A DNA stretch of 64,000 bases from Elusimicrobiota bacterium (lineage in GTDB: Bacteria; Elusimicrobiota; Elusimicrobia; UBA1565; UBA9628): assembly GCA_030696455.1 (NCBI GenBank), contig JAUYSH010000023.1, positions 3,492 to 67,491 of the forward strand. The letters run 5' to 3'. Positions 1 through 64,000 of this stretch are shown piece after piece. Each line of letters begins with the position of its first letter. Within the stretch, counting starts at the first letter, position 1. The position numbers and the translations under genes were made by a program. The notes beneath the pieces were generated by a model that did not search any database, had not been told where the DNA came from, and was given only the letters and a program-made list of their open reading frames with translations.

Positions 1-1
1 C

Positions 2-32
2 GGGAAGGCTTCGGCCTTCCCGCCTTTTTTTT
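2..32 (+). terminator. Rho-independent terminator for a plus-strand gene ending upstream of the window
   Basis: Hairpin gggaaggc-ttcg-gccttccc followed by gcc and a T8 run at the window start. Confidence 0.55.
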
Positions 33-134
33 CGCCGCAGTGTTGCACTTACTTGTTGAATGTAGCTGAGATAAACGTGGCGCCGCCAACCGGGCGAGCC
101 GACTCGGTCCAGGACCGATTTGACTCGGACGCGG

Positions 135-842
135 CTATTCCAAGCCCCAGGACCGGCGGGTCTCGGCGGCCTCTTCCTCGGAGCGGACCTTCTTGAACTT
201 CGCGGGGCGGCCCTTCACGCGGGCCTCGCACTCCCCCCACGTGGCGTGCCGCTGGACTTCCCCGTGGAGCAGGCTTATGTAGGAAACGGGGCGAGTGTCG
301 GCGGCCTTGCGGTCCTTGGGACGGACGGGAAGCGCCTTGGCTTCGGACGGCAAGAGAGAACCGTACGGATAGTTCAGCAGAGGCCCTTCGTAGAGCTCGA
401 TCGGCTGGCGCTTGGCGAGCGCGACGGCGATCTCGTCGCAGCGCTCGTTGGCGTCGTGTCCGGAGTGGCCCTTGACCCAGCGCCACTGCACGCCGCCGCG
501 GCCGCGCTCGGACACGACCCGGTCGAGCGTCCGCCACAGATCCTCGTTCTTGACCCGGTCGCCGGCGGCGGTCGTCCAGCCGCGGCGCTTCCATCCCAGG
601 ATCCACTTGGTGATGCCCTCGATGACGTAGGTCGAGTCGCTGTGGACCAAAGCGACGCCCGGCATGCCGCGCACGGCGGCGAGGCTCGCGATGACGCCGC
701 CGAGCTCCATGCGGTTGTTCGTCGTGGGCTCCTCGCGGCCGCCCAGCTCGAGGACCTTTCCGTCGGGCAACGCGATGATGGCGCCCCAGCCTCCCGGACC
801 GGGATTGCCGGAGCACGCGCCGTCGGTGAAGATCGAGATCAT
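135..842 (-). CDS. rnhA: Ribonuclease HI with a C-terminal hybrid-binding (HBD/Cauli_VI-like) domain
   Basis: 235 aa. The N-terminal ~150 aa has RNase HI catalytic motifs (FTDGAC, NNRMEL, HSDS, GHSGHDANERCD). Residues ~186-232 (nt 147-287) read TWGECEARVKGRPAKFKKVRSEEEA, the W/FKK/EEA signature of the RNase H1 hybrid-binding domain. Confidence 0.9.
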   Translation of the reverse strand: MISIFTDGACSGNPGPGGWGAIIALPDGKVLELGGREEPTTNNRMELGGVIASLAAVRGMPGVALVHSDSTYVIEGITKWILGWKRRGWTTAAGDRVKNEDLWRTLDRVVSERGRGGVQWRWVKGHSGHDANERCDEIAVALAKRQPIELYEGPLLNYPYGSLLPSEAKALPVRPKDRKAADTRPVSYISLLHGEVQRHATWGECEARVKGRPAKFKKVRSEEEAAETRRSWGLE

Positions 843-952
843 GACGGTAATGGTAGAACTTCGCCCTCGCCCCGCGCAAAAAGGCCCACCCGGCCTAGGT
901 CGTAAGAGTTATCACTCCTAGGACCTTCGCCTCTCGGGCGCGCTCGCCTCGG

Positions 953-3900
953 TTGGTAGTATTCCCCACTATGACCAATGTCATAATCCCGCGCAAGGCC
1001 GTCGCCGTTCTCGTTTCCGCCGCTCTCGTCGTCTCCGCCCCGGGGCCCTTCGCGGCCTCCGCCTTGGCCCAGACAATCGGCCGCGCGGCGCCCGCCGCCG
1101 GCGTCGGGTCGGGCGTCATCGTTCCCCTGAGAGCGCCGAGCTTCGCGCCGCTCTCCGCGCCGAGCCTCGCCGCTCCCAGCCTTCTCGCTCCCGCGCTTCA
1201 AGCGCTCGCCGCCCCTGCGGCGCTTCGCCCCGTCGTCGCCGTCGCCGCCGCGCCCGCGGCCGCCAAGCCCGCGACCGTCATCGCCGCCGTCCGCGCGCTG
1301 CAGACCGACCTGAGCGCGACGAACCGCGCCGGCGCGGACTCCGCCCCTGCGCTCGAGCGCTTCTGGACGAACGGCTCCTTCGCGGCCGCTAAGGATGACA
1401 CCGCCGTCCCCGCGGGCGACGCCGCGAAGTCTCCGGCCCCGCGCCTGGACCCCTCCAAACCCGTCTCTCCCGAGACCGACCCCGAGCTGTTCGCGCCGCG
1501 CTCCTCGCGCGTCGGCATCAGCCCGGCGAAGTACGTCTACTGGAACGCGCTGTACAACGTCCTGCAGTGGGCGAACCTCAAGTTCTCGAAGGATCCGAAC
1601 CGCCGCGTGTCCTGGGACAAGTGGCCCACCAAGCTCGGCCTCCTCTACCTCATCGGCAAGATCCGCTTCCTGCGCTCGGGCACGATCACCGACCCCTACG
1701 ACTACGCCGCCAACGACCAGAAGCCCAAGGGCGCGGAGCCCGAGCAGGCCAAGCGCGGCTACACCGCCGACGGCTCGTGGGCCGTCGACAAGGACAACCC
1801 GCGCATGGGCGCGGAGAACACCCGCTTCGGCTCCAACATCCCGCCCAAGCTGGTCCGCCCCGACGTCGAGAACATGACTCCGTCGGCGCGCGAGGTCGGC
1901 AAGCTGCGCCACCGCGACCAGGATCCGAACACGGGCAAGGACATCGTCAAGCCCGCGGGCATCCTCAACGATCTCGCCGGCGGCTGGATCCAGTTCCAGT
2001 TCCACAACTTCGGCGGCAACACCAAGCGCGACCCGATCGGCCAGAACCCGCACGTGATGCCCCGAAACGCGAGCGACAAGTGGCCGGAGAAGGAAGCGCT
2101 GCTCGACCGCACTTCTAAAGACCCGACTCGAGTCACTGATAACGGCCGGCCGACGCCGATGAACGAGCGCACCCAGGCCTGGATCCAGGCGCAGATCTAC
2201 GGCACGAACGACGAGGAGCAGAAGCCGCTGCGCACGTGGACCGACGGCAAGTTCCGCCTCGACGAGAACGGGAATCTCCCGCCGCACCCCACCAAGCCCG
2301 GCATCGATCACTCCGGCTTCATCAACAACTACAACCCCCTGCTCTCCTTCCTGCATTGGGCGTTCGTGGTCAACCACAACAACATCGTCGACCACCTGAA
2401 GAAGTTCAACCCCGGCTGGGACGACGCGAAGCTCTGGGACCATGCCCGCAAGATCAACGTCGCCTCCACCGCGCAGATCCACACGACCGAGTGGACCGAG
2501 GATCTCCTTCAGCACCCGACCCTTCAGGAAGGCATGCACGCCGAGTACTACGGCCTCCTCGGCCCCAAGTTCAAGGCGTGGGTGATGCGCGCGTCGTACC
2601 GCCACCCGTGGTTCGGCAAGCTGATGAAGCCGCTGACCGACAACGACGTGTTCTGGGGCATGCCCGGCTCGAAGTGGGAGCACCACGACGGCCCGTTCCA
2701 GGTGCCCAAGCACTTCCGCTTCGTCTATCGCCTGCACGAGATGATCTTGAGCGACCACGAGTTCGTCGCACCCCCCACGGCGACCTCCGGCGAGCGCCTG
2801 CTCGGCCGCCGCGAGCTCATCGACTTCATCCACTCGAACACGCGCCCGATCGTCGAGCAGTACGGCTACGACGTCCTCGCCTGGTCCTTCGTCCGCAAGT
2901 CCGCCGGCGCGCTCACGCTCAAGAACTTCCCGAAGGCGCTCACCCAGTTCAAGGACCAGCAGCACGACAAGCTGATGGACCTGGCCGAGGCCGACACCTT
3001 CCGCGAGCGCACCGACGGGACCGGCAGCTACAACGAGTTCCGCCGCTCCGTCGGCGAGCCGCCCGTGACGAGCTTCCTGGAGCTGACCGGCGGCGACGCC
3101 GAGATGGCCAAGGCGCTCGAGGTCAAGTTCGAGGGCGACATCGACAAGGTGGACGCCGGCATCGGCATCCTCGCCGAGCCCAAGCCCGCGGGCTTCGCGC
3201 TCGGCTTCACGCAGTTCTACCAGTTCGTCCTCAACGCCCCGCGCCGCGTGAAGTCGAACCGCCACCTCACCGAGCTCTATTCCCACAAGGACTACACGTT
3301 CGAGGGCATGGAGTGGCATTGGCACGCCGGCGGCATGGGCGGCGTCCTCGCCCGCGCGATGAAGGGCCTGCCCCGCGGCCAGGACGTCATCCGGGCCATG
3401 GAGGGCGTGACGCGCTGGTTCGCCCCGTGGCAGGACACGGAGACCTTCCCCGTCCGGCTGCTCGACGCGGCTAACGCGAATTCGAGCGACATCTTGAAGA
3501 AGACGTTCAAGCTCGCGCTCTGGGGCTCGTTCACGGCCTTCTCGGCTTGGATGGGTGTGGCGGTGTCGGCTTTCACGATCGTACCGGTCGCGGCGGCCGC
3601 ACTCGGCCTGCCGGTCCTCCTCTACTACAAGCGGATGCTGGCGTACCGCTACATGCAGAAGGCGTGGCAGTCCGCGTACACGGACCGCCGCCGCTCGATG
3701 TTCCCGACCTTGTTCCTCGGCGAGAAGGTCTCGCGCTGGGCGGCCGGCGCGGGCAAGCTCGCCGCGACCGCGGCGATGCTCGGCGCGGGCTTCGCGGCCT
3801 TCACCTTGTTCGCCACGAACCCGGTCGTCGCGATCTTCGCCGTCATCACGGCCCTCAAGGCCCGCGCGGTGATCGGCGCGACGAAGCGGTACGAGAACGA

Positions 3901-4909
3901 CATGGCGATCCTCAAGATCGCCCTGCAGAACCGCCTGCGCGAGGGCTATCCCGTCGCCACGGCGCGGGACGCCGCCCCCGAGGCGAAGTCCGATCTCGAG
4001 CGCCGCTATTGGATGATGGTCCCCGCGGGGGCCAAGCAGCCGGTGGCGACGGTTTGGCACAGCTACCGCGTGCTCCATGAGCACGGCCTCGGCCGCCTCA
4101 TGGCGTTCAAGACCGCGCTCATGTCGCACCTGATCTTCGGCCACCGCACGCGGCGCGGCATGGGGCTCAGGGCTCGATGGGATGCGGGGATCCTTTTCTC
4201 GCCCTTCGCCATCTATATTCCGAACATGGTCCAGGCGCAGGGCCCGTCGTCCACGGGCATCTACGCGCACGCGGGCAACGACAAGGGCCTGACGCCCGGC
4301 GACGTGGACCTGGCGATGTTCGACGAGATGTTCTCCCGCTACGCCCCGGGCCGCGACCACATGACGGCGTACGATTTCGCGCGCATGCGCGAGGACAAGC
4401 GCTGGCGCGATGGGCAGGCGGGGATCGGCGGGCCGGTCTCGCGCTGGCTCGGCGAGATCGCGGTGAAGAAGCGCACCAGCCAGCTCCTGCAGCTGTACGC
4501 GGACACGGTCGCCAACGAGGACAAGCATCTCGTCCCCGCCATCAGCCGCGGCATGATGCTGCGCGTCTACAAGGGAACGGCCCAGGCCGACATCGCCGCC
4601 GAGCGCGCGCTCGACGGCGTCCACCCGGACCTGCGCGCCGCGAACCCCGAGGGCAAGCCGACGCTCAAGGAGAAGGCGAAGGCCGACCTCCGCAAGCTCG
4701 GCGGCGCGATCCGCACGCTCTTGTCCGCGCTCGTGCTGCCGTACACCGGCGCGCGGTTCGCGGCGAACGCCCGCGCGTTCGGGACCTTCTTCAAGACGGT
4801 GTGGCAGACGGGCTGGATCGCGATCGCCGCGGTGGTCGCGTATTACGCCGTCCGCGACTCCATCCTCTACATCCTCATCCCCTACCTCGTCTTCAAGGGG
4901 TTCTTCTAG
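953..4909 (+). CDS. Secreted/membrane heme dioxygenase-peroxidase (alpha-dioxygenase/cyclooxygenase-like) fused to a caleosin-like domain
   Basis: 1318 aa with a signal peptide and an Ala/Pro-rich linker. Motifs: WIQFQFHNF (1985-2011), AEYYGLLGPKFK (2540-2575), HTTEWTEDLL, and VYRLH (2723-2737, catalytic Tyr plus proximal His as in plant alpha-DOX). Hydrophobic segments lie at ~3500-3870. A C-terminal region contains SPFAIYIPN (4199-4225) and MFSRYAPGRDHMTAYDFARMRE, resembling caleosin. A final TM helix follows. Confidence 0.8.
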   Translation: MVVFPTMTNVIIPRKAVAVLVSAALVVSAPGPFAASALAQTIGRAAPAAGVGSGVIVPLRAPSFAPLSAPSLAAPSLLAPALQALAAPAALRPVVAVAAAPAAAKPATVIAAVRALQTDLSATNRAGADSAPALERFWTNGSFAAAKDDTAVPAGDAAKSPAPRLDPSKPVSPETDPELFAPRSSRVGISPAKYVYWNALYNVLQWANLKFSKDPNRRVSWDKWPTKLGLLYLIGKIRFLRSGTITDPYDYAANDQKPKGAEPEQAKRGYTADGSWAVDKDNPRMGAENTRFGSNIPPKLVRPDVENMTPSAREVGKLRHRDQDPNTGKDIVKPAGILNDLAGGWIQFQFHNFGGNTKRDPIGQNPHVMPRNASDKWPEKEALLDRTSKDPTRVTDNGRPTPMNERTQAWIQAQIYGTNDEEQKPLRTWTDGKFRLDENGNLPPHPTKPGIDHSGFINNYNPLLSFLHWAFVVNHNNIVDHLKKFNPGWDDAKLWDHARKINVASTAQIHTTEWTEDLLQHPTLQEGMHAEYYGLLGPKFKAWVMRASYRHPWFGKLMKPLTDNDVFWGMPGSKWEHHDGPFQVPKHFRFVYRLHEMILSDHEFVAPPTATSGERLLGRRELIDFIHSNTRPIVEQYGYDVLAWSFVRKSAGALTLKNFPKALTQFKDQQHDKLMDLAEADTFRERTDGTGSYNEFRRSVGEPPVTSFLELTGGDAEMAKALEVKFEGDIDKVDAGIGILAEPKPAGFALGFTQFYQFVLNAPRRVKSNRHLTELYSHKDYTFEGMEWHWHAGGMGGVLARAMKGLPRGQDVIRAMEGVTRWFAPWQDTETFPVRLLDAANANSSDILKKTFKLALWGSFTAFSAWMGVAVSAFTIVPVAAAALGLPVLLYYKRMLAYRYMQKAWQSAYTDRRRSMFPTLFLGEKVSRWAAGAGKLAATAAMLGAGFAAFTLFATNPVVAIFAVITALKARAVIGATKRYENDMAILKIALQNRLREGYPVATARDAAPEAKSDLERRYWMMVPAGAKQPVATVWHSYRVLHEHGLGRLMAFKTALMSHLIFGHRTRRGMGLRARWDAGILFSPFAIYIPNMVQAQGPSSTGIYAHAGNDKGLTPGDVDLAMFDEMFSRYAPGRDHMTAYDFARMREDKRWRDGQAGIGGPVSRWLGEIAVKKRTSQLLQLYADTVANEDKHLVPAISRGMMLRVYKGTAQADIAAERALDGVHPDLRAANPEGKPTLKEKAKADLRKLGGAIRTLLSALVLPYTGARFAANARAFGTFFKTVWQTGWIAIAAVVAYYAVRDSILYILIPYLVFKGFF

Positions 4910-4916
4910 GAGCCCC

Positions 4917-5723
4917 ATGAAAAACCTTCTCCGCTCTCTCGTCGCCTCCGCCCTCCTCGCCTCGGCCGCGCACGCCGGCCCGATCCCCGAAGGCTCGTGG
5001 GGCGGCCTGTCGGCCCTGCTCAAGGGTCCCGACGTGATGGCCTTCCTCCTCAAGGCCGACAAGACGAACCCGACCGCGGGCTACGCGATCCTGGCGGAGT
5101 ACACCCGCCTTCCCTTCATCCCGGGGCCCGAGCGCCTGGAGATCGCGCGGTGGGTTCCCCGCCTCTACATCTACCGCGTGGAGCAGCTCGACAAGCTCCG
5201 CTTCGCGGTCAAGCCGCTGAAGGTCTCCGCGACGGGCGGCCTCGAGCTCGACGGCGGCTACGCCGCGGCGGGCGAGCTCACGCTCGCCAAGAAGGGGACC
5301 CTCGTCGGCGCCACCCTCACGCGCTACGAGAAGGGCGATCCCGCGGTCGCGGAGGTCGTGACCTTCGACGGAAAGGTGTCCTCGACCTGGGAAGGCTACG
5401 TGCCGGGCGCCTATTTCGGCTCCAAAGACTCGACCGGCGGCGACTACACGCACAAGAACATCAACACGCGCCTGGGCGACGATAAGGTCGCCGAATTCTT
5501 TCAGAGTGAGGTCAAAGGGAAGTTCGACATGACCGAGGCCGCGCCGGGGATCTTCACCTTCAAGGCCAAGGGCGCGATCGCCAAGGGCGCGGACAAGGTT
5601 CTCTCGCGCATCGCCGTGTTCGTCGACATCGTCAACTGGAAGCCCATCATGACGACCGACGAGCTCCTGCTGATCAACCCCGACGACGCTAAGGACGTCG
5701 GGTTCTACTACGAGCGTCATTAG
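4917..5723 (+). CDS. Secreted hypothetical protein, likely co-transcribed with the dioxygenase fusion
   Basis: 268 aa with signal peptide MKNLLRSLVASALLASAAHA. It starts 7 nt after the stop of the upstream gene. I recognise no family motif. Confidence 0.6.
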   Translation: MKNLLRSLVASALLASAAHAGPIPEGSWGGLSALLKGPDVMAFLLKADKTNPTAGYAILAEYTRLPFIPGPERLEIARWVPRLYIYRVEQLDKLRFAVKPLKVSATGGLELDGGYAAAGELTLAKKGTLVGATLTRYEKGDPAVAEVVTFDGKVSSTWEGYVPGAYFGSKDSTGGDYTHKNINTRLGDDKVAEFFQSEVKGKFDMTEAAPGIFTFKAKGAIAKGADKVLSRIAVFVDIVNWKPIMTTDELLLINPDDAKDVGFYYERH

Positions 5724-6708
5724 CCCGGCGCCAGACTCCCACGAACGCCTCAGCGCCGGCCGTCGCGGGAATGCCCGCGGCGGCCAGCTCTTTTAAGACC
5801 GAGGCGTAGCCGCTCGGGTCCGGGACGCCCTCGATGCGTCCGATCAGGCCGTTGAAATCCGAGCCGAGGACCACCGACTCGGGCCCCGCCTCGCGCGCCA
5901 TGATCGCCGCGTGCTTCATCAGGGAGCCCATGTCCGCCCCCGCGTAGTTCGCGGCGAGCGCCAGACCGACCAACCCGCCGCTGCGCTTCACTTCCCGCAG
6001 GAGCTCGTTCGAGATCGTCCGCTCGCACGGCGTCAGCGCGCGGGCGGCCTGATGCGTGAACAGCAAGGGCTGAGCCGGATGGCGGGCCGCCAGGTCGAAC
6101 GCTGTCTTGTCGCTCGCGTGGGTGAGGTCGAGCATGAGGCCTTTGGCCACGGCGTAGTCCGCGAGCGCCTCGCCCCGCTTCGACAGGCCCTTCGGGTTGA
6201 GGCGCACCGCGGCCTTGCCGCCCGGGATGCAGGTCGGCATCGGCCAGTATCGTCCCGCCGCCGCCCCGCCCCATCGCGTGTCCGTGAAGTGGGCGATGGT
6301 GAGCATACGCACGCCCCGGTCCCACAGCCGGTCGAGGCGCTCGGGCGTGTCGGCGCCGCCGGCCCCTTCCACGGCGAGGATCACTCCGAGGCGCCACTCC
6401 TTGGACTTGAGCACGGCCTCGGCCTCGTCGGGCGTGCGCACGATGCTCACGCGCGGGTCGCGGGCGGCCCAGCGCTCGACCTGATTGATCTGCCTCAGCA
6501 AAGCCCGGGCGTAGCCGCCCGTCAACTGGGAGAGGACGGGCGTCGCGTAAAGCGGGACGGCCACGAGCCGCATGTCCGCGGCCTCCAGGTCCTTGAGCTT
6601 AACCTGCGCCTCGATCATCGGAATGTGGAGGTGGAGGTCGATCGCCGAGGCGCCGGCGAACGAAGGGGCGAGCAGGAACGTCGCCGCGAGCCGCCGCCAG
6701 ATGGTCAT
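5689..6708 (-). CDS. Membrane dipeptidase, peptidase M19 family
   Basis: 339 aa with a signal peptide. Motifs IDLHLH, LTIAHFTDTRWGG, DLTHASDKT, FTHQAARAL and GSDFNG parallel the renal-dipeptidase family blocks. Confidence 0.75.
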   Translation of the reverse strand: MTIWRRLAATFLLAPSFAGASAIDLHLHIPMIEAQVKLKDLEAADMRLVAVPLYATPVLSQLTGGYARALLRQINQVERWAARDPRVSIVRTPDEAEAVLKSKEWRLGVILAVEGAGGADTPERLDRLWDRGVRMLTIAHFTDTRWGGAAAGRYWPMPTCIPGGKAAVRLNPKGLSKRGEALADYAVAKGLMLDLTHASDKTAFDLAARHPAQPLLFTHQAARALTPCERTISNELLREVKRSGGLVGLALAANYAGADMGSLMKHAAIMAREAGPESVVLGSDFNGLIGRIEGVPDPSGYASVLKELAAAGIPATAGAEAFVGVWRRANDARSRTRRP

Positions 6709-6749
6709 GGCGCTATCGTATAACTATCCTCAAGGATAGCGACAGCGCG

Positions 6750-7229
6750 TTACGGCGCGCGGATCGCGACGACCTTGATCTTGTAGCGCAGAGGCTTGCC
6801 CGCGAGGGGATGGTTGAAGTCGAGGGCGGCCGAGCCGTTCTCGACCTTCAGGACGCGGCCTTGGGCCGACTTCCCCCCTTGGGCGCCGCCGACGAGGGCG
6901 CCGGGCGCGAGGTCCTTGGCCATGGCGCCGAACTTCTCGAGCGGGATCGCCTTGATCTTGTCCGGGTCGGACGGGCCGAAGCCCTGCATGGGAGTCAGCT
7001 CGACGACCTTTTCCTCGCCTTTCTTCATGCCGACGAGGGCCTCGTCGACCGGGCCGGGAAGGGCGCCCTCGCCCTGGATCACGATGAGCGGCTCGCGTCC
7101 GGCGTTGGACTCGATCAAGGCCCCGCCGGAGCTCAGCTCGTAATCGAGCTCGACCGTGGCACCCGGCGGCACGCGCGCCTCGCGCGAGCAGGCGGCCAGG
7201 AGCAGGACGGCCGCCAGGCCCCGCCTCAC
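6750..7229 (-). CDS. FKBP-type peptidyl-prolyl cis-trans isomerase (lipoprotein)
   Basis: 159 aa. Lipobox LLLAAC; FKBP/SlyD-like blocks VELDYEL, ALVGMKKGEEK and DFNHPLAGKPLRYKIKVV. GTG start overlaps the upstream stop (GTGA). Confidence 0.8.
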   Translation of the reverse strand: MRRGLAAVLLLAACSREARVPPGATVELDYELSSGGALIESNAGREPLIVIQGEGALPGPVDEALVGMKKGEEKVVELTPMQGFGPSDPDKIKAIPLEKFGAMAKDLAPGALVGGAQGGKSAQGRVLKVENGSAALDFNHPLAGKPLRYKIKVVAIRAP

Positions 7230-8299
7230 GCCTTGATGACGGCCAGGGGCGTGAAATCGCCGATGCTGCCGCCGCCCACGATGATCTCGTTCTCCTGGTC
7301 GATGACGCGGCGCAGGGCCTCGAGCCGGGACATCAGGTGGCGTCCGGGGCAGTCGGTGTTGTTGTAATGATTATGGGCTTCCAGGAAGCCCTTCTGGCCC
7401 GGATCCTTCTTGTACTTGATCGACAGGTAGGTCACGAGGCGGGTGAGGCTCTCGAGCTGCGCGGCGGTGGGCTGGACCTTATTGAAGTCGCCCATCATCG
7501 CCGCGCCGATGTTGCCCTCGTTGGAACTGCCCGCGTGCGCGCCGATGTACTCCGCGCGCCGTCCCTCGACCACGCGTCCGTCGCCGGCGATCAGGAAATG
7601 GTAGCCGATGTCGTCGAAGGCTTCCTTCCCCTCGCGGGCCCGGCCGACCATGTGATAATGCTGGATGTTCTTGACGGCCGAGGCGGTCTCCGCCTCGTTC
7701 ATCGGCTGCCTGCCCTGGGTGTGATGGACCGTCACGCGGTAGAGGCTATGGGAGGAGTTCGAGCCCCGGCGCGGCGCGGCGCGCCAGCCCATGCGGCTCA
7801 TGATCGGGGCCACGGTCGGGAACTTCTGCGCGATCTGGAACGAGGCGAAGCCGAGCAAGGTTTGGCCCGCGTCCTTGGCCGAGCCCGGGGTGGCCCCGCC
7901 GCGGGAATAATCGTAGTCGTCGGGCAGGGGCGGCACGACGCCGCCGAGGTCGGTGACGCGACGGCTCGCGTCGGCCGTATAAGGCAGGCGCTTGCCGCGC
8001 CCGCTCGGGGCGCTCGCGGGCGTATAGCCGACCAGGGTGACGCCGCCGCGAGTCCGGGCGCCGTCGAACATGGCGCTGGCGCCGTGGGCGGCGTCCTCCG
8101 GGGCGGCTGCGACGAAATCCGTGGCGGGCGCGTAGGCCATCAGGTTCTTGCCGGAGAGGCGACGGACCGGCGCGCCGTCCGCGGGCGGGGCGGACGGCCG
8201 ATAGGAACCGGTGGAAACGGCCGGGCTATTCTTCTCCTCGCAGCCGGTCAAGGCGCCGGCGGCGAGGACGAGGGCGACGAGAGGGAATAGGCGTCTCAT
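7226..8299 (-). CDS. N-acetylmuramoyl-L-alanine amidase (Amidase_2/PGRP domain) lipoprotein
   Basis: 357 aa. Lipobox ALTGC. The C-terminal domain has VTVHHTQG, GYHFLIAGDGRVVEGR, GAHAGSSNEGNIG and NNTDCPG. Confidence 0.8.
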   Translation of the reverse strand: MRRLFPLVALVLAAGALTGCEEKNSPAVSTGSYRPSAPPADGAPVRRLSGKNLMAYAPATDFVAAAPEDAAHGASAMFDGARTRGGVTLVGYTPASAPSGRGKRLPYTADASRRVTDLGGVVPPLPDDYDYSRGGATPGSAKDAGQTLLGFASFQIAQKFPTVAPIMSRMGWRAAPRRGSNSSHSLYRVTVHHTQGRQPMNEAETASAVKNIQHYHMVGRAREGKEAFDDIGYHFLIAGDGRVVEGRRAEYIGAHAGSSNEGNIGAAMMGDFNKVQPTAAQLESLTRLVTYLSIKYKKDPGQKGFLEAHNHYNNTDCPGRHLMSRLEALRRVIDQENEIIVGGGSIGDFTPLAVIKA

Positions 8300-8461
8300 G
8301 CCCGCAGTTTAACGGAAATTTCGGCGCCGCCCATAGGCCTTTGGGCCCAGGGGACCCGGGCCTAATCAGCCTAGATGGTGTCAGGCTTAAATGATTCGGG
8401 AACGCGCTTTTTTAAGGCTTATTCCCCGAGAGAGAGCCGGTCGGTGCCAGGCTTTAAGCTG

Positions 8462-9463
8462 TTAACCGGCTCTTTGCGTGGCCTTGATCCAATGCGCCAG
8501 ACGCGCCATGCCGTCCTCGATTTTCACCCTCGGCAGCCAGCCGAGCTCGCGTTTGGCCGCCGAGATGTCGAACCAATGCGACGTGGTCAAGGTGTCCACC
8601 AGGAACTTGGTCAGCGGGGGCTCCGACCTCAGCCCCAGGGCGCGCCAGGTTCCCTCGCAGAGCGCGGCCGCCCCGAAGGCGACGCCCTTCGGCATGCGCT
8701 TCCTGACCGGCCCCAGCCCCGCCGCCGCCAGCATGCGCTCCATGAACTCCCAGATCGGGCGGGGATCGCCCCCGGACAGGAAGTAGGCCTTGCCGGAGAT
8801 CTCCGACAACGGCGAGAGCTGGATCGCGGCCAGCACGTGCGCCTCCACCGCGTCGTCGATGTAGATCGTGTCGACGAGCTTGTTGTCCTCGCCGATGCGG
8901 AACAGCCGCCCCGACTTCTGCCGGGCGATCACGCGCGGAAGTATGCTCCGGTCGCCGGGGCCCCAGATGAAGTGCGGGCGCAAGGACACGGTGGAGAGCC
9001 GGTCGTGATTGGCGGCGAGCGCCATCTGCTCCGACAGGGCCTTGGTCTGAGAGTAGAACGAGTCGTATCGCGCGGGATACGGCGCGGTCTCGTCGACGCC
9101 TTCGACGTCGCCGCCGTGGAACACGACGCTCGGAGAGCCCGTGAACACGAGCTTGCGAATTCCCTGCTCCTGGCACGCGCGCAGCACGTTCTTGGTCCCC
9201 TCCACGTTCACCGCGTGAAATTCCTCGTACGGGCCCCATAGGCCGACCTTCGCGGCGACGTGGAACACGACGTCGCGGTCGTCGCAGGCCGCCTTCAAGG
9301 CCTCGTAGTCGCCGACGTCGCCCTTGGCGCAGTCGATGCCGAGCGCCTCGAGGTCGGGGTAGGAGCCGCGGCCGTACACGCGGACCTCGTCGCCGCGCTC
9401 GCGCAGGCGGCGCGCCAGCGCGGCGCCCAGGAAGCCGCCTCCGCCGGTGACGAGCGCCCTCAC
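8462..9463 (-). CDS. oleD: OleD, NAD(P)H-dependent reductase (3-beta-HSD/epimerase family) of the olefin pathway
   Basis: 333 aa with Rossmann motif VTGGGGFLG. It is the fourth gene in canonical oleABCD order. GTG start overlaps the oleC stop (GTGA). Confidence 0.8.
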   Translation of the reverse strand: MRALVTGGGGFLGAALARRLRERGDEVRVYGRGSYPDLEALGIDCAKGDVGDYEALKAACDDRDVVFHVAAKVGLWGPYEEFHAVNVEGTKNVLRACQEQGIRKLVFTGSPSVVFHGGDVEGVDETAPYPARYDSFYSQTKALSEQMALAANHDRLSTVSLRPHFIWGPGDRSILPRVIARQKSGRLFRIGEDNKLVDTIYIDDAVEAHVLAAIQLSPLSEISGKAYFLSGGDPRPIWEFMERMLAAAGLGPVRKRMPKGVAFGAAALCEGTWRALGLRSEPPLTKFLVDTLTTSHWFDISAAKRELGWLPRVKIEDGMARLAHWIKATQRAG

Positions 9464-11067
9464 CCGAGCCGCCCCGCGGCCCAGACCGCCAGCGCCTCAC
9501 GGTTGATCTTGGCGTTATGGCGGGTATCGACGGGAAAAGACGGATGGAACAGGATGTCCTTGATGTCCTGGGTGAACGCCGGCCTTCCCGCGAGGCTCAA
9601 GATATCTTGCTTGAGGGCGTCGGTGGCCTGCGTTCCGGGCTCGAGCTCCACGCACAGCACGGGAATCAGGCCGACGCCGACGAGCGCCGTCCTCTTCACC
9701 TTCGGATGCGCGTTGAACACGCCCTCGACGCAGATCGTATAGTGCTCCCCCCGTTCCGTTCTCACGCGGTGCGCCTTGCGCCCGCAGAACCAGAGCCGCC
9801 CCTGCTCGTCATAGTAGCCGAGATCGCCCATGCGGTGCCAAAAGCCCCTCCCGTCGCCGATCTTGGCCTTGGCCATGTCGTCCACGCGCCGGAAGTACTC
9901 CCCGGTCACGACCGGGCCCTTCACCGCGATCTCCCCGACCGTGCCTTGCGGCACGCGCAGGTCGTCCGACCACGTCTTGATCGGTCCGTCCGACACGCGG
10001 ATCACGGCCGCCTCGATGCCCTTCACGGGACGGCCCACGCACACCCCCTCGCCTCGCAACGTCCTGGCCGCGGTTTCCCCCAGGATCTCGAACGAGGATG
10101 TCAGCGCGACGGGCAGGGCCTCGGTGGCGCCGTAGGGGGTGTAGATGGGCACGTTCTGGTTCAGCATCTTGGAGAACAAGGCCAAGGTCCTGGCCGGCAC
10201 CGGAGCGCCGGCGGACATCACGCGCTTGAGAGAGGGCAAAGCGATCCCGTGCTGGGCGCCGAAGCGGCCCACGCGGTCGAGCAAGGCGGGCGAGCCGAAC
10301 AGCTGGTGGATCCGGTATTTTTGCGTCGGCACGATGATCGCCATCGGATCCACCATGCCGGGCCGCGTGAAGTCCATGTCCGGGATCACCACCGTCTGGC
10401 CCAGCGCGGCGTCGAACAGGCCGAACAGCGGGAAGGTCGCCAAGGACAGCTCCCCCTCCTTTATGTCGAACAGCTCGCGGAGCTGGTCCACCTGGGCGGA
10501 GAACATCGAGTGCTCATACACCGCCCCCTTCGGGGCCCCGGTGCTGCCCGAGGTGAAGAGGATGGCGGCGCGCCCGTCGGCGGGCACCGGCGGGAGTTCG
10601 AGCGCGCGCCCCCGGCCGAGTTCGCGCATCGTCTCGAGCGTGGCCAATCCCAGGGACGGCCCCCCGGCGACGATCTTGAGGTTCGCCGACGGCGCCCAGC
10701 CGCCCAGCGTCCGCGCCAGATGCGCCTTGGCCGAGCCCACGAACGCGACCGGCTCCGACTCCGAGAGGCAGCGGCCCATGTTGGAGAAGCCGATGCCGGG
10801 GTCCACGAGCACCGGGGTCACGCCGGCGCGGAACAAGGCGAAGGCCGCGGCGAAGAAGTCCCGCGACGGAGGTATGAGGACGGCGACGCGGTCGTTCTTC
10901 TTGAGGCCCGCGCGCAGGAAGCCGTGGGCCAGGAGCTCGACGTCGCGGCCCAGCTCCTCGAACGTCGTGATCTTGTCGTGATGGATCAGCGCGGGCTGGG
11001 CGCCCAGGCGGCGCGCGTTGTCGAGGACGCGAGAGCCGAGGTCCGTCGCGAGCGCCGTCTCGCTCAT
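9460..11067 (-). CDS. oleC: OleC, AMP-dependent synthetase (beta-lactone synthetase)
   Basis: Start trimmed to ATG 11067 (MSETALATD...), because the 161-aa N-terminal extension in the ORF track is Arg/Gly-rich and overlaps oleB. AMP-binding motif FTSGSTGAPKG. ATGA overlap with the oleB stop. Confidence 0.85.
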   Translation of the reverse strand: MSETALATDLGSRVLDNARRLGAQPALIHHDKITTFEELGRDVELLAHGFLRAGLKKNDRVAVLIPPSRDFFAAAFALFRAGVTPVLVDPGIGFSNMGRCLSESEPVAFVGSAKAHLARTLGGWAPSANLKIVAGGPSLGLATLETMRELGRGRALELPPVPADGRAAILFTSGSTGAPKGAVYEHSMFSAQVDQLRELFDIKEGELSLATFPLFGLFDAALGQTVVIPDMDFTRPGMVDPMAIIVPTQKYRIHQLFGSPALLDRVGRFGAQHGIALPSLKRVMSAGAPVPARTLALFSKMLNQNVPIYTPYGATEALPVALTSSFEILGETAARTLRGEGVCVGRPVKGIEAAVIRVSDGPIKTWSDDLRVPQGTVGEIAVKGPVVTGEYFRRVDDMAKAKIGDGRGFWHRMGDLGYYDEQGRLWFCGRKAHRVRTERGEHYTICVEGVFNAHPKVKRTALVGVGLIPVLCVELEPGTQATDALKQDILSLAGRPAFTQDIKDILFHPSFPVDTRHNAKINREALAVWAAGRLG

Positions 11068-11951
11068 GCGGGAACGGGCCGCGCGACGAATTCCTTGATC
11101 AGGGCGACGACCTCCGCGCCCGCGTCCTCGAGCAGGAAGTGGCCGCAGTCCGGGAAGCGCTTCACCGTCGCCCTGGGAAAGCGCTTGAGCCAGCCGTTGA
11201 GGAAGGCCTCGTCGAACACCCAGTCCTTGAGCCCCCAGGGCAGAAGCATGGGAACGTCCTGGAGCGTCCCGAGCTTGCTCTCGGTGTCGACGACCGTGTC
11301 CCAGGCCGGGTCCCCCGGCTGAAGCGGGATGTCCTGCACGAAGCGGTGCACCGCGCGGCTGGCGCTCCAGCCGTCGTAGGGCTCCAGGTAGCCGGCCCTC
11401 TCCTCGGGCGACAGGGTCTTCTTCGCGGTGCAGGTGCGCAGCACGACCCCGCGCGCGAAGCCCAGCGCGCGCAGCGGTATGCCGGTCAGGGCTCCCCGCA
11501 TGATCTCCAGGCCCTTGGGGAACTTCTTCTCTTCTGGAAGACGAAAACACGAAGTGTTAAGCGCCACGATGGCCTTGATCCGCTCGGGATGGCGCACGGC
11601 CCAGGACATGCCGATCATGCCGCCCCAGTCGTGCACGATCAAGGTGACGGGGCCCGTGGGGGCCACGCGCTCCATCAAGGCGTCGAGGTCGTCGACGCGG
11701 TTCTTGAGCGTGTACGCGTAGCGCTTGTCCGGCGGGCGGTCGGAGAGGCCCATGCCGATGTGGTCGGGGACGATGCAGCGGAAATCGGGCGAGAGCGCTT
11801 TGACGACCTCGCGGAAATAAAAAGAACAGGTCGGGTTGCCGTGGACCATCAGGACGGTCTCGCCCTTGCCCTCGTCGAGGTAATGCATGGCGACGCCGCC
11901 GAGGTCGATGCGGCGGCCCTTGAAAGGGTAAAGCGCCTTCCAGGAGTCCAT
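11064..11951 (-). CDS. oleB: OleB, alpha/beta-hydrolase (haloalkane-dehalogenase-like; beta-lactone decarboxylase)
   Basis: HGNPTCSFYF and the nucleophile elbow VHDWGG. A start at ATG 11951 (MDSWK) gives a TGATG overlap with the oleA stop. Confidence 0.85.
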   Translation of the reverse strand: MDSWKALYPFKGRRIDLGGVAMHYLDEGKGETVLMVHGNPTCSFYFREVVKALSPDFRCIVPDHIGMGLSDRPPDKRYAYTLKNRVDDLDALMERVAPTGPVTLIVHDWGGMIGMSWAVRHPERIKAIVALNTSCFRLPEEKKFPKGLEIMRGALTGIPLRALGFARGVVLRTCTAKKTLSPEERAGYLEPYDGWSASRAVHRFVQDIPLQPGDPAWDTVVDTESKLGTLQDVPMLLPWGLKDWVFDEAFLNGWLKRFPRATVKRFPDCGHFLLEDAGAEVVALIKEFVARPVPA

Positions 11952-12964
11952 CACCACTCCAGCCCCAGCATCATGCAATTGAGCCCCGAGCCGATGCCGA
12001 TGAAGCCCACACGGTCGCCCTTGTTGAGAAAGCCGCGCTCGTCGGCCAAGGCGGCGGTGAGCGGCAGGCTCACCGTGCCGATGTTGCCCAGGAACTCGTA
12101 GGTCGGGAAGTCCTTTTCCGCGCCGACGCCGCAGGCGTTGAGCAGAGCGGTCGTCTGGGGGCCGCCGACCTGGTGGGTGATGGTCTTATCCATGTCCGCG
12201 CTGCTCCAGTTCATTTTCTTGGAGAAGCTGAGCCAGGTGAGCTTGGCCAGCTCCATGCCGTTCTTGAGCACGGCGGGCGCGTCGGTCCTCATGAAGTCGC
12301 GGTCCCACTGGCACAGGTCCCAGTGCTGGGGCGCGGCCTGCACGGTGCCGCCAAGCAGCTTCGGGCCCGTCTTGCCGAAGCTTCCGTCGGTCAGGACCAC
12401 GCCGACGGCGCCGGAGCCGCCGGTCAAGGTCGCGATCGAGAGCTTGAAGTGCTCCATGGTCGGGTTCTTGAGCATGGAGGCGATCATCGCCTCGTTGATC
12501 TCGCGGGCCGACTCGCAGGAGACGACGAGGCCGGCCTTGATGTGCCCGAGCTCGATGCGATTGGCGATATCCACCATCGCCGACAAAACACCGAGGCAGG
12601 CGTTCGAGATATCGAAGACGGCGCAATCCTTGCTCACGCCCAGCTTCGAGGCGACGGCGCAGGCGGTCGCGGGCTCGGAGGATTCCTTGCAGACGCCGGC
12701 GTAGACGACGACGCCGAGGTCCGAGGGCTTCACGCCCGCCTTGGCGAGCGCCTTGCGGCCGGCGGAGGCGGCGCCGTCGGAGAGCTTGAAGCCCGCGTCC
12801 CACCAGCGGCGTTCCTTGATGCCTGTTAAGGCTTCGATCTGTCCCACCTGAAACCGGAGCGCGTCGTAGACGGGCTGGATGCGCTTCTCGAGCTCGGAGG
12901 AGGTGACCACGTTGGGGGCGAGTTCGTAAGCCAGACCGTCGAGGGTGACCTTGGTGTATTTCAT
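11951..12964 (-). CDS. oleA: OleA, thiolase-fold (KAS III-like) head-to-head condensing enzyme
   Basis: 337 aa. It is colinear by eye with Xanthomonas OleA as I remember it (GLAYELAP..TSSELE..QP.YD, SEPATA, active-site DISNACLG). It is the first gene of the oleABCD order. Confidence 0.85.
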   Translation of the reverse strand: MKYTKVTLDGLAYELAPNVVTSSELEKRIQPVYDALRFQVGQIEALTGIKERRWWDAGFKLSDGAASAGRKALAKAGVKPSDLGVVVYAGVCKESSEPATACAVASKLGVSKDCAVFDISNACLGVLSAMVDIANRIELGHIKAGLVVSCESAREINEAMIASMLKNPTMEHFKLSIATLTGGSGAVGVVLTDGSFGKTGPKLLGGTVQAAPQHWDLCQWDRDFMRTDAPAVLKNGMELAKLTWLSFSKKMNWSSADMDKTITHQVGGPQTTALLNACGVGAEKDFPTYEFLGNIGTVSLPLTAALADERGFLNKGDRVGFIGIGSGLNCMMLGLEW

Positions 12965-13004
12965 GTTGGTTCGAACTTATTCACCGTATCCGCGGATAGA
13001 CGAC

Positions 13005-13028
13005 AAAACTGTTGTCAACAACAGTTTT
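13005..13028. promoter_or_regulatory. AT-rich perfect inverted repeat (aaaactgttg-tcaa-caacagtttt) overlapping the pfaC stop codon
   Basis: 10-bp arms with a 4-nt spacer, read directly. On the minus strand the loop and arm spell TTGACA. A second 12-nt perfect palindrome, tatccgcggata, lies at 12987-12998. Both sit in the 62-nt pfaC-oleA gap. Confidence 0.5.
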
Positions 13029-16000
13029 ACGATCTCAGCTTCAAAGTAAAATCGCGCATTTCGTAAACGACGAGCCCGTCGCGCAAAAGGTAGCCGTCCG
13101 CCGTGAGGGTCTTCGAGGACTCATCGACGGCGGTGATCCAGCATTGGACCTCGACGGCCTTGTTCACGGGCGTGTACTGGCCGCGGTACAGCCACTTGTG
13201 GGTGCGGCCGAGGACCATGGACTCGAAGCGGCCGGCGCCGGGCCAGCGGTCGCGGGCGTGGCACTTCATCAACTCGATGAACGATTCCAGGCCGAGGGAG
13301 CCGGGGCAAACCGGGTCTTGGTAGAAATGGGCGCTGAAGAACCACTCGCTGGGATTGACGGCGCGGCGGCCGATGAGCGCGCCGAGGCCCTTTGGACCGG
13401 CATTATCATACTGCTCGACGGAATCAAGCAGCAGGAGCATAGGACCGGGCAACGCTGGAGTCCCTCCCTTCAGGGAGAGGGTCCTCGGCGTGGTCGAAGG
13501 AATGAACTGCTTCGCGCCGCGCAGACCGACCTGCTGAGAGAGCGACTCCTTGGTGAAGAACCCGAACTCGGTCTTGCCCTGATAGACGAGGCGACCCTGG
13601 GCATCGGTCATGGTCATGTCGTAGTTCTGGATGATCATCCCGCCGGACTGGGACACCTTGGTCATCACGACGCTCGTGACGAGGGTTCCGGTCTCGGGCG
13701 TGACCTCGACATGCTGTATGGCGTCGCCTCCCAGATTTCTAAACGACAAATCAACGGGGCTTGTTAATGCGGAGCCGCAGTAGGCGGCGAGCCAGCCGCA
13801 GGGCTGCAAAGCGACCTCGAGCAAGATCGCGAACGGCATGGTCGCCTGGCCGTTCTCGCGGAAGTACCAGGCATCCTTGGGGATCGCGTACTCGGCGATG
13901 GCGGAGGCGCCCGCCTTGAGGACGAACGGCTCGCCCTTCAGGCCGACGATGCGGTCGAGGAATTGATAAGGCGGGCCCGGCAAACGGGCCAGGATACGGT
14001 CCTTATCGAAGATCTTGTAGGGCGCGCCGAAGGCCTCGGACGGGTTGCCGTTCGAGTAGGCCATGATCTTGTCGGAGTCGTAGTAGACCGTCTTCTCATT
14101 CTTGAGCCACAGGGACTCGATGGCGGACCGATTCGTGCCGGAGAGACGGACCGACATGTCGGTGATCTGGACGATATTCTTATCATCCGAATACATAAAC
14201 GCGTCCGCGACGCAGAACGGAGTCCCATCGGCCTCGTAACCCAGCTCCTTGATGTGAAGCTCGTAGCGGGCCTTCTTGGTCGAGGCGAGGACCTGGCCGC
14301 GGCACTTGAGCTGGGAGGCGACGCCGGGGACGGGCTCGTGCCAGACCTTGCCCTTCTCCCCCACCCAGCCCATGCGCATCAATTGGACGCGGAGCGTGTG
14401 CAAGCAGCATTCGTACATCAAGGTGCCGGGCATCACGTTGTCGTCCTTGAAGTGACAGACGAGGTGCCAATCGTCGGGATGTATGTCCATTTCGCCGACG
14501 GCGCGGCCGAGGCCGTAGCGGCCGCCCTTGGGATCCAGCTCGAGGATCCGGTCGACGAGCTTCATGCGGCCGCCGGGCAAGGTATCCGGAACGAAAGGCA
14601 GGGACGCGAATGCCGGACCAAATGCCGTCTTCAAATCTCCGGCGCGTAGGGACTCGAATTGACCTTCGGTCAACGACACCTTATCAGTGAACGGCACGAG
14701 GGGCTTCCAATCAGACGGAACCTTACCCGGGACCGGCATTTTTTCGGCGTCGGTCAGAACGATCCCCTTGCCTTTCGCGAGTTCGGCGTTCGTGAAGAAG
14801 CCGGCGCAGCCTTTGCGCATGGTGAGCAGGGGCTTCCCATCGACCGTTGAATCGTACCGGAAGAAGAAAAGCCAGATGTCGTCGTGCTGGCCGAAGCCGT
14901 CGATGCTGATGTCGTACCTGATCACCTGGCCGGGCTTCGGCAAATGATCGTGGAAGGTGACGATGGCGTCGAGAAGGCGGTAAACCGCGTTGCCTTTCGT
15001 CTTGGAGTCGATGCCAAGGTAGCCGGAAAGGAAAAGGTCGGCCTGGCCGGCTTCGACGGCGATGCAGGTGGGGATGCGGCCGGAGTCCAAATACCAGCCA
15101 TTATGAAGCACGTCATGCTCGGTGATGCAGGAGCCGGGCTTCATGGAGTTCGGGGTGCCCGTCACGGAGAGGATGCGGTCGCACAGCATCAGGGGCTCCT
15201 CGGGGAGCCTGACTCGCGTGGGGTAGGAGTCCACGTGGGCGAAGGCTTCGCCGAGGACGGCGCCGATCTTGCCGGAGGCGTATTCGAGGCACGCCTTGCG
15301 GTCCATGAAGACGGATTTTTTCAACGGCAACGGATCGGGCGCGGATGCGGGGGCCGGAATAACGGATTGTCCCGAAGCGATGCGGATCTGCTGGCTGAGG
15401 TTGTGGGTCTGGAGCTTGGCGAAGTTCTCCGCGATTTTGAGGTACACCTGGTGGGCCTGCGCCGTCAGCGCGGCCGCGTTGGACAGGCTTCCGGCCGCGG
15501 ACGGCGCCGCCTGCGGGGAAACGACTGTTTCCGGAAACAGTTGGCGGGACGGAGATGGCTGGAACTCGTCGCCGGGAAGGCGGGGCTCGGGGATGCGCCG
15601 GGACGGAGCTAAGACCGGCACGGGCTCGTGACGAGGAGCGGGGGCTGGACTTGCCGCCTTCGGCGGCGACGGAGGAGACCAGGACACTTTGGCGGGACGG
15701 GCGCCTAAGGGTAAGCGGACGTATTGCGCCGGCTGCGCCGGCGCGCTTTGGTGACCGGCGCAGAAGGAACGAGCGCCGTAGAGCTGCTTCAAATCGACGG
15801 GGACGCGTTCGGCGATCAGGAAGGCCAACGTTTTAAGAATGCCCGACACATCGTCGAGCCCTCGACTGTCGACCGGCCTTGCGTTGTGGGTGAGCGGGCC
15901 TAGAATCTTACCGATCATTCTCGTGCACGAGCCCTGGGGACCTAATTCGATGAACGTGCGCACGCCGTCTTCATAGGCCGTTTTGATCAATGCCGAAAAA

Positions 16001-19000
16001 TTGACCGACCGGATGGCTTGGGTCGTGATGCTATCGGCGGCGGACTCGCGCGTGACCTCGTACGCCTTTCCAAAAGCACCGGAGTAGTACCGGATCCCCT
16101 TAGGGGCGCGGGTCGGGAAAAGATGGAGATCACGGTACTGCTTCTCCACCAATTTAGCGGCCGGGAAGTGCACCGTCGAGACGCCCTGCAACGGCAGGAA
16201 CACGCAGCCCAATCCTTCCACTAATTTCTCGACCGCCGAGCGATATCCCCCCACCACGCACTCGACGGGAGCGTTCACGATCAAGAGGGCCGCGCGCTCC
16301 GCGCCCTTGAGCGCCATGTTGACCGCGTCGGCGGGGCGGTCGACCACGCCGAGCACCCAGTCCACTTTTTCATTCGCGGGCAGGCGCCAGAACTGGCGGG
16401 CGGCGTCGCAGGGGCCGGCGAGCTCGGAGGTGAAGAGCGAGGATTGCTTCATGCGCCGGAGCATCTCGTCGCGGGCGGTCCAGGCGCGCGTGGCGAACAG
16501 GCCGGCGGTCTCGCCCAGGCTGTAGCCGACGACGGCGGAGGGGTTCACGCCCAGGGAGCGCATGAGATCGCTCGTCACGGTGCCGTGGGCGACCGAGGCG
16601 AAGATCAGGGCGTGGTAGTCGGCGTTGAGCTCGCTGTCGGCCTTGGCCTCCCAGCCCGGCTCGAAGGCGAGTCGCCAGGGGGCCACGCGCGCGGGCGTCA
16701 TCTGGTCGCGCAGGTGGCCGTTCTCCGCGTCCTGGCGGCGCAGGACCTCGGGCCACTGCGCGCCGAGGGCGGCGGTCATGCCCAGGTACTGGTTGCCCGA
16801 GCCGGGGAAGACGAAGGCCAGGTCCCCACCCAGCGGCGGGCGCGTGGTGAGGAAGGCGCGGTCGGAGGGCAGCGGGCGCTCGGGGTTGTCGCGCACCGAC
16901 TCGACGGCCATGCGCGCGACGGTGAGCAGCTCCTTCCAGTCGCGCGCGACGATGGCGCAGGCGTGGGAGGCTTCGGGCGAGGAGCCGCGCTTGAGCCACC
17001 AGCGGCGGGCGAGGGCCTCGATGCCGTCGCCGGGGTCCTGGGCGGCGGCCCAGTCGATCAGGGCGTTCAGGTCGGCCAGCAGGAAGACGGGGTCGGCGGC
17101 CTCGACGGCGAACAGGGCCTCGAGGCGCGAGCCGAGAGGCTGTCGGCGCTCGTCCTCGACGAGCGGGTCCGAGGTCTCGCGCTCGAGCTGTTCGAGCACG
17201 ACGTGGACGCAGCCGCCGTCGACGCCGAGGGAGGTGACGCCGGCGCGGCGCGGGCCGTCGGCGCGGTTTCGCAGCCAGAAGGAGGCGCGGCGCGGCGAGT
17301 GGAAGCGCTTGGACGCCGTCGACAGGGGCGAGATCGGGTTGACGATCGTCGGCCCGGCCGGGAGGATTTCCTGATAGAGGGATAAGGCGGCCTTGACCAG
17401 GCCCGCCAGGCCCGCGGCCGCGCCGGCATGGCCGATCACGGATTTCGAGGAGGACAAGGCGAGGGGCAGGTCGGCCGCGGCCGTGCCGAAGAACTCGACG
17501 GCCGCGGCGGCCTCGCAGCGATCCTCCTTGGCGTCGCCGGAGCCGTGGCACTCCAAAAGACCGATGGTGCTCGGGTCCACCTTCGCGTCGTCGTAAGCGC
17601 GGCGAAGAGCCTCGACGCAAGCCTCCGGCGTGGGGACGACCGAGTCGGCTCCTCCGCCGGAGGCGGCTCCAAGGCCCTTGATCACCGCGTAAATCCGGTC
17701 GCCGTCGCGCAGGGCGTCGTCGAGGCGCTTGAGCACGACCGTGGCGGCGCCCTCGCCGGGGGTCGAGCCGTCGGCGGAGGCGTCGAACGGGCGCGGGCGG
17801 CCGCCGGCCGAGAAGGGCTTGAGCGCGTGCGACCCGGCCAGCGCGCGGGCCTCGCCCGCGACGTCGGCGGCGCCGGCGACGGCGGCGTCCACCTCGCCGC
17901 GCTGAAGGGCGCGGACGGCCGCCTCGAGCGCCTTGAGGCCGGAGTTCTCCTCGGCGGAGACGGTGAAGCTCGGGCCGCCGAGGCGGAACTCGCGCGCGAC
18001 GCGGCTGGCGGCGACGCTCGCCAGGCCGCCCATCACGCGGTTCGCGGTGAGGGCGGGGCCGCAGGCGTCCCGCAGGGAGGAAAGCCAGGAGTACCGCTCC
18101 GCGGACGACAACGACCAGGCCTTTGCCTTGGCCCAGGCGTCAGCCGAATTTTCAAGGGACCAACGCAGATCGTAATGCGTGATCGCCATATCAAAAGCGA
18201 CGCCGAGGAAGACCCCGACTCTATCACGTCCTTCTTCCGATAATTTCGAGTCGGCAATCGCCGCCGCGGCGCTCTGCAGCGCCAGGAGTTGCTGCGGCAG
18301 CATCTCCTCCATTTCTTTAGGAGGGATCCGAAAGGAGGCGGCATCCGAGCCGGCCTCGGGCAGAAATCGGCCTTTGAAGCCGGCCGGGGCGTCGATGCCC
18401 TGCCAACGGTCCTCGGCGTACGAGGACTCCGGCTCGATGCCGCCGAGGACCGCTTCCTGATATGAGCGGAGATCGGGCAACGAGCCGAATCGAGCGTCCA
18501 TGCCGACGATGGCGACGGGGACGGACGACGGACTTGCGCGGCGAACGGATGGAGTACTCTTTGCGGGCGCCTTACGACGCTCCGGAGCCTCTTCCACAAG
18601 CAAATGAGCATTGATGCCGCCGAAGCCGAAGGCTGATAGCGCGGCTCGCCGCGGCGTCTTTGCATCGCGCCTCGACCATGGCGATGCTTCCGATTGAACA
18701 CGAAAGGGACTCTCCGAAAGACCGGCATTCGGATTAGGAGTGGAGTAGTTCGCGTTAGGAGGAAGGATCTCGTTTTCGAAACCCAACAACACTTTCATTA
18801 AGCCCGCGGAACCCGCCGCCGTGAGAAGATGACCGATGTTGGACTTGACCGATCCCAAGGCGCACTGACCCTTGGTCCAGCCCCTTTCTCCCCATAATGC
18901 TTTCAAGCTCGCCACCTCGATCGGATCGCCGGTCGGCGTTCCCGTCGCGTGGCACTCGATGAAGTCGATCTGAGACGGCGAAAGTCCGGATTCGAGATAG

Positions 19001-19929
19001 GCCGCGCGCATCGCGCGCAGCTGGCCGACGGTGTTGGGCGCCAGCAGGCTTCCCCCCACGTCGTTGGACAGGCCGCCGGCCAGGAGGACGCCGCGGATGC
19101 GGTCGCCGTCGCGCTGGGCGTCGGACAGGCGCTTGAGGACGAAGAGGCCGGCGCCTTCGCCGACCACGAGGCCGTCGGCCGCCGCGTCGAACGGCGACGG
19201 GATACCTGACGCGGAGAGAGCGCGCAGCTGGGAGAAGCCCATCTGCGTGTACAGGGATTGCGGACGAGACATGCCGCCGGCGAGCATCGCGTCGGCGCGG
19301 CCGGCGCGCAGCTCCTCCATGGCGAACTTCAGCGCGTAAAGCGACGAGGCGCAGGCCGCGTCGAGCGTCCAGGAGCCGCCGCCGAGGCCGAAGGCCTTGG
19401 TCAGCACGCCGCCGGGAAGGCCGGCGACGAAGCGGTTGGCGGGATTGACGCGCGACGAGGGCTGACGCGGCGCGAGCCCCAGCGCGTCGCGCTCGAAGGC
19501 GGGCAGGAGCAGCTCGCGCGACCAGGCCGAGGCGCCGTCGGTGGGCAGGACGAGCTGGCCCAGGACGACGCCCATGCGGGACTTGTCGGAGGCGGTCAGC
19601 TTCGCGCCGGCGAGCGCTTCCCGCGCGGCGTGGAGGGCCAGATGAAACGCCGGATCGAGGGACGACGCCCAGTCGGGGTCGAGGGCCAGGCCCGAGGGGT
19701 CGAAGACGAAATCGGAGACGAAGCACGCCTTCTTCGAGTAGACCTTGTCGGCCGCGCCCTTGGCTGGATCGAAGGCGGCCTCCGGGGAGAGCGCCCAGCG
19801 GCCGGCCGGGACCTCGCGCGCGGAGCAGCGGCGCGCGACCAGGTTCTCCCAGAACCGCGCGGGCGTGGGCGCGTCGGGGAAGATTCCCCCCGCTCCGACG
19901 ATCGCGATCGGCTCCGTATTCCGGCTCAT
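13027..19929 (-). CDS. pfaC: PUFA-synthase subunit, PfaC-like (KS-CLF-AT-DH-DH)
   Basis: 2300 aa. KS (LDAACASSLYAL), KS-like CLF lacking the Cys (FTVSAEENSGL), acyltransferase (VVGYSLGE), and two FabA-type dehydratases (HFKDDNVMPGTLMYE; SAHFYQDPVCPGSLG). ATGA overlap with the upstream lipoprotein gene. Confidence 0.9.
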   Translation of the reverse strand: MSRNTEPIAIVGAGGIFPDAPTPARFWENLVARRCSAREVPAGRWALSPEAAFDPAKGAADKVYSKKACFVSDFVFDPSGLALDPDWASSLDPAFHLALHAAREALAGAKLTASDKSRMGVVLGQLVLPTDGASAWSRELLLPAFERDALGLAPRQPSSRVNPANRFVAGLPGGVLTKAFGLGGGSWTLDAACASSLYALKFAMEELRAGRADAMLAGGMSRPQSLYTQMGFSQLRALSASGIPSPFDAAADGLVVGEGAGLFVLKRLSDAQRDGDRIRGVLLAGGLSNDVGGSLLAPNTVGQLRAMRAAYLESGLSPSQIDFIECHATGTPTGDPIEVASLKALWGERGWTKGQCALGSVKSNIGHLLTAAGSAGLMKVLLGFENEILPPNANYSTPNPNAGLSESPFRVQSEASPWSRRDAKTPRRAALSAFGFGGINAHLLVEEAPERRKAPAKSTPSVRRASPSSVPVAIVGMDARFGSLPDLRSYQEAVLGGIEPESSYAEDRWQGIDAPAGFKGRFLPEAGSDAASFRIPPKEMEEMLPQQLLALQSAAAAIADSKLSEEGRDRVGVFLGVAFDMAITHYDLRWSLENSADAWAKAKAWSLSSAERYSWLSSLRDACGPALTANRVMGGLASVAASRVAREFRLGGPSFTVSAEENSGLKALEAAVRALQRGEVDAAVAGAADVAGEARALAGSHALKPFSAGGRPRPFDASADGSTPGEGAATVVLKRLDDALRDGDRIYAVIKGLGAASGGGADSVVPTPEACVEALRRAYDDAKVDPSTIGLLECHGSGDAKEDRCEAAAAVEFFGTAAADLPLALSSSKSVIGHAGAAAGLAGLVKAALSLYQEILPAGPTIVNPISPLSTASKRFHSPRRASFWLRNRADGPRRAGVTSLGVDGGCVHVVLEQLERETSDPLVEDERRQPLGSRLEALFAVEAADPVFLLADLNALIDWAAAQDPGDGIEALARRWWLKRGSSPEASHACAIVARDWKELLTVARMAVESVRDNPERPLPSDRAFLTTRPPLGGDLAFVFPGSGNQYLGMTAALGAQWPEVLRRQDAENGHLRDQMTPARVAPWRLAFEPGWEAKADSELNADYHALIFASVAHGTVTSDLMRSLGVNPSAVVGYSLGETAGLFATRAWTARDEMLRRMKQSSLFTSELAGPCDAARQFWRLPANEKVDWVLGVVDRPADAVNMALKGAERAALLIVNAPVECVVGGYRSAVEKLVEGLGCVFLPLQGVSTVHFPAAKLVEKQYRDLHLFPTRAPKGIRYYSGAFGKAYEVTRESAADSITTQAIRSVNFSALIKTAYEDGVRTFIELGPQGSCTRMIGKILGPLTHNARPVDSRGLDDVSGILKTLAFLIAERVPVDLKQLYGARSFCAGHQSAPAQPAQYVRLPLGARPAKVSWSPPSPPKAASPAPAPRHEPVPVLAPSRRIPEPRLPGDEFQPSPSRQLFPETVVSPQAAPSAAGSLSNAAALTAQAHQVYLKIAENFAKLQTHNLSQQIRIASGQSVIPAPASAPDPLPLKKSVFMDRKACLEYASGKIGAVLGEAFAHVDSYPTRVRLPEEPLMLCDRILSVTGTPNSMKPGSCITEHDVLHNGWYLDSGRIPTCIAVEAGQADLFLSGYLGIDSKTKGNAVYRLLDAIVTFHDHLPKPGQVIRYDISIDGFGQHDDIWLFFFRYDSTVDGKPLLTMRKGCAGFFTNAELAKGKGIVLTDAEKMPVPGKVPSDWKPLVPFTDKVSLTEGQFESLRAGDLKTAFGPAFASLPFVPDTLPGGRMKLVDRILELDPKGGRYGLGRAVGEMDIHPDDWHLVCHFKDDNVMPGTLMYECCLHTLRVQLMRMGWVGEKGKVWHEPVPGVASQLKCRGQVLASTKKARYELHIKELGYEADGTPFCVADAFMYSDDKNIVQITDMSVRLSGTNRSAIESLWLKNEKTVYYDSDKIMAYSNGNPSEAFGAPYKIFDKDRILARLPGPPYQFLDRIVGLKGEPFVLKAGASAIAEYAIPKDAWYFRENGQATMPFAILLEVALQPCGWLAAYCGSALTSPVDLSFRNLGGDAIQHVEVTPETGTLVTSVVMTKVSQSGGMIIQNYDMTMTDAQGRLVYQGKTEFGFFTKESLSQQVGLRGAKQFIPSTTPRTLSLKGGTPALPGPMLLLLDSVEQYDNAGPKGLGALIGRRAVNPSEWFFSAHFYQDPVCPGSLGLESFIELMKCHARDRWPGAGRFESMVLGRTHKWLYRGQYTPVNKAVEVQCWITAVDESSKTLTADGYLLRDGLVVYEMRDFTLKLRS

Positions 19930-20942
19930 CGCTTATAGATGGTGTACGCTTCGGCGTCTTCGGCCCACTCGACGTTGGCTCGGTTCAAGCGCCGCAGGAC
20001 GCCGAGCCAGCCGCCGTCCGCGGGGCTCGTGACCTTGCCCGAAAGGGCGGCCTTCGAGGCGATGACGCGGATCGTCTCCGCGGAGACGGAGTCGCTCTCC
20101 TGAGGGAGCTCGGCGATGAGGCGCACGCCGAGCTTCTTGGCCTCCTCGTCCGGGTACTCCCAGGACTCGCCCGCCTTCAGGCGCTTCTCCTTCACGTTCT
20201 CGTTGGGCACGACGAGCGCGGTCTGATCCTTCGAGCCGAGGTCGTAGATGTTGTACAGGTAGATCCAGGCGTCGCGCGTCGCGGTCACCTTGAGCGTCGC
20301 CTCCTCGCCGTGAAGGAAGCGCTGTTTGGACACTTCGAGCTCGACGAAGAAATCCTTATCGCCCGCGGCCTCGCGCGGGACCGCGCAGGCCTTGAGCCTC
20401 ATGCGGTACAGGCAGCCCGGGCACTCCGGCGCGTCCCGGTAGCCCTCGTCGATCACCTGCTCCTTGAGGATGCGCCCGCTGCGCGTCGTCTGCAGGATGC
20501 CCTCGGTCAGGCGCGTCTCCTTGCGCAGGCCTTCCTGCTGGAAGTCCATGAACTTGGACTTCACCTCGACGCCGAGGAAGTCCTGGACCGCGGCGGCGCG
20601 GGCCTGCTCCATCGCGGCGGCGCGGGTCTGGTGGCGCGTGTCCTGCGGGCCGACGGCGACCGACGCGGAACCCTCGAGCCAGGTGCAGCCGTCGGGGTCG
20701 ACGCCGAGCACCTTGCCCTGGCGCTCCTGGACCTCGTTGCGCACGACCGCTTCCTTCGACTCGCCCTTCTCCGTCATAACAACAACTCCGCCGCTACGCG
20801 GCGGAGTTTCGCCGTGGGCCTTCTCGGCGCGCTCCCTCACCGCCTCGTATTCGGGGCCGGACGCGGCCGTGACTCGGAGCTTGCCGCCGCCGCAGGCGGA
20901 CAGCGCGAAGGCGAGAGCGCAGAGAGGAAGGAGCCTGGTCAT
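19926..20942 (-). CDS. Lipoprotein with a DUF4384-like C-terminal domain, embedded in the pfa operon
   Basis: 338 aa. Signal and lipobox MTRLLPLCALAFALSAC. The C-terminal block FFVELEVSKQRFLHGEEATLKVTATRDAWIYLYNIYD..ALVVPN..KAGESWEYP..IRVIASK fits the DUF4384 pattern. The start abuts the upstream stop (TAAATG) and the stop overlaps the pfaC start. Confidence 0.75.
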   Translation of the reverse strand: MTRLLPLCALAFALSACGGGKLRVTAASGPEYEAVRERAEKAHGETPPRSGGVVVMTEKGESKEAVVRNEVQERQGKVLGVDPDGCTWLEGSASVAVGPQDTRHQTRAAAMEQARAAAVQDFLGVEVKSKFMDFQQEGLRKETRLTEGILQTTRSGRILKEQVIDEGYRDAPECPGCLYRMRLKACAVPREAAGDKDFFVELEVSKQRFLHGEEATLKVTATRDAWIYLYNIYDLGSKDQTALVVPNENVKEKRLKAGESWEYPDEEAKKLGVRLIAELPQESDSVSAETIRVIASKAALSGKVTSPADGGWLGVLRRLNRANVEWAEDAEAYTIYKR

Positions 20943-21098
20943 TTAATAGCCGCCCGCCTCTTTGTCGAGGGAGTCGTGCGCCTTCTCGGAGGCGCCATGC
21001 GAGCCTTCGTAGTTGGGGCGCGGCTCGGACTTGCGCTCCTTGCAGGCGCCGGCGGCGAGGGCGGACGTGAACAGCAGGGCGAACAGGATCTTCTTCAT
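20943..21098 (-). CDS. Small (51 aa) putative lipoprotein, not in the supplied ORF track
   Basis: My own translation: MKKILFALLFTSALAAGACKERKSEPRPNYEGSHGASEKAHDSLDKEAGGY*. A GGGAGA Shine-Dalgarno sits 4 nt before the ATG and 12 nt after the pfaA TAA. The stop directly abuts the next ATG. Confidence 0.6.
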   Translation of the reverse strand: MKKILFALLFTSALAAGACKERKSEPRPNYEGSHGASEKAHDSLDKEAGGY

Positions 21099-21110
21099 GA
21101 TGTCTCCCGG

Positions 21111-24100
21111 TTAAGCGGCGGTCTCAACGCCGTTGCGGCGGAACGCGGCGGCCAGCGAGGCGTCCGACGCGCACTCGAAGCCCTCGAGCCGGGCGACGAG
21201 CGCGCCGCGCTCATCGACGAATTCGATGTCGGCGCCGGCCAATCCGTCGGCGAGCTTGACGGCCTTGACCACGACGCGCACGCCGTTGGCCGGGAACGAC
21301 TCGGCGTACTGGCGGTAGCGCGCGGCGAAGCTCGGCAAGGAGGGCGCGCCCATCCGGGCGTCCGTCCAAAGGATCATGGCCTGGAACGCGGCGTCGAGCG
21401 CCGCGGGGTCGCTCAGCCAGCGGTCGCGGATCGGCGCGCGGGTCCACGACGCGGGCGGCAGGGCCGTTTTCGACTCCACGACGATGCCTTCCGGTCCGCA
21501 ATGCGGCACGGCCAGAATGAACCTCATGTCGGCCCCGTGAAAAAGCACCTCGCCGTAGGCCTGCTCGATCGAACGGCCGTAGGCCGGGCCCGCGACCTTC
21601 AGCGCCGCCGCGGGGGCGGACGGGCGCTTCGCCGCGAGAAGGACCTTCGCGGAGATGTGGAGCGCCCCGCCCTCGCCGCGCAGCTCGGCGGGAACGACGA
21701 ACAGCCCATCGCGCTTCTCGGCGGATCCGGCGTGAGCCTTCACCGTCGTCGCGAAGGCGGGCTTCACGACGATGCCTTTCGCCACGCGCAGGTCGTCGAA
21801 GCCGACGAACGCGAGGCCGGGGTTGGAGTGAAGGGCCGCGTGGGCCAGCCACTCGGCGGACACCGCCAGCGGCAAAACGGCGCGGCCGTTGAGGACATGG
21901 GAGGCGAGGAACGGATAGGCCTCGAGCGTCACGTCGCGCTCGAAGCTGACGGGCAGGGCGGCCTTCGTGCCCGGCAAGGCGGCCAGGACGACGGTTTCCG
22001 CCGGGCCCGAGCCGCGCAGCTCGGCGATCAGGTGCTCGCCGCCGGCCGCGAGGCCGATGACGCCCACGCCTTCCGCGGCGAACAGCTTCTTGAGATCGGC
22101 GTCGACCATCCCGCCGTCCCATGGGCCCCAGCCGAGCGAGGCGACGCGGCACTTGGGCAGGCGCGCGGCGAGCACATGCGCGGCCTTGTTGAGCGCCTCG
22201 TTGGCGATCGCGTAGTCCGACTGGCCCACGCGGCCGTAGCGGGCCGTCGAGGAGGAGAAGAGGGCGAGAACGCGAAGCTCGCAGGGCACGACGGCGTCGA
22301 GAAGATGACGAAGGCTCGAGAGCTTGGTATCCAGCACGGCGTCCAGCATCGACGGCGTTTTCTCGAGGATGCTCTTGTCGGCCAGAACGCCCGCGCCGTG
22401 GACGATCCCCCGGACCGGGCCGAAGTCCTCGACCGTTTCGGCGACGAGCGCCTTGACCGCGGCGGCGTCGCGCGCGTCGACGGCGCGGTAGCGGGCCTCC
22501 GCGCCGGCGGCCGTCAGGCGCGACAGCGTGGACCTGATCTCGCGCGCGGCCAGAACGTCCTTGGCGCGGGCGCCGATCTCCTTGGGGGACAGGCCGGACG
22601 AGGACTTCGCGATCAAGGACCGAAGGGCGCTTTCATTCGCCGCGGACGCGTACTCCGCCGGCTCCGTGCCGGGCAGGGGGCTGCGGCCGACGAGGACGAG
22701 GCGGGGCTTGAAGGCCTTGGCGAGCGCGAGCGCGCACTCGGCCGTGACGCCGCGCGCGCCGCCGGTGACGATGACGGCGTCGCCGGCCTTGAGCGGCTCG
22801 CGGCCCGACGGGGAGGCGGGGCGTTCGACGAGCGCGACGGCGCGCAGGCCCGCCTCGGAGAGGGCGGCCTCGACGGGGCCGTCGAAGGAGAGCTCCTTGG
22901 CGAGCAGCTTCGCGGCGGCGTCGAGCGGAAGGGCCGGGGAAACGTCGACGGCGCGGCAGACGGACTTCCATTCGCGGGCCGCGGTCTTCATCAGGCCGGC
23001 GAGGCCGCCGAAGGCGGGGTCCTGGTCCATGCCGCCCTCGAGGCCGAGGGCGCCGTCGAGGCGGGTCACCGTCATGATCAGGCCGCGGACGCCGCGGGAT
23101 TCGAAGGAGCGGCCGGCGGCCTGGACGAGGGAGAAGGACTTCTTGAGGTAGGACTCGGAGTCGGACGTCCACGGGGAGCCTTTCGCGGCGGGGCGCACGG
23201 GTGCCACGACGATCAGGGCGCCGAGCTCGGCGGGAAGGGAGGCCGCGTCGTCGACGGAGACGAGCTCGGCTTTATGGCCCTTGGCGAGGAGCTCCCGGAC
23301 GAGGGCGGCGTCGAGGCCGCTGTCCTTGGTGACGGCGATGGTCAGGGATTTATGCAAGGGGTAGGCGTCACGGGGGCCGGCGGGGGTCAGTTCCGGAACG
23401 AGCCGGGAGATGATGCAGGGGCCTTCCGAGGGCTTCGCGGAAGGAACGGCGAAGTCGACGGCGGCCGCGGGGACCGGCGCGGGCGCGGAAACCGCGGTGC
23501 CTTCGGACAGATAAACGGCGATCTGATTGAGCGTCCTTAACGTGCCCAGATGTTCGGGTTTCACCTTCGGAGCGCCGGGCAACTTCTCGGAAACGGCGGA
23601 GAGGATCTCGACCCTTTTGATCGAATCGATGCCGAGGTCTCCTTCCAGATCCATGTCGGGGTCGATGGTGTCGGCCGGATAACCGGTCTTTTCAGCCACG
23701 ACGGAGAGAAGAACCGGCAAGATCTCGGTCGACGGAGCATTACCGGGAACGCTCGCGACGGCCGCGGGCATGGATGCGGGCGCGGACGCCGCGATGCCTT
23801 CGGACAGATAGATGGAGATCTGTTTCAGGGTGCGCAGCGTGCCGAGGTGCTCGGGCTTTACTTTAGGGGCGCCGGGCAATTTTTCGGAAACGGCGGAAAG
23901 GATTTCCACGCGCTTGATGGAGTCGATGCCGAGGTCCCCCTCCAGATCCATGTCGGGGTTGATGGTGTCGGCCGGATAACCGGTCTTTTCGGACACGACG
24001 GAGAGAAGAACCGGCAAGATCTCGGTCGACGGAGAATTACCGTGAACGCTCGCGACGGCCGCGGGCATGGATGCGGGCGCGGACGCCGCGATGCCTTCGG

Positions 24101-27100
24101 ACAGATAGATGGAGATCTGTTTCAGGGTGCGCAGCGTGCCGAGGTGCTCGGGCTTCACTTTAGGGGCGCCGGGCAATTTTTCGGAGACGGCGGAGAGGAT
24201 TTCGACGCGCTTGATGGAGTCGATTCCGAGGTCCCCCTCCAGGTCCATGTCGGGGTTGATCGTTTCGGCCGGATAACCGGTCTTTTCGGACACGACGGCG
24301 ACCAGGACGGAGACGATGTCCGCCTTCGGCGTGACGGAAACGGCAACGGGTTGGGGGATCGTCACGGGCGCGAACGTCGATGCGCCGCCCGACATCCTCG
24401 CGTATAACGCCTGCTGCTGCTCGACGAGCGCCTGGACGGAGCGTTGAGCCGAATCCTGGCCCTGAAGGAACTGGAGATGCAGGGCCGCGGTCTGCTCCTG
24501 GAGGCGGGTCAAGGCGTCGATGCTCGCCTGGGCGGCGGACAGGGCTTGGCCGAGGAGCCCGGCCTCGCCGCCTCCGGCGGCGAGGCCGGGATGCTTCGCA
24601 CCCGGCACGGACGCGTCTTCGGAAGGCTTCATAGCGTCCAGCGTCGTCGCGGGCGCGGGGAAGTTCTTGCGGGGCGTGGAGCGGTAAACGGCGCCGGTGA
24701 GCACAACGGACATCTTCGGCTTGGGGCGGCAATCGGAGAGGCCTTTCTCCCCTCCCTGCCAATCCGACAGCTCGATCGAATGACCAAGGGCGGCTAATTG
24801 TGCGAGCGTTCTGGCAAGGTCGCCCATGCCGTTCTTCTTTCCGTTCGACGCGTCGGTCGCGATAGCGACAAATTCCTGGCCCTTGAGGATTTGGGCAACG
24901 AGACCGGTGAGTCTATTGCCCGCGCCGCATTCGACGAAGGTGGTGATGCCGTCGCGGCGCATCGCCTCGATCGATTTCACGAACTCGACGGGGTGGGCGA
25001 GCTGCTGGGACAAAACCTCCCGCGCCTTCGGCGCGGGTTCGGGATATACGGCACCGGTGGTGTTCGAGTAGACCGGCATGGACGGTTTTGAGAACGGCAA
25101 CGGATCGAGGGCTGTCGCGAAGGGCTTCAACGCCGGAGCGACGAGCTTGCTGTGAAACGCCGCGGCCACGGGAAGACGGACCACCTTGTGGCCGCGAGCG
25201 GCCAACGCCTTTTCAGCCTTGTCGATCTCGGAGGTCGCCCCGGACAGCACGTTTTGCGTGGGCGCGTTGCGATTGGCGATCACGAGGTCGAGCTTCTCTT
25301 CCTTCACGGCTTTTTCGACTTCGTCGAACGACGCGATGACCGCGAGCATGGAGCCCTTATCCGAGCCATCGCCCTTCATCAGACGGCCTCGGAGGCCGGA
25401 CAAGGCGTGGAGCGTCTTCGCGTCATAGCGTCCCGCGACATGCAGCGCGACCAATTCGCCGTACGAATGGCCCGCGGCGGCGTCGGCCTTCACGCCGAAG
25501 CGGGACAGAACGCCCCAAGCCGCCAACGCGGCGGCGCCGAGGGCGGGCTGGGCGACGGAGGTGTCCCTGAGATTTTTCTCCTGCGCTTCCTTCTGCTCCG
25601 GCTTCCACGCGGGCTGAGGGAACATGAGAGAGGAGAGCTTACCGCCCTCGAACGCCGCGTCGGCCTCGGTCAGAGCGCCGAACGCCTCGGGGAACGCGCA
25701 GACCAGATCGCGAGACATACCCGCGTACTGAGCGCCCTGGCCGGGGAAGAGGACTCCCAGCTTGCCGGGCTTCCCCGTACCATAATAAATACCGTCGATC
25801 GGGGAGGACTTGAGGGACCCGGCCTTCCCGGCGAGGGCCTTCCAATCCGCCGAGCGTTCCAGAGCGATCACCAAACGGCTTGACGCCGAGGAGTCGAACG
25901 ACATGCGGGACGAATGGCACGCCTTACGGACCTCGTCCCACGTTTCGGCGGCCGTGAGCATGGACAATCCACCTTGCACATCGCCGGACACGGCGAACAG
26001 CTCGTGCTCGGCGTCCCAATCCGTTTCCGTCTTGGCGGAATTCCCCTCTTCGAGGATCGCGTGGAAGTTGGTGCCGCCGAAGCCGAGGGCGGAGCAGGCG
26101 GCGCGGCGGGGATGGTCCATGGAGGCCATCCACGGGCGCTTCTCGAGGCTCAAATAAAAGGGAGTTTGGCCGGAGGCCAAAATCGGCAGGGGCTCGTTGA
26201 CCTTGATGGTCGGCGGGAGCACCTTATGGCGCAGCGCCATCGCGACCTTGATGAAGGCGGCGGAGCCGGCGGCGGCCTTGGTGTGGCCGACCATGGACTT
26301 CACCGAGCCGAGCGCGCACCACGCGCCTTGGCGCTTGGAACCCTTCTGGAACACGCCGGATATCGCTTCCACCTCGATGCCGTCGCCGACGGCGGTGCCG
26401 GTGCCGTGGGCTTCCACGAGCTCCACGGTATCCGGCGACAAGCCCGACAGGCGGTAGGCCTCCTCGATGGCGCGGGTCTGGCCGCCGGCCGAGGGAGCGT
26501 AGATTGATTTTCCGCGGCCGTCGGAGGAGGTCCCCAGGCCGCGCAGGATCGCGTGGATACGATCTCCGTCTTTAACGGCGTCGTCGAGCCGCTTAAGAAC
26601 GGCCATTCCGACGCCCTCTCCGAGAGTCGTTCCGTCGGCGGAAGCGTCGAAGGGCTTGGCGTGACCCGACTTAGAGAGCGCCGGAGTTTTAGTGAAGCAC
26701 GTATACATAAAAACATCGTTGAAGGTATCCACTCCGCCGGTCACCACCATCTTGGCCCGCCCCGCTTGGAGCTCCAAGGCGGCCATGTGCATGGCCGATA
26801 AAGATGAACCGCACGCGGCGTCGACGACGCAGTTCGTGCCGCCGAGGTTGAAGCGGTTGGCCACGCGGCCGGCGATGACGTTGCCGAGCAGGCCGGGGAA
26901 CGAAGCCTCCTGCCAGGGCACGAACTCGTCCGACATGCGCGCCAGCGCGTCCTCGGCCTGCGTCGGGGGCACGCCGGCGGCGAGGATGGCCTTGCGCCAG
27001 GCGGGCAGGCTCAGGCGGGCGCCGAGAGGGATGACGATCTCGAGGGCGCCGGTGACGCCGAGGATGCACGACACGCGGCCGCGCTCCCAGGTGTCCTGGT

Positions 27101-27449
27101 CGACGGGGTAGCCCGCGTCGGTGAGGGCCATCTTCGCGGCGACGAGGGCGAACAGCTGCGCGGGGTCCGTGGCTTCGAGCGTGTTCGGAGAGAGGCCGAA
27201 CTCCGAGGGGTCGAAGTCGTAGGCGTCGAGGAAGCCGCCCTTGTACGCGTACACCTTGTCCTGCTTCTTCGCGTCGGCGTCGAAATAGTCTTCCTTGCTC
27301 CAGTGCGTCGCCGGGACGTCCTGGATCGCGTCCACCTTGTTCTTGATGTTCGCCCAGTACTGGCGCAAGGTCTTCGCCTTGGGGAACACGCCTCCGAGGC
27401 CGACCACGGCCAACGGGATGAACTCGGGGGACTTGTCGGTTTTTTTCAT
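21111..27449 (-). CDS. pfaA: PUFA-synthase subunit PfaA (KS-MAT-ACPx3-KR-DH)
   Basis: 2112 aa. KS (VDAACGSSLSAMH), MAT (GHSYGE), three ACPs (DLGIDSIKRVEILS x3), KR (VTGGARGVTAE), and a PKS-type DH (SHVLNGRAVLP). Confidence 0.92.
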   Translation of the reverse strand: MKKTDKSPEFIPLAVVGLGGVFPKAKTLRQYWANIKNKVDAIQDVPATHWSKEDYFDADAKKQDKVYAYKGGFLDAYDFDPSEFGLSPNTLEATDPAQLFALVAAKMALTDAGYPVDQDTWERGRVSCILGVTGALEIVIPLGARLSLPAWRKAILAAGVPPTQAEDALARMSDEFVPWQEASFPGLLGNVIAGRVANRFNLGGTNCVVDAACGSSLSAMHMAALELQAGRAKMVVTGGVDTFNDVFMYTCFTKTPALSKSGHAKPFDASADGTTLGEGVGMAVLKRLDDAVKDGDRIHAILRGLGTSSDGRGKSIYAPSAGGQTRAIEEAYRLSGLSPDTVELVEAHGTGTAVGDGIEVEAISGVFQKGSKRQGAWCALGSVKSMVGHTKAAAGSAAFIKVAMALRHKVLPPTIKVNEPLPILASGQTPFYLSLEKRPWMASMDHPRRAACSALGFGGTNFHAILEEGNSAKTETDWDAEHELFAVSGDVQGGLSMLTAAETWDEVRKACHSSRMSFDSSASSRLVIALERSADWKALAGKAGSLKSSPIDGIYYGTGKPGKLGVLFPGQGAQYAGMSRDLVCAFPEAFGALTEADAAFEGGKLSSLMFPQPAWKPEQKEAQEKNLRDTSVAQPALGAAALAAWGVLSRFGVKADAAAGHSYGELVALHVAGRYDAKTLHALSGLRGRLMKGDGSDKGSMLAVIASFDEVEKAVKEEKLDLVIANRNAPTQNVLSGATSEIDKAEKALAARGHKVVRLPVAAAFHSKLVAPALKPFATALDPLPFSKPSMPVYSNTTGAVYPEPAPKAREVLSQQLAHPVEFVKSIEAMRRDGITTFVECGAGNRLTGLVAQILKGQEFVAIATDASNGKKNGMGDLARTLAQLAALGHSIELSDWQGGEKGLSDCRPKPKMSVVLTGAVYRSTPRKNFPAPATTLDAMKPSEDASVPGAKHPGLAAGGGEAGLLGQALSAAQASIDALTRLQEQTAALHLQFLQGQDSAQRSVQALVEQQQALYARMSGGASTFAPVTIPQPVAVSVTPKADIVSVLVAVVSEKTGYPAETINPDMDLEGDLGIDSIKRVEILSAVSEKLPGAPKVKPEHLGTLRTLKQISIYLSEGIAASAPASMPAAVASVHGNSPSTEILPVLLSVVSEKTGYPADTINPDMDLEGDLGIDSIKRVEILSAVSEKLPGAPKVKPEHLGTLRTLKQISIYLSEGIAASAPASMPAAVASVPGNAPSTEILPVLLSVVAEKTGYPADTIDPDMDLEGDLGIDSIKRVEILSAVSEKLPGAPKVKPEHLGTLRTLNQIAVYLSEGTAVSAPAPVPAAAVDFAVPSAKPSEGPCIISRLVPELTPAGPRDAYPLHKSLTIAVTKDSGLDAALVRELLAKGHKAELVSVDDAASLPAELGALIVVAPVRPAAKGSPWTSDSESYLKKSFSLVQAAGRSFESRGVRGLIMTVTRLDGALGLEGGMDQDPAFGGLAGLMKTAAREWKSVCRAVDVSPALPLDAAAKLLAKELSFDGPVEAALSEAGLRAVALVERPASPSGREPLKAGDAVIVTGGARGVTAECALALAKAFKPRLVLVGRSPLPGTEPAEYASAANESALRSLIAKSSSGLSPKEIGARAKDVLAAREIRSTLSRLTAAGAEARYRAVDARDAAAVKALVAETVEDFGPVRGIVHGAGVLADKSILEKTPSMLDAVLDTKLSSLRHLLDAVVPCELRVLALFSSSTARYGRVGQSDYAIANEALNKAAHVLAARLPKCRVASLGWGPWDGGMVDADLKKLFAAEGVGVIGLAAGGEHLIAELRGSGPAETVVLAALPGTKAALPVSFERDVTLEAYPFLASHVLNGRAVLPLAVSAEWLAHAALHSNPGLAFVGFDDLRVAKGIVVKPAFATTVKAHAGSAEKRDGLFVVPAELRGEGGALHISAKVLLAAKRPSAPAAALKVAGPAYGRSIEQAYGEVLFHGADMRFILAVPHCGPEGIVVESKTALPPASWTRAPIRDRWLSDPAALDAAFQAMILWTDARMGAPSLPSFAARYRQYAESFPANGVRVVVKAVKLADGLAGADIEFVDERGALVARLEGFECASDASLAAAFRRNGVETAA
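23501..24335 (-). repeat. Three tandem 297-bp near-identical repeats encoding the PfaA ACP domains
   Basis: cttcggacag recurs at 23501, 23798 and 24095. acggagagaagaaccggcaagatctcggtcgacggag recurs at 23701 and 23998. The period is 297 nt (99 aa). Confidence 0.9.
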
Positions 27450-27456
27450 GATCTCT

Positions 27457-28983
27457 CTAGTCGAGGTTTCGCTCGAGCTCGACGGCTTGCAGCGGCTCGA
27501 TGCGCGTGATATCGGGAGTCAAAGCCAATCCCTGGCAGCGGAGAAAGTGCGCGCGGGTCAGCACGGCCGCGCCGTACAGGATGTTGCGGGCGACGAGCGC
27601 GACGGTGCGGTTTTCGGGGGCCGCCAGGAAGGTGCCCGCGGTCCATTCGTTGAAGGCGCCCATCGCCGGGCCGCACCAGACCTGGTAGTCGAGCACGCGG
27701 TCGGGGACGCCCGCGTTGGCCCAGCGGGAAGCCTGGCCGAGGTATGAACGAAAAACCAAAGCGAGCTTGTGCTTGGGCTCGCTCTCGGCGCGAACGACTT
27801 GGGAGGGATCTCGTTTGAGAAAGAATTCCCGGGTCGACGCCCAAACGGCGTCGAGGTTCTCTTTGAACAGATCCTTTTCGATCGAGGCCCTCACGGCGGC
27901 CGGGATCGCCTCCATCGAATCGCTCGACTTCCAGATCTCGTACAGCTTCATGCCTCTTTGCGCGAACATCGTGCCGCGCTTGAGCACCTGAACCTTCACG
28001 CCCAGCTCGAACATGTCGGCGGCGGGAGCCATGATGCAGTCGGCCTGGCCGGCGGCGGCGAGCATCGAGCGGACCTTGTCGCTCGAGCCGGACTCGACGC
28101 AGGCCTGGTTGACCGAGCCGGTCATGACGTAGGCCGCGCCCATCATGTAGGCGGCGGCCGCCGCGTCCGGGGTGGCGATGCCGCCGGCCGCGCCGACGCG
28201 CGCCGCGTCGCGGAACTTGTGCTGGGCCTGCAGGCGGTCGCGCAGGGCGATCATCGCGGGGAACATCGCGATCAGCGGCCGGTTGTCGGTGTGGCCCCCG
28301 CTGTCGGCCTCCACGGTGAGGTCCTGGGCCATCGGGATCTCGGCGGCCAGCGAAACCTGCTCGCTCGTGAGGAGGCCCGAGGCGGCCATCTCGCGCAGGA
28401 GCGTCTCCCCCGCCGGAGCGAGGAACTTCGCGGCGACCTCGACGCGGGAGACCTTCGCGACGACCTTGTTCGGGGCGCTCACGCGCCCGTCGGCGCCGCG
28501 CGCGATCCCGTGGAGGCGGTAGCGCACGATCGCGGGGGTGAGGCCCATGAACGCCGAGGCCTCGACGAGGCGCACGCCGCGGCGAAGGTAGAGATCGCAG
28601 ACGGCGTTTTCGAGGTCGGTCTCGCTCGGGCTATGGATGAGGTTGAAGCCGCGCGGCCGCGCCCCGAGGGACTTCTCGAGACGGTCGATGGCGGCCTCGA
28701 CGCGGGCCGGGGGCAGGCCCGCGGCGCCGAAGAAGGACAGGAGGCCGGCCTTCGCGCCCGCCTCGACGAGGGCCTCGGACGCGATGCCGTTGGCCATCGC
28801 CCCGGTGGCGTAGGCGTAGCGCACGCCATGCTCGCGCAGGAACGCCGGGTCGCCCAGGCTCTCGGGCAGAAGGGCGGGAGCCGTCGCTTTCCCATCCGTC
28901 ACGGGCGACCGGAGGTCGCGCAGGCGCGCGCGGAGGCCCGCGGTGTCGGAGGGCGCCTGATTCGTTTCGAGGGAGGGGGTCAA
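27457..28983 (-). CDS. pfaD: PfaD-type enoyl reductase (FMN TIM-barrel, nitronate monooxygenase-like)
   Basis: 508 aa with PfaD-like blocks GVRYAYATGAMANGIAS and GGHTDNRP. It lies 7 nt upstream of pfaA. The only in-frame start is TTG at 28983. Confidence 0.85.
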   Translation of the reverse strand: MTPSLETNQAPSDTAGLRARLRDLRSPVTDGKATAPALLPESLGDPAFLREHGVRYAYATGAMANGIASEALVEAGAKAGLLSFFGAAGLPPARVEAAIDRLEKSLGARPRGFNLIHSPSETDLENAVCDLYLRRGVRLVEASAFMGLTPAIVRYRLHGIARGADGRVSAPNKVVAKVSRVEVAAKFLAPAGETLLREMAASGLLTSEQVSLAAEIPMAQDLTVEADSGGHTDNRPLIAMFPAMIALRDRLQAQHKFRDAARVGAAGGIATPDAAAAAYMMGAAYVMTGSVNQACVESGSSDKVRSMLAAAGQADCIMAPAADMFELGVKVQVLKRGTMFAQRGMKLYEIWKSSDSMEAIPAAVRASIEKDLFKENLDAVWASTREFFLKRDPSQVVRAESEPKHKLALVFRSYLGQASRWANAGVPDRVLDYQVWCGPAMGAFNEWTAGTFLAAPENRTVALVARNILYGAAVLTRAHFLRCQGLALTPDITRIEPLQAVELERNLD

Positions 28984-29014
28984 GTTCGAACGCGCGTGAC
29001 GGAGAATGAGCCTG

Positions 29015-29020
29015 GATTAT
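29015..29020 (-). promoter_or_regulatory. Candidate -10 box (TATAAT) upstream of pfaD
   Basis: A perfect TATAAT on the minus strand, 32 nt before the pfaD TTG start and just after the DUF368 stop. The -35 at 17-nt spacing (agtaga) is poor. Confidence 0.25.
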
Positions 29021-29039
29021 ACCGTTTTTGGTCCGGGAT

Positions 29040-29957
29040 CTACTGCGATTCTCGCGGTCTGCGGCCGAGCTTTTCGATGCCGATCACGAGCAGAACTCCG
29101 GCGACGGCCAGCGCCAGCGCCCACAGCGCGGTCGCGTCGAGGGCGTCGGGCACGAAGTTGAGCTGGATGCGGCGCTTGGCCTCGAGAAGCTCCTGCCCGG
29201 CCGCGTCCATCTTGAACGGCCAGATCTTGCGAAGGGAGCCGGCCATCAGGCCGCAGAGAAAGGCCATGGTGGCCCCCTCCCAGCGCGCGAGCAAAGCGCG
29301 CAGCAGCTTCGTGAAGGCGATGAGGCCTATCGCGCAGCCGGCGCAGAACACCGCGATCACGACGAAGTCGCGCTGGTGGAGCGCCTCCAGGACGAGCCGG
29401 TACTTGCCGAGGAGCACGAGCACGAACGCCCCGCTGATCCCCGGCAGGATCATCGCGGAGATCGCTATCATGGCCGAGGCGAACAGGGCGAGCAGGCCGC
29501 CCCCCGTCTCCCCGGGCAGCAGGCCGCATATCCAATAGGCCAGCGCCGCGCCCGCGCCCGCGGCCAGGACCCGCGAGGCGTTCCAACGGCCCACCAGGCC
29601 GATCACGAGCACGGTCGAGCCGAGGATGAGCCCGAAGAACAGGCTCCAGGTCGTCACGGGCTTGTTGAGGATCAGCCAGGTCACGGCCTTGGCCAAGGTG
29701 AGGATCGCGAGTGCGATGCCCGAGCCCAGCGCGGCGAGGAAGCGCAGGTCGACGCGGCGCGCGGCGCCCGCGAAGTCCCGCCTCACGGCCAGGCGCAGCA
29801 GCTCGCCGTCGAAGGCGCCCAGAGCGAGAATGAGGCGCGGATATATCCCGACGATCAGCGCGATCGTCCCGCCGGAGATGCCGGGTACGACGTCGGCCGC
29901 GCCCATCAGCACGCCTCGCGCGAAGATCCCGAGGTCCTCGCGGGTGATTCGGAGCAT
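29040..29957 (-). CDS. DUF368-family integral membrane protein
   Basis: 305 aa, polytopic. It has the duplicated signature VVPGISGGTIALIVGIY and ILPGISGAFVLVLLGKY. Confidence 0.8.
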   Translation of the reverse strand: MLRITREDLGIFARGVLMGAADVVPGISGGTIALIVGIYPRLILALGAFDGELLRLAVRRDFAGAARRVDLRFLAALGSGIALAILTLAKAVTWLILNKPVTTWSLFFGLILGSTVLVIGLVGRWNASRVLAAGAGAALAYWICGLLPGETGGGLLALFASAMIAISAMILPGISGAFVLVLLGKYRLVLEALHQRDFVVIAVFCAGCAIGLIAFTKLLRALLARWEGATMAFLCGLMAGSLRKIWPFKMDAAGQELLEAKRRIQLNFVPDALDATALWALALAVAGVLLVIGIEKLGRRPRESQ

Positions 29958-29993
29958 GACCTGGATGATACCAAACCGGAACGGCCCGCGCCG

Positions 29994-30329
29994 CTACAAG
30001 CCCAGGTGAATCCGCAAGGTCGCGTCCACGTCGGCCATCGCGCCGACGGGCAGGACGCCCATCTTCTCGCGCAGCCGGCTCTTATCCACGGCGCGCAGCT
30101 GATGGACTTTCACGCGCGCCGCACGGCCGTCCCCGAGAATACCCTCGGGGACGGCCGCTTCGTATGTCAACAGACGGCCTCCTGCCGACGACAGAGGCGA
30201 CACGGTCACGGTCGCCATGTGGGCGTTGTGCTCATCGTCGGAGACGATCACAGCGGGCCGCACCTTGCGGATTTCCGCTCCGAGCGAACCGCGGAAATCC
30301 GTCCAATAGACTTCGCCGCGATGAATCAC
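29994..30329 (-). CDS. mazF: MazF/PemK-family type II toxin (endoribonuclease)
   Basis: 111 aa. GEVYWTDF..GAEIRKVRPAVIVS is the typical PemK N-terminus. 4-nt overlap with the upstream small gene. Confidence 0.8.
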   Translation of the reverse strand: MIHRGEVYWTDFRGSLGAEIRKVRPAVIVSDDEHNAHMATVTVSPLSSAGGRLLTYEAAVPEGILGDGRAARVKVHQLRAVDKSRLREKMGVLPVGAMADVDATLRIHLGL

Positions 30330-30535
30330 CAGTCGGCCGTCGCGTCCTTCTCGTCAAGCTTCAACCGCGCCGCCTCCTTGTAATCATCGATCAAACGCCG
30401 ACGAAAGTCGTCCCTTTCGAGCTTGCTGAAGCGTTCGACCAAGGCGAGGGCGATGAACTCGCTCTTGTTGGGCACCTTCGCGAGCTTCTTGACGACCGTC
30501 CGGGGCAAGGTGATGTTCATGCGTTGGTATTTCAC
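30326..30535 (-). CDS. Ribbon-helix-helix type antitoxin (MazE/CopG-like)
   Basis: 69 aa. MNITLPRTVVKKL is typical of an RHH beta-strand. It overlaps the toxin start. Confidence 0.65.
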   Translation of the reverse strand: MKYQRMNITLPRTVVKKLAKVPNKSEFIALALVERFSKLERDDFRRRLIDDYKEAARLKLDEKDATADW

Positions 30536-30574
30536 ACCGTCAGTATAGTGTGTATTCCAATGCGCATCAAGGAC

Positions 30575-30898
30575 CTAGACCCCGGCCGGGGCCCCTCCGC
30601 CCGGCACGGCCTGATGGTACTTCTCCAGGATCAGGCCGATCGCGGCGGTGCGCGCCTCGGCGGTGATCGGATGCGCCAGGTCGAACCAGCGGTCGGCCGT
30701 GGCCCCTTTTCCCTTTTCGGCCGGGAACACGACGAACGGCTCGTCGTTGCCCGGCTCGGCCTTCTTGAGCACGCGGATGCCCTTGATCACGAAGGCGTCG
30801 GCGATCATCAGCTCCGCGAACGCCATCAGCTTGGTGGGACGGTCCGACGGGTCCTGGTACGGCCGCACGCGCGCGTCCAGCTTCGGCAGGTTTTCCAT
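30575..30898 (-). CDS. spoVG: SpoVG-family protein
   Basis: 107 aa. AFAELMIADAFVIKGIRVL and FVVFPAEKGKG..RWFDLAHPITAEARTAAIGLILEKY parallel B. subtilis SpoVG blocks. Confidence 0.75.
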   Translation of the reverse strand: MENLPKLDARVRPYQDPSDRPTKLMAFAELMIADAFVIKGIRVLKKAEPGNDEPFVVFPAEKGKGATADRWFDLAHPITAEARTAAIGLILEKYHQAVPGGGAPAGV

Positions 30899-30971
30899 TT
30901 TTTCTTCCCCCTTTCGTCCGCCGGTCCCGGCGGCCCTACTACCATACGATCGAGGGGTCGAAAAAGTTGCA

Positions 30972-31415
30972 TCATGGGGGCGTGAATTCGTTGAACCGCA
31001 GCCAGTAATTCTTCAGGGCGGCGACGAAGTCGGTGAGCTCCTGCGCCGCCGACGGCTTGATGACGAAGGAGCTGGCTCCGTGCGTGTAGGCCTCGGCGAC
31101 CTCCTCGGGCCAGGTGGACGCGGTCAGGATGATCACCGGCAAAGTCCGGAGGTTGTCCTGCGCCCGCAGCCAGGCCAAAGTCTCCAGGCCCGACATGCCG
31201 GGGAGCTTGATGTCGAGCAGCACCAAGGCGGGCAGCGGATACGCGTCCCGGTCCGCGTAAGGTCCGGCGCCGCGGAGATACTCGCAGGCCTGCTCGCCGT
31301 TCTCGACGATCGTCAGGGGGTTCGAGATCCCGGCCGCCTTCCAAGCCTCGCGGAGAAGGAACTGGTCGTCGTCGTTGTCCTCGACGGCGAGAATGGGGCG
31401 TTTCTCATGCGCCAT
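30972..31415 (-). CDS. Single-domain response regulator (CheY-like receiver)
   Basis: 147 aa. ILAVEDNDDD, phospho-acceptor LVLLDIKLPGMSG, and ILTAS. It overlaps the kinase stop by 11 nt. Confidence 0.85.
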   Translation of the reverse strand: MAHEKRPILAVEDNDDDQFLLREAWKAAGISNPLTIVENGEQACEYLRGAGPYADRDAYPLPALVLLDIKLPGMSGLETLAWLRAQDNLRTLPVIILTASTWPEEVAEAYTHGASSFVIKPSAAQELTDFVAALKNYWLRFNEFTPP

Positions 31416-33717
31416 GGCCCGTCTCCGAAAGCTCGATGATGAAGCGGGTGCCCCTGCAGGGCTCGGATTCCACGCGGATCGTCCCGCCCAGCCTCTCGAC
31501 GGCGCGCTTGACGATCGCCAGGCCGATGCCGGACCCCGGGGTCGCGCGCGTTCCCGGCAGGCGCTGAAACGGCTGAAAAATCCGCTCCCAATGGACGCGG
31601 GGAATGCCGGGCCCGTTGTCCTCCACGATCAGACGCAGCGTTCCGGGCGCCGCCGTTTCGGTCCGGACCTCGATCGCGGGCGCGCGCCCGGCCGGGACGA
31701 ACTTGACCGCGTTGACGAGCAGGTTCGACACGATCTGGAGCATCAGCGACTCCTGCCCCATGACGGCGCCGAGCGGACGCTTCACCTCCAAACGCACGGC
31801 CTTCAGGTCCGGATAGAGGTTCAGGACGTGCTCGACGATCTTGTCGAGGTCGACCGGCGAGAGCGTGATTTCGGCGCGCGCGATCGCGCTGTAGGACAGG
31901 ACGTCGCGGATCAGCCGGTCGAGGCGGACGGTGGCGGCGCTGATCCGCTCGAGCATGCCGAGGCTCTCCGGGTCCGCCTTCCCCTTCAGCCGCTCCTGGG
32001 CGAAGTGGGCGTAGCCCTGGATGGCGCGCAGCGGGGAGCGCAGATCGTGGGAGGCGGTGTAGGCGAAGCCTTCCAGCTCCTCGGCGGTGCGGCGCAGCCT
32101 CGCGGCCGTGCCTTTCAGGGCCGCCTCAGCCGATTTGATCTCGGTCAGGTCCCGGATGACCTTCGCGTAGCCCACCAGCTTCCCATCGCGGCCGGTCACG
32201 GGCGAGATGACGATGTTGGCCATGAAACGGGTGCCGTCCTTACGGACGCGCCACTCCTCGACCTGGAGCGAGCCCCGCTCGACGGCGGACTTCAGATCGG
32301 TCCGGTCTTTCCCGGCGGCGAGGTCCTCGGGCGGATAGAACGCCGTGAAGCTTCGCCCGAGGATCTCACCGGCGCCGTAGCCGAGGATCCGCTCCGCCCC
32401 CTCGTTCCAGACCGTGACCTTGCCGTCCGCGTCGTGCATGAAGATCGCGTAGTCCTTGACGTTCTGGACGAGGAGGCGGAAGCGCTCCTCGCTGTCGAGA
32501 AGCCTCTGCTCGGAGGCCATGCGCTCGGTCACGTCGATGACCGAGGCCACGACGAAGGTCTTGTCCTCCAGGGTCACGCGGGTCAAGCCGATGTCCGCCG
32601 GGAACTCGCTTCCGTTCATGCGCACGGCCTGGACGACGCGCCCCGCGCCCATGTCCCGTTTTCCGGCGCCGCCGTGGAAGAAGCCCTCGCGCCGCGCCGG
32701 ATGGGCCGCCCGGAAGCGCTCGGGAACCAGAACCTCGACGAGACGGCCGGCGAGCTCGCCGGAGGGATAGCCGAACAGCTTGTCGGCCTCGGCGTTGACC
32801 AAGACGACGCGGCCCTCGCCGTCGACGAGCACCATGGCGCTGGCCGCCGACTCGAGCGCCATGCGGAACTCGTCGCGCCGCCGCTCTTCGCCCAGCTTGC
32901 GCAGCGCCTCCTCCGAGCGCTTTCGCTCGCTGATGTCCCGCACGAACGCGTGCCAGCGTCCGTCGCGAAGGGTCTTCGCGCTCACCTCGACGGGCACGAG
33001 GGAGCCGTCGCCGCGTTTGAGCTCCCATTCCCCCGTATGAGCGCCGCCGGTCTCCTGCAGGCAGCGCCGGGACTCGTCGAGCTTCCCCAGCTGCTCGGCG
33101 GGGAGCAGGTCCATGATCGTCTTGCCGAGGAGCTCCTCGCGCGAGCGCCCGAGCATGCGGCAGCCCGCCGCGTTGACGTCGGTGTAGCGGCCGGCGAGGT
33201 CGGCGACGAATATCCCCTCCGAGGCCTGCTCGAAGAGCTCGCTGAGCTCCGCGGTCGCGGCCTCCCATCCCCGGGTGAGCCTGCGCAGGCGGTCATGCAT
33301 GAAAGTGAATATCACCCCCATCGAAATGAAGATCACGGTCGGTATCAGAATCTGATAATCCAGCGGCCAGAGGCCGCGTTCGCGCGGCGTGAAGAAGTAC
33401 CAGCCCATGGCCGCGGCCTCGAAGGTGGCCAGCAGCCCGACCGCGGTTCCTCCGAGCCAGGAACCGAAGAAAGCGGCCGGGTAAAACAAGGCCCAGGTAT
33501 AACCGGGCCAGAACGCCGCCTGAAGGAGGGCGGCCAGGGGCGGGAGCAGCAAGGCGGCGACGAAGCGCGGGCCCGACGAGAGGAGGCGGTCCTCCGACGC
33601 CGGGACCGGAGCCGACGGGGCGCGGCCGAAGCGGCGCGGGGCGCGCCGCCGCCCGCGCGCGCGCTGGAATATCCGGCGCGCGAACGTCGCCTGCTTCGCG
33701 TCAGGCTTTGCGTCCAT
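31405..33717 (-). CDS. Membrane-anchored multi-PAS sensor histidine kinase
   Basis: 770 aa. N-terminal hydrophobic region, about three PAS-like repeats, HisKA H-box ASHDLRSPL, and HATPase GSGIGLAIVKR. Confidence 0.85.
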   Translation of the reverse strand: MDAKPDAKQATFARRIFQRARGRRRAPRRFGRAPSAPVPASEDRLLSSGPRFVAALLLPPLAALLQAAFWPGYTWALFYPAAFFGSWLGGTAVGLLATFEAAAMGWYFFTPRERGLWPLDYQILIPTVIFISMGVIFTFMHDRLRRLTRGWEAATAELSELFEQASEGIFVADLAGRYTDVNAAGCRMLGRSREELLGKTIMDLLPAEQLGKLDESRRCLQETGGAHTGEWELKRGDGSLVPVEVSAKTLRDGRWHAFVRDISERKRSEEALRKLGEERRRDEFRMALESAASAMVLVDGEGRVVLVNAEADKLFGYPSGELAGRLVEVLVPERFRAAHPARREGFFHGGAGKRDMGAGRVVQAVRMNGSEFPADIGLTRVTLEDKTFVVASVIDVTERMASEQRLLDSEERFRLLVQNVKDYAIFMHDADGKVTVWNEGAERILGYGAGEILGRSFTAFYPPEDLAAGKDRTDLKSAVERGSLQVEEWRVRKDGTRFMANIVISPVTGRDGKLVGYAKVIRDLTEIKSAEAALKGTAARLRRTAEELEGFAYTASHDLRSPLRAIQGYAHFAQERLKGKADPESLGMLERISAATVRLDRLIRDVLSYSAIARAEITLSPVDLDKIVEHVLNLYPDLKAVRLEVKRPLGAVMGQESLMLQIVSNLLVNAVKFVPAGRAPAIEVRTETAAPGTLRLIVEDNGPGIPRVHWERIFQPFQRLPGTRATPGSGIGLAIVKRAVERLGGTIRVESEPCRGTRFIIELSETGHGA

Positions 33718-33779
33718 GGCCGATTCTAGGACAAGCGAGGCCCCGCGGCCATAGAGCCCGCGTCATGACCTTATGACCG

Positions 33780-34130
33780 TTACGCGGCGAGGGCGCGCAG
33801 GACGTCGTTGTCGACGAGTGCGGCGCCTTCCTCGGCGTCTTTCAGGACCCCGCGGCGGCGCAGGATCTTGACCGCCGCGCGGGCCCGGTCGGGCGGCAGG
33901 TGCGCCGCGGGGATGAAGGAGTCGGCACCCCCCCACAGCGCCGCCAATTCCGGCACGACCAGCGCGCCCTCGCCGCTGAAGCCCGCGTAGGCCAGCAGAT
34001 GCAGCAGGACCGCGACCTCGTCGGGGGTGAGCGCCGCGGCGCGGTCGATGAGGCGTCCGAGCTCGGCGACCAGCGCCGCGCGCAGCTCCGGCGTCAGCCG
34101 GGAAAGGTCGCGGCGGCGCTCATCAGCCAT
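33780..34130 (-). CDS. Hypothetical protein (116 aa) coupled to the helicase gene
   Basis: The ATG overlaps the helicase stop by 8 nt. No recognisable motif. It could be a spurious high-GC ORF. Confidence 0.4.
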   Translation of the reverse strand: MADERRRDLSRLTPELRAALVAELGRLIDRAAALTPDEVAVLLHLLAYAGFSGEGALVVPELAALWGGADSFIPAAHLPPDRARAAVKILRRRGVLKDAEEGAALVDNDVLRALAA

Positions 34131-36033
34131 TCATCCACTCGTAGGCCGAGCGATGGCTGTCGAGCGCGTCGGCGTGCGCGACGAAGCGCGCGTAGACGGG
34201 GTGACGCCCCACGGTGGCCGAGTCGCCGACGACGATGAGGCAGCGGCGGGCGCGCGTGATCGCGACGTTGAGGCGGCGCATGTCGGACAGGAAGCCGATC
34301 TGGCCCGCTTCGCTCGAGCGCACCAGGCTCAGGATGATCGCCTCCTTCTCGCGGCCCTGGAATCCGTCCACTGAGCCGATCTCGAGGCCAGGCTCGCGCA
34401 CCAAAGTCTTGAGCAGCTTCGCCTGCGCGACGTACGGCGTGAGGATGGCGACGTCCTTGGGCCTGAGCCCGGAGCCGAGCAGCTCGTACAGCAGCTTGAC
34501 GGCCAATTCTGCCTCGCCCTTGTTCTCGCGGCTCTCGAGCACGTCGTTCCAGGCCTCGTCGAAGCCGGCGCCCGCCGTGTCGACGTAGGTGACCGGGCGG
34601 CTCGTGAGGTCCGAGGGCGCCGCACCCGGCAGCTCCGAGGCGACGTGCTTCGCGACGGACTCGTCGGCGATGAGCTTGCCCTCGTAGAACTCCTGCGACG
34701 GGAAGCGCATGATGTCCTCGTGCATGCGGTACTGCACGCGCAGCAAGGTCTGCGTCGAGGCGGGCAGAATGTCTTTAAGGCGGTCGAAGAGGGTCGTCGC
34801 CAGGCCGCCTTCGGCGGCTTCCTTGGAGTAGATCGTCGGCGGCAATTGATTGGCGTCGCCCGCGAAGATCGCCTTGCGCGCGATGGTCAGAGGCACCCAC
34901 GACAGAGGCTCGCTGGCCTGCGAGGCCTCGTCGAGCACGACGAGGTCGAAATCCCCTTTGACATACCTCTTGGAGATCCCGGCGTGGGTCGCCAGCACCA
35001 CGTTGGCGCCCGCGACGATGTGGCGAGCGATCTCGGCCTCGAGGTCGCGGGCCTGGCGCCAGAGCTTGCCCACCTCGCGCTCGCGCAGCTGGCGCTCCTC
35101 ATGGCCCAGCTGAGAAATGCCGCGGCCGTGGCGGGACTTGCGGTGGATCAGGCGCTCGCGGTACGCGTCGAGCTCCTTGACCTCCTCGTACGCCGGATCC
35201 TCCTCGATCTGCGCGGCGAGGTTGCCGTGGCGCAGGCTCTCGAGCGTGCGCGCGGGGTGCCCGAGCCGCGTCACGCGCAGTCCGGTGCCGATGAGCTTCT
35301 CCAAAATATTGTCGACGGCGATGTTCGAGGGCGCCGTGGCGAGCACGCGCTCGCCGCGGGCGACGTGCTGGCGTATGATCTCGACGAGGACGGTCGTCTT
35401 GCCGGTGCCGGGCGGGCCGTGCACGAGCGCGACGTCCTGGGCCGCCAGGGACGCCTTGACCGCGGTCTGCTGATATTCGTTCAGGGCGCGGTTGAACCAG
35501 AGGATCTTGGGGACCTTGGTCCGCTCGGGGGCCTGCTCGCCGAGGAAGATCTCCCTCAGGGTCGAGACGCGGGAGCGCTTCGATTCCGCGACGGTGACGA
35601 GCGCCTTGCGCATGCGCTGGTAGGTCGCGTCGGAGCCGAGCAGGTCGATCTGGCAGTGCCCGCGGATGTCCTCCTCCGGGGCGGCGCGATTCATCGCCAC
35701 GGTCACGCGGTACTCGTCGACCTTATACAACGTCCCTTCCACGGACTCGAACTCGTTGTTCGGCGACAACGTCAACAGGACGTTGTCGCCGGCGTTCATC
35801 GCGTGGAAGGGCGCGAGCTCCTCGCCCTTCGGAGCTCGGGAGAGCGTGACCATCGTCAGCCCGCCCATGCCCCCGCTGATCGCTTCCGCGATCAGCCCTG
35901 TTACGGTCTTGCCGCGCGCCTCGCGCTGGGAGACCGGGAACTTGCGCAGCTCGCGGAGGTTCTCCGCCTTCTCGGCCTCGCGTTCGAGGTCGATCAGCTC
36001 CTGCAGCTTCGCGAAATGTTCCTTGCCGGCCAT
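34123..36033 (-). CDS. Superfamily-1 helicase, Upf1/IGHMBP2-like (AAA_11/AAA_12)
   Basis: Walker A VHGPPGTGKTT, DEAS box VVLDEASQ, GDANQLPPT, and VDGFQGREKEAIILS. Start trimmed to ATG 36033 (MAGKEH); the ORF-track start is TTG 36054. Confidence 0.85.
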   Translation of the reverse strand: MAGKEHFAKLQELIDLEREAEKAENLRELRKFPVSQREARGKTVTGLIAEAISGGMGGLTMVTLSRAPKGEELAPFHAMNAGDNVLLTLSPNNEFESVEGTLYKVDEYRVTVAMNRAAPEEDIRGHCQIDLLGSDATYQRMRKALVTVAESKRSRVSTLREIFLGEQAPERTKVPKILWFNRALNEYQQTAVKASLAAQDVALVHGPPGTGKTTVLVEIIRQHVARGERVLATAPSNIAVDNILEKLIGTGLRVTRLGHPARTLESLRHGNLAAQIEEDPAYEEVKELDAYRERLIHRKSRHGRGISQLGHEERQLREREVGKLWRQARDLEAEIARHIVAGANVVLATHAGISKRYVKGDFDLVVLDEASQASEPLSWVPLTIARKAIFAGDANQLPPTIYSKEAAEGGLATTLFDRLKDILPASTQTLLRVQYRMHEDIMRFPSQEFYEGKLIADESVAKHVASELPGAAPSDLTSRPVTYVDTAGAGFDEAWNDVLESRENKGEAELAVKLLYELLGSGLRPKDVAILTPYVAQAKLLKTLVREPGLEIGSVDGFQGREKEAIILSLVRSSEAGQIGFLSDMRRLNVAITRARRCLIVVGDSATVGRHPVYARFVAHADALDSHRSAYEWMNG

Positions 36034-36078
36034 GGGGGACCAACAGTCTAGCAATTAGCGGCGGGCTTCTTTGATAAC

Positions 36079-37281
36079 ATGCCCCTCGTGGAGCTTCCCG
36101 AGATCCCGCATCTTCCGCCCCCCGTCCGGAAGTACCTGCGCCGGCCCAAGCCGAGCTCGGGCGACTTCACGTGGGACGCCGACGACCACGTGGCGGGCAA
36201 CACGCTGGCGCTGTACGTCCGCGGCAAGGACCTGTTCGCGGCGATGGCGGAGGCCATCGACGCGGCCGAAGAGACCGTGCATCTCGAGACGTACCGCTTC
36301 GCCGGCGACGAGACCGGCAAGGCCTTCGCCGAGAGGCTCGCGCGCGCGGCCCGGCGCGGCGTGCGCGTGCGCCTGATCTACGACTCCGTCGGCTCCATCG
36401 AGCTCGCGCCGGAGACGGAGACCGCGATGCGCAACGCCGGGGTGCAGATCCTCGAGTACCATCCCGTAGCACCCTGGCGCCCCCGCTGGGCCTGGAACAA
36501 GCGCGACCACCGCAAGATCCTGGTCTGCGACGGAAGGATCGGCTTCATCGGCGGGATGAACATCAGCGACGAGCACGCGCCGCGGGAGGAGGGCGGCCTA
36601 GACTGGCCCGACGCGCACGCGCGCGTCGAGGGGCCCGCCGTCCACGAGCTCGAGCGCCTGTTCCGGGCGGTGTGGCACAAGGAGACGGGACGCTGGTTCG
36701 AAGCCCATCCCGTGCCCGCGCCCAAGCCCGGGCCCTCGCCGGTGCGCGTCGTCGGCAACCACGAGATCCTCAAGCGCTTCGCCATCCGCGAGGGCTACGT
36801 CAACGCCCTGCGCGCGGCCCGGACCGAGGTCTCCATCGCGAACTCCTACTTCATCCCCGATTGGCGCGTGCGCCGCTCGCTCGCCCAGGCGGTGCGCCGC
36901 GGCGTCGACGTGCGCGTGCTGGTGCCGGGGCGCTCGGACATCCGTTCTGTCTGGTACGCGATGAGGGCGTCTTACAGCTCGCTGCTGTCGCGCGGCGTGC
37001 GCATCTTCGAGTGGCAGGGGCCGATGATGCACGCGAAGGCCGTCGTCGTCGACCGCAAATGGTGCGCGGTCGGCTCCTACAACCTCGACCACCGCTCCCT
37101 GCAGCACAATCTCGAGGTCAACCTGCAGACGACCGACGGGCGCTTCGCCGCCGAGCTCAGCAAGCGCTTCGAGGCCGGCATCGAGGGCGCCCTCGAGATC
37201 ACGCCGTACGCCTGGAGCCGGCGCTCGCTGGCGGAGCGGGGCCTGGAGCGCTTCTTCGCCTCTTTCGGGTACTTCTTCTGA
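36079..37281 (+). CDS. clsB: Phospholipase D-family protein, ClsB-type cardiolipin synthase-like
   Basis: 400 aa with two HKD motifs: HRKILVCDGRIGFIGGMNISDEH and HAKAVVVDRKWCAVGSYNLDHRS. Confidence 0.75.
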   Translation: MPLVELPEIPHLPPPVRKYLRRPKPSSGDFTWDADDHVAGNTLALYVRGKDLFAAMAEAIDAAEETVHLETYRFAGDETGKAFAERLARAARRGVRVRLIYDSVGSIELAPETETAMRNAGVQILEYHPVAPWRPRWAWNKRDHRKILVCDGRIGFIGGMNISDEHAPREEGGLDWPDAHARVEGPAVHELERLFRAVWHKETGRWFEAHPVPAPKPGPSPVRVVGNHEILKRFAIREGYVNALRAARTEVSIANSYFIPDWRVRRSLAQAVRRGVDVRVLVPGRSDIRSVWYAMRASYSSLLSRGVRIFEWQGPMMHAKAVVVDRKWCAVGSYNLDHRSLQHNLEVNLQTTDGRFAAELSKRFEAGIEGALEITPYAWSRRSLAERGLERFFASFGYFF

Positions 37282-37303
37282 GAATTTGGTAATCTCCCCT
37301 CCG

Positions 37304-37774
37304 ATGAAGCGTCTTTACCTGATGCGGCACGGACATTCCCCCACGACGATGGAGGCGGGCGTGTCCTCGGACGCCCTGCGGCCCCTCTCCGACCTCGGGC
37401 GGGAGGACGCGCGCCGGATGGCCTCCGAGCTCGCGCGCCTCGGCTGCGCCCCCGGCCTCATCCTGCATTCGCCGCTGCTCCGGGCGGTACAGACCGCCGC
37501 GGAGATGGCCTCGGTCCTCAAGCCGTCCGGGGGCCGCGAGATCTTCGCCCCCCTCGACAACACCAAGCCCGCCGAGGAGGTCGAGATCGCGATCGCCGCG
37601 CGGGCCGCGGCCGTCGACGAGGTCCTCTGCGTCGGCCACCAGCCCCAGATCGGCGAGGTCGCCGCCCTGCTCGCGGAGACCGCCTTCGAGTTCCGCCCGG
37701 CCACGATCGTCGCCGTCGAATTCACGCCCAAGCCCCGGGTCCTCTGGGCGATGAGCCCCGAACGCTCGAAATGA
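37304..37774 (+). CDS. sixA: Phosphohistidine phosphatase SixA
   Basis: MKRLYLMRHGHS (RHG motif) and a later CVGHQP. I prefer the ATG at 37304 over the TTG at 37286. Confidence 0.75.
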   Translation: MKRLYLMRHGHSPTTMEAGVSSDALRPLSDLGREDARRMASELARLGCAPGLILHSPLLRAVQTAAEMASVLKPSGGREIFAPLDNTKPAEEVEIAIAARAAAVDEVLCVGHQPQIGEVAALLAETAFEFRPATIVAVEFTPKPRVLWAMSPERSK

Positions 37775-38619
37775 CCCCGCAGGGCCGCCGCCAGAGCGAC
37801 CACGCGGACTTCCGCGCCGGCATGCGGACGGCGCCGCATTATCTTCTCTATCCGGCGGCCGGCGCGCTGCTGGGCCTCGCCTCGCCCCTGGGCGCGTTCC
37901 TGCTGCGCTTCTGGCTCGCCGACCCGCTGCTCAAGGGCGTCTGGGCCCGGCACGAGCTCGACTACAACTTCCTATTCTACGCGTACATGGGCGCGGGCTC
38001 GGTCTTCGCCTTCCTGGTGTTCGGCTACGTGATCGGCCTGCGCTCGGAGCGCCAGCGCGTGAGCAACCGCGTTCTCTCCGCGCGCGTGGAGGAGCTGCAC
38101 CTGAAGTCGGTGACGGACGGGCTGACCGGCGCCTTCACGCACGGCTATCTCCAGGAGATCCTCGAGCTCGAGATCCAGCGCTCGTTGACCCAGAAGACCC
38201 CGCTGTCGGTCATGATGGTGGACATCGACGACTTCAAGCGGATCAATGACAGCCACGGTCATTTATTCGGCGACCGCGTCATCAAAGAAACCGCCGAGAC
38301 GATCTCCGCGAACGTGCGCTCCGACGACATACTCGGCCGCTACGGCGGCGACGAGTTCGTCGTGATCATGCCCGGCGCCGACGCCGCGACGGCCGTGCAC
38401 GTCGCGGGCCGCTCCCGCGCCGGCATCGCCAAGAACGGGTACCTCGCGACGATCAGCGTCGGCGTGGCCACCAGCGAGGACCCCGGCAAGGAATCCTCCG
38501 CGGAGCTCCTCCATCGCGCGGACATGAATCTCTACCAGGCCAAGCACGACGGCAAGAACTGCGTCCGCGACTACTGCGCCCTGCCCGACGTGCCGCGGCG
38601 CCGCCAGACCGACGCCTAA
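37771..38619 (+). CDS. Membrane-anchored diguanylate cyclase (GGDEF) with an I-site
   Basis: 282 aa with two N-terminal TM helices. Active-site RYGGDEF is preceded by RSDD (RxxD) five residues upstream. ATGA overlap with the sixA stop. Confidence 0.85.
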   Translation: MTPQGRRQSDHADFRAGMRTAPHYLLYPAAGALLGLASPLGAFLLRFWLADPLLKGVWARHELDYNFLFYAYMGAGSVFAFLVFGYVIGLRSERQRVSNRVLSARVEELHLKSVTDGLTGAFTHGYLQEILELEIQRSLTQKTPLSVMMVDIDDFKRINDSHGHLFGDRVIKETAETISANVRSDDILGRYGGDEFVVIMPGADAATAVHVAGRSRAGIAKNGYLATISVGVATSEDPGKESSAELLHRADMNLYQAKHDGKNCVRDYCALPDVPRRRQTDA

Positions 38620-39368
38620 GGAGCCTTGGCCGCCGAGTACGGGCAGTCCGACTTGAAGTCGCAGCGAGGGCAGTACTTCGTGTCGGGCGGGAACGCGGCC
38701 GCCTCGATGCCCGACGCGGCCGCGCGGATGTCCGCGTCGAGGGCGTCCTCGCCCGCCGCGTCATAGGGCGCGCTGACGCGCTCCCCGGCGACGACGCAGT
38801 CCACCGTCAGCACGGCGGGATCGAGGCCCAGGCCGCGCCGCGCGCCGAGGGCGTAGAAGCGCATCTGGCGGTCCGCCGCGACCTGCTCCGGCGTCGGTGC
38901 TCCGCGTCCGGTCTTGTAGTCGATGAGCTCGTAGGCTCCGTCGGGGCTCTGGTCGATGCGGTCGATCATCCCGCGGATCACATGCGCCCCGGACGCCCAA
39001 ACGAACTCCTTCTCCACGCAGACGGTCCGCGCCCGGCGAGACTCCTCCTCGCCGTGGAAGCGCGTCATCGCGCGCACGGCCTTCGCGTAGGAGCGCGCCT
39101 CGGAGTCCTCGTCAGGGTAGCCGTCGGTGAGCCAGCGGGAGCGCAGGAAGGAGAGCAGCGACTCGAGCGAGATTTCCCCGCTCTCGAGCCACGCCTCGAG
39201 CGCGCGGTGCAGGGACAGGCCGAAGGACGATTTCGGCGTCAGAGGGATCTTGCGGCCGTCGACGAACAGCAGCTTGTACTTCCAGGGGCACTCCCGGTAG
39301 ATGCGGAACCGGGTGTACGAGATCTCCAAGCTAACCGGCCGGGACGACGCGGCGGATAAACTCGACAT
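38616..39368 (-). CDS. PD-(D/E)XK nuclease, Cas4/RecB-like with a 4-Cys cluster
   Basis: Start trimmed to ATG 39368 (MSSLSAASS). YRECPWKY (first Cys), MIDRID...YELIDYKTG (D..ExK), and C-terminal CPRCDFKSDC (CX2CX5C). Confidence 0.75.
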   Translation of the reverse strand: MSSLSAASSRPVSLEISYTRFRIYRECPWKYKLLFVDGRKIPLTPKSSFGLSLHRALEAWLESGEISLESLLSFLRSRWLTDGYPDEDSEARSYAKAVRAMTRFHGEEESRRARTVCVEKEFVWASGAHVIRGMIDRIDQSPDGAYELIDYKTGRGAPTPEQVAADRQMRFYALGARRGLGLDPAVLTVDCVVAGERVSAPYDAAGEDALDADIRAAASGIEAAAFPPDTKYCPRCDFKSDCPYSAAKAP

Positions 39369-39918
39369 CGGTATCGCCGTACCGTTCTTCCCGATATTTT
39401 TCGCAGCCTGCCGGGATTTCGACCTTCTCTTTTTTATAACGCTGAAGAAGGGCGACGCCGCCCGGAGCCAGCAGATTGGCTTCGGCCACCCGCGCCAAGG
39501 TCGCAGTGGAGTAGGCGAGCATCTTGTTGTCCTCCGTCCGGTACGGCGGTCCCATATAGATGATGTCGAAGTCGGAGACGCCGGCGCGGTAGGAGATCCA
39601 CGACAGGTCCTGCAATATGTCGCCGTAGCAGGCCCGGCCCTTCGCCGCGAAGCCCAGGCGCTTGAGATTCTCCTCGATGACGGCCACGCAGCGCTTGTCG
39701 GCGTCGACGAAGAACGCCGAGGCGGCGCCACGGGAAAGGGCTTCGATGCCGACGGCCCCTGTGCCCGCGTACAGGTCGAGGATCCGCGCGCCTTCGAGGC
39801 GAGGGCGGAGGATGTCGAACACGGATTTCTTGATGCGGGCCGAGATGGGTTTGACCATCATTTCCTTCGGCACGCTCTTGAGGGCACGTCCGCGACTTTC
39901 GCCGGCGATGATGCGCAT
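39331..39918 (-). CDS. rsmD: 16S rRNA (guanine966-N2)-methyltransferase RsmD
   Basis: Real start at ATG 39918 (MRIIAGESRGRAL). SAM motif LDLYAGTGAVGIEALSRGA and DPPY-like GPPY. Confidence 0.85.
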   Translation of the reverse strand: MRIIAGESRGRALKSVPKEMMVKPISARIKKSVFDILRPRLEGARILDLYAGTGAVGIEALSRGAASAFFVDADKRCVAVIEENLKRLGFAAKGRACYGDILQDLSWISYRAGVSDFDIIYMGPPYRTEDNKMLAYSTATLARVAEANLLAPGGVALLQRYKKEKVEIPAGCEKYREERYGDTDVEFIRRVVPAG

Positions 39919-39948
39919 GGGTGTGATTATTATAGAATACCGGACCCA

Positions 39949-41220
39949 ATGAGCGCTCAAATCATCATCGTGGACGACGACCCCCTCGTAGGCGGGCTGA
40001 CGCTCGAGCTCCTCAACGACGCCGGCTACAGCTCCCGGCTGATCCAGGACAGCCTCAAGGCGCAGGACATCATCAAGGCCGAGAAGCCCGCGCTCGTCAT
40101 CCTCGACATCCTGATGCCCGGCCTCGACGGCCTGACCTTGCTCCACCGCTTGAAGTCCGATCCCGAGACCGAGCCCATCCGCGCGATCATCGTCTCCGGC
40201 AAGTCCTTCGAGGCCGAGAAGCAGCGCGCGGCGCAGTACGGCGCCGAGGCCTTCATCGAGAAGCCCTACGACGTTGAGCTGTTCGCCCAGAAGGTCAACG
40301 AGATCATGAAAAAGCAGGGGGTGGACCCGAGGAAGACGGCGCGCCCCCCCTCCGAGCCCGCGCCGGTCGTGCGCAGCGAGCTCAAGGCCGTGGTCTGGGG
40401 CTGCCGCTCGACCTCCTCGGCCGTGTCGCCGGTCGTGACCCGCTACGGCAAGCACACCTCGTGCGTCTCGGTGGAGACGCCCTCCCACATCTTCGTCTTC
40501 GACGCCGGCTCGGGCATAAGCCTTCTCGGCAACGAGCTGATGAAGTCCGGGAAGCACAAGGAGATCTGGCTGTTCCTCACCCACTTCCACCATGACCATG
40601 TCGAGGGCCTCGCCGGCTTCCCGTGCGCGCACGACAAGGACTACACCCTCCACATCAGCGGCGCCTCCGAGGCGGACAAGCCCTTCGAAAAGGCGCTCGA
40701 GGCGGCCTTCGAGCCCGGCTTCGGCGACAAGCCCGTTCCCGCGAAGCTCGAGCTCTATGAGCTGCTGGAGCAGACTTACGAGATCCTGCCCGGCGTGCGC
40801 CTCTCGGTCTTCTACGCCAACCACCCCGGCACCACGCTCGCCTTCGCGCTCCAGACCGAGGGGCGCAAGATCGTGTACTGCCCCGACAGCGAGCTGTACG
40901 GCGAGTACGCGACCGCGCTGCAGGACTACGACGAGAAGATCGGCGCGGTGTGCCGCGGCGCGGATCTCATGTTCCACGACGGCCGCTACACGGCCGAGGA
41001 CTACAAGAAGAACCGCAACACCGGACACTCGAGCTTCCTCGCCGCGGTGGATTTCGCGGGAAAGAACCTCGTCAAGGCGCTGGTGCTCGTCCATCAGGAC
41101 GACAGCTACGCCGACGCGGTGCTCGAGCAGATGGGCAAGGAAGCCCAGGCGCGCGCCGACGAGCGCGGCTACAAGCTGAAGGTCGTGCTGGGCCGCGAAG
41201 GCCTGCGCATCACGGCTTAG
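39949..41220 (+). CDS. Response-regulator receiver fused to a metallo-beta-lactamase-fold domain
   Basis: Start at ATG 39949 (MSAQIIIVDDD). Receiver Asp in LVILDILMPGLDG. The MBL motif THFHHDHVEG lies downstream. Confidence 0.8.
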   Translation: MSAQIIIVDDDPLVGGLTLELLNDAGYSSRLIQDSLKAQDIIKAEKPALVILDILMPGLDGLTLLHRLKSDPETEPIRAIIVSGKSFEAEKQRAAQYGAEAFIEKPYDVELFAQKVNEIMKKQGVDPRKTARPPSEPAPVVRSELKAVVWGCRSTSSAVSPVVTRYGKHTSCVSVETPSHIFVFDAGSGISLLGNELMKSGKHKEIWLFLTHFHHDHVEGLAGFPCAHDKDYTLHISGASEADKPFEKALEAAFEPGFGDKPVPAKLELYELLEQTYEILPGVRLSVFYANHPGTTLAFALQTEGRKIVYCPDSELYGEYATALQDYDEKIGAVCRGADLMFHDGRYTAEDYKKNRNTGHSSFLAAVDFAGKNLVKALVLVHQDDSYADAVLEQMGKEAQARADERGYKLKVVLGREGLRITA

Positions 41221-42047
41221 GCCGACAGCTTCCGGACGAACTCCAGGCTGGCCCGGTCGTCCTCGCGCCCGCCGGCGGGCATCTCGAGGATGCCCGGGAT
41301 CGACGAGAACTCCTCGCGGTCGAGCAAGGCTTTCAGGCCCTCGCGCCCGAGACGGCCGCGGCCCCAGTGCTCGTGGTGCTCCCGATGAGAACCGATCAAC
41401 GCCCTCGTGTCGTTCAAATGAAAAGCCTTGACGGCATCGAAGCCGAGGAGACGGTGCGCGCGGGCGAGGAACGACAACGAGCCTTCGGCGGTGGAGCAGT
41501 CGTAGCCCGCCGCGTAGGCGTGGGCCGTGTCTAAGCAAACGCCGATGTCGGGGAGAGACGGCTTTAGCGCGTCTTGCAGACGCGCTAGATCCTCGAGGCT
41601 CCCGCCCATGCGGCGGCCGCCGCCGGGGACGTTTTCCAACAGCAACGGCGTTTGACAGGAACTCTGTTCGACGGCCATTATGACGGACTGCGCGAAGAGT
41701 TTAACGCCTGTCTCCAAGCTCGAGTCCGGCGAATAGGCGCCGCCATGGATCACGTACGCATCTCCTCCCAAAGCGGCCGTCAGAATGAGCTCGTCCGCGA
41801 GATGCTTGACCGATCCGTTTCGTCGGACGAAGTCCGACGACGCCAAACTCGGTACGAACCGGGAATGAACGAGCAGTCGGAGCTTCGCCGCGCTCCGCGC
41901 GGCGGCGAAAGAAGATAATTCATCGGGCAACGGCTTTATATGACGGCGGTAGGGCAATATCTGCAGGGACTCGCAGCCGAGCGCTAGAGCTTCTTTTAAC
42001 GCCGCGTCGAAGCCTCCACGGACCGAGGCATGGACACCCAGCTTCAC
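41217..42047 (-). CDS. nfo: Endonuclease IV (AP endonuclease family 2)
   Basis: 276 aa. FHLNDTRALIGSHREHHEHWGRGRLG matches the Nfo signature. GTG start overlaps the ALDH stop (GTGA). Confidence 0.8.
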   Translation of the reverse strand: MKLGVHASVRGGFDAALKEALALGCESLQILPYRRHIKPLPDELSSFAAARSAAKLRLLVHSRFVPSLASSDFVRRNGSVKHLADELILTAALGGDAYVIHGGAYSPDSSLETGVKLFAQSVIMAVEQSSCQTPLLLENVPGGGRRMGGSLEDLARLQDALKPSLPDIGVCLDTAHAYAAGYDCSTAEGSLSFLARAHRLLGFDAVKAFHLNDTRALIGSHREHHEHWGRGRLGREGLKALLDREEFSSIPGILEMPAGGREDDRASLEFVRKLSA

Positions 42048-43483
42048 GGAAGACCCATCAGCTTACGCAGAAACCCCGCTTTCCGTTCATCGTATGGGAA
42101 CCACCACAGATCCGGCGTCGAATCCGGCCATTCGTGCACCACGACCGATTGCGCCTGCGTGAAGGCCAAGAGCCCTTCTTCCCCATGGCGTCGGCCCATA
42201 CCGCTCTGCTTCATGCCCCCGAACGGCAAGGCGCCGAAGGCGTAATGAGACGAAGGCTCGTTCACCCCGACGAGACCGACTTCGAGAGCGGCCGCGAGCC
42301 TCTCGCCTTTTTCGAGATCCGTCGTCCAGACGCTCGCGGCCAGGCCCTCTTGCCCCGCGTTCGCGAGCGCCACGGCTTCTTCGGCCCGGGAGATCTTCAT
42401 GATCGGAAGCACGGGCCCGAAGCATTCCTCGGTCATCACGCGCATGTCCATGCGCGCGTCGAGCACGAGAGCGGGCGACATCAGCAGGTTGTCCCGGTCC
42501 AGCACCTCGCCGCCGATCACGCGCGCGCCCTTCTTGCGCGCGTCCTCGAGCTGGTCCTGGAGGCGGTCGAGCAAAGGCGGGAACACGAGGCGACCCAGGT
42601 CGCAGTCGCGGCCGTCGAGCTTCTGGCGCAGGGCGGCCACGCGCGGACGGACTTTCTCGACGAAGCGGTCGTAGGCCTCGGCCTCGACGAAGACGCGCTC
42701 GACGCCGACGCAGACCTGCCCGGCGTTGCCGCAGGCGGCCCAGACGGCCGCGGCGGCGGCGCGGTCGAGGGCGGCGTCGGCGAGGACGATCATCGCGTGC
42801 TTGCCGCCGAGCTCGAGTATGACCGGCTTGAGCTGGCCCGCGGCGCGCACGGCCACCGCGCGGCCGGTCTTCGTCGAGCCGGTGAACACGGTCATGTCGG
42901 ATGCATCAATAACGGCCTCGCCGGCGGCGCCGCTCCCCGGCACGACCGACAGCAGACCCGCGGGCAGCAGAGAGGTCGCGGCGACGGCCCGCTCGAGCCA
43001 CACGGCCGTCTTGGTCGTCCACTCCGAGGGCTTGAGCAGGACGGCGTTGCCCGCCAGCATCGCGGCGAAGGCGTCGCCGAACGGGATGAGGAACGGCATG
43101 TTCCACGGGGTGATGAGGCCGATGACGCCGCGCGGCACCCTTCGCTCGTAGGCGCGCTTATTGAAGAGAGACCAGGGCTTGCTCGCCGCCTTGTCGCCCA
43201 GGACCCGCGGGGCCGCCGCCGTCATCCAATCGACGAGCAGGCCCGCGGCGCCGAGCTCCATCAGGTCGACCTCGAGCAGGGGCTTGCCGGTCTCCTCATG
43301 CACGACGGCTCGAATCTCCTCGCGGCGCGCGGCGAGGGCCTTCCACAGCGCGCGCAGGGTCACGACGCGCTGCGCGACGGTGGTGCGGCGCCAGGTTTCC
43401 GCCGCCTTGCGGGCGGCGGCGGCCTTCTCGGCGAACTCGGCGGGGGTCGCCTCGAGAGCGGACGGCGTTCGGGTGGTCATCAT
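42044..43483 (-). CDS. NAD(P)-dependent aldehyde dehydrogenase
   Basis: Start trimmed to ATG 43483 (MMTTRTP). Motifs ELGGKHAMIV and catalytic Cys in AGQVCVGVERVFV. Confidence 0.85.
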   Translation of the reverse strand: MMTTRTPSALEATPAEFAEKAAAARKAAETWRRTTVAQRVVTLRALWKALAARREEIRAVVHEETGKPLLEVDLMELGAAGLLVDWMTAAAPRVLGDKAASKPWSLFNKRAYERRVPRGVIGLITPWNMPFLIPFGDAFAAMLAGNAVLLKPSEWTTKTAVWLERAVAATSLLPAGLLSVVPGSGAAGEAVIDASDMTVFTGSTKTGRAVAVRAAGQLKPVILELGGKHAMIVLADAALDRAAAAAVWAACGNAGQVCVGVERVFVEAEAYDRFVEKVRPRVAALRQKLDGRDCDLGRLVFPPLLDRLQDQLEDARKKGARVIGGEVLDRDNLLMSPALVLDARMDMRVMTEECFGPVLPIMKISRAEEAVALANAGQEGLAASVWTTDLEKGERLAAALEVGLVGVNEPSSHYAFGALPFGGMKQSGMGRRHGEEGLLAFTQAQSVVVHEWPDSTPDLWWFPYDERKAGFLRKLMGLP

Positions 43484-44154
43484 TTTCCTTTGAGCAAGCC
43501 GCCGACGGCCCCCAGGACGCCGGCGCCCGCCTTGCCGGCGGCCGAGGCGAGCGCGGCGAACGCGGCGGACACGGCCTCGGCCGGCGAGCGGCCCTTGCCG
43601 CCGAGGCCGGTGAGGCGCACATCCGGCATGGGGAGGCTCGCGCCGCCGCCGCCCAGGGCCGTCGCCGACAGGCCGACCCGTCCGCCGGTGACAAGCAGCT
43701 CGTTGATGAGCAGGGACTTCGCCGGGGCGGCGCGGCCCGGCGCGGCGGCGCCCCGGGACGAAGACTCCGCCGCGTTTTGCTGAAGGCGAGAGAGGTTGCT
43801 GCCCCCGAAGCCCACCTCGTAGAGAACCTCGGGGTCGCGCACAGTCACGCGATCGACGACGATCAGGTCGCCGGCGAGCGAGGAGAGCTTGAGGTCGACC
43901 TCGACCGACCTGGCCGTCAGCGCGTGCGCCCCCTTGAAGCCGGGAGGATTGCCGACGACGAGGTTCCGAAGCGTCCCCCTCCCGGACCACGGAGACAGGA
44001 CCACCGCGCCCACGGAGACCGGCGCGCCGACGAAGGCGGGGCCGTAGCGTTCCACGGCGAGCTTGACCCCCCGGCCGAGCCACAGGGACACCGCGCCCGA
44101 GGCGATTACGCCGAGCACGAGCGCGAGCATGAGCGCCGCCTTCAGGGCCTTCAT
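43480..44154 (-). CDS. Short AsmA-like membrane-anchored protein
   Basis: Start at ATG 44154 (MKALKAALMLALVLGVIA). An N-terminal anchor is followed by an AsmA-N-like region (VGNPPGFKGAHALTARSVEVDLKLSSL). ATGA overlaps at both ends. Confidence 0.55.
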   Translation of the reverse strand: MKALKAALMLALVLGVIASGAVSLWLGRGVKLAVERYGPAFVGAPVSVGAVVLSPWSGRGTLRNLVVGNPPGFKGAHALTARSVEVDLKLSSLAGDLIVVDRVTVRDPEVLYEVGFGGSNLSRLQQNAAESSSRGAAAPGRAAPAKSLLINELLVTGGRVGLSATALGGGGASLPMPDVRLTGLGGKGRSPAEAVSAAFAALASAAGKAGAGVLGAVGGLLKGK

Positions 44155-44741
44155 CGCGCCGCCGCCTCGAAAGGGACGTCGAGCACGGGCCACTCCGCCG
44201 CGTCGGGGTCGCGGTAATGCCACCATTCGCCGGCGTAGGAGACGAAGCCGGCCGCCTCGAGCGCCGCCCTCAGGATCTCGGCGTTGCGCCGGGCCTCCGG
44301 CGGGACCCCCGGCGCGCCGTGTCGCGCGAGCGGTCCGAAGTCGTCGAAATCCGAGGGCATCGCGAGCTTAGCGCCCGCCGCGTCGGCGAGTGCGACGTCG
44401 ACCGCGCCGGCGCGGTTGTGGGAGGAGCCCTTGGCGGGGTCGGCCACGAAGCGCGGGTCAGGCTTGGCCGCCCACAGCGCCTTCTGCGCCGACAGAGGGC
44501 GGTAGGCGTCGTAGATGACCAGGCGGCGGCCCTTCGCGCGCAGGTCCGCCGCGGCCCGGCTCAGCTTGTCGGCCGCGGAACGCCGCAAAAAAGCGGCGGC
44601 GAAGGGGTACAGGGGCCGACCCGTCAGGTTGTCCTTGGTCGCGTAGCGGATGTCGAGCACCGCGTCGGGAATAAAGGCCTGAAGGTCGATCAGCGGCTCG
44701 GCGAGAGGGAGAGCGGTCATCACGAGGAGTGCCGTGAGCAC
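44151..44741 (-). CDS. ddpX: D-alanyl-D-alanine dipeptidase (VanX/DdpX, peptidase M15D)
   Basis: 196 aa. DIRYATKDNLTGRPLY, YDAYRP, SSHNRGAAVDV-like SSHNRAGAVDV, and EWWHY. Confidence 0.8.
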   Translation of the reverse strand: MLTALLVMTALPLAEPLIDLQAFIPDAVLDIRYATKDNLTGRPLYPFAAAFLRRSAADKLSRAAADLRAKGRRLVIYDAYRPLSAQKALWAAKPDPRFVADPAKGSSHNRAGAVDVALADAAGAKLAMPSDFDDFGPLARHGAPGVPPEARRNAEILRAALEAAGFVSYAGEWWHYRDPDAAEWPVLDVPFEAAAR

Positions 44742-44786
44742 GCCCCATCCTAGCAGACCCCCCGCCGGGGCCGCAACCCGGGCCGA

Positions 44787-45230
44787 CTAGCGCTTGGCGA
44801 CCGGGACTCCCCGGAGGTATTCCATGAACACCTCGCCCGCGCCCATGTAGTGGGCCTCGATCTCGAGGCGGATGTCGTCGATGCGGGACGGATCAACGAA
44901 GCGGCGCAGATCGGCCAAGCCCTTGAGCGCCGCGCGCATGCTGTCGGTCGGATCGAGGTCGCGCTTGGACGCCGTGTCCATCACGGCCTCCAGGATCAGG
45001 ATCGCGCCCCGCGTCATGCTGTGGTCGGCGAGAAGCAGCGCCGTCATCGCACCCTTCACCGCGTCCTCGATCACCCGCGTCGGCGGCGTATCCCCGGGAG
45101 CCGAGCCCTGCAAAGCGGCCATCAAGGTCTTGCGGACCACGGCGGCGGCGGCGGCGCATGGATCCCCTAATAAACGCAGCTCTTCCGCGACCATCTCCTT
45201 CGTCAACTGCACCAGTCGAAGCTCATCCAT
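44787..45230 (-). CDS. Hypothetical protein
   Basis: I prefer the start at ATG 45230 (MDELRLV), which has an AGGTGG Shine-Dalgarno 7 nt upstream. No family recognised. Confidence 0.5.
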   Translation of the reverse strand: MDELRLVQLTKEMVAEELRLLGDPCAAAAAVVRKTLMAALQGSAPGDTPPTRVIEDAVKGAMTALLLADHSMTRGAILILEAVMDTASKRDLDPTDSMRAALKGLADLRRFVDPSRIDDIRLEIEAHYMGAGEVFMEYLRGVPVAKR

Positions 45231-45361
45231 GATGTTCCACCTCTCACCATGGATATAGCCCTCGCGCCGATTCAGCGCGACCCAACAAACGGTAAACATC
45301 CGCTCCGAACAATAAGCCCCTCTTCCCTTGAGGGAAGAGGGGGCTAGGGGGTGATGGGGGA

Positions 45362-45434
45362 TAAAAAAAGAAAACCACTCGCCCCCGTCGTTGCCGTCGC
45401 GACGGCCGCCTGCAAAATCGCAGGGGGCGAGTGG
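45362..45434 (-). terminator. Long hairpin plus T-run (minus strand) directly after the displaced tRNA 3' fragment
   Basis: 12-bp stem ccactcgccccc/gggggcgagtgg (45375-45386 with 45423-45434), followed on the minus strand by ttttcttttttta. Confidence 0.5.
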
Positions 45435-45453
45435 TGGACCTTAGCGGGATCGA
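45432..45453 (-). repeat. 22-nt direct copy of the tRNA-Ala 3' end (T-loop to CCA); att-like scar
   Basis: tggtggaccttagcgggatcga occurs at 45432-45453 and again at 45556-45577, inside the intact tRNA. Confidence 0.85.
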
Positions 45454-45454
45454 G

Positions 45455-45500
45455 GGTCTGCGCGGTCCTTCGGACCACGGCGTGCGCAGACCTTTTCTTT
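45455..45500 (+). terminator. Plus-strand hairpin with a T-run between the two tRNA 3'-end copies
   Basis: ggtctgcgc (45455-45463) pairs with gcgcagacc (45484-45492). There is an inner ggtcc-ttcg-gacc hairpin, then ttttcttt. Confidence 0.4.
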
Positions 45501-45521
45501 CATAGGCGGTTCGATCCCCCC

Positions 45522-45550
45522 AAAAAAAGAACGCCCCCTTTCGGGGGCGT
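45522..45550 (-). terminator. Rho-independent terminator of tRNA-Ala
   Basis: Minus strand reads acgccccc-gaaa-gggggcgt followed by tcttttttt, 5 nt after the tRNA CCA end. Confidence 0.75.
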
Positions 45551-45555
45551 CAAAC

Positions 45556-45631
45556 TGGTGGACCTTAGCGGGATCGAACCGCTGACCTCCTGCATGCCAT
45601 GCAGGCGCTCTCCCAGCTGAGCTAAAGGCCC
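45556..45631 (-). tRNA. tRNA-Ala (anticodon GGC), CCA encoded
   Basis: 76-nt cloverleaf folded by hand: acceptor GGGCCTT/AAGGTCC with the G3:U70 alanine identity pair, anticodon loop ATGGCAT, T-arm AGCGG-TTCGATC-CCGCT. Confidence 0.95.
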
Positions 45632-45668
45632 GTGCGTTGATTCTACCAGATTGGCGCGGCTCTCTCAA

Positions 45669-46355
45669 CTACTCCCGCGCGGGGCTGAGGCCCGAGCGCC
45701 TCGGCCGCCCGTCCGGGCCGTAGCCGTCGTAGCCCGTCGGGACGGGCACCGGGCCCGAGAGCACGACGGAGTCGCCCGCGTCGAAGCCGCCGCCGTCGAA
45801 CATCCTGTCGAGCTGGCCGAAGCGATCGTAGGTCAGCGCGGAGCCGGAGGGCTTGGCCTCGCCGCGCGCGCGAAGGGCGGCCAGCAAGGTCCGGTCGCCC
45901 TGCCCGTTCGCCTCGCGCAGCAGCTTGGCGGTGTGCTTGCCCAGGCCCGCCTTGCGCGCCTCCAGGCCATCGAGCACCTCGCGGAACTGCTTCGGCCGCG
46001 CGAGCGCGTGGGCCAAAAGGAGCGCCGCCGCGCGCTGAGGCTCCATCGTTTCGGTGCCGAGGGAGGCCTTGAGCGCGCTCGCGGAGCGCACGCCGGCGCC
46101 GATGACGGCCACTTCGAGGTAGTCCTTCACCGCCACGGGCGCGGTCATCGCCGTCACCGAGCGAAGGTGCAGGTCAAAGGAATCCAGCAGGCGCGAGCCG
46201 AAGAGCGGATCGGCGGCGAGCGAGCGCGAGACCATGCCGAGATACGCGCCGGAATAGCCGGTCGCCGGGGCGGCATGAGGGTCGACGCGGCCGGAGGGAC
46301 CGGCCGCCGCGCGAGCGGCGCAAAGAAGGGCAAGCGCGAGGACCGCGGGCTTCAC
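45669..46355 (-). CDS. Secreted hypothetical protein
   Basis: 228 aa with signal peptide MKPAVLALALLCAARAAAG. No family recognised. Confidence 0.5.
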   Translation of the reverse strand: MKPAVLALALLCAARAAAGPSGRVDPHAAPATGYSGAYLGMVSRSLAADPLFGSRLLDSFDLHLRSVTAMTAPVAVKDYLEVAVIGAGVRSASALKASLGTETMEPQRAAALLLAHALARPKQFREVLDGLEARKAGLGKHTAKLLREANGQGDRTLLAALRARGEAKPSGSALTYDRFGQLDRMFDGGGFDAGDSVVLSGPVPVPTGYDGYGPDGRPRRSGLSPARE

Positions 46356-46421
46356 GTCCGAAGGATAGCCCCGGAACGGCCTTGAATCAAGGGGTGGCGC
46401 TCGGTCCTGGCCCGAGTCCGG

Positions 46422-46835
46422 CTATCCGAGCAAAGCGGGCAGACGGTTGGCGAACTCGACCTCGGCCGGGAACATCTCCTTGAGCGGCAGGTCGGCGAGG
46501 CCGCACCAGAAAACCTCGAGCACGTCGTCGCCGTTGCCCCCCGCGCGCAGCTCGCCGGAGACCCGCTCGACGAGCCAGTAAACCGAGACGATCTGGAACG
46601 GCCGCGAGGTGGAGAGGTGCGCCTCCTGGTTGGCGTACAAGGTGCGCACGGGGCGGATCACGAGGCCGGTCTCCTCGACGAACTCCCGGCGCAGGGCGTC
46701 GCCCGGCCCCTCCCCGATCTCCACGCCGCCGCCCGGGAAGTTGATGAAGGCGCTCCCCGCGAAGCGCGAGCGCGTGAGGAGGACCTTCTCCCCCTCGCGC
46801 AGCACCCCGTAGATCCGGCAGGAAAACTGCCTCAC
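46422..46835 (-). CDS. NUDIX hydrolase
   Basis: 137 aa. Nudix box GGGVEIGEGPGDALRREFVEETGL. GTG start overlaps the upstream stop (GTGA). Confidence 0.85.
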   Translation of the reverse strand: MRQFSCRIYGVLREGEKVLLTRSRFAGSAFINFPGGGVEIGEGPGDALRREFVEETGLVIRPVRTLYANQEAHLSTSRPFQIVSVYWLVERVSGELRAGGNGDDVLEVFWCGLADLPLKEMFPAEVEFANRLPALLG

Positions 46836-47425
46836 TTGGCCTTGTCGAGGAAGCCCACGACCGCGCTCTTCGCGTCGCCCAGCAGCGGATCGCCGTCGCC
46901 GACCAGCAGGTGGTCGAAGTCGAAGGTGCGAAGCAGCTCAAGGGAGCGAGCGAGGACCGCGGGGTCGTCCTGCTTTTCCGCCGGTACCGTCTTGAGCTTC
47001 CCGCCGGGCGCGATCAGGGCGTCGCCGAGGAGCAGCAATCGCCGCTCGGGCCAATATAGAGCGATCTCCCCGGGCGATTTTCCGGGAAGATGCACGCAGA
47101 CAAGGCCGTGCAGGATATCCCCATCCTTGACCGTCTTGTCCGGGGTGATGCCCGCCTCCTCGACCTCCGCCTCATGGAGAATGGTCGGGATGCCCCACCG
47201 CTTCAGCACCGCATCCCGCTCGCGGATGTGATTTCTATTCGTAATCACGAGCGCGTCGGGCGTGATGCCCGCCGCCTCGAGATAGGCGAGGTCGTCGGCC
47301 GAGAACGCGACGGGGTCGACGATGACGGTGCCCTCGGAGGTCCGCAGGATGTGCCCGTTGAAGTTGAACTTCTTCTCCGCGTTGAAGGAGGACCAGCAAT
47401 AGGCGCCGTCGGCGAGCTGGATCAT
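46832..47425 (-). CDS. Metallo-beta-lactamase-fold protein with a degenerate metal motif
   Basis: Start trimmed to ATG 47425 (MIQLADG). MBL-like topology, but TNRNHIRERD replaces HxHxDH. ATGA overlap with the desaturase stop. Confidence 0.55.
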   Translation of the reverse strand: MIQLADGAYCWSSFNAEKKFNFNGHILRTSEGTVIVDPVAFSADDLAYLEAAGITPDALVITNRNHIRERDAVLKRWGIPTILHEAEVEEAGITPDKTVKDGDILHGLVCVHLPGKSPGEIALYWPERRLLLLGDALIAPGGKLKTVPAEKQDDPAVLARSLELLRTFDFDHLLVGDGDPLLGDAKSAVVGFLDKAK

Positions 47426-48276
47426 GATGGGGGGGGCCCCGGTTTGAGCTGTCTCAGCGCCTCCGCGAAGCCCCACTGAGGCACGCCTTCGCGCTTCAGC
47501 GCGGCGTCGAGGACGCCGTGGGCTTCGCGATAGCGGTACCAGGGGAGCTGCGGGAAGAGATGGTGCACGGCGTGGAGATTCTGGCACAGAAAGAAGGGGT
47601 CGAGCCAGGCCGGAAGTATGTTCGCGGTGTCCTTGAAGCGGCCGCGACCGGTGTGCGGACGGTGCGGCCAATAGTCGAAGGTCAGCGCCAGGGCCGCCAC
47701 GGCGAGCTGCGCCGGAAGGGTCCAGTAAAAAAGAAGGTCGCGAAGATGCCCCGCCCTCCAGGCCCACGCGTGCAGCGCCAGGATCGCGGCGATCGTGAGC
47801 ACGGACTGGACGAAGGCGGCGTCCCGGCGGCGCAGGCGCGTCAGGTAGGTCCAGTAGTGGCGCTCGAGCATGGTGAGGCAGCGCAGGCCGGTGGAAAGCC
47901 ACGTCTCTCCCGCGGCCCAGAAATCCGGGTCCTCGCGGGGGTCGTTGGTGTGGGCGTGGTGATGCAGGTGGTTGCGGCGGATCGCGGCGTAGGGCCCGCA
48001 CAGGACGAAGGTCGCGGCAAGGCCGAAGAGCTCGTTGAGCCAGGGAACGCGCGAGACGCTGCGGTGCAGGGCGTCGTGGAGCACGGTGAACTGCGCGTAC
48101 GCGCAGGCCGTATTGACGAGGATGGACGGCCCCGCCGGCCAAAGCCCGCTCACGGCGGCGGCGCTCGAGGCGGCCTGCACGGCCAGCGCCGTGAGTCCAA
48201 GGGCGGCGGTGGGCCAGGCCGTTTCCCCCGCCCCCAGCTCCAAAAACCGCACGCTCCGGACATCCACGGCGCTCAC
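47422..48276 (-). CDS. Membrane fatty-acid-desaturase-family di-iron enzyme (CrtW/ketolase-like histidine boxes)
   Basis: 284 aa with three His boxes: HDALH, HLHHHAHTNDPREDPDF and HAVHHLFPQLPWYRY. By eye it is colinear with beta-carotene ketolase CrtW as I recall it. Confidence 0.75.
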   Translation of the reverse strand: MSAVDVRSVRFLELGAGETAWPTAALGLTALAVQAASSAAAVSGLWPAGPSILVNTACAYAQFTVLHDALHRSVSRVPWLNELFGLAATFVLCGPYAAIRRNHLHHHAHTNDPREDPDFWAAGETWLSTGLRCLTMLERHYWTYLTRLRRRDAAFVQSVLTIAAILALHAWAWRAGHLRDLLFYWTLPAQLAVAALALTFDYWPHRPHTGRGRFKDTANILPAWLDPFFLCQNLHAVHHLFPQLPWYRYREAHGVLDAALKREGVPQWGFAEALRQLKPGPPPS

Positions 48277-48308
48277 GCAACGATGATAACTTTTTCGTAC
48301 ACTGGATC

Positions 48309-49439
48309 ATGCTCCGACGGATCGTGCTCGCCGCCGTCACGGCCCTGGGCTGCGCCTGCGCGCCCGAGGCCGGACCCTCCCGGCTGATCGTCGCCGCGCC
48401 GATGACCGGGGACATGTCCGGCGAGGGCCAGGGGCTCGAGCGCTCGGTGCGCATGGCCGTCGCGGACGAGGCCGCCGAGACCGGCCTGGCGCCCGTCGAG
48501 ATCGTCGTCCTCGACGACCGGGCGGATCCCTTCGAAGCCGCCGCCGCGGCCCGGCGCGCCGTCGACGATCCGTCCGTCTTCGCCGTGATCGGCCATCTGA
48601 CCTCCGGCTGCGCCATCGAGGCCTCCCGCGTGTACGCCCAGGCGCCGCTCGCGATGATCACCCCCTCCGCGACCGCGACCCAGCTGACCGCCCAGCAGGA
48701 CGCTCCCGGCTGGGGCGGAGAGCGCGTCGTGTTCCGCCTGCCGCCGTCGGACGACGTGCAGGGCGAGTACGCGGCCGGCTACGCGGTCCAGCGCCTGTCC
48801 CTGAAGCGCTTCGTCCTCGTCCACGACCGCACCCCCTACGGCCTCGGCCTCGCCGAAGCCTTCCGCGGCGCCCTCGAGCGCAAGGGAGGCAAGGCCCTGA
48901 GCTTCGAACCCGTGTCGCGCGGGGACAAGGACTTCTCCGCCGCCGTCGCCGTGATCGCGGCGGAGCGCCCCGAGGCGATCTTCTTCGGCGGCCTGTACAT
49001 GGAGGCCGCGCTCCTCCTCAAACAGCTTCGAGCCTCCGGCTGGCGCGGCACGTTCCTGTCGGGGGACGGCGCCAAGAACCCGGAGCTGTTCGCCGTGGCG
49101 GGACCGGCCGTCGACGGCGCCTATTTTTCCGTCGGCGGAGTCCCCGTCGAGTCCCTGCCGAGCGCGGCCGACTTCGTCGAGCGCTACCAGAAGCTTTACG
49201 CGGGCGCCGCGCCCCGAACCTTCGACCACTACGGCTATGTGGCCGCCCGCGTCGCGCTCGAGGCCCTGCGCAAGGCCGGCGGCCCCGACCGCCGCAAGGT
49301 TCTCGAGGCCGTGCGCGGCACCAGCCGCCGCTCGATGGTCGGCACCATCGTCTTCGACTCGAAAGGCGACACTTTGAGCGGCCTCGTCACCATGACGCGC
49401 GCCGACTTCGCCCGCCAGAAGTTCGAAGTCACCTACTAA
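48309..49439 (+). CDS. ABC-transporter substrate-binding lipoprotein (LivJ/branched-chain amino-acid type, Peripla_BP_6)
   Basis: 376 aa. Lipobox ALGCAC. Family blocks VIGHLTSG, FFGGLYMEAA and GDGAKNPEL. Confidence 0.75.
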   Translation: MLRRIVLAAVTALGCACAPEAGPSRLIVAAPMTGDMSGEGQGLERSVRMAVADEAAETGLAPVEIVVLDDRADPFEAAAAARRAVDDPSVFAVIGHLTSGCAIEASRVYAQAPLAMITPSATATQLTAQQDAPGWGGERVVFRLPPSDDVQGEYAAGYAVQRLSLKRFVLVHDRTPYGLGLAEAFRGALERKGGKALSFEPVSRGDKDFSAAVAVIAAERPEAIFFGGLYMEAALLLKQLRASGWRGTFLSGDGAKNPELFAVAGPAVDGAYFSVGGVPVESLPSAADFVERYQKLYAGAAPRTFDHYGYVAARVALEALRKAGGPDRRKVLEAVRGTSRRSMVGTIVFDSKGDTLSGLVTMTRADFARQKFEVTY

Positions 49440-49484
49440 GAAAAACCGCCGGTCTCCTTTCGGAGACCGGCGGCCTTTCCTTTG
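49439..49484. terminator. Bidirectional rho-independent terminator
   Basis: Stem ccgccggtctcc-tttc-ggagaccggcgg (49446-49473) is flanked by an A-run on one side and cctttcctttg on the other. It serves the plus-strand SBP gene and the minus-strand tRNA-Leu/secG unit. Confidence 0.8.
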
Positions 49485-49489
49485 ATCTA

Positions 49490-49573
49490 TGCACGAGGGG
49501 GGACTCGAACCCCCAAACCCTTTCGGGCGTACGCACCTCAAGCGTATGTGTCTGCCAGTTCCACCACCCGTGC
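49490..49573 (-). tRNA. tRNA-Leu (anticodon GAG), long variable arm, no encoded CCA
   Basis: 84 nt: GCACGGG...anticodon stem TACGC/GCGTA with loop TTGAGGT, variable arm CGCCCGAAAGGG, T-arm GGGGG-TTCGAGT-CCCCC, discriminator A. Confidence 0.9.
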
Positions 49574-49579
49574 GGGTGT

Positions 49580-49948
49580 TTACGGCTGTTTCTTATTCGA
49601 GGTTTTCGGATCGATCGACTTGTACGCGTCGGCTGCGGCAGGGGACGTCGGCGCGGCCGCCGGCGCTTCCACCGCGGCGGGAGCAGGCAGCGGCGGGACC
49701 GATGAGGTCACGCTGGACATGCCGGTCCGGTCGGACAGGAGCGTCAGGAAAAGAGAGGTCAGGGCGAAGGTCGCGGCCAGACCGGCCGTGATCTTCTTCA
49801 TGAAGCTGGAGCCGCTCGGGGTGTTGATCAGCGAGTCCCCCCCGCCCCCGAACATCGACAGCCCGGCGCCGCGGCCGGTCTGCAGGAGCACGAAGAAGAT
49901 CATACCCGTGCAGGCGAAGATGTGAATGCCCATCAGAATAGTGTACAT
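49580..49948 (-). CDS. secG: Preprotein translocase subunit SecG
   Basis: 122 aa. MIFFVLLQTGRGAGLSMFGGGG is the typical SecG motif, with a second TM helix downstream. Confidence 0.85.
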   Translation of the reverse strand: MYTILMGIHIFACTGMIFFVLLQTGRGAGLSMFGGGGDSLINTPSGSSFMKKITAGLAATFALTSLFLTLLSDRTGMSSVTSSVPPLPAPAAVEAPAAAPTSPAAADAYKSIDPKTSNKKQP

Positions 49949-49968
49949 GAGAGCCGATTATACCTAAT

Positions 49969-51174
49969 TTATGACGCGAGCGCGACCAGGCCCGGCAGGG
50001 CCTTGCCCTCGAGCAATTCCAAGGAAGCGCCGCCGCCGGTCGAGCAATGGCTCATCTTGCCCGCCATGCCGGTCTTCGCCAGCACCGACAGGCTGTCGCC
50101 GCCGCCGACGATCGTCGTCGCACCCTTGCCCGTGGCCTCGGCCATGGCCTTGGCGACGGCCTCGCTGCCCGCGGCGAACGCGGGCATCTCGAAGATGCCC
50201 ATCGGACCGTTCCAGAAGATCGTCTGAGCCTTGGCGATGTGCTCGGTGAAGAACTCGATCGTGTGCGGACCGATGTCCACGCCGATCATGTCGGAGGGGA
50301 TCGCCATCGCCTGGGTCACGGTCGTCGCCGCGTCGGCCGAGATCTCGCGGACGACGAGATGATCGGCCGGCAGGAGGATCTCGACCTTCTTGTTGTAGGC
50401 CTTCTCGATGATCGCCTTCGCGGCGTCGATCTGGTCCTTCTCGAGCAGCGATTTGCCGATGTTGATGCCCTGAGCGGCGAGGAAGGTGTAGGCCATAGCG
50501 CCCCCGATGAGCAGGGAGTCCACGCGCTCCAGGAGTTTGTCGAGGACGGCGAGCTTGTCGGAGACCTTGGCGCCGCCGATGATCGCGAGGAACGGGCGCT
50601 GCGGATTTCCGATCACGCGGTCGAGGAACTCGAGCTCGCGCTGGACGAGGAAGCCGATCGCGCCGGGCAGATGGGCGGTGACGCCGGACGTCGAGGCGTG
50701 GGCGCGGTGCAGGGCGCCGAAGGCGTCCTGGATGAAGAGCTCCCCGTTCTTGGCGAGAGCCTTGGCGAAGGCCGGCTCGTTGGCCTCCTCCTCGGCGTGA
50801 AACCGAAGGTTCTCCATGAGGAGAACGTCGCCGGGCTTCATCGCGGCCACGGCCTTCTCGGCGGCGGGCCCGACGCAGTCTTCGGCGAAGCCGACGGGCT
50901 TCTTGAGGAGCTTGCCGAGCTCCGCCGCGACGGGCTTCAGCGAATACTTGGGCTCGACCTTGCCCTTCGGGCGGCCGAGATGCGCGATCAAAACGACCTT
51001 CGCGCCTTCGGCGATCAGGTGCTCGAGGGTGCGCAGCGTCTCGCGGATGCGGGCGTTGTCCTCGATCTTGGCGCCCTTCATGGGCACGTTGTAGTCCACG
51101 CGGACCAGCACGCGCTTGCCCTTGACGGTCAGGTCCTGAAGGCGTTTGAGCTTGAGAGCCGGCTTATCGGTCAT
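49969..51174 (-). CDS. pgk: Phosphoglycerate kinase
   Basis: 401 aa. KRVLVRVDYNVP, IAHLGRPKG and STGGGASLELLEG. Confidence 0.95.
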   Translation of the reverse strand: MTDKPALKLKRLQDLTVKGKRVLVRVDYNVPMKGAKIEDNARIRETLRTLEHLIAEGAKVVLIAHLGRPKGKVEPKYSLKPVAAELGKLLKKPVGFAEDCVGPAAEKAVAAMKPGDVLLMENLRFHAEEEANEPAFAKALAKNGELFIQDAFGALHRAHASTSGVTAHLPGAIGFLVQRELEFLDRVIGNPQRPFLAIIGGAKVSDKLAVLDKLLERVDSLLIGGAMAYTFLAAQGINIGKSLLEKDQIDAAKAIIEKAYNKKVEILLPADHLVVREISADAATTVTQAMAIPSDMIGVDIGPHTIEFFTEHIAKAQTIFWNGPMGIFEMPAFAAGSEAVAKAMAEATGKGATTIVGGGDSLSVLAKTGMAGKMSHCSTGGGASLELLEGKALPGLVALAS

Positions 51175-51201
51175 TACAAAGTCTCCAGGGTGAGGACGCT
51201 T

Positions 51202-52116
51202 CTAGTAGATGTTCTTGCCCATCGCGGACGCGATGAGCTCGCTCGCGAGGACGGCGGTCGCGTTCTGCGTGTCCTCGAGCGGGTTGACCTCGACGAGATC
51301 GAGCCCGATCATGCGCTCGGAGTCGGCGCACAGCTCCATCAGCAGATGGGACTCGCGGTAGGTCAGGCCGCCGCGCTTGACCGTGCCGGTGCCGGGCGCG
51401 TTGCCCGGATCCACGGCGTCGATGTCGAAGCTCAGATGGAAGCCCGCGGTGCCGTCGCTGGCCATGTCGATGGCCTGCTCGGTCACGACGCCCATCCCGT
51501 AGCGGTCGATCTCCTGCATCGAGAAGACCCGGATGCCGGACTTGCGGATGTTGACGGCCTCCGCGCGGTCCACGTCGCGTATGCCGACGAGGACGACGTT
51601 GCGCGGGTCGATCTTCGGAGAGAAGCCTCCGAGGCGCGCGAAATCCTTGCTGCCCATGCCGAGCAGGTGCGCCAGCGGCATGCCGTGCACGTTGCCCGTC
51701 GGGGAGGAGTCCGGCGTGTTGATGTCCGCGTGAGCGTCCACCCAGATCAGGCCGACCTTGCGTCCCTTGTCCCGGAACGCGCGCGACACGCCCGACACCG
51801 AACCCACGGCCAGAGAGTGGTCGCCGCCCAAGGTGATGGGCACCGATCCATTCGCCACGGCCTCATAGGTCTGCTTCTCGAGCGCCTGGCAGACCTTGAG
51901 GATGGCCGCCCCGTTCTTGAGCTTGCCCTTCGCGGCGGGCGCGATCTTCGGCACGGCCAGGTCGCCGGCGTCGGTGACCTCGAGGCCCAAGGCCTCGAGG
52001 CCCTCGACGAGGTTGGCCCGCCGCACGGCGGCGGGGCCCCCCGAGGCGCCCTTTTTGGAGGCGCCGTAATCCAGGGGAACGCCGATGACCGTCGCGTGGC
52101 GCTTCTTGCTGCTCAC
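51202..52116 (-). CDS. rocF: Arginase (ureohydrolase family)
   Basis: 304 aa. GGDHSLAVG, WVDAHADINTP..SPTGNVHGMPLA and SFDIDAVDP. Confidence 0.8.
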   Translation of the reverse strand: MSSKKRHATVIGVPLDYGASKKGASGGPAAVRRANLVEGLEALGLEVTDAGDLAVPKIAPAAKGKLKNGAAILKVCQALEKQTYEAVANGSVPITLGGDHSLAVGSVSGVSRAFRDKGRKVGLIWVDAHADINTPDSSPTGNVHGMPLAHLLGMGSKDFARLGGFSPKIDPRNVVLVGIRDVDRAEAVNIRKSGIRVFSMQEIDRYGMGVVTEQAIDMASDGTAGFHLSFDIDAVDPGNAPGTGTVKRGGLTYRESHLLMELCADSERMIGLDLVEVNPLEDTQNATAVLASELIASAMGKNIY

Positions 52117-52120
52117 TGAT

Positions 52121-55896
<3,776 letters not shown>

Positions 55897-56123
55897 GACC
55901 CGCGCACCCGGTGGACGACGGAGCTCGCGAAGGACAGCAGCGAGGCGGCGCCCACCGCCGAGAAGAGGACGACCACCCACAGCATGATGAGCAGAGGTCC
56001 CAGGAAAAGACCCGCTCCGACCATCGCGACGAGGACCAGCCATCTCATGGGGATGATGATGGCACACGGCGCGTGGACTCCGCGCGACGGCCGCGTTAAT
56101 TTATTGCGACGTGTGTCGCGATC

Positions 56124-57878
56124 TCAGCCGCAGTTCTTGTTGCCGCAGGCGATGCAGTTGCGGCGGCTGTTGTCGCCCGGGATGCATCCCGTGGGCGGCG
56201 AGCTTCGCGGCGGAGGCGCGTAATAGGCGGGCGGCGTAAAGCGGGCCGCTTTGTCCTGCAGCCAGCGGTCGTTGACGGACGCCGCTTGGCCCGAGCGGAT
56301 CGTCTCGATGAGCTCGTAGAAGAGCTTCCTCGGACATTCACCTAAACCAACCGCGAGTCGCGCGGCGACTACGTCATCCCGATCCCGGCTGAAGGAGTCG
56401 GGTGATGACTGCCGCAGCGGTTGGCTTCCCAGAGAGGCACGGGAGGGCGAAGCGCATGCCGCCGCCGCGAGATCCGCCAATCTCGGGAATGTTGAATTGA
56501 ATGGGATCGTGGCCTGGATCGGCTGCGGTGACGGCGATGGCTGACGGGCGAGCTGTGGTTCCGGAGGAGGTTGGACGGCAAGCGCTACCGGGGTGGCGAG
56601 CCGTCGTATTTCTTCCGCGTCCGCCCCTCGTCGCAAATTCATGTAAACTCTTACCGAGCAATCGTCGAAGCCCCAGGGTATCGCGGTTGCTGTCAGTAGA
56701 TTCTTCTGATAGGGAACGGGAAGGGCGTCGAGTTCAGCCTGGGCCACGCTTCCCGGATTCGAGCAAGATCTGATTGCCATGTCGGCATACGTCATTTTCA
56801 GGCGTTCGTCGTGTTCTCGTTCGGCGATTTTAGCTTGCGCGCGCGCCTGCTCGACGATGCCGTGGGCTTCTTGCTGCGCCTCGGCAAGAGATTTGCCTCT
56901 GACCCGCATGATCTCGGCTTCAATATTAGAGACTTCGATGTTTCTTAGCTCAGACGCCGGGCCGTTTAGGTATTTTTTCTTCTTAAGCAGATCGTAATAC
57001 TCCGTGCGTGCGTGACCGGTAACTCCAGGAAGCCTCCCGACATTCACCCGGACCACAGGCTTCGACGTGCGCCCGTGGGCATGACAATTTGATTTCGTCG
57101 CCCTATTTGCGCATAGGGAGTCCCACTTCGCCTTGAAATCGACCTTGGCCGCCGCCCTCAACGCCAATTGCATTCCCGCGTCAAGCACCACGGCGTCATT
57201 GTCGGCGCGCGCCCAAATGACCTCTGTCCCCGTTCTCGCGGCCAACATGTCCCATTTACTTCGATCGTTGTCCGGAACCCCCACAACGATCAGTCTTTTG
57301 GGAGGTCGGATTTCACCGTTGAGGATCGCGGCATAGATCAATTCGGTTCCCCAGCTGTGGGCAACAAGCTCGTTGATTTCCGCGCCACGGTAGGGCGCCA
57401 GTTTTTCCCTTGCCCGATCCGTCATTTCGCCGGCTGCAGCCGCCGCGAATTCCTGGATGTCGAGAGATGCATCTCGAATTATCTCTCCGGTTTTTACCGG
57501 GGGAAACAGCTTCTTAAGCACCTCATTAATCGGCCCGCCTAGGAGACCTCGCAACCCCGATTCTCTGACGGAGAATGATGGCTTTATGTATTTTTCGAAG
57601 AGGAACTCATCGTATTCCGCCGTATCGTCGCTGGACATTACGCCAGTGACCTCAACGCGAGCGTAGGTGAAGACCTCACCCTTTTTTGCCAGATTGTCCA
57701 GAGCATCTTGCTCATAATGAGCATTCTTGCGACGCAGCACTTCGAGCGTCGTGCGGCGAACTTCCGGGTCGAGTTCATACATCTCGGAAGCCAATTCCGC
57801 GTGAGGGTCGCCGGATGGGGCCGCGCGGAGACCATCCGCAGGAATCAAGCAGAGCGCGACAATCAGGATTCGTTTCAT
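56124..57878 (-). CDS. Secreted hypothetical protein with a putative serine-hydrolase elbow and Cys-rich tail (AT-rich island gene 2)
   Basis: 584 aa. Signal peptide MKRILIVALCLIPADGLRA. VAHSWGTE (about 57345-57374) resembles a GxSxG-type nucleophile elbow. A coiled-coil-like EAQQEAHGIVEQARAQAKIAERE follows. The C-terminus reads GCIPGDNSRRNCIACGNKNCG. Confidence 0.6.
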   Translation of the reverse strand: MKRILIVALCLIPADGLRAAPSGDPHAELASEMYELDPEVRRTTLEVLRRKNAHYEQDALDNLAKKGEVFTYARVEVTGVMSSDDTAEYDEFLFEKYIKPSFSVRESGLRGLLGGPINEVLKKLFPPVKTGEIIRDASLDIQEFAAAAAGEMTDRAREKLAPYRGAEINELVAHSWGTELIYAAILNGEIRPPKRLIVVGVPDNDRSKWDMLAARTGTEVIWARADNDAVVLDAGMQLALRAAAKVDFKAKWDSLCANRATKSNCHAHGRTSKPVVRVNVGRLPGVTGHARTEYYDLLKKKKYLNGPASELRNIEVSNIEAEIMRVRGKSLAEAQQEAHGIVEQARAQAKIAEREHDERLKMTYADMAIRSCSNPGSVAQAELDALPVPYQKNLLTATAIPWGFDDCSVRVYMNLRRGADAEEIRRLATPVALAVQPPPEPQLARQPSPSPQPIQATIPFNSTFPRLADLAAAACASPSRASLGSQPLRQSSPDSFSRDRDDVVAARLAVGLGECPRKLFYELIETIRSGQAASVNDRWLQDKAARFTPPAYYAPPPRSSPPTGCIPGDNSRRNCIACGNKNCG

Positions 57879-59116
57879 GCTCGCACCTTGTTCTGCAGAG
57901 CCGGGCCAGAGGCCAGATTCGATACCACCCCGGACGCCAGTCCCAAAACATAAAGATAGAGCGTCGCCTCGTACGCCATCTCGCCGGCAGGAATGGATCC
58001 ATCAGCGCGGATGCCGCGAATCAGGTCCAGCGCAAAAATCGCCGCCAGAACAAGAGTCCAGAGAAGGACACGCCTTGGTCGGGCGTTGCCGAAGCGCATG
58101 GCCGTCATCCAACTGACCCAGGGAATCGACAAGATTGGTATCAACTCCGCGGCTGATGAATTTCTCCAGATCACTCCGAACTGGACTGGGATATAAACAG
58201 AAAGATAGCCTGCTAAGGCCGCGAACGAAGTGATGCTGAGAAGGCTTCGGCCGAATAGCCGAGCGCGCCGCGCGCCATTCGAAGCCCCCGGCCAGAAGGC
58301 CAGGATCATCATTGAGGCGGTTAAGAAAGCCGCCGTGGCGCCGAGGCGGAATTGCTTGAAATTGGCCAGGAGGCCCTCAGAGGGCGCCGATTCGGGTTTG
58401 AACCAGAATCCCGCGACAGTTTTCTCTTGGACGGATAAAAGATGCTTTCGCAAAGACTCCGAGGCACGCTCCGTCGCGAGTTCGTAGTCGGAGGCGCGCA
58501 CGTTCCCTTGACCATCATCGCCTGCGGACCCGTCGCCAACCGTCAGAATATAGAATTCACCGGGCGATTCAGAGTAAGTCTGGAAGATCCGGTAAGGACT
58601 TGCGATTTCGACGTAAAACGTTCCTTGCGGCCAAGCGAATCGGTTTTTCTCTTCCACGATCTTGAATTGAAAACCGTTTCGCGTGAGTTCAGCCGACTTT
58701 GCTAGACGCATCTCTTCGAGACTTCCCAGGCCGCCCGGAACTGATTTCGGGATGACGACCAGTTCCATTAGCTCAAGCCGCGAAAAATCTTTTAGTTTAA
58801 AATCCGCGGGTTTAGGCTGAAACGGAACACGGCTTTGATCATCCCTAAACTTACGATGGAAGTACACCGCCTCCGCTTGCCCTCGCGACTCGACGAACGC
58901 CGTCCAGTAATATGGAATTTCGATGGTCTCGCCATACTTGCCTACGAACAATGAGATTTCCCCGAAGCCTCGAGGATGAGGAACCCCGACAACCTGGCCT
59001 GCTCGTGTTGAAGAGCCATCGACCGTAGTAGATGTCGGGAACTGAATCTCCCCCGCCGAAACACGCGAAGAAACGAGCGCGAGGCCCATCATCAGGATCA
59101 CAAAGCAGCGGTTCAT
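57875..59116 (-). CDS. Hypothetical membrane protein: signal peptide, ~230-aa exported domain, 4-5 TM helices (AT-rich island gene 1)
   Basis: 413 aa. GGAG Shine-Dalgarno before ATG 59116. ATGA overlap with the downstream gene. No family recognised. Confidence 0.6.
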   Translation of the reverse strand: MNRCFVILMMGLALVSSRVSAGEIQFPTSTTVDGSSTRAGQVVGVPHPRGFGEISLFVGKYGETIEIPYYWTAFVESRGQAEAVYFHRKFRDDQSRVPFQPKPADFKLKDFSRLELMELVVIPKSVPGGLGSLEEMRLAKSAELTRNGFQFKIVEEKNRFAWPQGTFYVEIASPYRIFQTYSESPGEFYILTVGDGSAGDDGQGNVRASDYELATERASESLRKHLLSVQEKTVAGFWFKPESAPSEGLLANFKQFRLGATAAFLTASMMILAFWPGASNGARRARLFGRSLLSITSFAALAGYLSVYIPVQFGVIWRNSSAAELIPILSIPWVSWMTAMRFGNARPRRVLLWTLVLAAIFALDLIRGIRADGSIPAGEMAYEATLYLYVLGLASGVVSNLASGPALQNKVRA

Positions 59117-59132
59117 GGTTCTCCAGACGGCG

Positions 59133-59166
59133 AAAAAAAAGAAGAAGCGAGTGCTTCGCTTCTTCT
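59133..59166 (-). terminator. Strong intrinsic terminator 16 nt upstream of the island start codon
   Basis: Minus strand reads agaagaagcga-agcac-tcgcttcttct followed by T8. Confidence 0.75.
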
Positions 59167-59354
59167 GGACTCATCCGGTTAAGGCCGGATCGTGGATACC
59201 CCGGGGCCGATCCCCCGAGCTACAGAGATTACTGAACCAAGGATACCCTAAGGCCGCACCCGCGACGAGGGTCATTCGCTCCAGGCCGGGGAAGGCCTAA
59301 CGGCCCACGTCCGCCAAATAAAAAGCGGGCCCGCTATCTCTCCGGCTCGACGGC

Positions 59355-60279
59355 TCAGCGGTTGAGCAGGACGATCTCGGTGCGCTGATCCGAGAACGGC
59401 GCCCGCGTCGCGTCCACGCCGATGTGGCGCGTGGCGACCATCAGCTCGCGCAGCAGCACGTCGAGGATCGCCTTGGCCTGCGCGTCGCCGAGCTCCTTGG
59501 TGTTGGCGAACACGCGCACCGAGATCGGGATGCCCGAGTACTTGCGCTTGATGAGGTCCGCGGCCGAGCGCAGCAGATCCGCGCCCCCCGGCGCCTGGAC
59601 CTCGGCGGCGCTCTTGCTCGTGCCGAACAAAGCGGCGGAGTCGAGGCTCAGGTGCAGGCCGGTGTCCTCCTGATGGACGATGCCCTTGAACATCAGAGGC
59701 TTGCCCACCGTCGTGCGCGGCGAGCCGTCGGGGCTCGTGAAGGTGTAGACGGCGGAGTACGACCGGCCCGCCCGCACCCACTCGCCCTGCTCGTTCTGCC
59801 CGGTCCACAGCAGTTCCTCGGGCGGGTTGCCCGAGCCCGAGTAGTTGTGGAACACGCGGCCTTCCTCGTCGGCGATGGTGAGGCTCCAGCCCCACTTGCG
59901 GCCTTCCTTGGCGTCGAGCTTGCCGCCGAGCAGGGACTCGAGCTGGTCTTTGATCTTGAAGCCGATGCCGGAGCGCTGGCTGAAGGTCGTGCGCCACGGC
60001 TGGATGACGCGGTCGTTCATCAAGGTCTCGGGATGGGTGCGGCGCCACGAGACGGTCAGAGGAGACACCGCGAGCAGCAGGTTCTCATCCGGCGCCAGCG
60101 ACGGGCGGATCGTCTCGAAGGGGTCCACCTCGATCTTGAGCGGAGGCTTCTGATCGTTGAGCTTGGACCCCGCACCCTCGGCCTTGATGACGACCTCGGC
60201 GGGCATGCCCCCCGACGGCGCGGCGGGAGCCTGAGCCGAGGCGTTGAGAGCTGACGTCAGGACGATGGCGATGAGTTTC
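59355..60279 (-). CDS. Periplasmic protein with a degenerate OmpA/Pal-like C-terminus
   Basis: Start trimmed to ATG 60279 (MKLIAIVLTSALNASA). The C-terminal ...DQRTEIVLLNR resembles the NRRVEI end of OmpA-like domains. It is the last gene of the Tol/Ton-like cluster. Confidence 0.55.
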
Positions 60280-60283
60280 ATGG

Positions 60284-61348
60284 TCACTCCAGGATGAAGC
60301 GGAAGGTGATGACGCCCCATTGCGCGCCGGAGCCCGGCGCGGGGACGAAGGTCCAGTTGCGAAGGCTGTCCATGCAGAGGCGGTCGAGGCGGCCGTAACC
60401 CGAGGTGCGCTCGACGCGCATGCCCGGCATCACGGAGCCCTCGGCGTCGACGTTGAAGCGGATGGCGACCTCGGCCTCCATCATGCCCTGCGTGCGCGCC
60501 CACTCGGGGAACTTGGGGATGTCGGCGGAGACGACCTTGCGGTCCTTGAGCGGGCCCTCGATCTCCACTCCCTTCTTGGGCCCCCCCTCGGTCGCGGCCG
60601 CGGCCTGGCGGCGCTCGAGCTTCGGGGCGGCCGGGGCGATGCTCTCAACCTTGGGCGCAAATGCGGCCTCAGCGCGCGGCCGCAGCACAAGTTGGTCGGG
60701 CAGGACGGACAGCCCCTTGCGGGCCGCGGACGGGGCGGGCGCCTCGGGCTCGGCGAGGACGGCGGCGGCCGCCGCGGCCTGGCGGCGGCTCGTCGGGCGC
60801 GGCGCGTCGAGGGCGCCGCCGAGTATGGCCGTCGCCTCGCGGCGCCGGTCCTCGAGGGCGAGGGCCTCGGGCAGGTTCTTGACCCGGCGGCGCCCGACCT
60901 CCTCGAGCTTGGGCAGGGCGGCCAAGGTCTCCGCGGCGCGGCGGCGGCTGACCGGCTCGGCGTCGAGCTTGGCGGCCGAGACGCGTGAGCGGGAGAGGTC
61001 GAGCGCGTCGAGCTTGGGCGACAGGCGGCGAGTGCTCTCCTCGAGCTTCGGAGCGTCGGCGAGCAGCGGCCGGCGGCTCTCCGGGAGCTTGACGTCCACG
61101 GCGGCGAGCTCGGCGCGGCGCGGGGGCGCCGCGGGCAGGGCCATCTTGAGGAAGTCCATCGTCGAGAGCGCCGGCTTCGCGAGGGGCGCGGGACGCGGCG
61201 CGGCCGGGGCGATGAGAAGGTCCACGCCGTCGATGATCTGCGCCGCCTGCTTAGGGCCTTCCTTGACGAAGCCGAGGAAGAGCATCAGGAAGGCCGCGTG
61301 GGCCGCGAGCGAGAGCATCACCGACGCGGGGACTCTCTGGGTCATCAC
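60284..61348 (-). CDS. tonB: TonB-family energy transducer
   Basis: 354 aa. N-terminal anchor, a long Ala/Pro/Arg-rich spacer, and the TonB C-terminal fold block PKFPEWARTQGMMEAEVAIRFNVDAEGSV...SGYGRLD. Confidence 0.8.
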   Translation of the reverse strand: MMTQRVPASVMLSLAAHAAFLMLFLGFVKEGPKQAAQIIDGVDLLIAPAAPRPAPLAKPALSTMDFLKMALPAAPPRRAELAAVDVKLPESRRPLLADAPKLEESTRRLSPKLDALDLSRSRVSAAKLDAEPVSRRRAAETLAALPKLEEVGRRRVKNLPEALALEDRRREATAILGGALDAPRPTSRRQAAAAAAVLAEPEAPAPSAARKGLSVLPDQLVLRPRAEAAFAPKVESIAPAAPKLERRQAAAATEGGPKKGVEIEGPLKDRKVVSADIPKFPEWARTQGMMEAEVAIRFNVDAEGSVMPGMRVERTSGYGRLDRLCMDSLRNWTFVPAPGSGAQWGVITFRFILE

Positions 61349-61364
61349 GTTTTGGACACCGCAC

Positions 61365-61775
61365 TCATTTAGGCTGTTCCGTCGCGATCGTCAGGGATTG
61401 GGCGCCGGCGTCCTTGGCGCGCGACATCAGGTCGGTGAGCTGGCCGTGCAGCGCGTCCTTGTCGGCGCGAAGGATGACCACCTTGGACTCCTTCTGGGCG
61501 AGCGCCTCCCGGAGGGCGTCGCCGAGCAGCTTCGGGTCGGTGAACTTGCGGGTGTCGATGGCGTACTCGCCGTCCTTGGAGAGGGTGATCGTGAGCTTGT
61601 CGGCCTCCTCGCCCTCCCGGGTGTTGGCGACGGGCAGGTCGATCTTGATCGGGGGCTCGGAGAACATCGGCGCGGTCACCATGAAGATGATGACGAGCAC
61701 GAGGCACACGTCCACGAGGGGCGTGATGTTGATGTCCGTGATCGGATCGTCCGACTCGATGGCGGACCCGGCCAT
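61365..61775 (-). CDS. exbD: ExbD/TolR-family biopolymer transport protein (copy 2)
   Basis: Start at ATG 61775 (MAGSAIESDDPITDINITPLVDVCLVLVIIFM). TGATG overlap with copy 1. The longer track ORF (to 62132) is an out-of-gene extension. Confidence 0.85.
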   Translation of the reverse strand: MAGSAIESDDPITDINITPLVDVCLVLVIIFMVTAPMFSEPPIKIDLPVANTREGEEADKLTITLSKDGEYAIDTRKFTDPKLLGDALREALAQKESKVVILRADKDALHGQLTDLMSRAKDAGAQSLTIATEQPK

Positions 61776-62200
61776 CAACCCCCTCCTCCTTCGGAGTCGG
61801 GTTTCATAACGGCGAGCTTGAGCGCACCCGCCTGCTTGGAGGCGTCGAGCACCTCGACGACGAGGCCGACCTTGTTCGTCGCGTCGGCGGTCACGATCAC
61901 CATCTTGTCCTTGCTCGAGACGAGGGCCGTGGAGAGCACGCCCCGGAAGGTGACGCCGTCCGTGCGCGTGCCGTTGACGGTGATGGCGCCGTCGTGCGTG
62001 ATGCGGATATTGACGTTCTCGTCGACGGAGGCCTTGCCCTCGGCGTTGGAGCGCCGCGTCTCGAGCACCTTGATGCCGAGCGTGACGGCCATCGGGGCCA
62101 CGGCCATGAAGATGATGACCAGCACGAGGCACACGTCGACCAACGGGGTGACGTTGATCGCGGTGATGGGTTCTTCGTCTTTTTGCTGGGGGCCGGCCAT
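61775..62200 (-). CDS. exbD: ExbD/TolR-family biopolymer transport protein (copy 1)
   Basis: 141 aa. EEPITAINVTPLVDVCLVLVIIFM. Confidence 0.85.
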   Translation of the reverse strand: MAGPQQKDEEPITAINVTPLVDVCLVLVIIFMAVAPMAVTLGIKVLETRRSNAEGKASVDENVNIRITHDGAITVNGTRTDGVTFRGVLSTALVSSKDKMVIVTADATNKVGLVVEVLDASKQAGALKLAVMKPDSEGGGG

Positions 62201-62210
62201 GCGGGTTACC

Positions 62211-62825
62211 TTATTTCGCTCCGAGCATCACGAGCAGGCGCGCGGAGGCGATCTCCATGTCGACGGTGATGACCTTGAGGCGCCTCATAAAGTAATTGTA
62301 GAGGATGGTCGCCGGGATGGCGACGAGCATGCCCGCGGCCGTGGCCACGAGCGCCTCGGCGATGCCCTTGGCGACGACCGCCGGGCCGCCGGTGCCCGAC
62401 ATCGCGAGGTCGCGGAAGGCCTTGATGATGCCGACGACGGTGCCGAACAGGCCGATGAAGGGCGAGACGTTGCCGAGCGTGCCGAGCACGCCGAGGAATC
62501 GCTCGAGCTTGACGCGCTCTTCCTTGAGCTTGGTCAGCATCAGCTCCTCGAGGTCCTTGCGCGAACGGGACGCGTGCAGGAGCCCGTAGTGGACGACCTG
62601 CGCGACCGCGGAGGGGTGCTTGGCGCAGTAGGCCGCGGCGGCGTCGGTCTTGCCCCCCTCGAGGCTCTTGCGGACGTGGCCCAGGACTTCGTCGGGGCTC
62701 GCCTGCGACGTGCGGAAGTACCACCAGCGCTCGACCGCGAAGGTGACGGATAGGACCGAGCAGAAAAACAGGATGATGAGGGTGAAGCTCTCGCGGAACA
62801 TCTCCAGAAAGTGGATCTCGCCCAT
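62211..62825 (-). CDS. MotA/TolQ/ExbB proton-channel protein
   Basis: Start trimmed to ATG 62825 (MGEIHFLEMF). Signature LGTLGNVSPFIGLFGTVVGIIKAF and AEALVATAAGMLVAIPA. Confidence 0.85.
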   Translation of the reverse strand: MGEIHFLEMFRESFTLIILFFCSVLSVTFAVERWWYFRTSQASPDEVLGHVRKSLEGGKTDAAAAYCAKHPSAVAQVVHYGLLHASRSRKDLEELMLTKLKEERVKLERFLGVLGTLGNVSPFIGLFGTVVGIIKAFRDLAMSGTGGPAVVAKGIAEALVATAAGMLVAIPATILYNYFMRRLKVITVDMEIASARLLVMLGAK

Positions 62826-62835
62826 CGTATTTCTC

Positions 62836-64000
62836 CTATTGGATGTCTTCGGCCGGCGGCATGCCCGGCAAATTCGGCTCCGCCGCGCCACGGCGGCCCT
62901 TGGCCGCGGACTTGGCGGGCTTCTTCGGCGCCGGCTTCTTCGCCGGCGCCTCGTCGGCGGGCATCACCATCGTCCCGCCGCCTTCGGGGGCGACCTGGCC
63001 GTCTACGTCGGGCGACGCCCTCTGAGGCGCCGCCTTCTTGACCTTGGCGCCGCCGGGGGACTTGCGCAAGATCGCGGCGCGGGCCGCGGCTTTCTGTGCT
63101 AAGTCCTTCGGGGCCGCGCGCGCGTAGTCCTCGTACACGTCGGCGGCGGACGACGCGTCGCCGGCCTTTTCATAAGCCTCGCCGAGCTTCGCGAGCGCCT
63201 GGAGGCGGAACGCCGAGCCGAGCGGCTTCATCGTCCGCATCTGCTCCCAGGTCGCCTGCGCCTCGTCGGGCCGGCCCGCGGCCGTGTTCACCTCTGAAAT
63301 ACGATACATCACCTCGAGCGCGAGCTCCCCGTCCGCCTTGCCCGTGTTCTTGATCGCCTCGAGGGTCGCGACCGCGCCGTCATAGTCCTTGCGGTCGCGC
63401 TGGATCTGGTAGGTCTCCCAGAGGGCGTTCTGCGCCTGAGCGTCGCCGGGCTTGGCCGCCGCGATGTACTTCTGGTAGGCGTACTGCGCCATGTCGAGCT
63501 TGCCGAGCTTCTTATACGCCAGCGCGAGATTGAACTGCGCGGGCGGGACGTAAGGCGAGGAGGGGTACTCCTCGATCAGCCGCGCGTAATGACGCGTCGC
63601 TTCGTCGAACTTCTCCAGGTTGTAGTAGGCGCTCGCCAGGTGGAACACGGCCAGCGGCGTGTCCTCCGACTTCTCGAAGTTGTTCAGCAGCCGCTCGAAG
63701 GCCGGAATGGAATCCTGCCAATTCCCCTGGTTGAACCGGCTCTCGCCCAGGTAGAACTGGGCTTTGGGCAGCTCGGGGTGGTTCGTGAAGTCCACCGAGA
63801 ACTTCTGGAAGTCGGCGGCGGCCGACGCCCAGTCCTTGGACTCGAACGCGCGCCGCGCGAGGCGGAACTGCGCCTCGCCGCCGATCGGCGTGCCCGGCTG
63901 GGAGGTCACGATCTGCCGCAGGCTCGCCTTGTAGTCGAGCCCCCGGTTGCGGTCGAAGACGCCTTCCAGGATGTCGAGGCCGTCGTTGGACTCCGGCGCC
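62836..64000 (-). CDS. TPR-repeat protein (YbgF/CpoB-like), 5'-truncated by the window edge
   Basis: Multiple TPR-like repeats (AQFYLGESRFNQGNW, AVFHLASAYYNLEKFDEA, AQFNLALAYKKLGKLDMA). The reading frame stays open upstream of the listed GTG (63909) to position 64000. Confidence 0.7.
   Translation of the reverse strand, partial: APESNDGLDILEGVFDRNRGLDYKASLRQIVTSQPGTPIGGEAQFRLARRAFESKDWASAAADFQKFSVDFTNHPELPKAQFYLGESRFNQGNWQDSIPAFERLLNNFEKSEDTPLAVFHLASAYYNLEKFDEATRHYARLIEEYPSSPYVPPAQFNLALAYKKLGKLDMAQYAYQKYIAAAKPGDAQAQNALWETYQIQRDRKDYDGAVATLEAIKNTGKADGELALEVMYRISEVNTAAGRPDEAQATWEQMRTMKPLGSAFRLQALAKLGEAYEKAGDASSAADVYEDYARAAPKDLAQKAAARAAILRKSPGGAKVKKAAPQRASPDVDGQVAPEGGGTMVMPADEAPAKKPAPKKPAKSAAKGRRGAAEPNLPGMPPAEDIQ

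Follow-up and report, generated by a model that had tools for sequence, protein, structure and literature searches.

Our analysis has shown that a gene in the window (the whole stretch of DNA analysed, 64,000 nucleotides from an Elusimicrobiota bacterium) encodes an alpha-dioxygenase (alpha-DOX)-type haem domain and a caleosin-homologous domain in a single polypeptide, and that this fusion is genuine and conserved. Its domain matches and motifs are far beyond chance. The first domain keeps the key alpha-DOX residues, the second has lost the caleosin ligands, and both the fusion and a neighbouring gene are retained among relatives. Based on these observations, we favour, with moderate confidence, a membrane-anchored fatty-acid enzyme of the alpha-DOX type, exported in its own clade, that carries a degenerate caleosin accessory module and works with a beta-protein partner.

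Results

The fusion gene and its family

The open reading frame spans 953..4909 (+; 1318 codons) and is open from a TTG at 953, from which residues are numbered throughout. The ATG at 971 (MTNVIIPRK...) is the likely true start, since homologous N-termini begin alike. The frame and every motif quoted in the first-pass annotation were recovered exactly where it had placed them (Table 1). GC3 is 0.95 and uniform along the uninterrupted frame, which matches expectation for a real gene in a window of 67.6 % GC. An antisense frame at 839..5062 (1407 aa) is the usual high-GC shadow.

Table 1. Features of the fusion locus (nt, nucleotide positions in the window; aa, residues of the fusion protein)
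Feature	nt	aa	Strand	Basis or remark
DOX-caleosin-like fusion gene	971..4909		+	likely ATG start at 971, giving 1312 aa
Sec-type signal-peptide-like N-terminus	971..1069	7-39	+	hydropathy
Ala/Pro-rich low-complexity linker	1070..1564	40-204	+	composition
Alpha-dioxygenase-type haem domain	1565..3436	~205-828	+	Pfam, PDB search, Foldseek
WIQFQFHNF	1985-2011		+	DOX-domain motif
HTTEWTEDLL	2480-2509		+	DOX-domain motif
AEYYGLLGPKFK	2540-2575		+	DOX-domain motif
VYRLH	2723-2737		+	DOX-domain motif
Four long helices	3437..3940	829-867, 876-906, 913-952, 957-996	+	AF2, hydropathy
Caleosin-homology domain	3980..4612	1010-1220	+	Pfam, profile searches, hhalign
VLHEHG	4070-4087		+	C-terminal-domain motif
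SPFAIYIPN	4199-4225		+	C-terminal-domain motif
MFSRYAPGRDHMTAYDFARMRE	4328-4393		+	C-terminal-domain motif
C-terminal helices	4664..4897		+	hydropathy, AF2 pLDDT 50-70
Gene for 268-aa secreted all-beta protein, no family assigned	4917..5723		+	8 bp downstream of fusion gene
Terminator-like GC-rich hairpin, 12 bp stem and T-rich tail	5758..5785		+	consensus scan only

More than 80 full-length homologues of the fusion lie on independent contigs. The architecture recurs in several phyla on dozens of these contigs, some as long as 3.1 and 3.8 Mb, with members in Elusimicrobiota, Obscuribacterales, Planktothrix, Planctomycetota and one Xanthobacteraceae MAG. An assembly chimera, a danger that the first-pass annotation had itself raised, is excluded by these relatives; together with the uninterrupted frame of uniform GC3 and a confident full-length AF2 model, they leave practically no room for a chimera or pseudogene joining two unrelated genes. 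A literature search found no characterised DOX-caleosin fusion, in agreement with the annotation, and the caleosin papers searched make no mention of prokaryotes. A published alpha-DOX phylogeny discarded sequences of more than 1000 aa, and the long DOX-caleosin class is absent from it for that reason.

N-terminus and linker

As the first-pass annotation had noted, the protein begins with a signal-peptide-like segment, comprising a basic n-region, a hydrophobic core and an ASALA|Q end, followed by an Ala/Pro-rich linker (43 A and 21 P among the 160 residues of aa 41-200) that had no match in Pfam or the PDB. The segment is present in Elusimicrobiota homologues and missing from those of Obscuribacterales and Xanthobacteraceae, so that the protein is apparently exported in the Elusimicrobiota clade, as judged from these N-termini. 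A Sec-exported haem-b enzyme requires haem loading in the periplasm, and this need counts against reading the protein as an exported enzyme.

The haem domain

Pfam PF03098 matches aa 272-789 with an E-value of 1e-51. A sequence search of the PDB placed rice and Arabidopsis alpha-DOX first, end to end over aa 216-801 (E 3.5e-62), followed by peroxidases (5e-11) and COX (2e-7). Foldseek gave the same order, with alpha-DOX as the best fold match (E 3e-30, TMt 0.81-0.84) ahead of peroxidases (1e-17) and COX (1e-13). The haem histidines correspond to distal His351 (WIQFQFH; rice His157) and proximal His595 (VYRLH; rice His382), with the catalytic Tyr592 (rice Tyr379) three residues ahead of the latter. 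Residues that position the carboxylate and C-alpha, namely His510, Thr515 and Arg765, align to rice His311, Thr316 and Arg559, and the pair Arg764/Arg765 to rice Arg558/559. Among 57 family members, there is no variation at His510, Trp514, Thr515, Tyr592, His595 and Arg765, and hardly any at His351 and Arg764. The rice equivalents of these conserved residues are catalytic or carboxylate-binding (PMC8720084). [quoted passage not shown]

Alpha-regiospecificity would be expected of such a domain. Identity to plant alpha-DOX in the Foldseek alignments is only 26-27 %, so regiospecificity could differ, and we also considered another fatty-acid dioxygenase, of the type of the Nostoc linoleate 10S-DOX or the fungal 8/9/10-DOX, or a plain peroxidase, readings under which a mid-chain hydroperoxide, or no product, would be expected. 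In cyanobacterial relatives the DOX has a catalase-related protein as its partner, which recalls the 10S-DOX and hydroperoxide lyase of Nostoc (PMC13049297), and a fatty-acid desaturase neighbour in locus L004 hints at unsaturated substrates. However, the Tyr/His spacing of VYRLH together with His510, Thr515 and Arg764/765 forms the carboxylate-in signature of alpha-DOX, the 10S-DOX motifs (FxxxY342; PMC13049297) do not match, and peroxidases and COX score far below alpha-DOX in both sequence and fold. We therefore regard this alternative as unlikely. The substrate supply that the first-pass annotation saw in a nearby PUFA/olefin cluster fared less well, as it rests on synteny retained only among close relatives.

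The predicted membrane anchor and C-terminal tail

The hydrophobic segments and the C-terminal hydrophobic helix claimed earlier were found by hydropathy. In the AF2 model, the four helices behind the haem domain form two hairpins tipped by the hydrophobic stretches at aa 859-893 and 936-977, with a pLDDT of ~90 over the hairpin helices. As modelled, these hairpins are the membrane anchor. Their position between the two domains would put both domains on one side of the membrane. The hairpins are kept in all architectures, including relatives that have no signal peptide, which fits a same-side, monotopic-like anchor. A pTM of 0.86 over 1119 residues implies that the domains are fixed relative to one another, and from this one score the C-terminal domain is predicted to be rigidly docked. 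The C-terminal tail, in which the hydrophobic helix occupies aa 1289-1309 (nt 4817-4879), is clade-specific.

The caleosin-homology domain

PF05042 scored slightly below its 27-bit cut-off with the whole protein (24.3 bits, E 3.4e-5) and 28.5 bits with the isolated domain, and it matches 20 of the 23 members of the domain. In turn, a profile of the C-terminal domain finds bona fide PF05042 proteins among 1.84e9 sequences, and hhalign of the domain against caleosins gave 99.96 % (E 2.7e-38, 178 aligned columns). Taken together, these profile comparisons indicate that aa 1010-1220 is homologous to caleosins.

The first-pass annotation had tied the caleosin assignment to the haem-ligand histidines, and in the profile-profile alignment the fusion protein lacks both. 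His70 of AtCLO1 (LQKH) becomes Arg1018 (RRYW) and His138 (GKHxSD) becomes Gly1097 (AQG). Across the family (n=87), the His70 position holds R in 75 members, H in 8 and other residues in 4; the His138 position holds G in 62, S in 16 and H in 1. No invariant His was found in this domain among the family members aligned, whereas both histidines are present in each of the 29 bona fide caleosins in the alignment; the literature describes the pair as invariant and as a requirement for peroxygenase activity (PMC6309107). Another earlier equation, of VLHEHG with caleosin VLQQHV, was mistaken: VLHEHGL aligns to GLRxLG, downstream of the former EF-hand. The absence of an EF-hand had been called correctly. 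MMVPAGAKQPVATV occupies the position of the EF-hand loop and contains no acidic ligands, and the fusion, unlike true caleosins, matched no EF-hand Pfam family.

A Ca2+-sensing EF-hand regulator that switches the DOX on, comparable with the EF-hands of DUOX, is therefore a very improbable role for the domain. Caleosins are EF-hand proteins, several metagenomic ones have two canonical EF-hands, and DUOX structures appear among the fold matches, but the latter owe their place to the DUOX peroxidase domain. Acidic ligands are missing both at the first caleosin EF-hand loop and at the second, which some metagenomic caleosins possess.

The proline motif SPFAIYIPN is retained, with Pro1090 invariant. 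The segment ahead of it is charged (GHRTRRGMGLRARWD), and hydropathy found no hydrophobic window within aa 1010-1235. In the model, the anchoring role of the caleosin central segment would have passed to the pair of hairpins upstream of the domain. Many charged and aromatic residues of the domain, in RYW, APGRD, YD, VPAIS and FYQG, are invariant; this points to strong constraint and could reflect an unrecognised catalytic or cofactor site. From its residues, the domain is probably haem-free and most likely not a haem peroxygenase.

The neighbouring gene

The gene for the 268-aa protein is kept directly downstream in 11 Elusimicrobiota loci, and in a Bdellovibrionaceae MAG its homologue adjoins a stand-alone alpha-DOX-like gene. 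The predicted protein (pLDDT 90) has weak, lipocalin-like fold matches. A terminator-like hairpin sits 3' of this second gene. Conserved adjacency makes it a probable operon partner of the fusion gene.

Discussion

One or two haem centres

The first-pass annotation proposed a self-contained enzyme uniting a DOX with a peroxygenase. The fusion of both folds has stood; a canonical peroxygenase, and with it a two-haem oxylipin enzyme, is unsupported because the caleosin haem histidines are missing. Loss of these histidines and of the Ca2+ site suggests that the caleosin part probably plays an accessory role instead of serving as a second enzyme.

Some weight is nevertheless due to a self-sufficient oxylipin synthase with two haems, the second of them held by non-canonical ligands in the caleosin-like domain, which would handle the 2-hydroperoxide. 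In plants, alpha-DOX1 and the caleosin CLO3 catalyse coupled reactions that yield 2-HOT (PMC6914826), and fusion of the same two folds fits Rosetta-stone logic. The domain is strongly conserved, RYW is nearly invariant at the former His70 site, and the few members noted above still carry a His at one of the two positions. The Arg-Tyr there is reminiscent of tyrosinate haem ligation. Candidate ligands would be Tyr1019 with Arg1018, or the clade-specific His1044/His1059, and the domain would use or reduce the hydroperoxide made by the DOX, as CLO3 does with alpha-DOX1. Sister architectures with an added catalase-related domain indicate that the DOX family does recruit haem modules that handle hydroperoxides. 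However, the same partner in these relatives suggests a caleosin-like domain without hydroperoxide chemistry of its own, and most members, this protein among them, have Arg and Gly where the required histidine pair would stand. We consider a second haem doubtful.

Speculative as well is a bacterial origin of the caleosin fold, first as a built-in partner of alpha-DOX, with the fusion as a Rosetta stone that displays both as one physical unit. In its strongest form, this proposal has a second haem of the tyrosinate type on Arg1018/Tyr1019, which would turn the chain into a two-haem oxylipin synthase that is self-sufficient and so far undescribed.

Proposed mechanism

In the alpha-DOX-type enzyme that we favour, a haem-generated radical on Tyr592 would abstract a C-2 hydrogen from a free fatty acid bound through its carboxylate to His510 and Arg765. 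Addition of O2 would give a 2-hydroperoxy fatty acid, which could decay to the Cn-1 aldehyde and CO2 or be reduced to the 2-hydroxy acid. The hydrophobic-tipped hairpins would fix the enzyme at the membrane surface, the site of its substrate, and keep the C-terminal domain on the side of the DOX domain. We predict that the degenerate caleosin domain serves there as a rigidly docked accessory that may handle lipid or substrate, act in gating or aid assembly. The 268-aa beta-protein, presumably co-transcribed and secreted, would be a partner and possibly a carrier of hydrophobic ligands.

Comparison with known systems

The DOX domain shares its fold with rice OsaDOX (4kvj/4kvl), Arabidopsis alpha-DOX1 (4hhr/4hhs), CalDOX and LepDOX, and keeps their distal and proximal His, the Tyr of V-Y-R-x-H and the His311/Thr316/Arg559 equivalents. 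The fusion protein is double their length, and the signal peptide, Ala/Pro linker, two membrane hairpins, caleosin-like domain and C-terminal hydrophobic helix are its own additions. Plant alpha-DOXs have Ca2+ ligands in HDW and WWDGS; the fusion has HNF and WIQAQ instead, a difference that weighs against the alpha-DOX reading.

Homology to caleosins (PF05042; AtCLO1/PXG1, AtCLO3/RD20) spans essentially the whole caleosin domain and includes the motifs xPFxIYIxN, FxxMF, EGN-RD, LxAD and VPAISR..L..FYxG. The fusion differs in the two His replacements, the lost EF-hand loop ligands and a charged loop in place of the central hydrophobic segment. Caleosins are lipid-droplet proteins of 25-30 kDa, whereas the C-terminal domain sits behind a DOX domain in a bacterial protein.

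Like the fungal DOX-P450 enzymes (linoleate diol synthases/Ppo) and the Nostoc 10S-DOX pair, the fusion joins a DOX of the COX/peroxidase superfamily to a second module. In Nostoc the catalase-related hydroperoxide lyase is a separate protein, and in sister proteins of the fusion family a catalase-related domain is fused N-terminally or encoded directly upstream. The module here is of the caleosin type; the Pfam search found no P450 or catalase domain in the fusion protein, and the C-terminal domain, unlike the bifunctional DOX-P450 and catalase-LOX fusions, has no conserved canonical haem ligand.

A further parallel is the pairing of alpha-DOX1 with CLO3 in 2-HOT synthesis on leaf lipid droplets, which the fusion mirrors in a bacterial protein family for which the literature search found no characterised member. 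The same two folds are combined in both, but the plant pair consists of separate proteins with the caleosin a haem enzyme, whereas the fusion is one chain whose caleosin part lacks the haem ligands.

Results

The fusion gene and its surroundings

The ORF and all motifs quoted in the first-pass annotation were found exactly where it had placed them. Residues are numbered here from TTG 953, but ATG 971 (MTNVIIPRK...) is probably the start of the gene, because the Elusimicrobiota homologues share the same beginning. The GC content of the window is 67.6 %, and the GC3 of the ORF (0.95) is similar to that of neighbouring genes. An antisense ORF across the whole gene was rejected as a gene, being the shadow ORF expected at high GC. 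Hydropathy and composition bore out the predicted signal peptide, Ala/Pro-rich linker, hydrophobic segments and terminal helix: aa 7-39 are signal-peptide-like and end in ASALA, followed by Q; aa 41-200 contain 43 A and 21 P; two long hydrophobic stretches lie at aa 859-893 and 936-977; and a hydrophobic helix closes the protein (aa 1289-1309). An NCBIfam scan gave no useful match. Many independent contigs, 3.1- and 3.8-Mb ones among them, carry full-length relatives (31-92 % identity), and this shared architecture rules out an assembly chimera, leaving a single conserved polypeptide as claimed.

The polyunsaturated olefin cluster of this genome, made up of oleABCD and pfa genes, begins 3.5 kb from the fusion gene on the opposite strand. 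The first-pass annotation was right about this position and had suggested that the cluster could supply substrates. Only close relatives have ole genes alongside the fusion, and the ole/pfa link was therefore rejected as functional evidence.

Coordinates of the fusion gene, its neighbours and related loci (L-numbers, loci used for comparison, each with local coordinates; P-number, individual protein)
Feature	Location	Strand	Remark
Fusion ORF	window 953..4909	+	1318 codons counted from TTG
Antisense ORF	window 839..5062	-	1407 aa; spans whole fusion gene
268-aa protein gene	window 4917-5723	+	signal peptide; 8 bp 3' of fusion
Terminator-like hairpin	window 5758-5785		after 268-aa gene
Polyunsaturated olefin cluster	window 8462-28983	-	
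oleD-like	window 8462-9463	-	3beta-HSD-type reductase
oleC-like	window 9460-11550	-	AMP-ligase
oleB-like	window 11067-11978	-	alpha/beta hydrolase
oleA-like	window 11951-12964	-	thiolase
pfa-type PUFA synthase	window 13030-19929	-	KS-KS-AT-FabA x2
pfa-type PUFA synthase	window 21114-27449	-	KS-AT-ACPx3-KR-DH
Enoyl-reductase-like gene	window 27457-28983	-	
Homologue of 268-aa protein	L031 8001-8948		
Distant-locus neighbours	L004 6793-7893, 11789-12376; L022 8617-9258; L026 8758-9201		FA desaturase (L004); 195-213-aa family
Triple fusions	L017 1178-5539; L023 5304-9347		catalase-related + DOX + caleosin-like; Obscuribacterales/Planktothrix
Separate catalase-related gene	L002 6858-7922; L018-L020		~340 aa; just upstream of fusion; other Obscuribacterales loci
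Stand-alone canonical caleosin P0152	L033 4870-5805		Elusimicrobia MAG; PF05042 E 5e-43

The haem dioxygenase domain

The proposed alpha-dioxygenase (alpha-DOX)-type haem domain was borne out by both sequence and structure. Pfam matched PF03098 at aa 272-789 (E 1e-51). In a search of all PDB sequences, the best matches were the fatty-acid alpha-dioxygenases of rice (E 3.5e-62) and Arabidopsis (1.2e-61), with end-to-end alignment over aa 216-801; peroxidases (5e-11) and cyclooxygenases (2e-7) came next. AlphaFold2 modelling of aa 200-1318 from an alignment of 57 family members gave a mean pLDDT of 85 and a pTM of 0.86. Foldseek again ranked alpha-DOX structures highest (E 3e-30, target TM 0.81-0.84), above peroxidases (1e-17) and then COX (1e-13).

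All functional residues listed for rice alpha-DOX (PMC8720084) are present in the sequence alignment: the distal His (rice His157, here His351), the carboxylate-binding His311 (His510) and Arg558/559 (Arg764/765), Thr316 (Thr515), which positions the C-alpha, the catalytic Tyr379 (Tyr592) and the proximal His382 (His595). Of these residues, His510, Thr515, Tyr592, His595 and Arg765 do not vary among the 57 aligned members, and His351 and Arg764 hardly vary. Plant alpha-DOXs carry HDW and WWDGS, whose residues we take to be Ca2+ ligands, whereas the fusion has HNF (window 2003-2011) and WIQAQ (window about 2180-2215). A DOX of different regiospecificity, one of the two main rivals to our preferred reading, is considered unlikely. 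HDW and WWDGS are retained in the stand-alone Bdellovibrionaceae DOX.

The caleosin-homology domain

PF05042 scored 24.3 bits (E 3.4e-5) in the whole protein, below the 27-bit cut-off, and 28.5 bits on the isolated C-terminal domain (C-domain); 20 of 23 diverse family domains matched it (best E 9.5e-9). A word-indexed search with the C-domain profile returned nothing but fragments of fusion-family proteins, without any caleosin, and an exhaustive HMMER search without a word index was therefore required. Run with a profile of the 23 domains against 1.84 billion proteins, it retrieved, outside the family itself, proteins of 200-320 aa at E 3e-11 to 1e-3. All ten of those scanned proved to be genuine members of PF05042 (Pfam E 1e-16 to 1e-43), nine with EF-hand matches. 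A PDB sequence search with the C-domain profile gave only insignificant haemoglobin matches; a solved structure of caleosin type is not available for comparison. When the fusion domains were compared with 29 caleosins profile to profile, the probability reached 99.96 % (E 2.7e-38, 178 columns). This match and the retrieved PF05042 proteins establish the caleosin homology that had been proposed. The 29 included an AtCLO1 sequence of 245 aa, whose His70 and His138 agree with the numbering of the haem histidines.

The motifs LQxH (His70) and GKHxSD (His138) are present in all 29 true caleosins. In the profile-profile alignment these histidines correspond to Arg1018 (LERRYW) and Gly1097 (VQAQG) of the fusion, and the EF-hand loop, correctly suspected to be absent, to MMVPAGAKQPVATV, with no acidic ligand. 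A charged loop (GHRTRRGMGLRARWD) stands in place of the caleosin hydrophobic core; the proline motif SPFAIYIPN is retained. VLHEHG had been paired with the His70 motif VLQQHV; this is incorrect, because VLHEHGL aligns with caleosin GLRxLG, and its His1044 is His in only 36 of the 87 members with a complete C-domain. Over the same 87, Arg occupies the His70 position in 75 members, His in eight and another residue in four; at the His138 position, 62 have Gly, 16 Ser and one (P0132) His. No histidine is invariant in the C-domain across the aligned family domains.

Caleosins are diagnosed by a conserved EF-hand, by a hydrophobic domain that binds lipid and has a proline-rich motif, and by two invariant histidines that coordinate haem and are needed for activity (PMC6309107). 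Peroxygenase function of the caleosin type, proposed in the first-pass annotation, is unsupported because both histidines are gone, a loss that it had itself named as telling against the idea. A non-canonical enzyme with two haems, the other main rival, seems unlikely. The eight members with His at the His70 position (LEKHGRYF/LEKHVGFF; LEKHGxxF) are P0100, P0109, P0120, P0125, P0128-P0130 and P0138. From their sequences, the His-retaining minority appear intermediate between canonical caleosins and the type seen in the window.

Architecture and membrane topology

The model contains four long helices (aa 829-867, 876-906, 913-952 and 957-996) forming two hairpins, whose tips are the two hydrophobic stretches. 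Whether the hairpins dip in or cross twice each, the crossing number is even, which would place the DOX and caleosin-like domains on the same side of the membrane. The pTM over 1119 residues implies, as a prediction based on that score, a fixed mutual arrangement of DOX domain, hairpins and C-domain. The signal peptide and the linker are found in Elusimicrobiota members; in Obscuribacterales and Xanthobacteraceae the protein begins directly with the DOX domain yet keeps the same hairpins and basic inter-hairpin loop. Retention of the hairpins without a signal peptide fits a monotopic-type anchor that would work on either membrane face.

The downstream partner and sister architectures

In 11 Elusimicrobiota loci the fusion is followed immediately by the 268-aa gene. 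Its protein has about 100 homologues, none of them named; in a Bdellovibrionaceae MAG, one (43 % identity) is the neighbour of an alpha-DOX-like gene that stands alone and encodes 702 aa, and in another genome a homologue is not beside an alpha-DOX-like gene. The model is all-beta (pLDDT 90). It had no match in Pfam, among PDB sequences or by Foldseek at E <= 0.001, the last giving weak lipocalin/nitrophorin-like similarity (E >= 0.07). The partner proved unrelated to the downstream genes of L004 and L002, two loci at a greater distance. In such distant loci a different 195-213-aa family directly follows the fusion, and a FA desaturase is the divergent neighbour in L004.

Among species-representative genomes, the domain occurs, in MAGs throughout, in Elusimicrobiota (most loci), Obscuribacterales, Planktothrix, Planctomycetota and one Xanthobacteraceae MAG. 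In Obscuribacterales and Planktothrix, some proteins carry a further, catalase-related domain at the N-terminus. Across related loci this part forms a fusion/fission pair, a homologous gene encoding it separately in other Obscuribacterales. That relatives recruit a catalase-type module argues that the caleosin-like domain is not itself the source of hydroperoxide chemistry. P0152 has both haem histidines and an EF-hand; its neighbours are ordinary bacterial genes (exonuclease VII, FtsJ-like).

Discussion

The self-contained dioxygenase-peroxygenase proposed at first thus stands as to the fusion and both homologies and falls as to peroxygenase function, since the haem histidines are missing. 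We lean, with somewhat better than even confidence, towards a fatty-acid oxygenase of the alpha-DOX type that is exported and anchored in the membrane. A caleosin-fold accessory domain, probably free of haem, would be rigidly attached to it, and a secreted beta-protein would be its partner. The ligand loss suggests that the caleosin fold has a role other than peroxygenase chemistry.

CalDOX and LepDOX are known bacterial alpha-DOXs. A published alpha-DOX survey dropped sequences of > 1000 aa and trimmed extensions, so this long class was left out. The literature searched contained no DOX-caleosin fusion or prokaryotic caleosin, and its accounts of caleosin evolution (including PMC6309107) nowhere mention prokaryotes. 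Bacterial homologues take two forms: in several phyla the domain is degenerate and fused to alpha-DOX, and in an Elusimicrobia MAG it stands alone, with both histidines and an EF-hand. These forms bear directly on the origin of the family. The fusion should interest oxylipin and lipid-droplet specialists and, in biocatalysis, bacterial alpha-DOXs with a membrane anchor are attractive for making fatty aldehydes.

In plants, alpha-DOX1 and CLO3 jointly make 2-HOT on lipid droplets (PMC6914826), and a natural fusion of both folds predicts a direct physical partnership between them. The catalase-related/DOX pairing of the sister loci resembles the Nostoc 10S-DOX and its separate catalase-related hydroperoxide lyase (PMC13049297). 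For the fusion itself, the nearest known kinds are alpha-DOX, DOX fusions and the plant alpha-DOX/caleosin pair.

Follow-up and report, generated by a model that had tools for sequence, protein, structure and literature searches.

Type I Pfa synthase genes joined to oleABCD, with embedded lipoprotein genes, in an Elusimicrobiota bacterium

Results

The window, a 64,000-nucleotide (64-kb) stretch of DNA from an Elusimicrobiota bacterium, contains a 20.5-kb run of minus-strand genes in the order pfaD, pfaA, lp51, lp338, pfaC (a pfaBC fusion), oleA, oleB, oleC and oleD. Read in gene order, the junctions consist of spacers of 7 nt and 12 nt, a direct abutment (0 nt, TAA-ATG), an ATGA overlap, a 62-nt spacer, and overlaps of TGATG, ATGA and GTGA. 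These match exactly the gene order and all of the spacers and overlaps given in a previous sequence-only reading of this DNA. Because start and stop codons overlap or lie close together, the operon is likely to be co-transcribed and translationally coupled. The whole cluster is common to approximately 20 species-level Elusimicrobiota relatives as well as four metagenome contigs, and this retention of the complete order in related genomes demonstrates that it is not due to chance.

The first gene, at the 5' end of the cluster, is pfaD (27457-28983, minus strand, TTG start), encoding the 508-aa enoyl reductase subunit of the Pfa synthase. The protein scores 621.6 bits against TIGR02814 (pfaD_fam; cut-off 449), and its N-terminus is conserved in relatives starting at residue 1. 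It is followed by pfaA (21111-27449, minus strand), encoding a 2112-aa protein with a KS-MAT-ACPx3-KR-DH organisation. PfaA scores 1421 bits against TIGR02813 (cut-off 1010), and Pfam identifies KS, AT, PP-binding, KR and PS-DH domains. The KS carries the motifs DAAC(213)GSS and HGTGT and the AT the motif GHSYG, while the three ACP motifs (GIDS) are located at positions 1074, 1173 and 1272.

The pfaC gene (13027-19929, minus strand) encodes a 2300-aa pfaBC fusion with a KS-CLF-AT-DH-DH organisation, for which Pfam identifies two KS-like domains, Acyl_transf_1 and two FabA domains. The closest solved structure is the KS-CLF didomain of Moritella PfaC (PDB code 6RIW, E 6e-123). The active-site Cys is present in the first KS only (DAAC(193)ASS, with HATGT). 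The second KS-like domain has SAEENSG at the position of the Cys motif, and is thus assigned as a CLF. The AT motif is GYSLG. No AGPAT or thioesterase domain was found in PfaC by Pfam, and the protein ends with the second FabA-type DH. An AT-containing PfaC had seemed unfamiliar in the sequence-only reading; the presence of an AT in PfaC is in fact the defining pfaBC fusion of Type I clusters.

Downstream of pfaC, oleA (11951-12964, minus strand) encodes a 337-aa head-to-head Claisen-condensing thiolase. PDB matches are to the Xanthomonas OleA structures (3ROW, 3S21, 4KTI and others) at 219 bits, and the protein scores 480 bits against NF006720 (cut-off 285). Residues Glu97, Cys123, His264 and Asn294 align with the four catalytic residues of Xanthomonas campestris OleA, namely Glu117, which is specific to OleA, Cys143, His285 and Asn315. 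It had been left to be decided whether this KAS III-like gene belongs with FabH instead; FabH structures score at most 65 bits, which rules out that identity. The oleB gene (11064-11951, minus strand) encodes a 295-aa alpha/beta-hydrolase (counted from the ATG), the putative beta-lactone decarboxylase. OleB matches Abhydrolase_1 with 111 bits, its nearest relatives are haloalkane-dehalogenase models, and the nucleophile motif HDWGG identifies a haloalkane-dehalogenase-type alpha/beta-hydrolase with an Asp nucleophile.

The two remaining genes are oleC (9460-11067, minus strand, ATG start), encoding a predicted 535-aa AMP-dependent beta-lactone synthetase, and oleD (8462-9463, minus strand, GTG start), encoding a predicted 333-aa NAD(P)H-dependent 2-alkyl-3-oxoalkanoate reductase. 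OleC exceeds the cut-off of the broader model NF006754 (621 bits, cut-off 478), and its position and order in the cluster fit OleC. With the olefin beta-lactone synthetase models NF045786 and NF045785 it scores 549 and 528 bits (cut-offs 900 and 850, respectively). The top NCBIfam matches of OleD are the two OleD models, NF042422 (387 bits) and NF042423 (375 bits), both with a cut-off of 580; OleD also matches 3Beta_HSD (187 bits) and is 56% identical to Geotalea OleD. Scores below the NCBI equivalog cut-offs suggest that OleC and OleD are diverged enzymes. At the level of sequence, the proposed coupling of a Pfa synthase to a genuine OleABCD set is upheld.

OleA enzymes are known to be promiscuous. 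This leaves room for a reading in which the substrates of OleABCD are ordinary acyl chains from FAS II, as in Xanthomonas or Micrococcus, and the adjacency to pfa is metabolically meaningless. We consider this highly improbable. The identity of the window OleA to Xanthomonas OleA is only 36%, compared with 57% to Geotalea OleA and 53-62% to OleAs located directly behind pfaC in many lineages. Furthermore, in a metagenome sample 45 of 71 OleA loci have a pfaC C-terminus just upstream on the same strand, and this adjacency is conserved over a GC range of 40-73%. The substrate of OleA in vivo comes from the Pfa synthase, and in Shewanella the Pfa-derived chain is the only substrate that OleA uses (PMC6463001).

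The 62-nt spacer between pfaC and oleA contains a 10-bp palindrome, AAAACTGTTG-TTGA-CAACAGTTTT (13005-13028, minus strand), which is unique in the window and is a candidate weak hairpin or operator. Were it a terminator or operator, pfa and ole could be neighbours that are separately expressed, with Ole under independent regulation and the Pfa product going mainly into membrane PUFA or a different secondary lipid. The palindrome is conserved with a compensatory change in two relatives (L001 and L002), other palindromes occur at this junction in L011 and L016, and Geotalea also has a hairpin-forming spacer here. In addition, pfaC and oleA are split by an oppositely oriented lnt gene in L024 and by a CPBP protease gene in L008, so not every member of the clade has a single transcript. 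However, the window hairpin is AT-rich, lacks a proper U-run, was not called by a terminator scan and has a folding energy that is not unusual (z -1.0), while a scan of the 62-nt spacer identified no promoter-like site. The spacer is moreover variable in the clade: pfaC and oleA overlap in five relatives, by 4 nt in four of them and by 11 nt in the other, which leaves no room there for a terminator between the two genes. On balance, separate expression is unlikely.

Neither a motif scan, validated by its detection of Geotalea pfaE, nor Pfam scans, which revealed no ACPS domain, identified a PPTase gene in the 64-kb window or the related Elusimicrobiota loci. The PPTase needed by the ACPs is presumably encoded elsewhere in the genome.

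Two predicted lipoprotein genes are located between pfaA and pfaC. The first, lp51 (20943-21098, minus strand), encodes a small protein of 51 aa with a signal peptide and LAAGAC lipobox, which is similar to the N-terminus of lp338 and has no family match. At least 12 related genomes have a 49-57-aa ORF at the same position with its lipobox intact, and more distant genomes lack it; the dN/dS values for lp51 are noisy (0.14-1.0). The second, lp338 (19926-20942, minus strand), encodes a 338-aa protein with a signal peptide, a canonical LSAC lipobox, a family-specific N-terminal domain and DUF4384. The Pfam match to DUF4384 is weak, and the domain is precomputed for most homologues. The AlphaFold model has a pLDDT of 59.5, and no PDB match was obtained by structure or sequence. 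The lp338 stop codon overlaps the pfaC start (ATGA), and no related Elusimicrobiota locus examined, down to approximately 49% identity, lacks the gene between pfaA and pfaC. Values of dN/dS for lp338 are 0.15-0.25 against closer relatives and rise to 0.53 against L020, the most distant one compared; by these ratios, lp338 is evolving under purifying selection. Together with the translational coupling to pfaC, this argues against lp338 being a pure passenger.

It is conceivable, if quite unlikely, that lp338 and lp51 are working accessory parts, anchored to the envelope, that could take up the polyolefin, position it or shield it within the outer membrane or the periplasmic leaflet. Such a role would account for their retention inside the operon, and the conserved position, ATGA coupling and low dN/dS of lp338 speak in its favour, as do four invariant cysteines that suggest a folded extracytoplasmic protein. 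Against it, Geotalea and six metagenome loci outside the clade have the same core with a pfaA-pfaC gap of 2-34 nt and no lipoprotein gene between, and no lipid-binding fold or family was detected by Pfam or by PDB structure and sequence comparison. Members of the lp338 family are moreover found where pfa genes are lacking, and in a pair with a caspase gene.

A lipoprotein gene of the caspase type (Peptidase_C14) adjoins lp51 and lp338 immediately upstream in four relatives (L003, L007, L010 and L012). A caspase and lp338-family pair is found in L029 remote from any pfa genes, and further family members occur in unrelated gene contexts. DUF4384 has been described as frequently fused to protease domains (bioRxiv 10.1101/2022.08.17.504292). 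The locus resembles orthocaspase (Peptidase_C14) and DUF4384 gene pairs in the DUF4384 of lp338 and in the upstream caspase of the four relatives, but differs in that the window has no caspase gene, with lp51 and lp338 alone remaining, embedded in a lipid-synthesis operon. By this comparison, both genes appear to be derived from a caspase-DUF4384 gene pair known outside pfa clusters, and look like a lodged module of this kind rather than a part of the lipid pathway.

Discussion

Type I clusters (pfaD-pfaA-pfaBC) and their linkage to ole genes have already been described (Shulse & Allen 2011, PMC3098273); Geobacter, Geotalea, Desulfuromonas, Pelobacter and Gemmata combine a Type I pfa-like cluster with linked oleABCD genes (PMC3098273, PMC4882568). 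In Geobacter bemidjiensis, pfaD, A, B, C, oleA, B, C, D and pfaE lie in tandem, and C31:9 is made (Yoshida et al. 2016, PMC4882568). The novelty of the architecture was therefore overstated in the sequence-only reading, as the tandem pfaD-pfaA-pfaBC-oleABCD order is both published and common in metagenomes, and the operon is an ordinary further example of the known pfa-ole layout. The embedded lipoprotein genes are the sole part of the layout without published precedent.

The similarity is closest to Type I clusters such as that of Geotalea uraniireducens, whose proteins are 45-57% identical to those of the window and where pfaA, 2 nt, pfaBC and 36 nt precede oleA-oleB-oleC-oleD-pfaE with overlapping genes. 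Shared with the window are the one-strand order of pfaD, pfaA, pfaBC (KS-CLF-AT-DH2), oleA, oleB, oleC and oleD, the ATGA at oleB/oleC, the GTGA at oleC/oleD, and a short hairpin-containing spacer before oleA. In contrast, the window has two lipoprotein genes (1.2 kb) between pfaA and pfaC, and lacks a pfaE after oleD, where Geotalea pfaE overlaps oleD. The host phylum is Elusimicrobiota, unlike that of the Type I clusters in Geobacter relatives; we found no literature report of a pfa-ole cluster in Elusimicrobiota. Three features set this clade apart: a pfaC-oleA spacer that varies, the presence of lipoprotein genes between pfaA and pfaC, and the absence of a PPTase gene next to the cluster.

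The pfaABCDE and oleABCD systems of Shewanella and Photobacterium also have a Pfa polyunsaturated chain condensed by OleA, with the olefin finished by OleBCD, in the C31:9 pathway (Sukovich 2010, as cited in PMC3098273; Allemann 2019, PMC6463001). They differ in that the AT is encoded by pfaB, a gene of its own, and pfaD comes last, that the pfa and ole loci are not linked or, in P. profundum, are neighbours separated by pfaT, and that EPA or DHA is made as well. No pfaT-like thioesterase gene is present within the window's cluster or among the ORFs scanned against Pfam. The myxobacterial pfa1-pfa2-pfa3 (Type L) likewise has the ER gene first, a pfaA-like gene next and then a KS-CLF-AT-DH gene. 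However, its Pfa3 has a C-terminal AGPAT and its product is membrane PUFA, whereas the window PfaC ends at the second FabA-type DH and is followed by oleABCD.

We consider it likely that the region comprises a Type I Pfa-type secondary-lipid synthase joined head-to-tail with oleABCD and making a C31:9-type hydrocarbon, with the lipoproteins a clade-specific and probably non-catalytic insertion. By analogy with the characterised Shewanella, Xanthomonas and Geobacter systems, the iterative PfaA/PfaC/PfaD synthase would build, on the three PfaA ACPs, a polyunsaturated acyl chain of medium length (16:4n-3-like). OleA would join two such chains head-to-head to yield a 2-alkyl-3-oxo acid, which OleD would reduce before OleC closes the beta-lactone and OleB decarboxylates it to the cis-olefin. 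Since Geobacter bemidjiensis, which makes C31:9, is among the relatives that share this gene order (PMC4882568, PMC3098273), the end product is most likely a C31:9-type very-long-chain polyunsaturated head-to-head hydrocarbon. In this scheme lp51 and lp338, as an insertion from a caspase-DUF4384 envelope gene pair, would be co-expressed with the operon and most likely not catalytic in the pathway.

A more speculative proposal, which we regard as very unlikely, is that the DUF4384 lipoprotein and its small companion have been recruited in this clade as an envelope-side polyolefin factor that might place or shield a C31:9-type hydrocarbon in the outer membrane. If true, lp338 would be the first protein tying Ole products to a cellular location, and its role would offer a way into studying what Ole hydrocarbons do in the cell.

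Organisation of the pfa-ole operon

ORF calling on the window shows that nine successive minus-strand ORFs fill 8462-28983. These are pfaD (27457-28983), pfaA (21111-27449), two predicted lipoprotein ORFs of 51 aa (lp51, 20943-21098) and 338 aa (lp338, 19926-20942), pfaC (13027-19929), oleA (11951-12964), oleB (11064-11951), oleC (9460-11067) and oleD (8462-9463), all on the minus strand. When the junctions were read from the sequence, pfaD and pfaA were found to be separated by 7 nt and pfaA and lp51 by 12 nt; lp51 and lp338 abut as TAA-ATG with 0 spacer, lp338 and pfaC share an ATGA overlap, and a 62-nt spacer lies between pfaC and oleA, followed by TGATG at oleA/oleB, ATGA at oleB/oleC and GTGA at oleC/oleD. 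All junctions match exactly the gene order, spacers and overlaps given in the sequence-only reading.

The G+C content is ~68% for the whole window. Within the cluster, 12001-16000 (the 3' half of pfaC and oleA) has 62-64% G+C, compared with 68-72% in the remainder. A perfect TATAAT at 29016-29021 precedes the pfaD TTG start by 33-38 nt, within the 56-nt gap that separates pfaD from a VCA0040-like gene; a promoter scan of this gap did not find a full two-hexamer match.

Pfa and Ole proteins

PfaD and PfaA score above the cut-offs of TIGR02814 (622 bits, cut-off 449) and TIGR02813 (1421 bits, cut-off 1010), respectively. PfaA contains the KS motifs DAACGSS and HGTGT, the MAT motif GHSYG, three tandem ACPs (GIDS at 1074, 1173 and 1272), and KR and PS-DH domains. 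The first KS of PfaC is an active KS with both DAACASS and HATGT present, and the second KS-like domain is assigned as a chain-length factor (CLF) because SAEENSG replaces the cysteine motif. The nearest solved structure is that of the Moritella PfaC KS-CLF didomain (6RIW). C-terminal to the CLF are an AT domain (GYSLG) and two FabA-type dehydratases, and no AGPAT or thioesterase domain was found in the PfaC domain search.

The best twelve PDB matches of the KAS III-like protein are all Xanthomonas OleA (~219 bits), whereas the best FabH scores 65 bits. This comparison, together with retention of all four OleA catalytic residues (Glu117, Cys143, His285 and Asn315, X. campestris numbering), rules out FabH and upholds the earlier assignment as OleA. 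OleB carries an HDWGG motif and belongs to the haloalkane-dehalogenase type of alpha/beta-hydrolases. Among function-specific NCBIfam models, OleC comes closest to olefin beta-lactone synthetase and OleD to 2-alkyl-3-oxoalkanoate reductase, with scores below the strict equivalog cut-off in both cases.

A PPTase motif scan found nothing in the 64-kb window or related loci, with the Geotalea pfaE recovered by the same scan. Pfam scans of the other large ORFs of the window did not find an ACPS domain, and neither pfaE (PPTase) nor pfaT (thioesterase) was found among the ORFs scanned.

Relation to known clusters

The Type I pfa-like cluster with a pfaBC fusion was defined by Shulse & Allen (PMC3098273), who found such clusters in Geobacter, Desulfuromonas, Pelobacter and Gemmata, described ole genes as 'often linked' to them and suggested that Type I synthases supply olefin synthesis. 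In Geobacter bemidjiensis, a producer of the C31:9 polyolefin, the genes pfaD, A, B, C, oleABCD and pfaE are arranged in tandem (Yoshida et al., PMC4882568). OleA has been reported to join the Pfa and Ole pathways in vivo, probably drawing its substrate from the Pfa ACPs (Allemann et al., PMC6463001). The Geotalea uraniireducens chromosome contains pfaA, 2 nt, pfaBC, 36 nt, oleA, oleB, oleC, oleD and pfaE, encoding proteins with 45-57% identity to those of the window; as in the window, ATGA is found at oleB/oleC and GTGA at oleC/oleD.

An OleA-anchored scan of metagenome contigs yielded 80 loci, 71 of which had enough upstream sequence. A PfaC C-terminus lies upstream of OleA on the same strand in 45 of these 71, mostly within 300 nt, making the direct pfaC-oleA junction the commonest context among the sampled OleA relatives. 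The contigs carrying it span 40-73% G+C. The OleA of one pfaC-linked metagenome locus (L047) shares 75-91% identity with its best 120 database matches, among which the named genera are of the Geobacter group and other Desulfuromonadales. Outside the Elusimicrobiota-like group, the pfaA-pfaC gap is 11-34 nt in loci with both ends visible, and thus leaves no room for a lipoprotein gene.

The Geotalea and metagenome comparisons identify the core of the window operon as one more example of a cluster type already on record. The layout had been regarded as uncharacterised; this holds for the embedded lipoproteins, which are unreported, but not for the arrangement or the AT-containing PfaC, already known as the pfaBC fusion (PMC3098273). 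Three features of the window cluster are unreported, namely its host phylum, its embedded lipoproteins and its lack of pfaE; as yet, none of these points to new biology.

Conservation among Elusimicrobiota

Homologues of lp338 were found in 24 species-representative genomes, all labelled as Elusimicrobiota/Elusimicrobia MAGs and many from groundwater. The order pfaD-pfaA-(lp51)-lp338-pfaC-oleA-oleB-oleC is kept in these loci wherever the contig is long enough, and four metagenome contigs provide extra copies of the cluster, oleD included. Proteins of the related Elusimicrobiota loci are 55-94% identical to those of the window. The gene content and catalytic motifs of the pfa-ole operon, its coupling signals and its synteny are matters of direct observation. 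A literature search for Elusimicrobia with OleA, olefins or PUFA returned only the unrelated Type R pfaA of Elusimicrobium minutum.

Elsewhere in the window, a TonB/ExbD/ExbB set and, after it, a TPR (YfiO-like) lipoprotein gene (60284-63909, minus strand) encode ordinary envelope machinery, in keeping with a diderm host. A 1407-aa ORF (839-5062, minus strand) is without Pfam match, as are minus-strand ORFs of 380-590 aa in 52113-60503 (52113-53450, 56124-57878, 57875-59116 and 59355-60503) and an overlapping plus-strand ORF of 1009 aa (53194-56223). The 52113-60503 region may be foreign DNA, because G+C falls to 59-60% at 56-60 kb compared with ~68% elsewhere.

The pfaC-oleA junction

The pfaC-oleA junction varies within the Elusimicrobiota clade. 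A spacer palindrome (13005-13028) is common to the window and two compared loci (L001 and L002), with a compensatory change, and two others (L011 and L016) have different palindromes at this position. The two genes overlap by 4 nt in four relatives and by 11 nt in a fifth. In locus L008 a CPBP/Rce1-like protease gene (17949-18758) is inserted between pfaC and oleA, and in L024 lnt (apolipoprotein N-acyltransferase, 17718-19127) occupies this position on the opposite strand; direct pfaC-oleA coupling is thus broken in both.

Termination at the palindrome would separate pfa from ole transcription. The window hairpin is weak, its fold unexceptional, and the terminator scan makes no call; with the genes overlapping in five relatives, an intrinsic terminator was rejected. 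A repeated operator was likewise rejected, the palindrome occurring once in the window. Unrelated hairpin-forming palindromes recur in this spacer across lineages, Geotalea included (GGGGCGGCGCTGCCGCCCC; compared locus L111, 9965-10000). As an intercistronic RNA element, such palindromes may determine the ratio of pfa to ole expression.

The embedded lipoproteins

In lp338 the lipobox is canonical and four cysteines are invariant; an N-terminal family-specific domain precedes DUF4384, and the protein is under purifying selection (dN/dS 0.15-0.25 against closer relatives). Its family comprises 414 representative clusters at 50% identity; members at <=47% identity sit outside pfa clusters, and a taxonomy look-up places one distant relative in Nitrospirota. 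One such member (<=47% identity), at locus L029, immediately follows a Peptidase_C14 gene. Four loci (L003, 8374-9843; L007; L010; L012) also have, between pfaA and lp51, a gene for a lipoprotein with a caspase (Peptidase_C14) domain, with 44% identity to the L029 caspase. In L029 (6407-7987), the caspase and DUF4384-lipoprotein pair adjoins type III CRISPR accessory genes.

These observations are most simply explained by insertion of a caspase-DUF4384 envelope module into the pfa operon of an Elusimicrobiota ancestor, with later trimming to different extents; the window retains lp51 and lp338. The lp51 sequence (…EPRPNYEGSHGASEKAHDSLD…, 20943-21098) occurs in at least 12 genomes and is absent from more distant relatives. 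It is similar to the N-terminal part of lp338 (…GPEYEAVRERAEKAHGE…, 19926-20942), and this pattern suggests that it arose by partial tandem duplication of lp338.

The AlphaFold model of lp338 is mediocre (pLDDT 59.5). Foldseek had no PDB hit below E 1e-2 for this model, profile searching of PDB sequences turned up no meaningful match, and PADLOC did not match lp338 or lp51; structure prediction with fold and profile searches thus provided no functional lead for lp338. The embedded lipoproteins are the sole unreported gene element of the cluster, and any part they play in lipid biology is hypothetical.

Proposed pathway and implications

[quoted passage not shown] Our analysis finds synthesis of such a hydrocarbon a reasonable interpretation; membrane PUFAs may be made as well. 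By analogy with characterised homologous systems, the Pfa synthase would provide a polyunsaturated acyl-ACP (the Shewanella product being a 16:4n-3 polyunsaturated acyl chain), and OleA would condense two such chains. OleD would reduce the condensation product, OleC would form a beta-lactone, and OleB would decarboxylate it to yield a C31:9-type polyene.

The occurrence of the pfaC-oleA junction in 45 of 71 loci supports the idea that the main purpose of the Type I Pfa synthase is to feed Ole. The cluster extends the known Pfa-fed OleABCD polyolefin pathway to uncultured, high-GC Elusimicrobiota. It is conserved across ~20 species-level genomes, largely from groundwater and soil metagenomes, which makes these Elusimicrobiota a possible subsurface source of C31:9-type hydrocarbons.

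Follow-up and report, generated by a model that had tools for sequence, protein, structure and literature searches.

Two predicted lipoprotein genes inside an Elusimicrobia pfa-ole operon, probably derived from an orthocaspase cassette

In a high-GC Elusimicrobia genome, two genes for predicted lipoproteins of 51 and 338 aa lie between pfaA and pfaC of an operon for polyunsaturated lipid and olefin synthesis. The pair probably descends from an orthocaspase cassette, and very likely entered the operon by a single capture that was followed by vertical retention. We read it, with moderate confidence, as a captured envelope scaffold, originally the partner of an orthocaspase, that would now be co-translated with the synthase. 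The window referred to below is the whole 64-kb stretch of DNA that was analysed.

Operon organisation and gene junctions

The minus-strand order is pfaD, pfaA, 51-aa ORF, 338-aa ORF, pfaC and oleABCD (Table 1), and the string from pfaD to oleD appears to form a single transcript. PfaD scores 622 bits against the NCBIfam model TIGR02814 (pfaD_fam; cut-off 449), and the oleD-like protein reaches 387 bits (E 7e-116) against the NCBIfam OleD models, under the equivalog cut-off of 580. The true start of oleC is probably near 11070, because the listed ORF start overlaps oleB. The Type I/L-like clusters of Shulse and Allen and the Shewanella pfa plus oleABCD loci share with this operon pfaD, a pfaA of the KS-AT-ACPn-KR-DH type, a fused pfaBC-type gene (KS-CLF-AT-DH2) and linked oleABCD. 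Two papers document pfa-ole linkage and C31 polyene production in other bacteria (PMC3098273; PMC6463001). For the published pfa cluster types only synthase, PPTase and related genes are listed (PMC3098273), and that paper never uses the term "lipoprotein".

Table 1. Coordinates of the operon and of the lipoprotein domains in the window, in minus-strand order
Feature	Position	Strand	Basis
pfaD (enoyl reductase), at the head of the operon	27457..28983	-	Pfam NMO and FabD_helical_ins; exact start codon uncertain
pfaA-like megasynthase, 2112 aa, KS-AT-ACPx3 or more-KR-DH	21111..27449	-	Pfam domains
12-nt spacer CCGGGAGACATC with Shine-Dalgarno-like GGGAGA (21108-21103)	21099..21110	-	Direct sequence reading
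51-aa mini-lipoprotein gene (MKKILFALLFTSALAAGAC...)	20943..21098	-	Translation, 20-locus alignment, GC3, tether homology
338-aa lipoprotein gene, whole	19926..20942	-	Translation
338-aa lipoprotein, N-terminal part: signal peptide, lipobox, tether with PEYEAVRERAEKAH motif	20742..20942	-	Translation, lipobox scan, low pLDDT, dN/dS
338-aa lipoprotein, aa 68-190, FlgP/FlgT_N/LPP20-like SHS2 domain	20373..20741	-	Profile match, AF2 topology, invariant columns
338-aa lipoprotein, aa 196-338, DUF4384 Ig-like beta-sandwich with C-terminal helix and strand	19929..20357	-	Pfam PF14326, AF2
pfaC/pfaBC-like megasynthase, 2300 aa, KS-CLF-AT-DH-DH	13027..19929	-	Pfam
oleA-like thiolase (FabH-like)	11951..12964	-	Pfam; NCBIfam NF006720, 480 bits (cut-off 285)
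oleB-like alpha/beta hydrolase (haloalkane-dehalogenase-like)	11064..11978	-	Pfam Abhydrolase_1; NCBIfam
oleC-like AMP-dependent synthetase	9460..11550	-	Pfam AMP-binding, aa 178-553
oleD-like 2-alkyl-3-oxoalkanoate reductase (3beta-HSD/SDR family)	8462..9463	-	Pfam 3Beta_HSD

The first-pass annotation had described the two lipoprotein genes as inserted with zero or negative spacing, and the junctions can be read directly. The pfaA-like ORF stops at TAA (21111-21113); the TAA of the 51-aa ORF abuts the ATG of the 338-aa ORF (TAAATG), whose own stop TGA (19926-19928) overlaps the pfaC ATG (19927-19929) to give ATGA. This 4-nt overlap is kept in 32 of 34 loci. The Shine-Dalgarno-like GGGAGA is present as described, not 12 nt after the pfaA stop as had been stated but inside the 12-nt gap, where it ends 4 nt ahead of the small ORF's ATG. 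A scan of the junctions from pfaA to pfaC yielded no terminator-like site; the lone terminator-like hairpin is internal to the 338-aa gene and is not conserved. These junctions suggest that both ORFs are translationally coupled into the pfa operon.

Sequence and predicted structure of the two lipoproteins

Read by eye against a PROSITE PS51257-type rule, both N-termini carry a fitting lipobox: the 338-aa protein has a signal peptide (aa 1-16) and the lipobox LSA-C17, within the ALSAC motif already noted in the first-pass annotation, and the 51-aa protein a signal peptide of 18 aa with AAGA-C19, with the lipid-acceptor Cys19 encoded at 21042-21044. Each has K/R within its first 7 residues and an uncharged h-region, and the lipobox is present in most scanned homologues of the large protein. 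We regard both ORFs, with high confidence, as genes for real lipoproteins that are exported through Sec. Their GC contents by codon position (0.60/0.46/0.90 for the small and 0.68/0.46/0.91 for the large ORF) match those of pfaA, pfaC and oleA.

The mature small peptide of about 32 aa carries the motif PNYEGSxxASEKAHDSLDKE. Across 20 aligned loci the Cys, P-[ND]-Y and [AS][HQ]xxL[DE] are all conserved, with a dN/dS of about 0.5, and the ORF likewise turned up in 19 of the 29 metagenome loci that bear the insert, 3 of which have no upstream sequence; its length across loci is 46-57 aa. It further occurs at a non-pfa locus whose large lipoprotein is 34% identical to that of the window. No family match was obtained in Pfam, NCBIfam or PADLOC. 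Homology to the tether of the large lipoprotein (E down to 4e-12) shows the 51-aa protein, at the level of sequence, to be a head-only paralogue that duplicates the larger protein's anchor and tether and does not have its body. Its conservation and the retention of the pfaC overlap are far above chance expectation, and the former suggests that the ORF is translated.

In the large protein a fast-evolving tether (aa 18-67; dN/dS 0.19-1.1) precedes the folded region, where dN/dS is 0.12-0.7 and mostly below 0.5, compared with 0.06-0.33 for the KS domain of pfaC; these values indicate that the gene is under purifying selection. More than 100 positions, four Cys among them, are invariant across sequences of 55-87% identity. 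The AF2 monomer model (pLDDT 86.5, pTM 0.82; low pLDDT in the tether) gives the first domain a beta-beta-alpha-insert-beta-beta SHS2 topology. Conservation across the protein is highest in DFQQEGLR..LTESILQTTRxGR, a block of the SHS2 insert; the monomer model leaves the conserved stretch at aa 130-149 disordered. An LPP20-like domain had been proposed for checking: the window protein itself matches none of the Pfam LPP20, FlgP and FlgT models, but the A2 family profile matches Campylobacter jejuni FlgP (9hmf_C) weakly (E 3.7e-4), along an alignment that spans the insert region between the helix and the next strand, and 10 family members match FlgT_N. Foldseek with the model returned generic beta-sandwich matches only (TM <0.3).

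FlgP, FlgT and Helicobacter pylori Lpp20 (InterPro IPR024952) are likewise N-terminal lipoproteins that face the periplasm, and share the SHS2 topology with the 338-aa protein. In FlgP and FlgT the insert underlies ring formation, and across the FlgP/FlgT/LPP20-like family ring oligomerisation correlates with having an insert at this position (PMC12222027). Unlike these proteins, the window pair has no flagellar context, and its larger member adds a long tether and a C-terminal DUF4384 sandwich, as well as Cys residues of the SHS2 domain (C86, the C174-P-G-C177 motif of the CPxC type, and C186) that are invariant among the pfa-linked sequences aligned. As for DUF4384 itself, which the first-pass annotation had placed in the C-terminal half, PF14326 is matched by 146 of 148 family members, whereas the window protein, at 24.7-25.3 bits (for the 24.7-bit match, E 2.5e-5 and aa 211-274), falls just under the gathering score of 27.

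Distribution among pfa clusters and association with caspases

A survey ascertained by pfaC alone recovered 29 loci with the insert, 49 without and 2 uninformative. In a rough neighbour-joining (NJ) tree of KS domains, a simple distance tree without bootstrap support, all insert-bearing clusters (56/56) group in a single clade that includes none of the insert-less ones, and in the nearest clusters outside it, unlike in the window, pfaA directly abuts pfaC (49/49). Relatives of the insert-less clusters are named as Desulfuromonadales, Planctomycetes, Hydrogenedentes and others. Even where identity has fallen to about 54% for pfaA and 43% for the lipoprotein, the large gene is neither lost nor moved. 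The distribution indicates a single, old capture without any observed loss. The lipoprotein NJ tree, built in the same way and equally without bootstrap support, is not cleanly congruent with that of pfaC: the non-pfa locus L030 is nested within the pfa-linked group, and L038, L040 and L043, also non-pfa, fall between deep pfa-linked lineages. This mismatch may mean that the gene has entered and left the operon, or may come from an error in the tree. In one sub-lineage, lnt (lipoprotein N-acyltransferase) lies between pfaC and oleA.

The first-pass annotation had allowed that the insertion might be unique to this genome or its homologues randomly distributed relative to pfa/ole genes. Since it is present clade-wide and under purifying selection, the insert marks an entire clade and within it is neither unique nor scattered.

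By synteny, 33 of 35 species-level genome loci are pfa-linked. Seven pfa-linked loci (L001, L007, L011, L017, L045, L046, L050) have, immediately upstream, a Peptidase_C14 lipoprotein gene whose SGHG and D[AS]CFSG motifs are intact, and so do four non-pfa loci (L030, L038, L044, L128). In L007, the closest relative of the window, the caspase still separates pfaA from the small ORF, while L044 has the full trio of caspase, small ORF and DUF4384 gene without any pfa context; two family members are caspase fusion proteins (P0127, P0142). Most members of the insert clade have the large lipoprotein gene and no caspase, and none was found across the whole window. Other non-pfa neighbours are a Ser/Thr kinase with PP2C, or glycosyltransferases. 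The module is not confined to pfa operons.

In published work DUF4384 is treated as accessory to orthocaspases and other proteases; it is known also from Ser/Thr kinases and Csx30. The recurrent association with caspase-type proteases, here as adjacent gene or fusion in relatives, agrees with those cases, whereas a separate, predicted exported lipoprotein that combines DUF4384 with SHS2, and a copy embedded in a lipid-synthase operon with no protease partner, do not. PADLOC places the protease of the relatives among generic caspases of the defence type and has no model for either lipoprotein. One distant caspase-DUF4384 pair adjoins type III CRISPR Card1 genes.

Possible roles of the pair

We propose that the pair is the remnant of a cassette of three lipoproteins, namely an orthocaspase, a mini-lipoprotein of about 50 aa and the FlgP/LPP20-like DUF4384 protein, which would have entered the pfaA-pfaC interval once, in the common ancestor of a single Elusimicrobia pfa-ole clade. 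As the junctions suggest, ribosomes coming off pfaA may reinitiate at the small ORF, then at the 338-aa ORF and then at pfaC, so that synthase production would always be accompanied by both lipoproteins, and the route to pfaC translation would lead through them. The lipoboxes predict lipidation at Cys19 and Cys17, cleavage, and anchoring at the periplasm-facing membrane leaflet. According to the model and the profile matches, a flexible tether of about 50 aa with a conserved PxYxAVxxRxExxH motif would carry first the FlgP/FlgT-type SHS2 domain and then the Ig-like DUF4384. By analogy with ring-forming FlgP and FlgT, the SHS2 insert may mediate self-assembly or partner binding; the DUF4384 sandwich could serve in binding, with the neighbouring lipoprotein caspase as its ancestral partner, and the mini-lipoprotein probably occupies the same docking site, as co-subunit or competitor. 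With no caspase in the window, the pair would now act without a protease, as a scaffold or adaptor close to the membrane, with its production tied to the making of polyunsaturated lipids and olefins. That it is an oligomeric scaffold or adaptor we put forward tentatively.

It is also conceivable, if rather unlikely, that chance brought the genes into the operon, that their function in the envelope has nothing to do with lipids, and that they are kept only because the site gives them expression and because pfaC initiation now depends on their translation. The generic family with its varied contexts outside the clade, the single insertion and the cost of imprecise deletion under a coupled architecture all fit this. 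Repeated deletions in the same interval (the caspase mostly lost, the small ORF variable) nevertheless left the operon unharmed; the tolerance of such deletions, together with a large gene that has stayed in place throughout, suggests selection for co-expression itself.

We consider it improbable that the pair is a dedicated envelope component of the pfa-ole system, one that takes up the polyunsaturated acyl or hydrocarbon product on the periplasmic side, positions or exports it, or governs where it is deposited. Such a role would suit the strictly operon-internal position, the conserved pfaC overlap, the purifying selection, the presence of the large gene in every cluster of the clade while caspase and small ORF come and go, and the lnt gene of one sub-lineage. 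Profile and structure searches, however, detected SHS2 and Ig-like folds only and none for lipid binding or transport; synthase and Ole proteins are enzymes of the cytoplasm, and the operon has no inner-membrane transporter; sister pfa clusters and characterised pfa/ole systems lack such a gene; and away from pfa the same family sits beside caspases, kinases and glycosyltransferases. The first-pass annotation's product handling or export thus finds no protein feature that points to it, and its proposal of an accessory module for PUFA/polyolefin systems at large is not supported, given the insert-less outside clusters and the family's off-pfa members.

We strongly disfavour the view that the pair is an inactive, decaying leftover of a defence or cell-death module built on a caspase: the missing caspase, the PADLOC call and the Card1-linked pair would agree with it, but both ORFs are intact, the folded region is constrained and rich in invariant positions, the gene persists in most clade members despite caspase absence, and neither lipoprotein has a PADLOC model. 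Least credible is a chance open frame in place of the 51-aa gene, for although it is short and matches no family, and chance ORFs are common in GC-rich spacer DNA (at about 70% GC), its length is conserved, its signal peptide, lipobox Cys and mature motif persist in the 20 aligned and 19 further metagenome loci, and its non-pfa occurrence, GC3, Shine-Dalgarno site, tight coupling and tether homology all argue against chance.

For the captured scaffold that we favour, any functional tie to the pfa/ole product is doubtful rather than expected, and since the pair probably stems from a caspase-associated cassette that also occurs elsewhere, its involvement in lipid product handling is only a possibility. 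The retention of the large gene throughout the clade despite a mostly lost caspase could, however, equally mean that it has acquired a job specific to pfa/ole.

Operon layout and coding status of the embedded genes

The host operon belongs to a type of pfa-ole cluster that is already known. It encodes a PfaD-family ER, a PfaA whose ACPs lie in tandem and a PfaC that combines KS-CLF with two FabA-type DH domains, followed by an uninterrupted set of what are, judged by their sequences, OleA thiolase, OleB alpha/beta hydrolase, OleC AMP-ligase and OleD reductase. OleA scores above its NCBIfam cut-off, and OleD finds its best match in the OleD equivalogs at a score under theirs. With pfaD upstream and oleA-oleD downstream, the locus therefore reads as the gene string pfaD-pfaA-x-y-pfaC-oleABCD, x and y being the two lipoprotein genes. 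The string from pfaD to oleD probably forms one transcript: a search of 12800-29300 gave no sigma-70-like promoter site, and no terminator-like site lies at the junctions between pfaA, the small ORF, the large ORF and pfaC. The first-pass annotation had described this gene arrangement correctly from the sequence except for one detail, as the Shine-Dalgarno motif GGGAGA that it placed 12 nt after the pfaA stop is present but sits within the 12-nt gap.

Features of the pfa-ole locus and its surroundings, in window coordinates
Feature	Position	Strand	Remarks
pfaD	27457-28983	minus	TIGR02814 above cut-off; upstream of pfaA
pfaA-like ORF, 2112 aa, KS-AT-ACP-KR-DH	21111-27449	minus	stop TAA
Spacer CCGGGAGACATC, 12 nt	between pfaA stop and small ORF	minus	holds GGGAGA
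Small ORF, 51 codons, MKKILFALLFTSALAAGAC KERKSEPRPNYEGSHGASEKAHDSLDKEAGGY	20943-21098	minus	stop TAA abuts next ATG
Large lipoprotein ORF, 338 codons, MTRLLPLCALAFALSAC...	19926-20942	minus	TGA overlaps pfaC ATG
CPxC motif of large lipoprotein	20412-20423	minus	aa 174-177
Terminator-like hairpin, AACTCCGCCGC-GTA-GCGGCGGAGTT then GTTGTTATGA	20784-20808	minus	perfect, 11-bp, GC-rich; in tether-coding part of the 338-aa gene
pfaC/pfaBC-like ORF, KS-CLF-AT-DH-DH	13027-19929	minus	
oleA, oleB, oleC, oleD homologues	downstream of pfaC; oleD 8462-9463	minus	
VCA0040-like protein (PF04018, "undecaprenyl phosphate translocase-like")	29040-29957	minus	immediately upstream of pfaD
1318-aa ORF, animal haem peroxidase (cyclooxygenase-superfamily) domain, E 1e-51	953-4909	plus	GC3 0.945; ~3.5 kb past oleD, opposite strand
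PLD-type (cardiolipin-synthase-like) protein	36079-37281	plus	lipid-related, not adjacent to operon
Aldehyde dehydrogenase/LuxC-like acyl reductase	42044-44083	minus	lipid-related, not adjacent to operon

The hairpin within the large gene is partly common to one other locus (L006) and conserved nowhere else, and because relatives lack it we regard it as probably a chance occurrence. Among the neighbouring genes, the VCA0040-like protein is 87% identical to a fragment at L007, the locus closest to that of the window, and more distant clade members carry a divergently oriented DedA/VTT-domain gene in its place upstream of pfaD. The haem peroxidase ORF could encode a fatty-acid or PUFA-oxygenating enzyme close to the PUFA/olefin operon.

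Both ORFs begin with a lipoprotein signal according to a PROSITE PS51257-type rule (K/R in residues 1-7, a hydrophobic stretch free of charges, then [LIVMFWSTAG]2-[LIVMFYSTAGCQ]-[AGS]-C, whose Cys falls at 15-35). By eye and by regular expression, the small ORF reads MKK, ILFALLFTSAL and AAGA-C19, the large one MTR, LLPLCALAF and ALSA-C17, and a lipobox is present in most homologues scanned. Both products are thus predicted from sequence to be lipidated lipoproteins cleaved by signal peptidase II. GC content by codon position (0.60/0.46/0.90 in the small and 0.68/0.46/0.91 in the large ORF) resembles that of pfaA, pfaC and oleA, and the antisense ORFs have the wrong pattern. The large lipoprotein has 260 database relatives at E <= 0.001, the best 120 of which are 55-89% identical, and the source names given for the relatives listed are all Elusimicrobia or Elusimicrobiota. 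More than 100 positions are invariant among 12 aligned relatives, including C86, C174-P-x-C177 and C186. Against 14 relatives, dN/dS of its folded part lies at 0.12-0.7, mostly below 0.5, compared with 0.06-0.33 for the pfaC KS domain, dS in these estimates probably being affected by the strong GC3 bias; the N-terminal tether evolves faster than the folded part. The small ORF was found again in 20 aligned loci at a length of 46-57 aa, with a median pairwise dN/dS of 0.5 and with conservation of the signal peptide, the lipobox Cys and P-[ND]-Y...[AS][HQ]xxL[DE]. No paralogue of either lipoprotein was found elsewhere in the window. We conclude that both ORFs are real genes, which are presumably translated.

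Distribution and history of the insert

In a first scan, which took one genome per species and was ascertained through the lipoprotein itself and thus biased towards synteny, we obtained 35 loci, nearly all labelled as Elusimicrobia MAGs (the exceptions in label being a few named only "bacterium", one "Candidatus Endomicrobium" and one "Nitrospira"). The order pfaA-[small ORF]-lipoprotein-pfaC occurs in 33 of them, usually with oleA-oleB-oleC next, and the 4-nt stop/start overlap between lipoprotein and pfaC is retained in 32 of 34 loci. Owing to this ascertainment, the survey was redone on metagenome contigs through the pfaC KS domain. A lipoprotein gene then lay between pfaA and pfaC in 29 of 80 loci, pfaA abutted pfaC in 49 (gap 2-168 nt), and two were uninformative.

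A neighbour-joining tree was built from 107 KS domains; like the lipoprotein tree below, it is a rough distance tree without bootstrap support. In it, the insert-bearing clusters (56/56) form one clade that includes no insert-less cluster, and all 49 insert-less clusters fall outside it. The insertion therefore marks a clade and is not unique to this genome. Named relatives of the insert-less clusters belong to Desulfuromonadales, Deltaproteobacteria, Hydrogenedentes, Planctomycetes and Nitrospinota, in agreement with the Type I-like pfa clusters of the literature, among which linkage to ole genes is frequent (PMC3098273). Within the insert-bearing loci, identity falls to about 54% for pfaA and to about 43% for the lipoprotein, and no loss of the large lipoprotein gene after capture was seen among the 56 clusters. 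Since the insert-bearing clusters group together in the KS tree and are this divergent, the sequences indicate that the insert was captured once, long ago, and strictly retained thereafter. In the neighbour-joining tree of the lipoprotein, one locus without pfa genes (L030) falls within the pfa-linked group and three others (L038, L040 and L043) between deep pfa-linked branches, which may reflect secondary excision or tree error.

One sub-lineage (L002 at 17934-19343 on the minus strand, L003 and L037) carries lnt, encoding an apolipoprotein N-acyltransferase of 469 aa, between pfaC and oleA on the opposite strand, so that a lipoprotein-maturation enzyme lies within an operon bearing lipoprotein genes; the window lacks it. 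In the complete-genome MAG CP096137 (L001/L015; 1811-8422 and 11061-17894), the gene calls break pfaA into three or four ORFs and render pfaC poorly, which may be due to frameshifts or assembly errors.

Architecture of the two lipoproteins

A first AF2 model of the large lipoprotein, built from 12 close homologues, was too poor (pLDDT 62.7) and was replaced by one of aa 68-338 based on a 148-sequence alignment (pLDDT 86.5, pTM 0.82). Its N-terminal domain is predicted as beta-beta-alpha-(insert)-beta-beta, with strands at model residues 4-14 and 20-29, a helix at 36-56, a disordered insert at 63-82 and strands at 89-104 and 107-122; this agrees with the SHS2-like topology, in which a helix packs over one face of a three-stranded sheet and, in ring formers, is followed by an insert. 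FlgP, FlgT and Lpp20 have a common SHS2-like fold, in which the post-helix insert correlates with ring formation (PMC12222027). Searched against PDB sequences, the family profile had a single match below E 0.01, a weak one to Campylobacter jejuni FlgP (9hmf_C, E 3.7e-4), whose alignment runs through the insert; FlgT_N was matched by 10 of 148 relatives, and the window protein itself matched none of Pfam LPP20, FlgO and FlgT. This weak profile match and the predicted topology tentatively suggest an SHS2 domain. The most conserved block of the protein, DFQQEGLR...LTESILQTTRxGR, coincides with the sole low-confidence segment of the model, a pattern as expected for an insert that may become ordered only upon assembly or partner binding.

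The C-terminal domain is modelled as a beta-sandwich that ends in a helix and a strand, and this half is all-beta with pLDDT >90, in keeping with the DUF4384 fold (a beta-sandwich of about 80 residues). The DUF4384 assignment of the first-pass annotation holds by homology and not by the curated cut-off, because the window protein scores 24.7-25.3 bits against PF14326 (E about 2e-5), below the gathering threshold of 27 bits, and a match at E<=1e-3 is obtained for 146 of the 148 family members aligned; four scanned relatives from other loci reach 32.7-63 bits. Foldseek searches of both models against the PDB returned only generic Ig-like, arrestin and Spo0M sandwiches at TM <0.3, with no functional lead. 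The large lipoprotein would act most like an LPP20/FlgP-type periplasmic lipoprotein to which a protease-associated DUF4384 module has been added. The CPxC motif, C86 and C186 are invariant in the 12 aligned pfa-linked homologues, and in the consensus of the 148-sequence family the CPxC region is absent and the other two Cys are present; these residues could be joined in two disulfides, bind a metal or serve as a redox site.

The tether of the large lipoprotein has a homologue in the mature 51-aa product (for example RPDYDGVKARSEGSHKSLDKE vs RPDYDAVKARSEKSHESLDR, E 4e-12), and the tether match recurs in 17 of 20 small ORFs. By this homology, the small ORF is a head-only duplicate, consisting of anchor and tether motif without the body. 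We found no description of this head-only paralogue in the searchable literature on DUF4384, on Elusimicrobia with pfa or ole genes and on orthocaspase lipoproteins.

The orthocaspase cassette and the possible role of the pair

Several pfa-linked loci (L001/L015, L007, L011, L017, L045, L046 and L050) contain an extra gene of ~1.4 kb between pfaA and the small ORF. It encodes a Peptidase_C14 orthocaspase that is a lipoprotein too and whose His (SGHG) and Cys (D[AS]CFSG) motifs are both intact. In L001, the caspase is preceded by a "54-aa ORF" that is apparently the frame-shifted C-terminus of pfaA and not a gene, since it ends much as pfaA does in the window and in L007. A caspase directly precedes the lipoprotein also at four loci outside pfa context: L030, flanked by MscS and UDG genes; L038, next to Rep and integrase genes; L044, which holds the full trio of caspase, 50-aa lipoprotein and large lipoprotein (34% identical to that of the window); and L128 (149-5987), where a caspase and DUF4384 lipoprotein pair (32% identity) lies beside the type III CRISPR-associated genes Card1 and Cas_NE0113. 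The neighbourhood of Card1 recalls reports that the C-terminal domain of Csx30 has DUF4384 variants. Other relatives are fused to caspase, CsgG/LpoB/FlgO-like, LPP20 or CARDB domains or neighbour a CHASE2 kinase with PP2C, FecR with WD40, RDD with GH77, or glycosyltransferases. In an exhaustive profile search, the family comprised 610 clusters at 50% identity. Published work describes DUF4384 as an accessory domain of orthocaspases, proteases, kinases and Csx30 that is itself uncharacterised.

No caspase is encoded anywhere in the 64-kb window, including immediately upstream of the pair, and the adjacent mini- and large lipoproteins have a common tether motif. Given this absence and the presence of the caspase in relatives, the pair is probably a caspase-less derivative of a three-lipoprotein cassette (lipoprotein orthocaspase, mini-lipoprotein and SHS2/DUF4384 lipoprotein). 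Most pfa-linked lineages have lost the caspase, and several deep branches lack the small ORF. PADLOC and NCBIfam gave no match for either lipoprotein. DUF4384 was the only Pfam or NCBIfam match of the pair, with no homology to the Pfa accessory proteins known so far (PfaE PPTase, PfaT thioesterase and regulators). The literature searched contained no description of the three-lipoprotein cassette or of a lipoprotein insertion in this kind of operon.

The first-pass annotation proposed that the pair handles, localises or exports the product or scaffolds the megasynthase; we consider any functional tie to the pfa/ole pathway possible but doubtful. That the pair is a pure hitch-hiker is in our estimate unlikely, and this reading is weakened by the repeated deletions in the same interval, which always spared the large lipoprotein gene. 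Direct handling of the product appears distinctly improbable; nothing points to it, and no feature so far ties either protein to lipid chemistry. We think that co-expression of the pair with the polyunsaturated lipid/olefin pathway is itself useful, since the pair persists without the caspase and was never separated from the synthase genes. Translation would be coupled from pfaA through the small and large ORFs to pfaC, and both lipoproteins would be exported via Sec, lipidated and tethered at the periplasmic membrane face. There the SHS2 insert may serve for self-assembly or partner binding, DUF4384 may be the module that bound the ancestral caspase, and the mini-lipoprotein may occupy the same site, either as a co-subunit or as a competitor.

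PUFA synthase and Ole operons are not known to encode anything but cytoplasmic enzymes. Here, the genes of two lipoproteins predicted to be exported lie between the two megasynthase genes in an arrangement that would couple their translation, and none of the clade's clusters was seen to have lost the large one. The host organisms are uncultured; the operon offers a clonable test case of whether such lipids need envelope partners, and the cassette may help to find out what DUF4384 and the periplasmic orthocaspases of bacteria do. At long odds, we speculate that the captured pair has been domesticated as a true envelope component of the Elusimicrobia pfa-ole pathway, a membrane-tethered periplasmic assembly that would set the destination of the polyunsaturated lipid or C31-type hydrocarbon, for example the outer membrane or a membrane domain. 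If so, it would be the first extracytoplasmic accessory of any PUFA or olefin synthase and would provide the first function for a DUF4384 protein.

Follow-up and report, generated by a model that had tools for sequence, protein, structure and literature searches.

A 2'-dG-II riboswitch and a two-gene cassette for a predicted exported hydrolase and its putative membrane partner in an Elusimicrobiota bacterium

The secreted lipases of Pseudomonas and Burkholderia (LipA) are accompanied by a membrane-anchored, lipase-specific foldase (Lif), which is all-helical and has one TM anchor. Catalytic domains exchanged over a constant module, with adjacent cognate partners and a deviant G+C content in the variable part, are known from the polymorphic toxin-immunity systems (CDI, Rhs and T6SS Tle-Tli, in the Zhang/Aravind classification). 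Among riboswitches, the 2'-dG-II class was reportedly described by Weinberg and colleagues in 2017, and the ON-switch architecture of the pbuE (ydhL) adenine riboswitch is said to have been described by Mandal and Breaker in 2004. The 2'-dG-II class has been studied structurally and biochemically, including a structure (Matyjasik & Batey 2019, PMC6847200), but its biology is poorly known. Its published members show an approximately 70-fold spread in selectivity for 2'-dG versus guanosine (PMC6847200); in 2017 McCown et al. knew of no more than 12 examples, all metagenomic and with no lineage assignable (PMC5473149), and a later paper puts them in Bacteroidetes (PMC8872408). Our literature search, to which the original 2017 description was out of reach, returned no paper tying Elusimicrobia to the class. 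Unlike those published examples, the riboswitch described here, found in a window of 64,000 nucleotides (the whole stretch of DNA analysed), belongs to a lineage in which the class is abundant and appears to control an unannotated family of exported enzymes.

The riboswitch and its expression platform

Three elements precede the gene pair, all on its strand:

59231..59310, minus strand: conserved leader block upstream of the aptamer, containing TGGGCC..AGGG, AAGACCCTCG and GTATCCTTA, blocks that are kept across 12 cassette loci
59160..59230, minus strand: aptamer of a 2'-dG-II purine-family riboswitch (Rfam RF03165, cmscan)
59131..59166, minus strand: intrinsic terminator, an 11-bp stem (59166-59140) plus a U-run (terminator scan, RNAfold)

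The RF03165 match spans model positions 1-71 of 71 and reaches 76.7 bits, where the gathering score is 60 (E 2.8e-19). [quoted passage not shown] The 5' arm of the terminator shares the last 7 nt of helix P1 and thereby constitutes an expression platform, and 12 of 16 examined leaders likewise have a hairpin that starts 5-7 nt inside P1 and is followed by a U-run. An RBS and the ATG of gene 1 follow downstream of the terminator on the same strand. The leader block, for which RNAalifold gave no consensus structure across the 12 cassette loci, is possibly a promoter or a 5' leader.

This arrangement is reminiscent of pbuE, in which the 3' part of the aptamer, the P1 3' strand, also doubles as the terminator 5' arm, so that a ligand-stabilised P1 should block termination; because of the same overlap, an ON switch is implied here. 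The ligand class and the junction sequence differ from those of pbuE, and the direction of control at this locus is taken from sequence alone. Control by transcription termination has been reported for the 2'-dG-II class (PMC12342879), in keeping with the intrinsic terminator behind this aptamer. We infer that the gene pair is under the control of a 2'-dG-II riboswitch that turns it on. Transcription would start upstream of the aptamer; without ligand, the 11-bp terminator would form from the P1 3' strand, and transcription would stop 16-25 nt before gene 1. Binding of 2'-deoxyguanosine or a close guanine nucleoside would stabilise P1 and cost the terminator 7 of its 11 pairs, and genes 1 and 2 would then be co-transcribed, their translation coupled through an ATGA overlap. 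The riboswitch, which we regard as the decisive feature of the locus, and the terminator (together 59230-59131) fall just outside the coordinates of the preliminary description and are absent from it, as is the modular exchange of heads described below.

The two encoded proteins

The preliminary description had recognised two ATGA-coupled genes between ppdK and a Ton cluster, and both ORFs are as it gave them:

57875..59116, minus strand: gene 1, 413 aa (translation; 10 close homologues and locus copies)
Gene 1 residues 1-21, minus strand: signal peptide (translation, AF2 model)
58999-58517, minus strand: exported, beta-rich PsbP/Mog1-like domain of gene 1, residues ~40-200 (AF2 model, Foldseek)
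58351-57908, minus strand: five predicted TM helices of gene 1, N-out/C-in, after a linker helix, residues 256-403
56124..57878, minus strand: gene 2, 584 aa (translation; family alignments; AF2 model)
Gene 2 residues 1-19, minus strand: signal peptide
57821-56964, minus strand: hydrolase head of gene 2, residues 20-305
57354..57356, minus strand: codon of Ser175, predicted nucleophile in A-H-S-W-G, directly behind beta-strand 168-174
57195..57197, minus strand: codon of Asp228, predicted triad acid, behind strand 219-224, invariant
57012..57014, minus strand: codon of His289, predicted triad base, behind strand 276-279, invariant
56957-56760, minus strand: long helix of gene 2, residues 308-373
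56759-56235, minus strand: Cys-bracketed helical C-module of gene 2, residues 374-548
56234-56127, minus strand: Pro-rich linker and four-Cys tail GCIPGDNSRRNCIACGNKNCG of gene 2, residues 549-584

The signal peptide, exported domain and TM helices that had been proposed for gene 1 are thus present, as are the VAHSWGTE motif, long helix, Pro-rich linker and tail of gene 2. Neither protein has a Pfam, NCBIfam, PADLOC or PDB sequence match, which bears out the earlier view that they belong to no defined family. The AF2 models (pLDDT 82.9 for gene 2 and 79 for gene 1) were built from shallow alignments, of 25 and 21 sequences respectively.

PsbP is a photosystem II protein, and the PsbP/Mog1p-like fold is also reported for the bacterial DcrB/DUF1795 proteins. 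In a Foldseek search of the PDB with the exported domain of gene 1, the best 12 matches were all PsbP or CyanoP (probability 0.90-1.0, TM-score on target 0.37-0.50, E 4e-3 to 4e-2). Since the query is a predicted model and the E-values are of this order, the claim is one of fold only: in its predicted fold, the exported domain is PsbP-like. The likeness comes without sequence similarity, and gene 1 adds a five-TM C-terminal domain.

The gene 2 head finds mainly alpha/beta hydrolases among its top Foldseek matches (probability up to 0.97, a weak best E of 0.016, TM-score on target 0.37-0.47), the nearest being the TT1662 esterase (1ufo), APT1, TesA and PahZ1 at 9-14% identity. The head has in common with these enzymes the Sm-x-Ser-x-Sm elbow and the Ser-Asp-His order, and differs from them in an approximately 100-aa N-terminal extension, a conserved Cys pair (C256/C265) and the large C-terminal module. 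All 13 divergent heads compared carry its AHSWG sequence (A173-H174-S175-W176-G177) unchanged, and conservation across 25 homologues is 90% or more; following directly on strand 168-174, AHSWG has the Sm-x-Nu-x-Sm form of the alpha/beta hydrolase nucleophile elbow. In the topology of the predicted model, nucleophile, acid and His occur in the canonical order, with acid and His after successive strands, and 22 positions including the triad are invariant across homologues of about 30% identity. The DUF900 (PF05990)/lipase suggestion of the preliminary description did not hold, there being no such Pfam match at E ≤10 in any of the 13 heads; Abhydrolase_1 matches only two of the 13, at E ~0.09. 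The conserved Cys pairs of the family fit an oxidising compartment. Gene 2 plausibly encodes a divergent alpha/beta hydrolase with a Ser175-Asp228-His289 triad, most likely an esterase, lipase or thioesterase.

Composition of the cassette and exchange of its parts

The AT-rich break noted earlier is atypical genome-wide. The G+C content of 56124-59116 is 57.4%; 3-kb windows of the genome average 67.7% (sd 3.4%), which puts the region at z = -3.0 and within the lowest 2% of 7,207 windows; the 4.0-Mb genome has about 32 regions with G+C ≤60%. GC3 is low, 0.58-0.68 in the pair versus 0.91-0.95 in ppdK, the Pal-like gene, TonB, ExbD and ExbB, and by this comparison the dip sits at synonymous sites. 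It is uneven: G+C is 54-56% over gene 1 and codons 1-305 of gene 2 but 62% over the last 279 codons of gene 2, and across the loci compared low G+C is restricted to the variable part of the cassette. The two minus-strand genes (the overlap reads GCATGA) are flanked by ppdK, identified by Pfam, on one side and by a TonB/ExbD/ExbD/ExbB/TPR cluster on the other. A deficit of about 10 points recurs at the loci of relatives (L001-L004, with domain values for others), and because homologues in other genomes still show it at 29-56% identity, it does not mark a recent one-off import. Almost all named homologues are in Elusimicrobia MAGs, and the pair occurs patchily, in six of the 13 genomes of the genus. 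Of the proposal that the cassette was acquired horizontally, the atypical G+C and the accessory distribution stand, while neither flanking repeats nor viral contigs were found and the relatives share the deficit. The pair is an accessory, recombining cassette inside one lineage and not a single import. An association with T6SS, T2SS or defence genes, which had been raised, finds no support, as none adjoins the pair and PADLOC gave no match.

That the two genes form a conserved pair is borne out by 12 of the 14 distinct loci, in which a gene-1 homologue adjoins the hydrolase or is fused to it. Fusions make up 23 of the 150 family representatives (15%), and all 23 keep a signal-peptide-like junction with an AXA-type site, so that separate products are still to be expected. 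The unannotated family comprises 241 clusters at 50% identity. Among 170 classified proteins (the 150 representatives plus homologue-search matches), 52 join a hydrolase head to the C-module, 37 join an HExxH head to it and 23 are fusions. The C-module bears either a hydrolase head, with gene 1 as its often fused partner, or an HExxH head, with a lipoprotein as its partner, and the two partners are mutually unrelated. Head type switches at least 12 times on the C-module tree, three tail types are interchangeable and common to both head types, and the chromosomal slot beside the Ton cluster holds either cassette. The family, with interchangeable Ser-hydrolase and HExxH heads, each with its own partner, on one C-terminal module, would be either a novel way of organising secreted enzymes or a polymorphic effector system of a new type.

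Role of the cassette and its regulon

What might explain the placing of an exported enzyme and a membrane protein behind a deoxynucleoside sensor? The role that we consider most likely, with moderate confidence, is that of a riboswitch-gated operon, induced by 2'-dG, for an exported hydrolase and its cognate periplasmic partner. Both proteins would be exported by Sec, gene 1 remaining in the inner membrane through its five TM helices with the PsbP-like, protein-binding domain in the periplasm, and gene 2 carrying a disulfide-stabilised C-terminal module and a short tail. The PsbP-like domain may bind the hydrolase head as a cognate chaperone or a self-protecting inhibitor, and the C-module and tail may route the enzyme onward to the cell surface or outside the cell. 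The variable part, partner plus catalytic head, would be exchanged by recombination, the alternative cassette being a lipoprotein and an HExxH metallopeptidase head on the same C-module. LipA/Lif is the nearest parallel, an operon with a Sec-exported, disulfide-containing alpha/beta hydrolase and an inner-membrane-anchored periplasmic partner. Unlike the helical Lif, gene 1 is predicted to combine a PsbP-like alpha/beta domain with five TM helices, and Pfam and PDB sequence searches gave no similarity to Lif; here the partner gene comes first, and in many relatives it is fused to the enzyme.

The chief competitor to this reading is a riboswitch-gated polymorphic toxin-immunity cassette, which we regard as less likely. 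Gene 2 would act as an antibacterial lipase or esterase directed at the envelope, the HExxH alternative as a protease toxin, and gene 1 or, for HExxH heads, the lipoprotein would neutralise them in the producer periplasm; the shared C-module and tail would deliver the effector to target cells, and 2'-dG would be a danger signal from lysed kin. Much of the cassette's make-up is as in polymorphic toxins: each type of catalytic head comes with a cognate partner encoded upstream of it, heads and tails are swapped on a constant module, low G+C marks the variable part, and there are an orphan gene-1 copy (upstream of the lipoprotein-HExxH cassette of L016), tandem cassettes (L001), a truncated, frameshifted remnant in the same genome (contig C18) and 1-3 divergent copies per genome, patchy in the genus. 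The cognate partners, orphan, remnant, tandems and several paralogues fit toxin-immunity equally well, and the cleavable-looking junction of the fusions agrees with it. HExxH heads also give faint, sub-threshold matches to Tox-MPTase2 (two of 39, best E 0.0034, 17.6 bits where the cut-off is 25) and Tox-MPTase4 (one of 39), whereas no recognised toxin domain was found in the hydrolase head. Against it, the variable domain stands at the N terminus after a Sec signal, the opposite of classical polymorphic toxins, the partner gene lies upstream, and 15% of representatives are partner-effector fusions. The fetched loci contain no secretion-system domains, be it T5SS, T6SS, T7SS, Rhs/PAAR or other delivery genes, their neighbours being ppdK, the Ton cluster, a Ser/Thr kinase and a 225-aa protein. 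L006 has the riboswitch directly before a hydrolase without gene 1, and L009, a Vicinamibacterales MAG, has a hydrolase with neither; five TM helices would make gene 1 a more elaborate protein than most immunity proteins of the periplasm, and the remaining regulon looks nutritional (oligopeptide-binding proteins, PLD, MBL).

It is improbable that the pair is instead a housekeeping or conditional envelope-remodelling system, in which the periplasmic hydrolase deacylates or cleaves a lipid-linked or envelope substrate that the membrane protein presents or transports, with a functional link to the neighbouring TonB/ExbBD/Pal-like cluster. In the window, L001 and L019/L020 the pair has a Ton/Tol-like cluster beside it, gene 1 is a polytopic protein in which Pro, Gly and Arg positions are conserved in and between the TM helices, and the fusions would tether the enzyme to the membrane. 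However, that neighbourhood is not retained in L002 or L003, seven of the 13 genomes in the genus lack the pair, its slot can be taken by an unrelated lipoprotein and metallopeptidase, and the homologue alignment shows no conserved polar or catalytic residues in the TM domain; atypical codon usage and a nucleoside riboswitch are also hard to square with a core role in the envelope. That the pair is foreign DNA in decay or without function, its low G+C and GC3 the mark of recent acquisition, would accord with the degraded paralogue on C18 but is very hard to credit, given two intact ORFs, 22 invariant positions including the triad at about 30% identity, a conserved, full-scoring riboswitch with its terminator, and a G+C deficit kept in other genomes.

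The same aptamer stands directly before the cassette in 14 related loci: L001 (twice), L002, L003, L005, L006, L007, L008, L010, L011, L013, L014, L016 and L019. In the phylum sample, 39 of 301 genomes have RF03165 above the Rfam cut-off, with up to 12 copies per genome. Seven of the eight hydrolase-positive genomes carry the riboswitch, several copies lying 0.1-3.7 kb upstream of the hydrolase, and genome G144 has three hydrolase copies and no riboswitch. About three quarters of the first genes downstream of the riboswitch (n=30) encode exported proteins, judged from their N-termini, and the 2'-dG regulon of Elusimicrobiota would consist mainly of exported hydrolases and uptake proteins. From its make-up alone, we read it as a response to DNA breakdown products of lysed cells. 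The wider reading is possible but tentative: 2'-deoxyguanosine would be a lineage-wide Elusimicrobiota cue for lysed cells or free DNA, governing up to a dozen operons per genome that deploy exported enzymes, and the cassette would be a hitherto unrecognised sort of recombining effector system with homology anchors. The anchors would be two conserved elements, the riboswitch leader at one end and the C-terminal module at the other, and the unit swapped between paralogues and genomes would be the partner and head (Ser hydrolase or Zn peptidase). Through the locus and its relatives, the 2'-dG-II class gains a host lineage whose genomes are nearly complete and hold it in many copies, together with a concrete regulon made up largely of exported hydrolases and uptake proteins, and the purpose of 2'-dG sensing thereby becomes directly testable. 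The Pfam content of the regulon includes PLDc_2, an MBL-fold protein, SBP_bac_5, Abhydrolase_6 and FGE-sulfatase; it also holds radical SAM enzymes behind a small exported peptide, and apparent receiver-domain proteins recognised by reading the sequence and not by Pfam. The gene set reported for 2'-dG-II overlaps with this one in receiver-domain proteins, PLD and possibly ComEC, the MBL-fold gene (PMC8872408).

Operon layout and riboswitch leader

The preliminary description of this DNA saw an AT-rich two-gene island, which is confirmed, but it missed the riboswitch upstream of gene 1. Both genes, which encode a membrane partner and an exported putative hydrolase, form a single operon whose leader carries a complete aptamer of the 2'-deoxyguanosine class 2'-dG-II:

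59230-59160, coding strand, complete 2'-dG-II aptamer (Rfam RF03165)
59166-59131, minus strand, terminator with an 11-bp stem and U-run, followed by GGAG and then the gene 1 ATG
59116..57875, minus strand, gene 1 ORF, 413 aa
57878..56124, minus strand, gene 2 ORF, 584 aa

At 76.7 bits (E 2.8e-19) the aptamer is above the gathering score of 60, and the conserved junction and loop nucleotides are all present. The last 7 nt of P1, a helix of the aptamer, are also the 5' arm of the terminator, so that ligand-stabilised P1 should disrupt the terminator. This is the same logic as in the pbuE adenine ON switch, where P1 competes with the terminator, and the sequence of the window leader suggests that it too is an ON switch. 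Of 16 leaders examined, 12 have a hairpin that starts 5-7 nt inside P1 and is followed by a U-run. Further upstream, the blocks TGGGCC..AGGG, AAGACCCTCG and GTATCCTTA are conserved (59231-59310, minus strand, and the equivalent in 11 loci); no consensus RNA structure was predicted for this region, which may be a promoter or leader element.

The genes share an ATGA overlap and are flanked by ppdK on one side and, on the other, by a Pal-like ORF and genes for TonB, ExbD, ExbD, ExbB and a TPR protein (the Ton cluster). The compositional break noticed earlier is real: 56124-59116 has a G+C content of 57.4% versus a genome mean of 67.7% (z = -3.0, lowest 2% of 3-kb windows), and about 32 regions of the assembly (4.0 Mb, 147 contigs) have a G+C content of 60% or less. 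The deficit lies in synonymous sites, with GC3 of 0.58-0.68 in the cassette versus 0.91-0.95 in ppdK and the Ton-cluster genes, and G+C is lowest in gene 1 and codons 1-305 of gene 2 (54-56%), rising to 62% over the remaining 279 codons of that gene. Membership of a defence island was rejected, as PADLOC gave no match and there are no such neighbours.

Between the cassette and TonB lies a 308-aa ORF (59355-60281, minus strand) with no Pfam match; genes close to it in length (317-320 aa) occupy its position in the related loci L001 and L019. Measured against the ppdK and Ton-cluster flanks that both have, the window cassette has the opposite orientation to that in L001, and the kinase, 225-aa gene, small ORFs and second cassette (of the HExxH type described below) of L001 are missing from the window slot, which together point to a rearrangement there.

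The two proteins and their family

How might gene 2 function? Its AlphaFold2 model (pLDDT 82.9, shallow alignment) predicts a signal peptide, an α/β head (aa 20-305) and a single 66-residue helix (308-373), followed by the C-module, which is helical and contains conserved Cys pairs, and then by a Pro-rich linker and a tail with four Cys. The nearest structures to the head in Foldseek are small α/β hydrolases (TT1662, APT1, TesA, PahZ1 and YdeN-like), with weak E-values, the best being 0.016. The A-H-S175-W-G motif, D228 and H289 are invariant in 13 heads with identity down to 29%, and the model places S175, D228 and H289 behind successive strands, in the canonical order of nucleophile, acid and histidine. 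On the strength of the Foldseek neighbours, the invariant residues and their order, gene 2 is treated as a putative catalytically competent, highly divergent Ser hydrolase. It falls into no family in Pfam, NCBIfam or PADLOC, profile searches of PDB sequences gave no match for the whole protein, the head, the C-module or the HExxH relatives, and 13 heads and 13 C-modules scanned against Pfam returned only noise. A lipoprotein was considered and rejected, there being no lipobox and the Cys being missing from homologues.

The gene 1 model (pLDDT 79, shallow alignment) has a signal peptide, a β-rich exported domain (aa ~40-200), a linker helix and five predicted TM helices (256-403), and positively charged loops predict an N-terminus-out, C-terminus-in topology. 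The top 12 Foldseek PDB matches of the exported domain are all PsbP/CyanoP proteins, with probabilities of 0.90-1.0, weak statistics and TM-scores of 0.37-0.50 on the target; as modeled, the domain is a PsbP/Mog1p-like fold. Such folds are generally protein-binding modules. No family was found for gene 1 in Pfam, NCBIfam or PADLOC, and a profile search gave no PDB sequence match.

Close homologues are rare: a set of 5.8 billion proteins contains 25 of gene 2 and 10 of gene 1, and those that are named come from Elusimicrobia MAGs; a profile search of 1.84 billion representatives yielded 241 family members. In the fetched loci a gene 1 homologue is immediately upstream of, or fused with, the hydrolase in 12 of 14 distinct places. 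The preliminary description was right in its observation and partly right in its interpretation: the gene pair is a co-conserved cassette, but the assignment of gene 2 to DUF900/lipases fails on the only point at which it can be tested, since no Pfam model matches. Fusions of gene 1 to the hydrolase account for 23 of the 150 best representatives, and the junction in all 23 keeps a signal-peptide-like segment with an AXA-type site, which is predicted to give the hydrolase the right topology and where cleavage could occur. The pair belongs to an undescribed modular family.

The association with the riboswitch is also conserved. An aptamer immediately precedes the cassette in L001 (twice), L002, L003, L005, L006, L007, L008, L010, L011, L013, L014, L016 and L019, and an exported FGE-sulfatase-domain gene is found between riboswitch and fused gene 1-hydrolase at L010:4008-5657, L013:2665-4455 and L052:1-1446. 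The hydrolase head is accessory, being present in 8 of the 301 genomes of the phylum sample and 6 of 13 in the genus, with 1-3 copies each; seven of those eight genomes have the riboswitch. Beyond Elusimicrobia, a head homologue is found in L009, from a Vicinamibacterales MAG (JBFXAT010000042.1, ~6992-7741 of the locus), with neither gene 1 partner nor riboswitch; this copy could be an inter-phylum transfer or a binning error.

Exchange of heads between cassettes

The C-module also follows another head, of about 270 aa and with an invariant HExxH motif (37 representatives), and in this type a 278-aa lipoprotein precedes in place of gene 1, to which hhalign found no homology. In L019/L020, a riboswitch-lipoprotein-HExxH cassette fills the slot of the window cassette beside the Pal-like/TonB/ExbD/ExbD/ExbB cluster, in L001 both types are in tandem, each with its own riboswitch, and in L016 a gene 1 copy remains ahead of a riboswitch-lipoprotein-HExxH cassette. 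A maximum-likelihood tree of 89 C-modules shows 19 changes of head type, of which at least 12 are forced by well-supported branches. The window C-module groups most closely with P0015, an HExxH-type fragment, in a small clade with the family representatives P0003 and P0092, the latter of the HExxH type. There are three tail types, each common to both head types:

Tail type 1, a Cys loop such as DPCRDNGNIRCP
Tail type 2, EALRQL.EIERRKRWGLRP
Tail type 3, PDHD.VW.RIGPIIGR

Across the fetched loci, partner and head have a G+C content of 51-64%, mostly 54-60%, C-modules mostly 57-67% and flanks 66-68%, so that only the exchangeable part, the partner and head, is low in G+C. The island has neither direct nor inverted repeats at its edges, leaving no mobile-element signature, and viral contigs searched with the hydrolase head and the aptamer core gave no match. 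With no flanking repeats and no phage links, cassette exchange is best explained by homologous recombination, for which the conserved leader and the C-module would be the anchors.

The 2'-dG regulon and the role of the cassette

In 2017 only 12 examples of 2'-dG-II were known, all metagenomic and without assignable lineage (McCown et al. 2017, PMC5473149); a later paper assigns them to Bacteroidetes (PMC8872408). Across the class, Kd values for 2'-dG range from 34 nM to 2.4 uM, and members differ in how strongly they discriminate against guanosine (PMC6847200). In the library searched, no paper linked Elusimicrobia to a deoxyguanosine riboswitch, although the supplement of the original description of the class (Weinberg et al. 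2017) or the Rfam species lists may already include these hosts. Matches are present in 46 of the 301 phylum genomes, 39 of them above the Rfam gathering score, with up to 12 copies per genome and a concentration in the window's own class. With its control of the cassette, 2'-dG-II acquires both a regulon and a host lineage, which homologues and the syntenic locus in GCA_016182905.1 indicate to be Elusimicrobiota, and a modular family under riboswitch control is a more interesting finding than the preliminary account.

The window's own genome has two further aptamers. One (68.3 bits, with terminator) is at the very end of contig C131 (54586-54656; L028:4587-4657), where the gene it regulates has been lost at the assembly break. 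The other, on C48 (28020-28087; L027:2021-5095 with downstream genes), is a 2'-dG-II-like aptamer with terminator that at 54.6 bits is below the cut-off, and it precedes a secreted 515-aa Pro-rich protein that has PPRQQ repeats and a domain rich in Trp/Tyr, followed by a beta-lactamase-family (serine hydrolase) gene. Judging from N-termini, exported-protein genes are downstream of about three quarters of 30 other copies examined. The regulon includes one fused gene 1-hydrolase, three lipoprotein-HExxH cassettes, a secreted PLD-like protein, an MBL-fold protein, an Abhydrolase_6 protein, an FGE-sulfatase protein, several SBP_bac_5 genes each after a small TM peptide gene, and radical-SAM enzymes that come after small exported peptides; the proteins behind two copies look from their sequence like receiver-domain proteins.

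What might the cassette do? The PsbP-like domain would bind the hydrolase head as a chaperone or self-protecting inhibitor, the C-module and tail would target the enzyme onward, and the cassette would respond to DNA breakdown products. We lean towards a scavenging exo-enzyme system, because other genes of the regulon look nutritional (PLD, MBL, oligopeptide-binding proteins and other hydrolases). An antagonistic toxin-immunity system would suit the genetics of the cassette nearly as well as scavenging does, and we regard that role as possible if rather unlikely. Envelope remodelling tied to the Ton cluster is quite improbable given the patchy distribution and interchangeable slot content. Scavenging remains the reading that we favour.

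Two recurrent arrangements were seen among the other regulon members. In L030, L032, L034 and L047, an exported peptide of 62-70 aa comes after the riboswitch and a radical-SAM enzyme after the peptide, an arrangement that resembles a small operon for a modified peptide controlled by 2'-dG. In L036, L043, L049 and L056, a single-TM peptide (47-77 aa; length uncertain in L056) follows the riboswitch and precedes an SBP_bac_5 solute-binding protein.

The window's genome also contains a 5'-truncated, frameshifted gene 2 paralogue (C18:20645-24880; L015:3645-7881), which has neither AHSWG nor a riboswitch and keeps the C-module and Cys tail. It adjoins a Ser/Thr kinase gene (670 aa, kinase domain C-terminal) that is divergent from a gene for a 232-aa exported protein. 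The same pairing of kinase and ~225-aa protein genes also flanks intact cassettes in L001, L002, L003/4, L008 and L019/20, which could reflect a functional link or mere lineage synteny.
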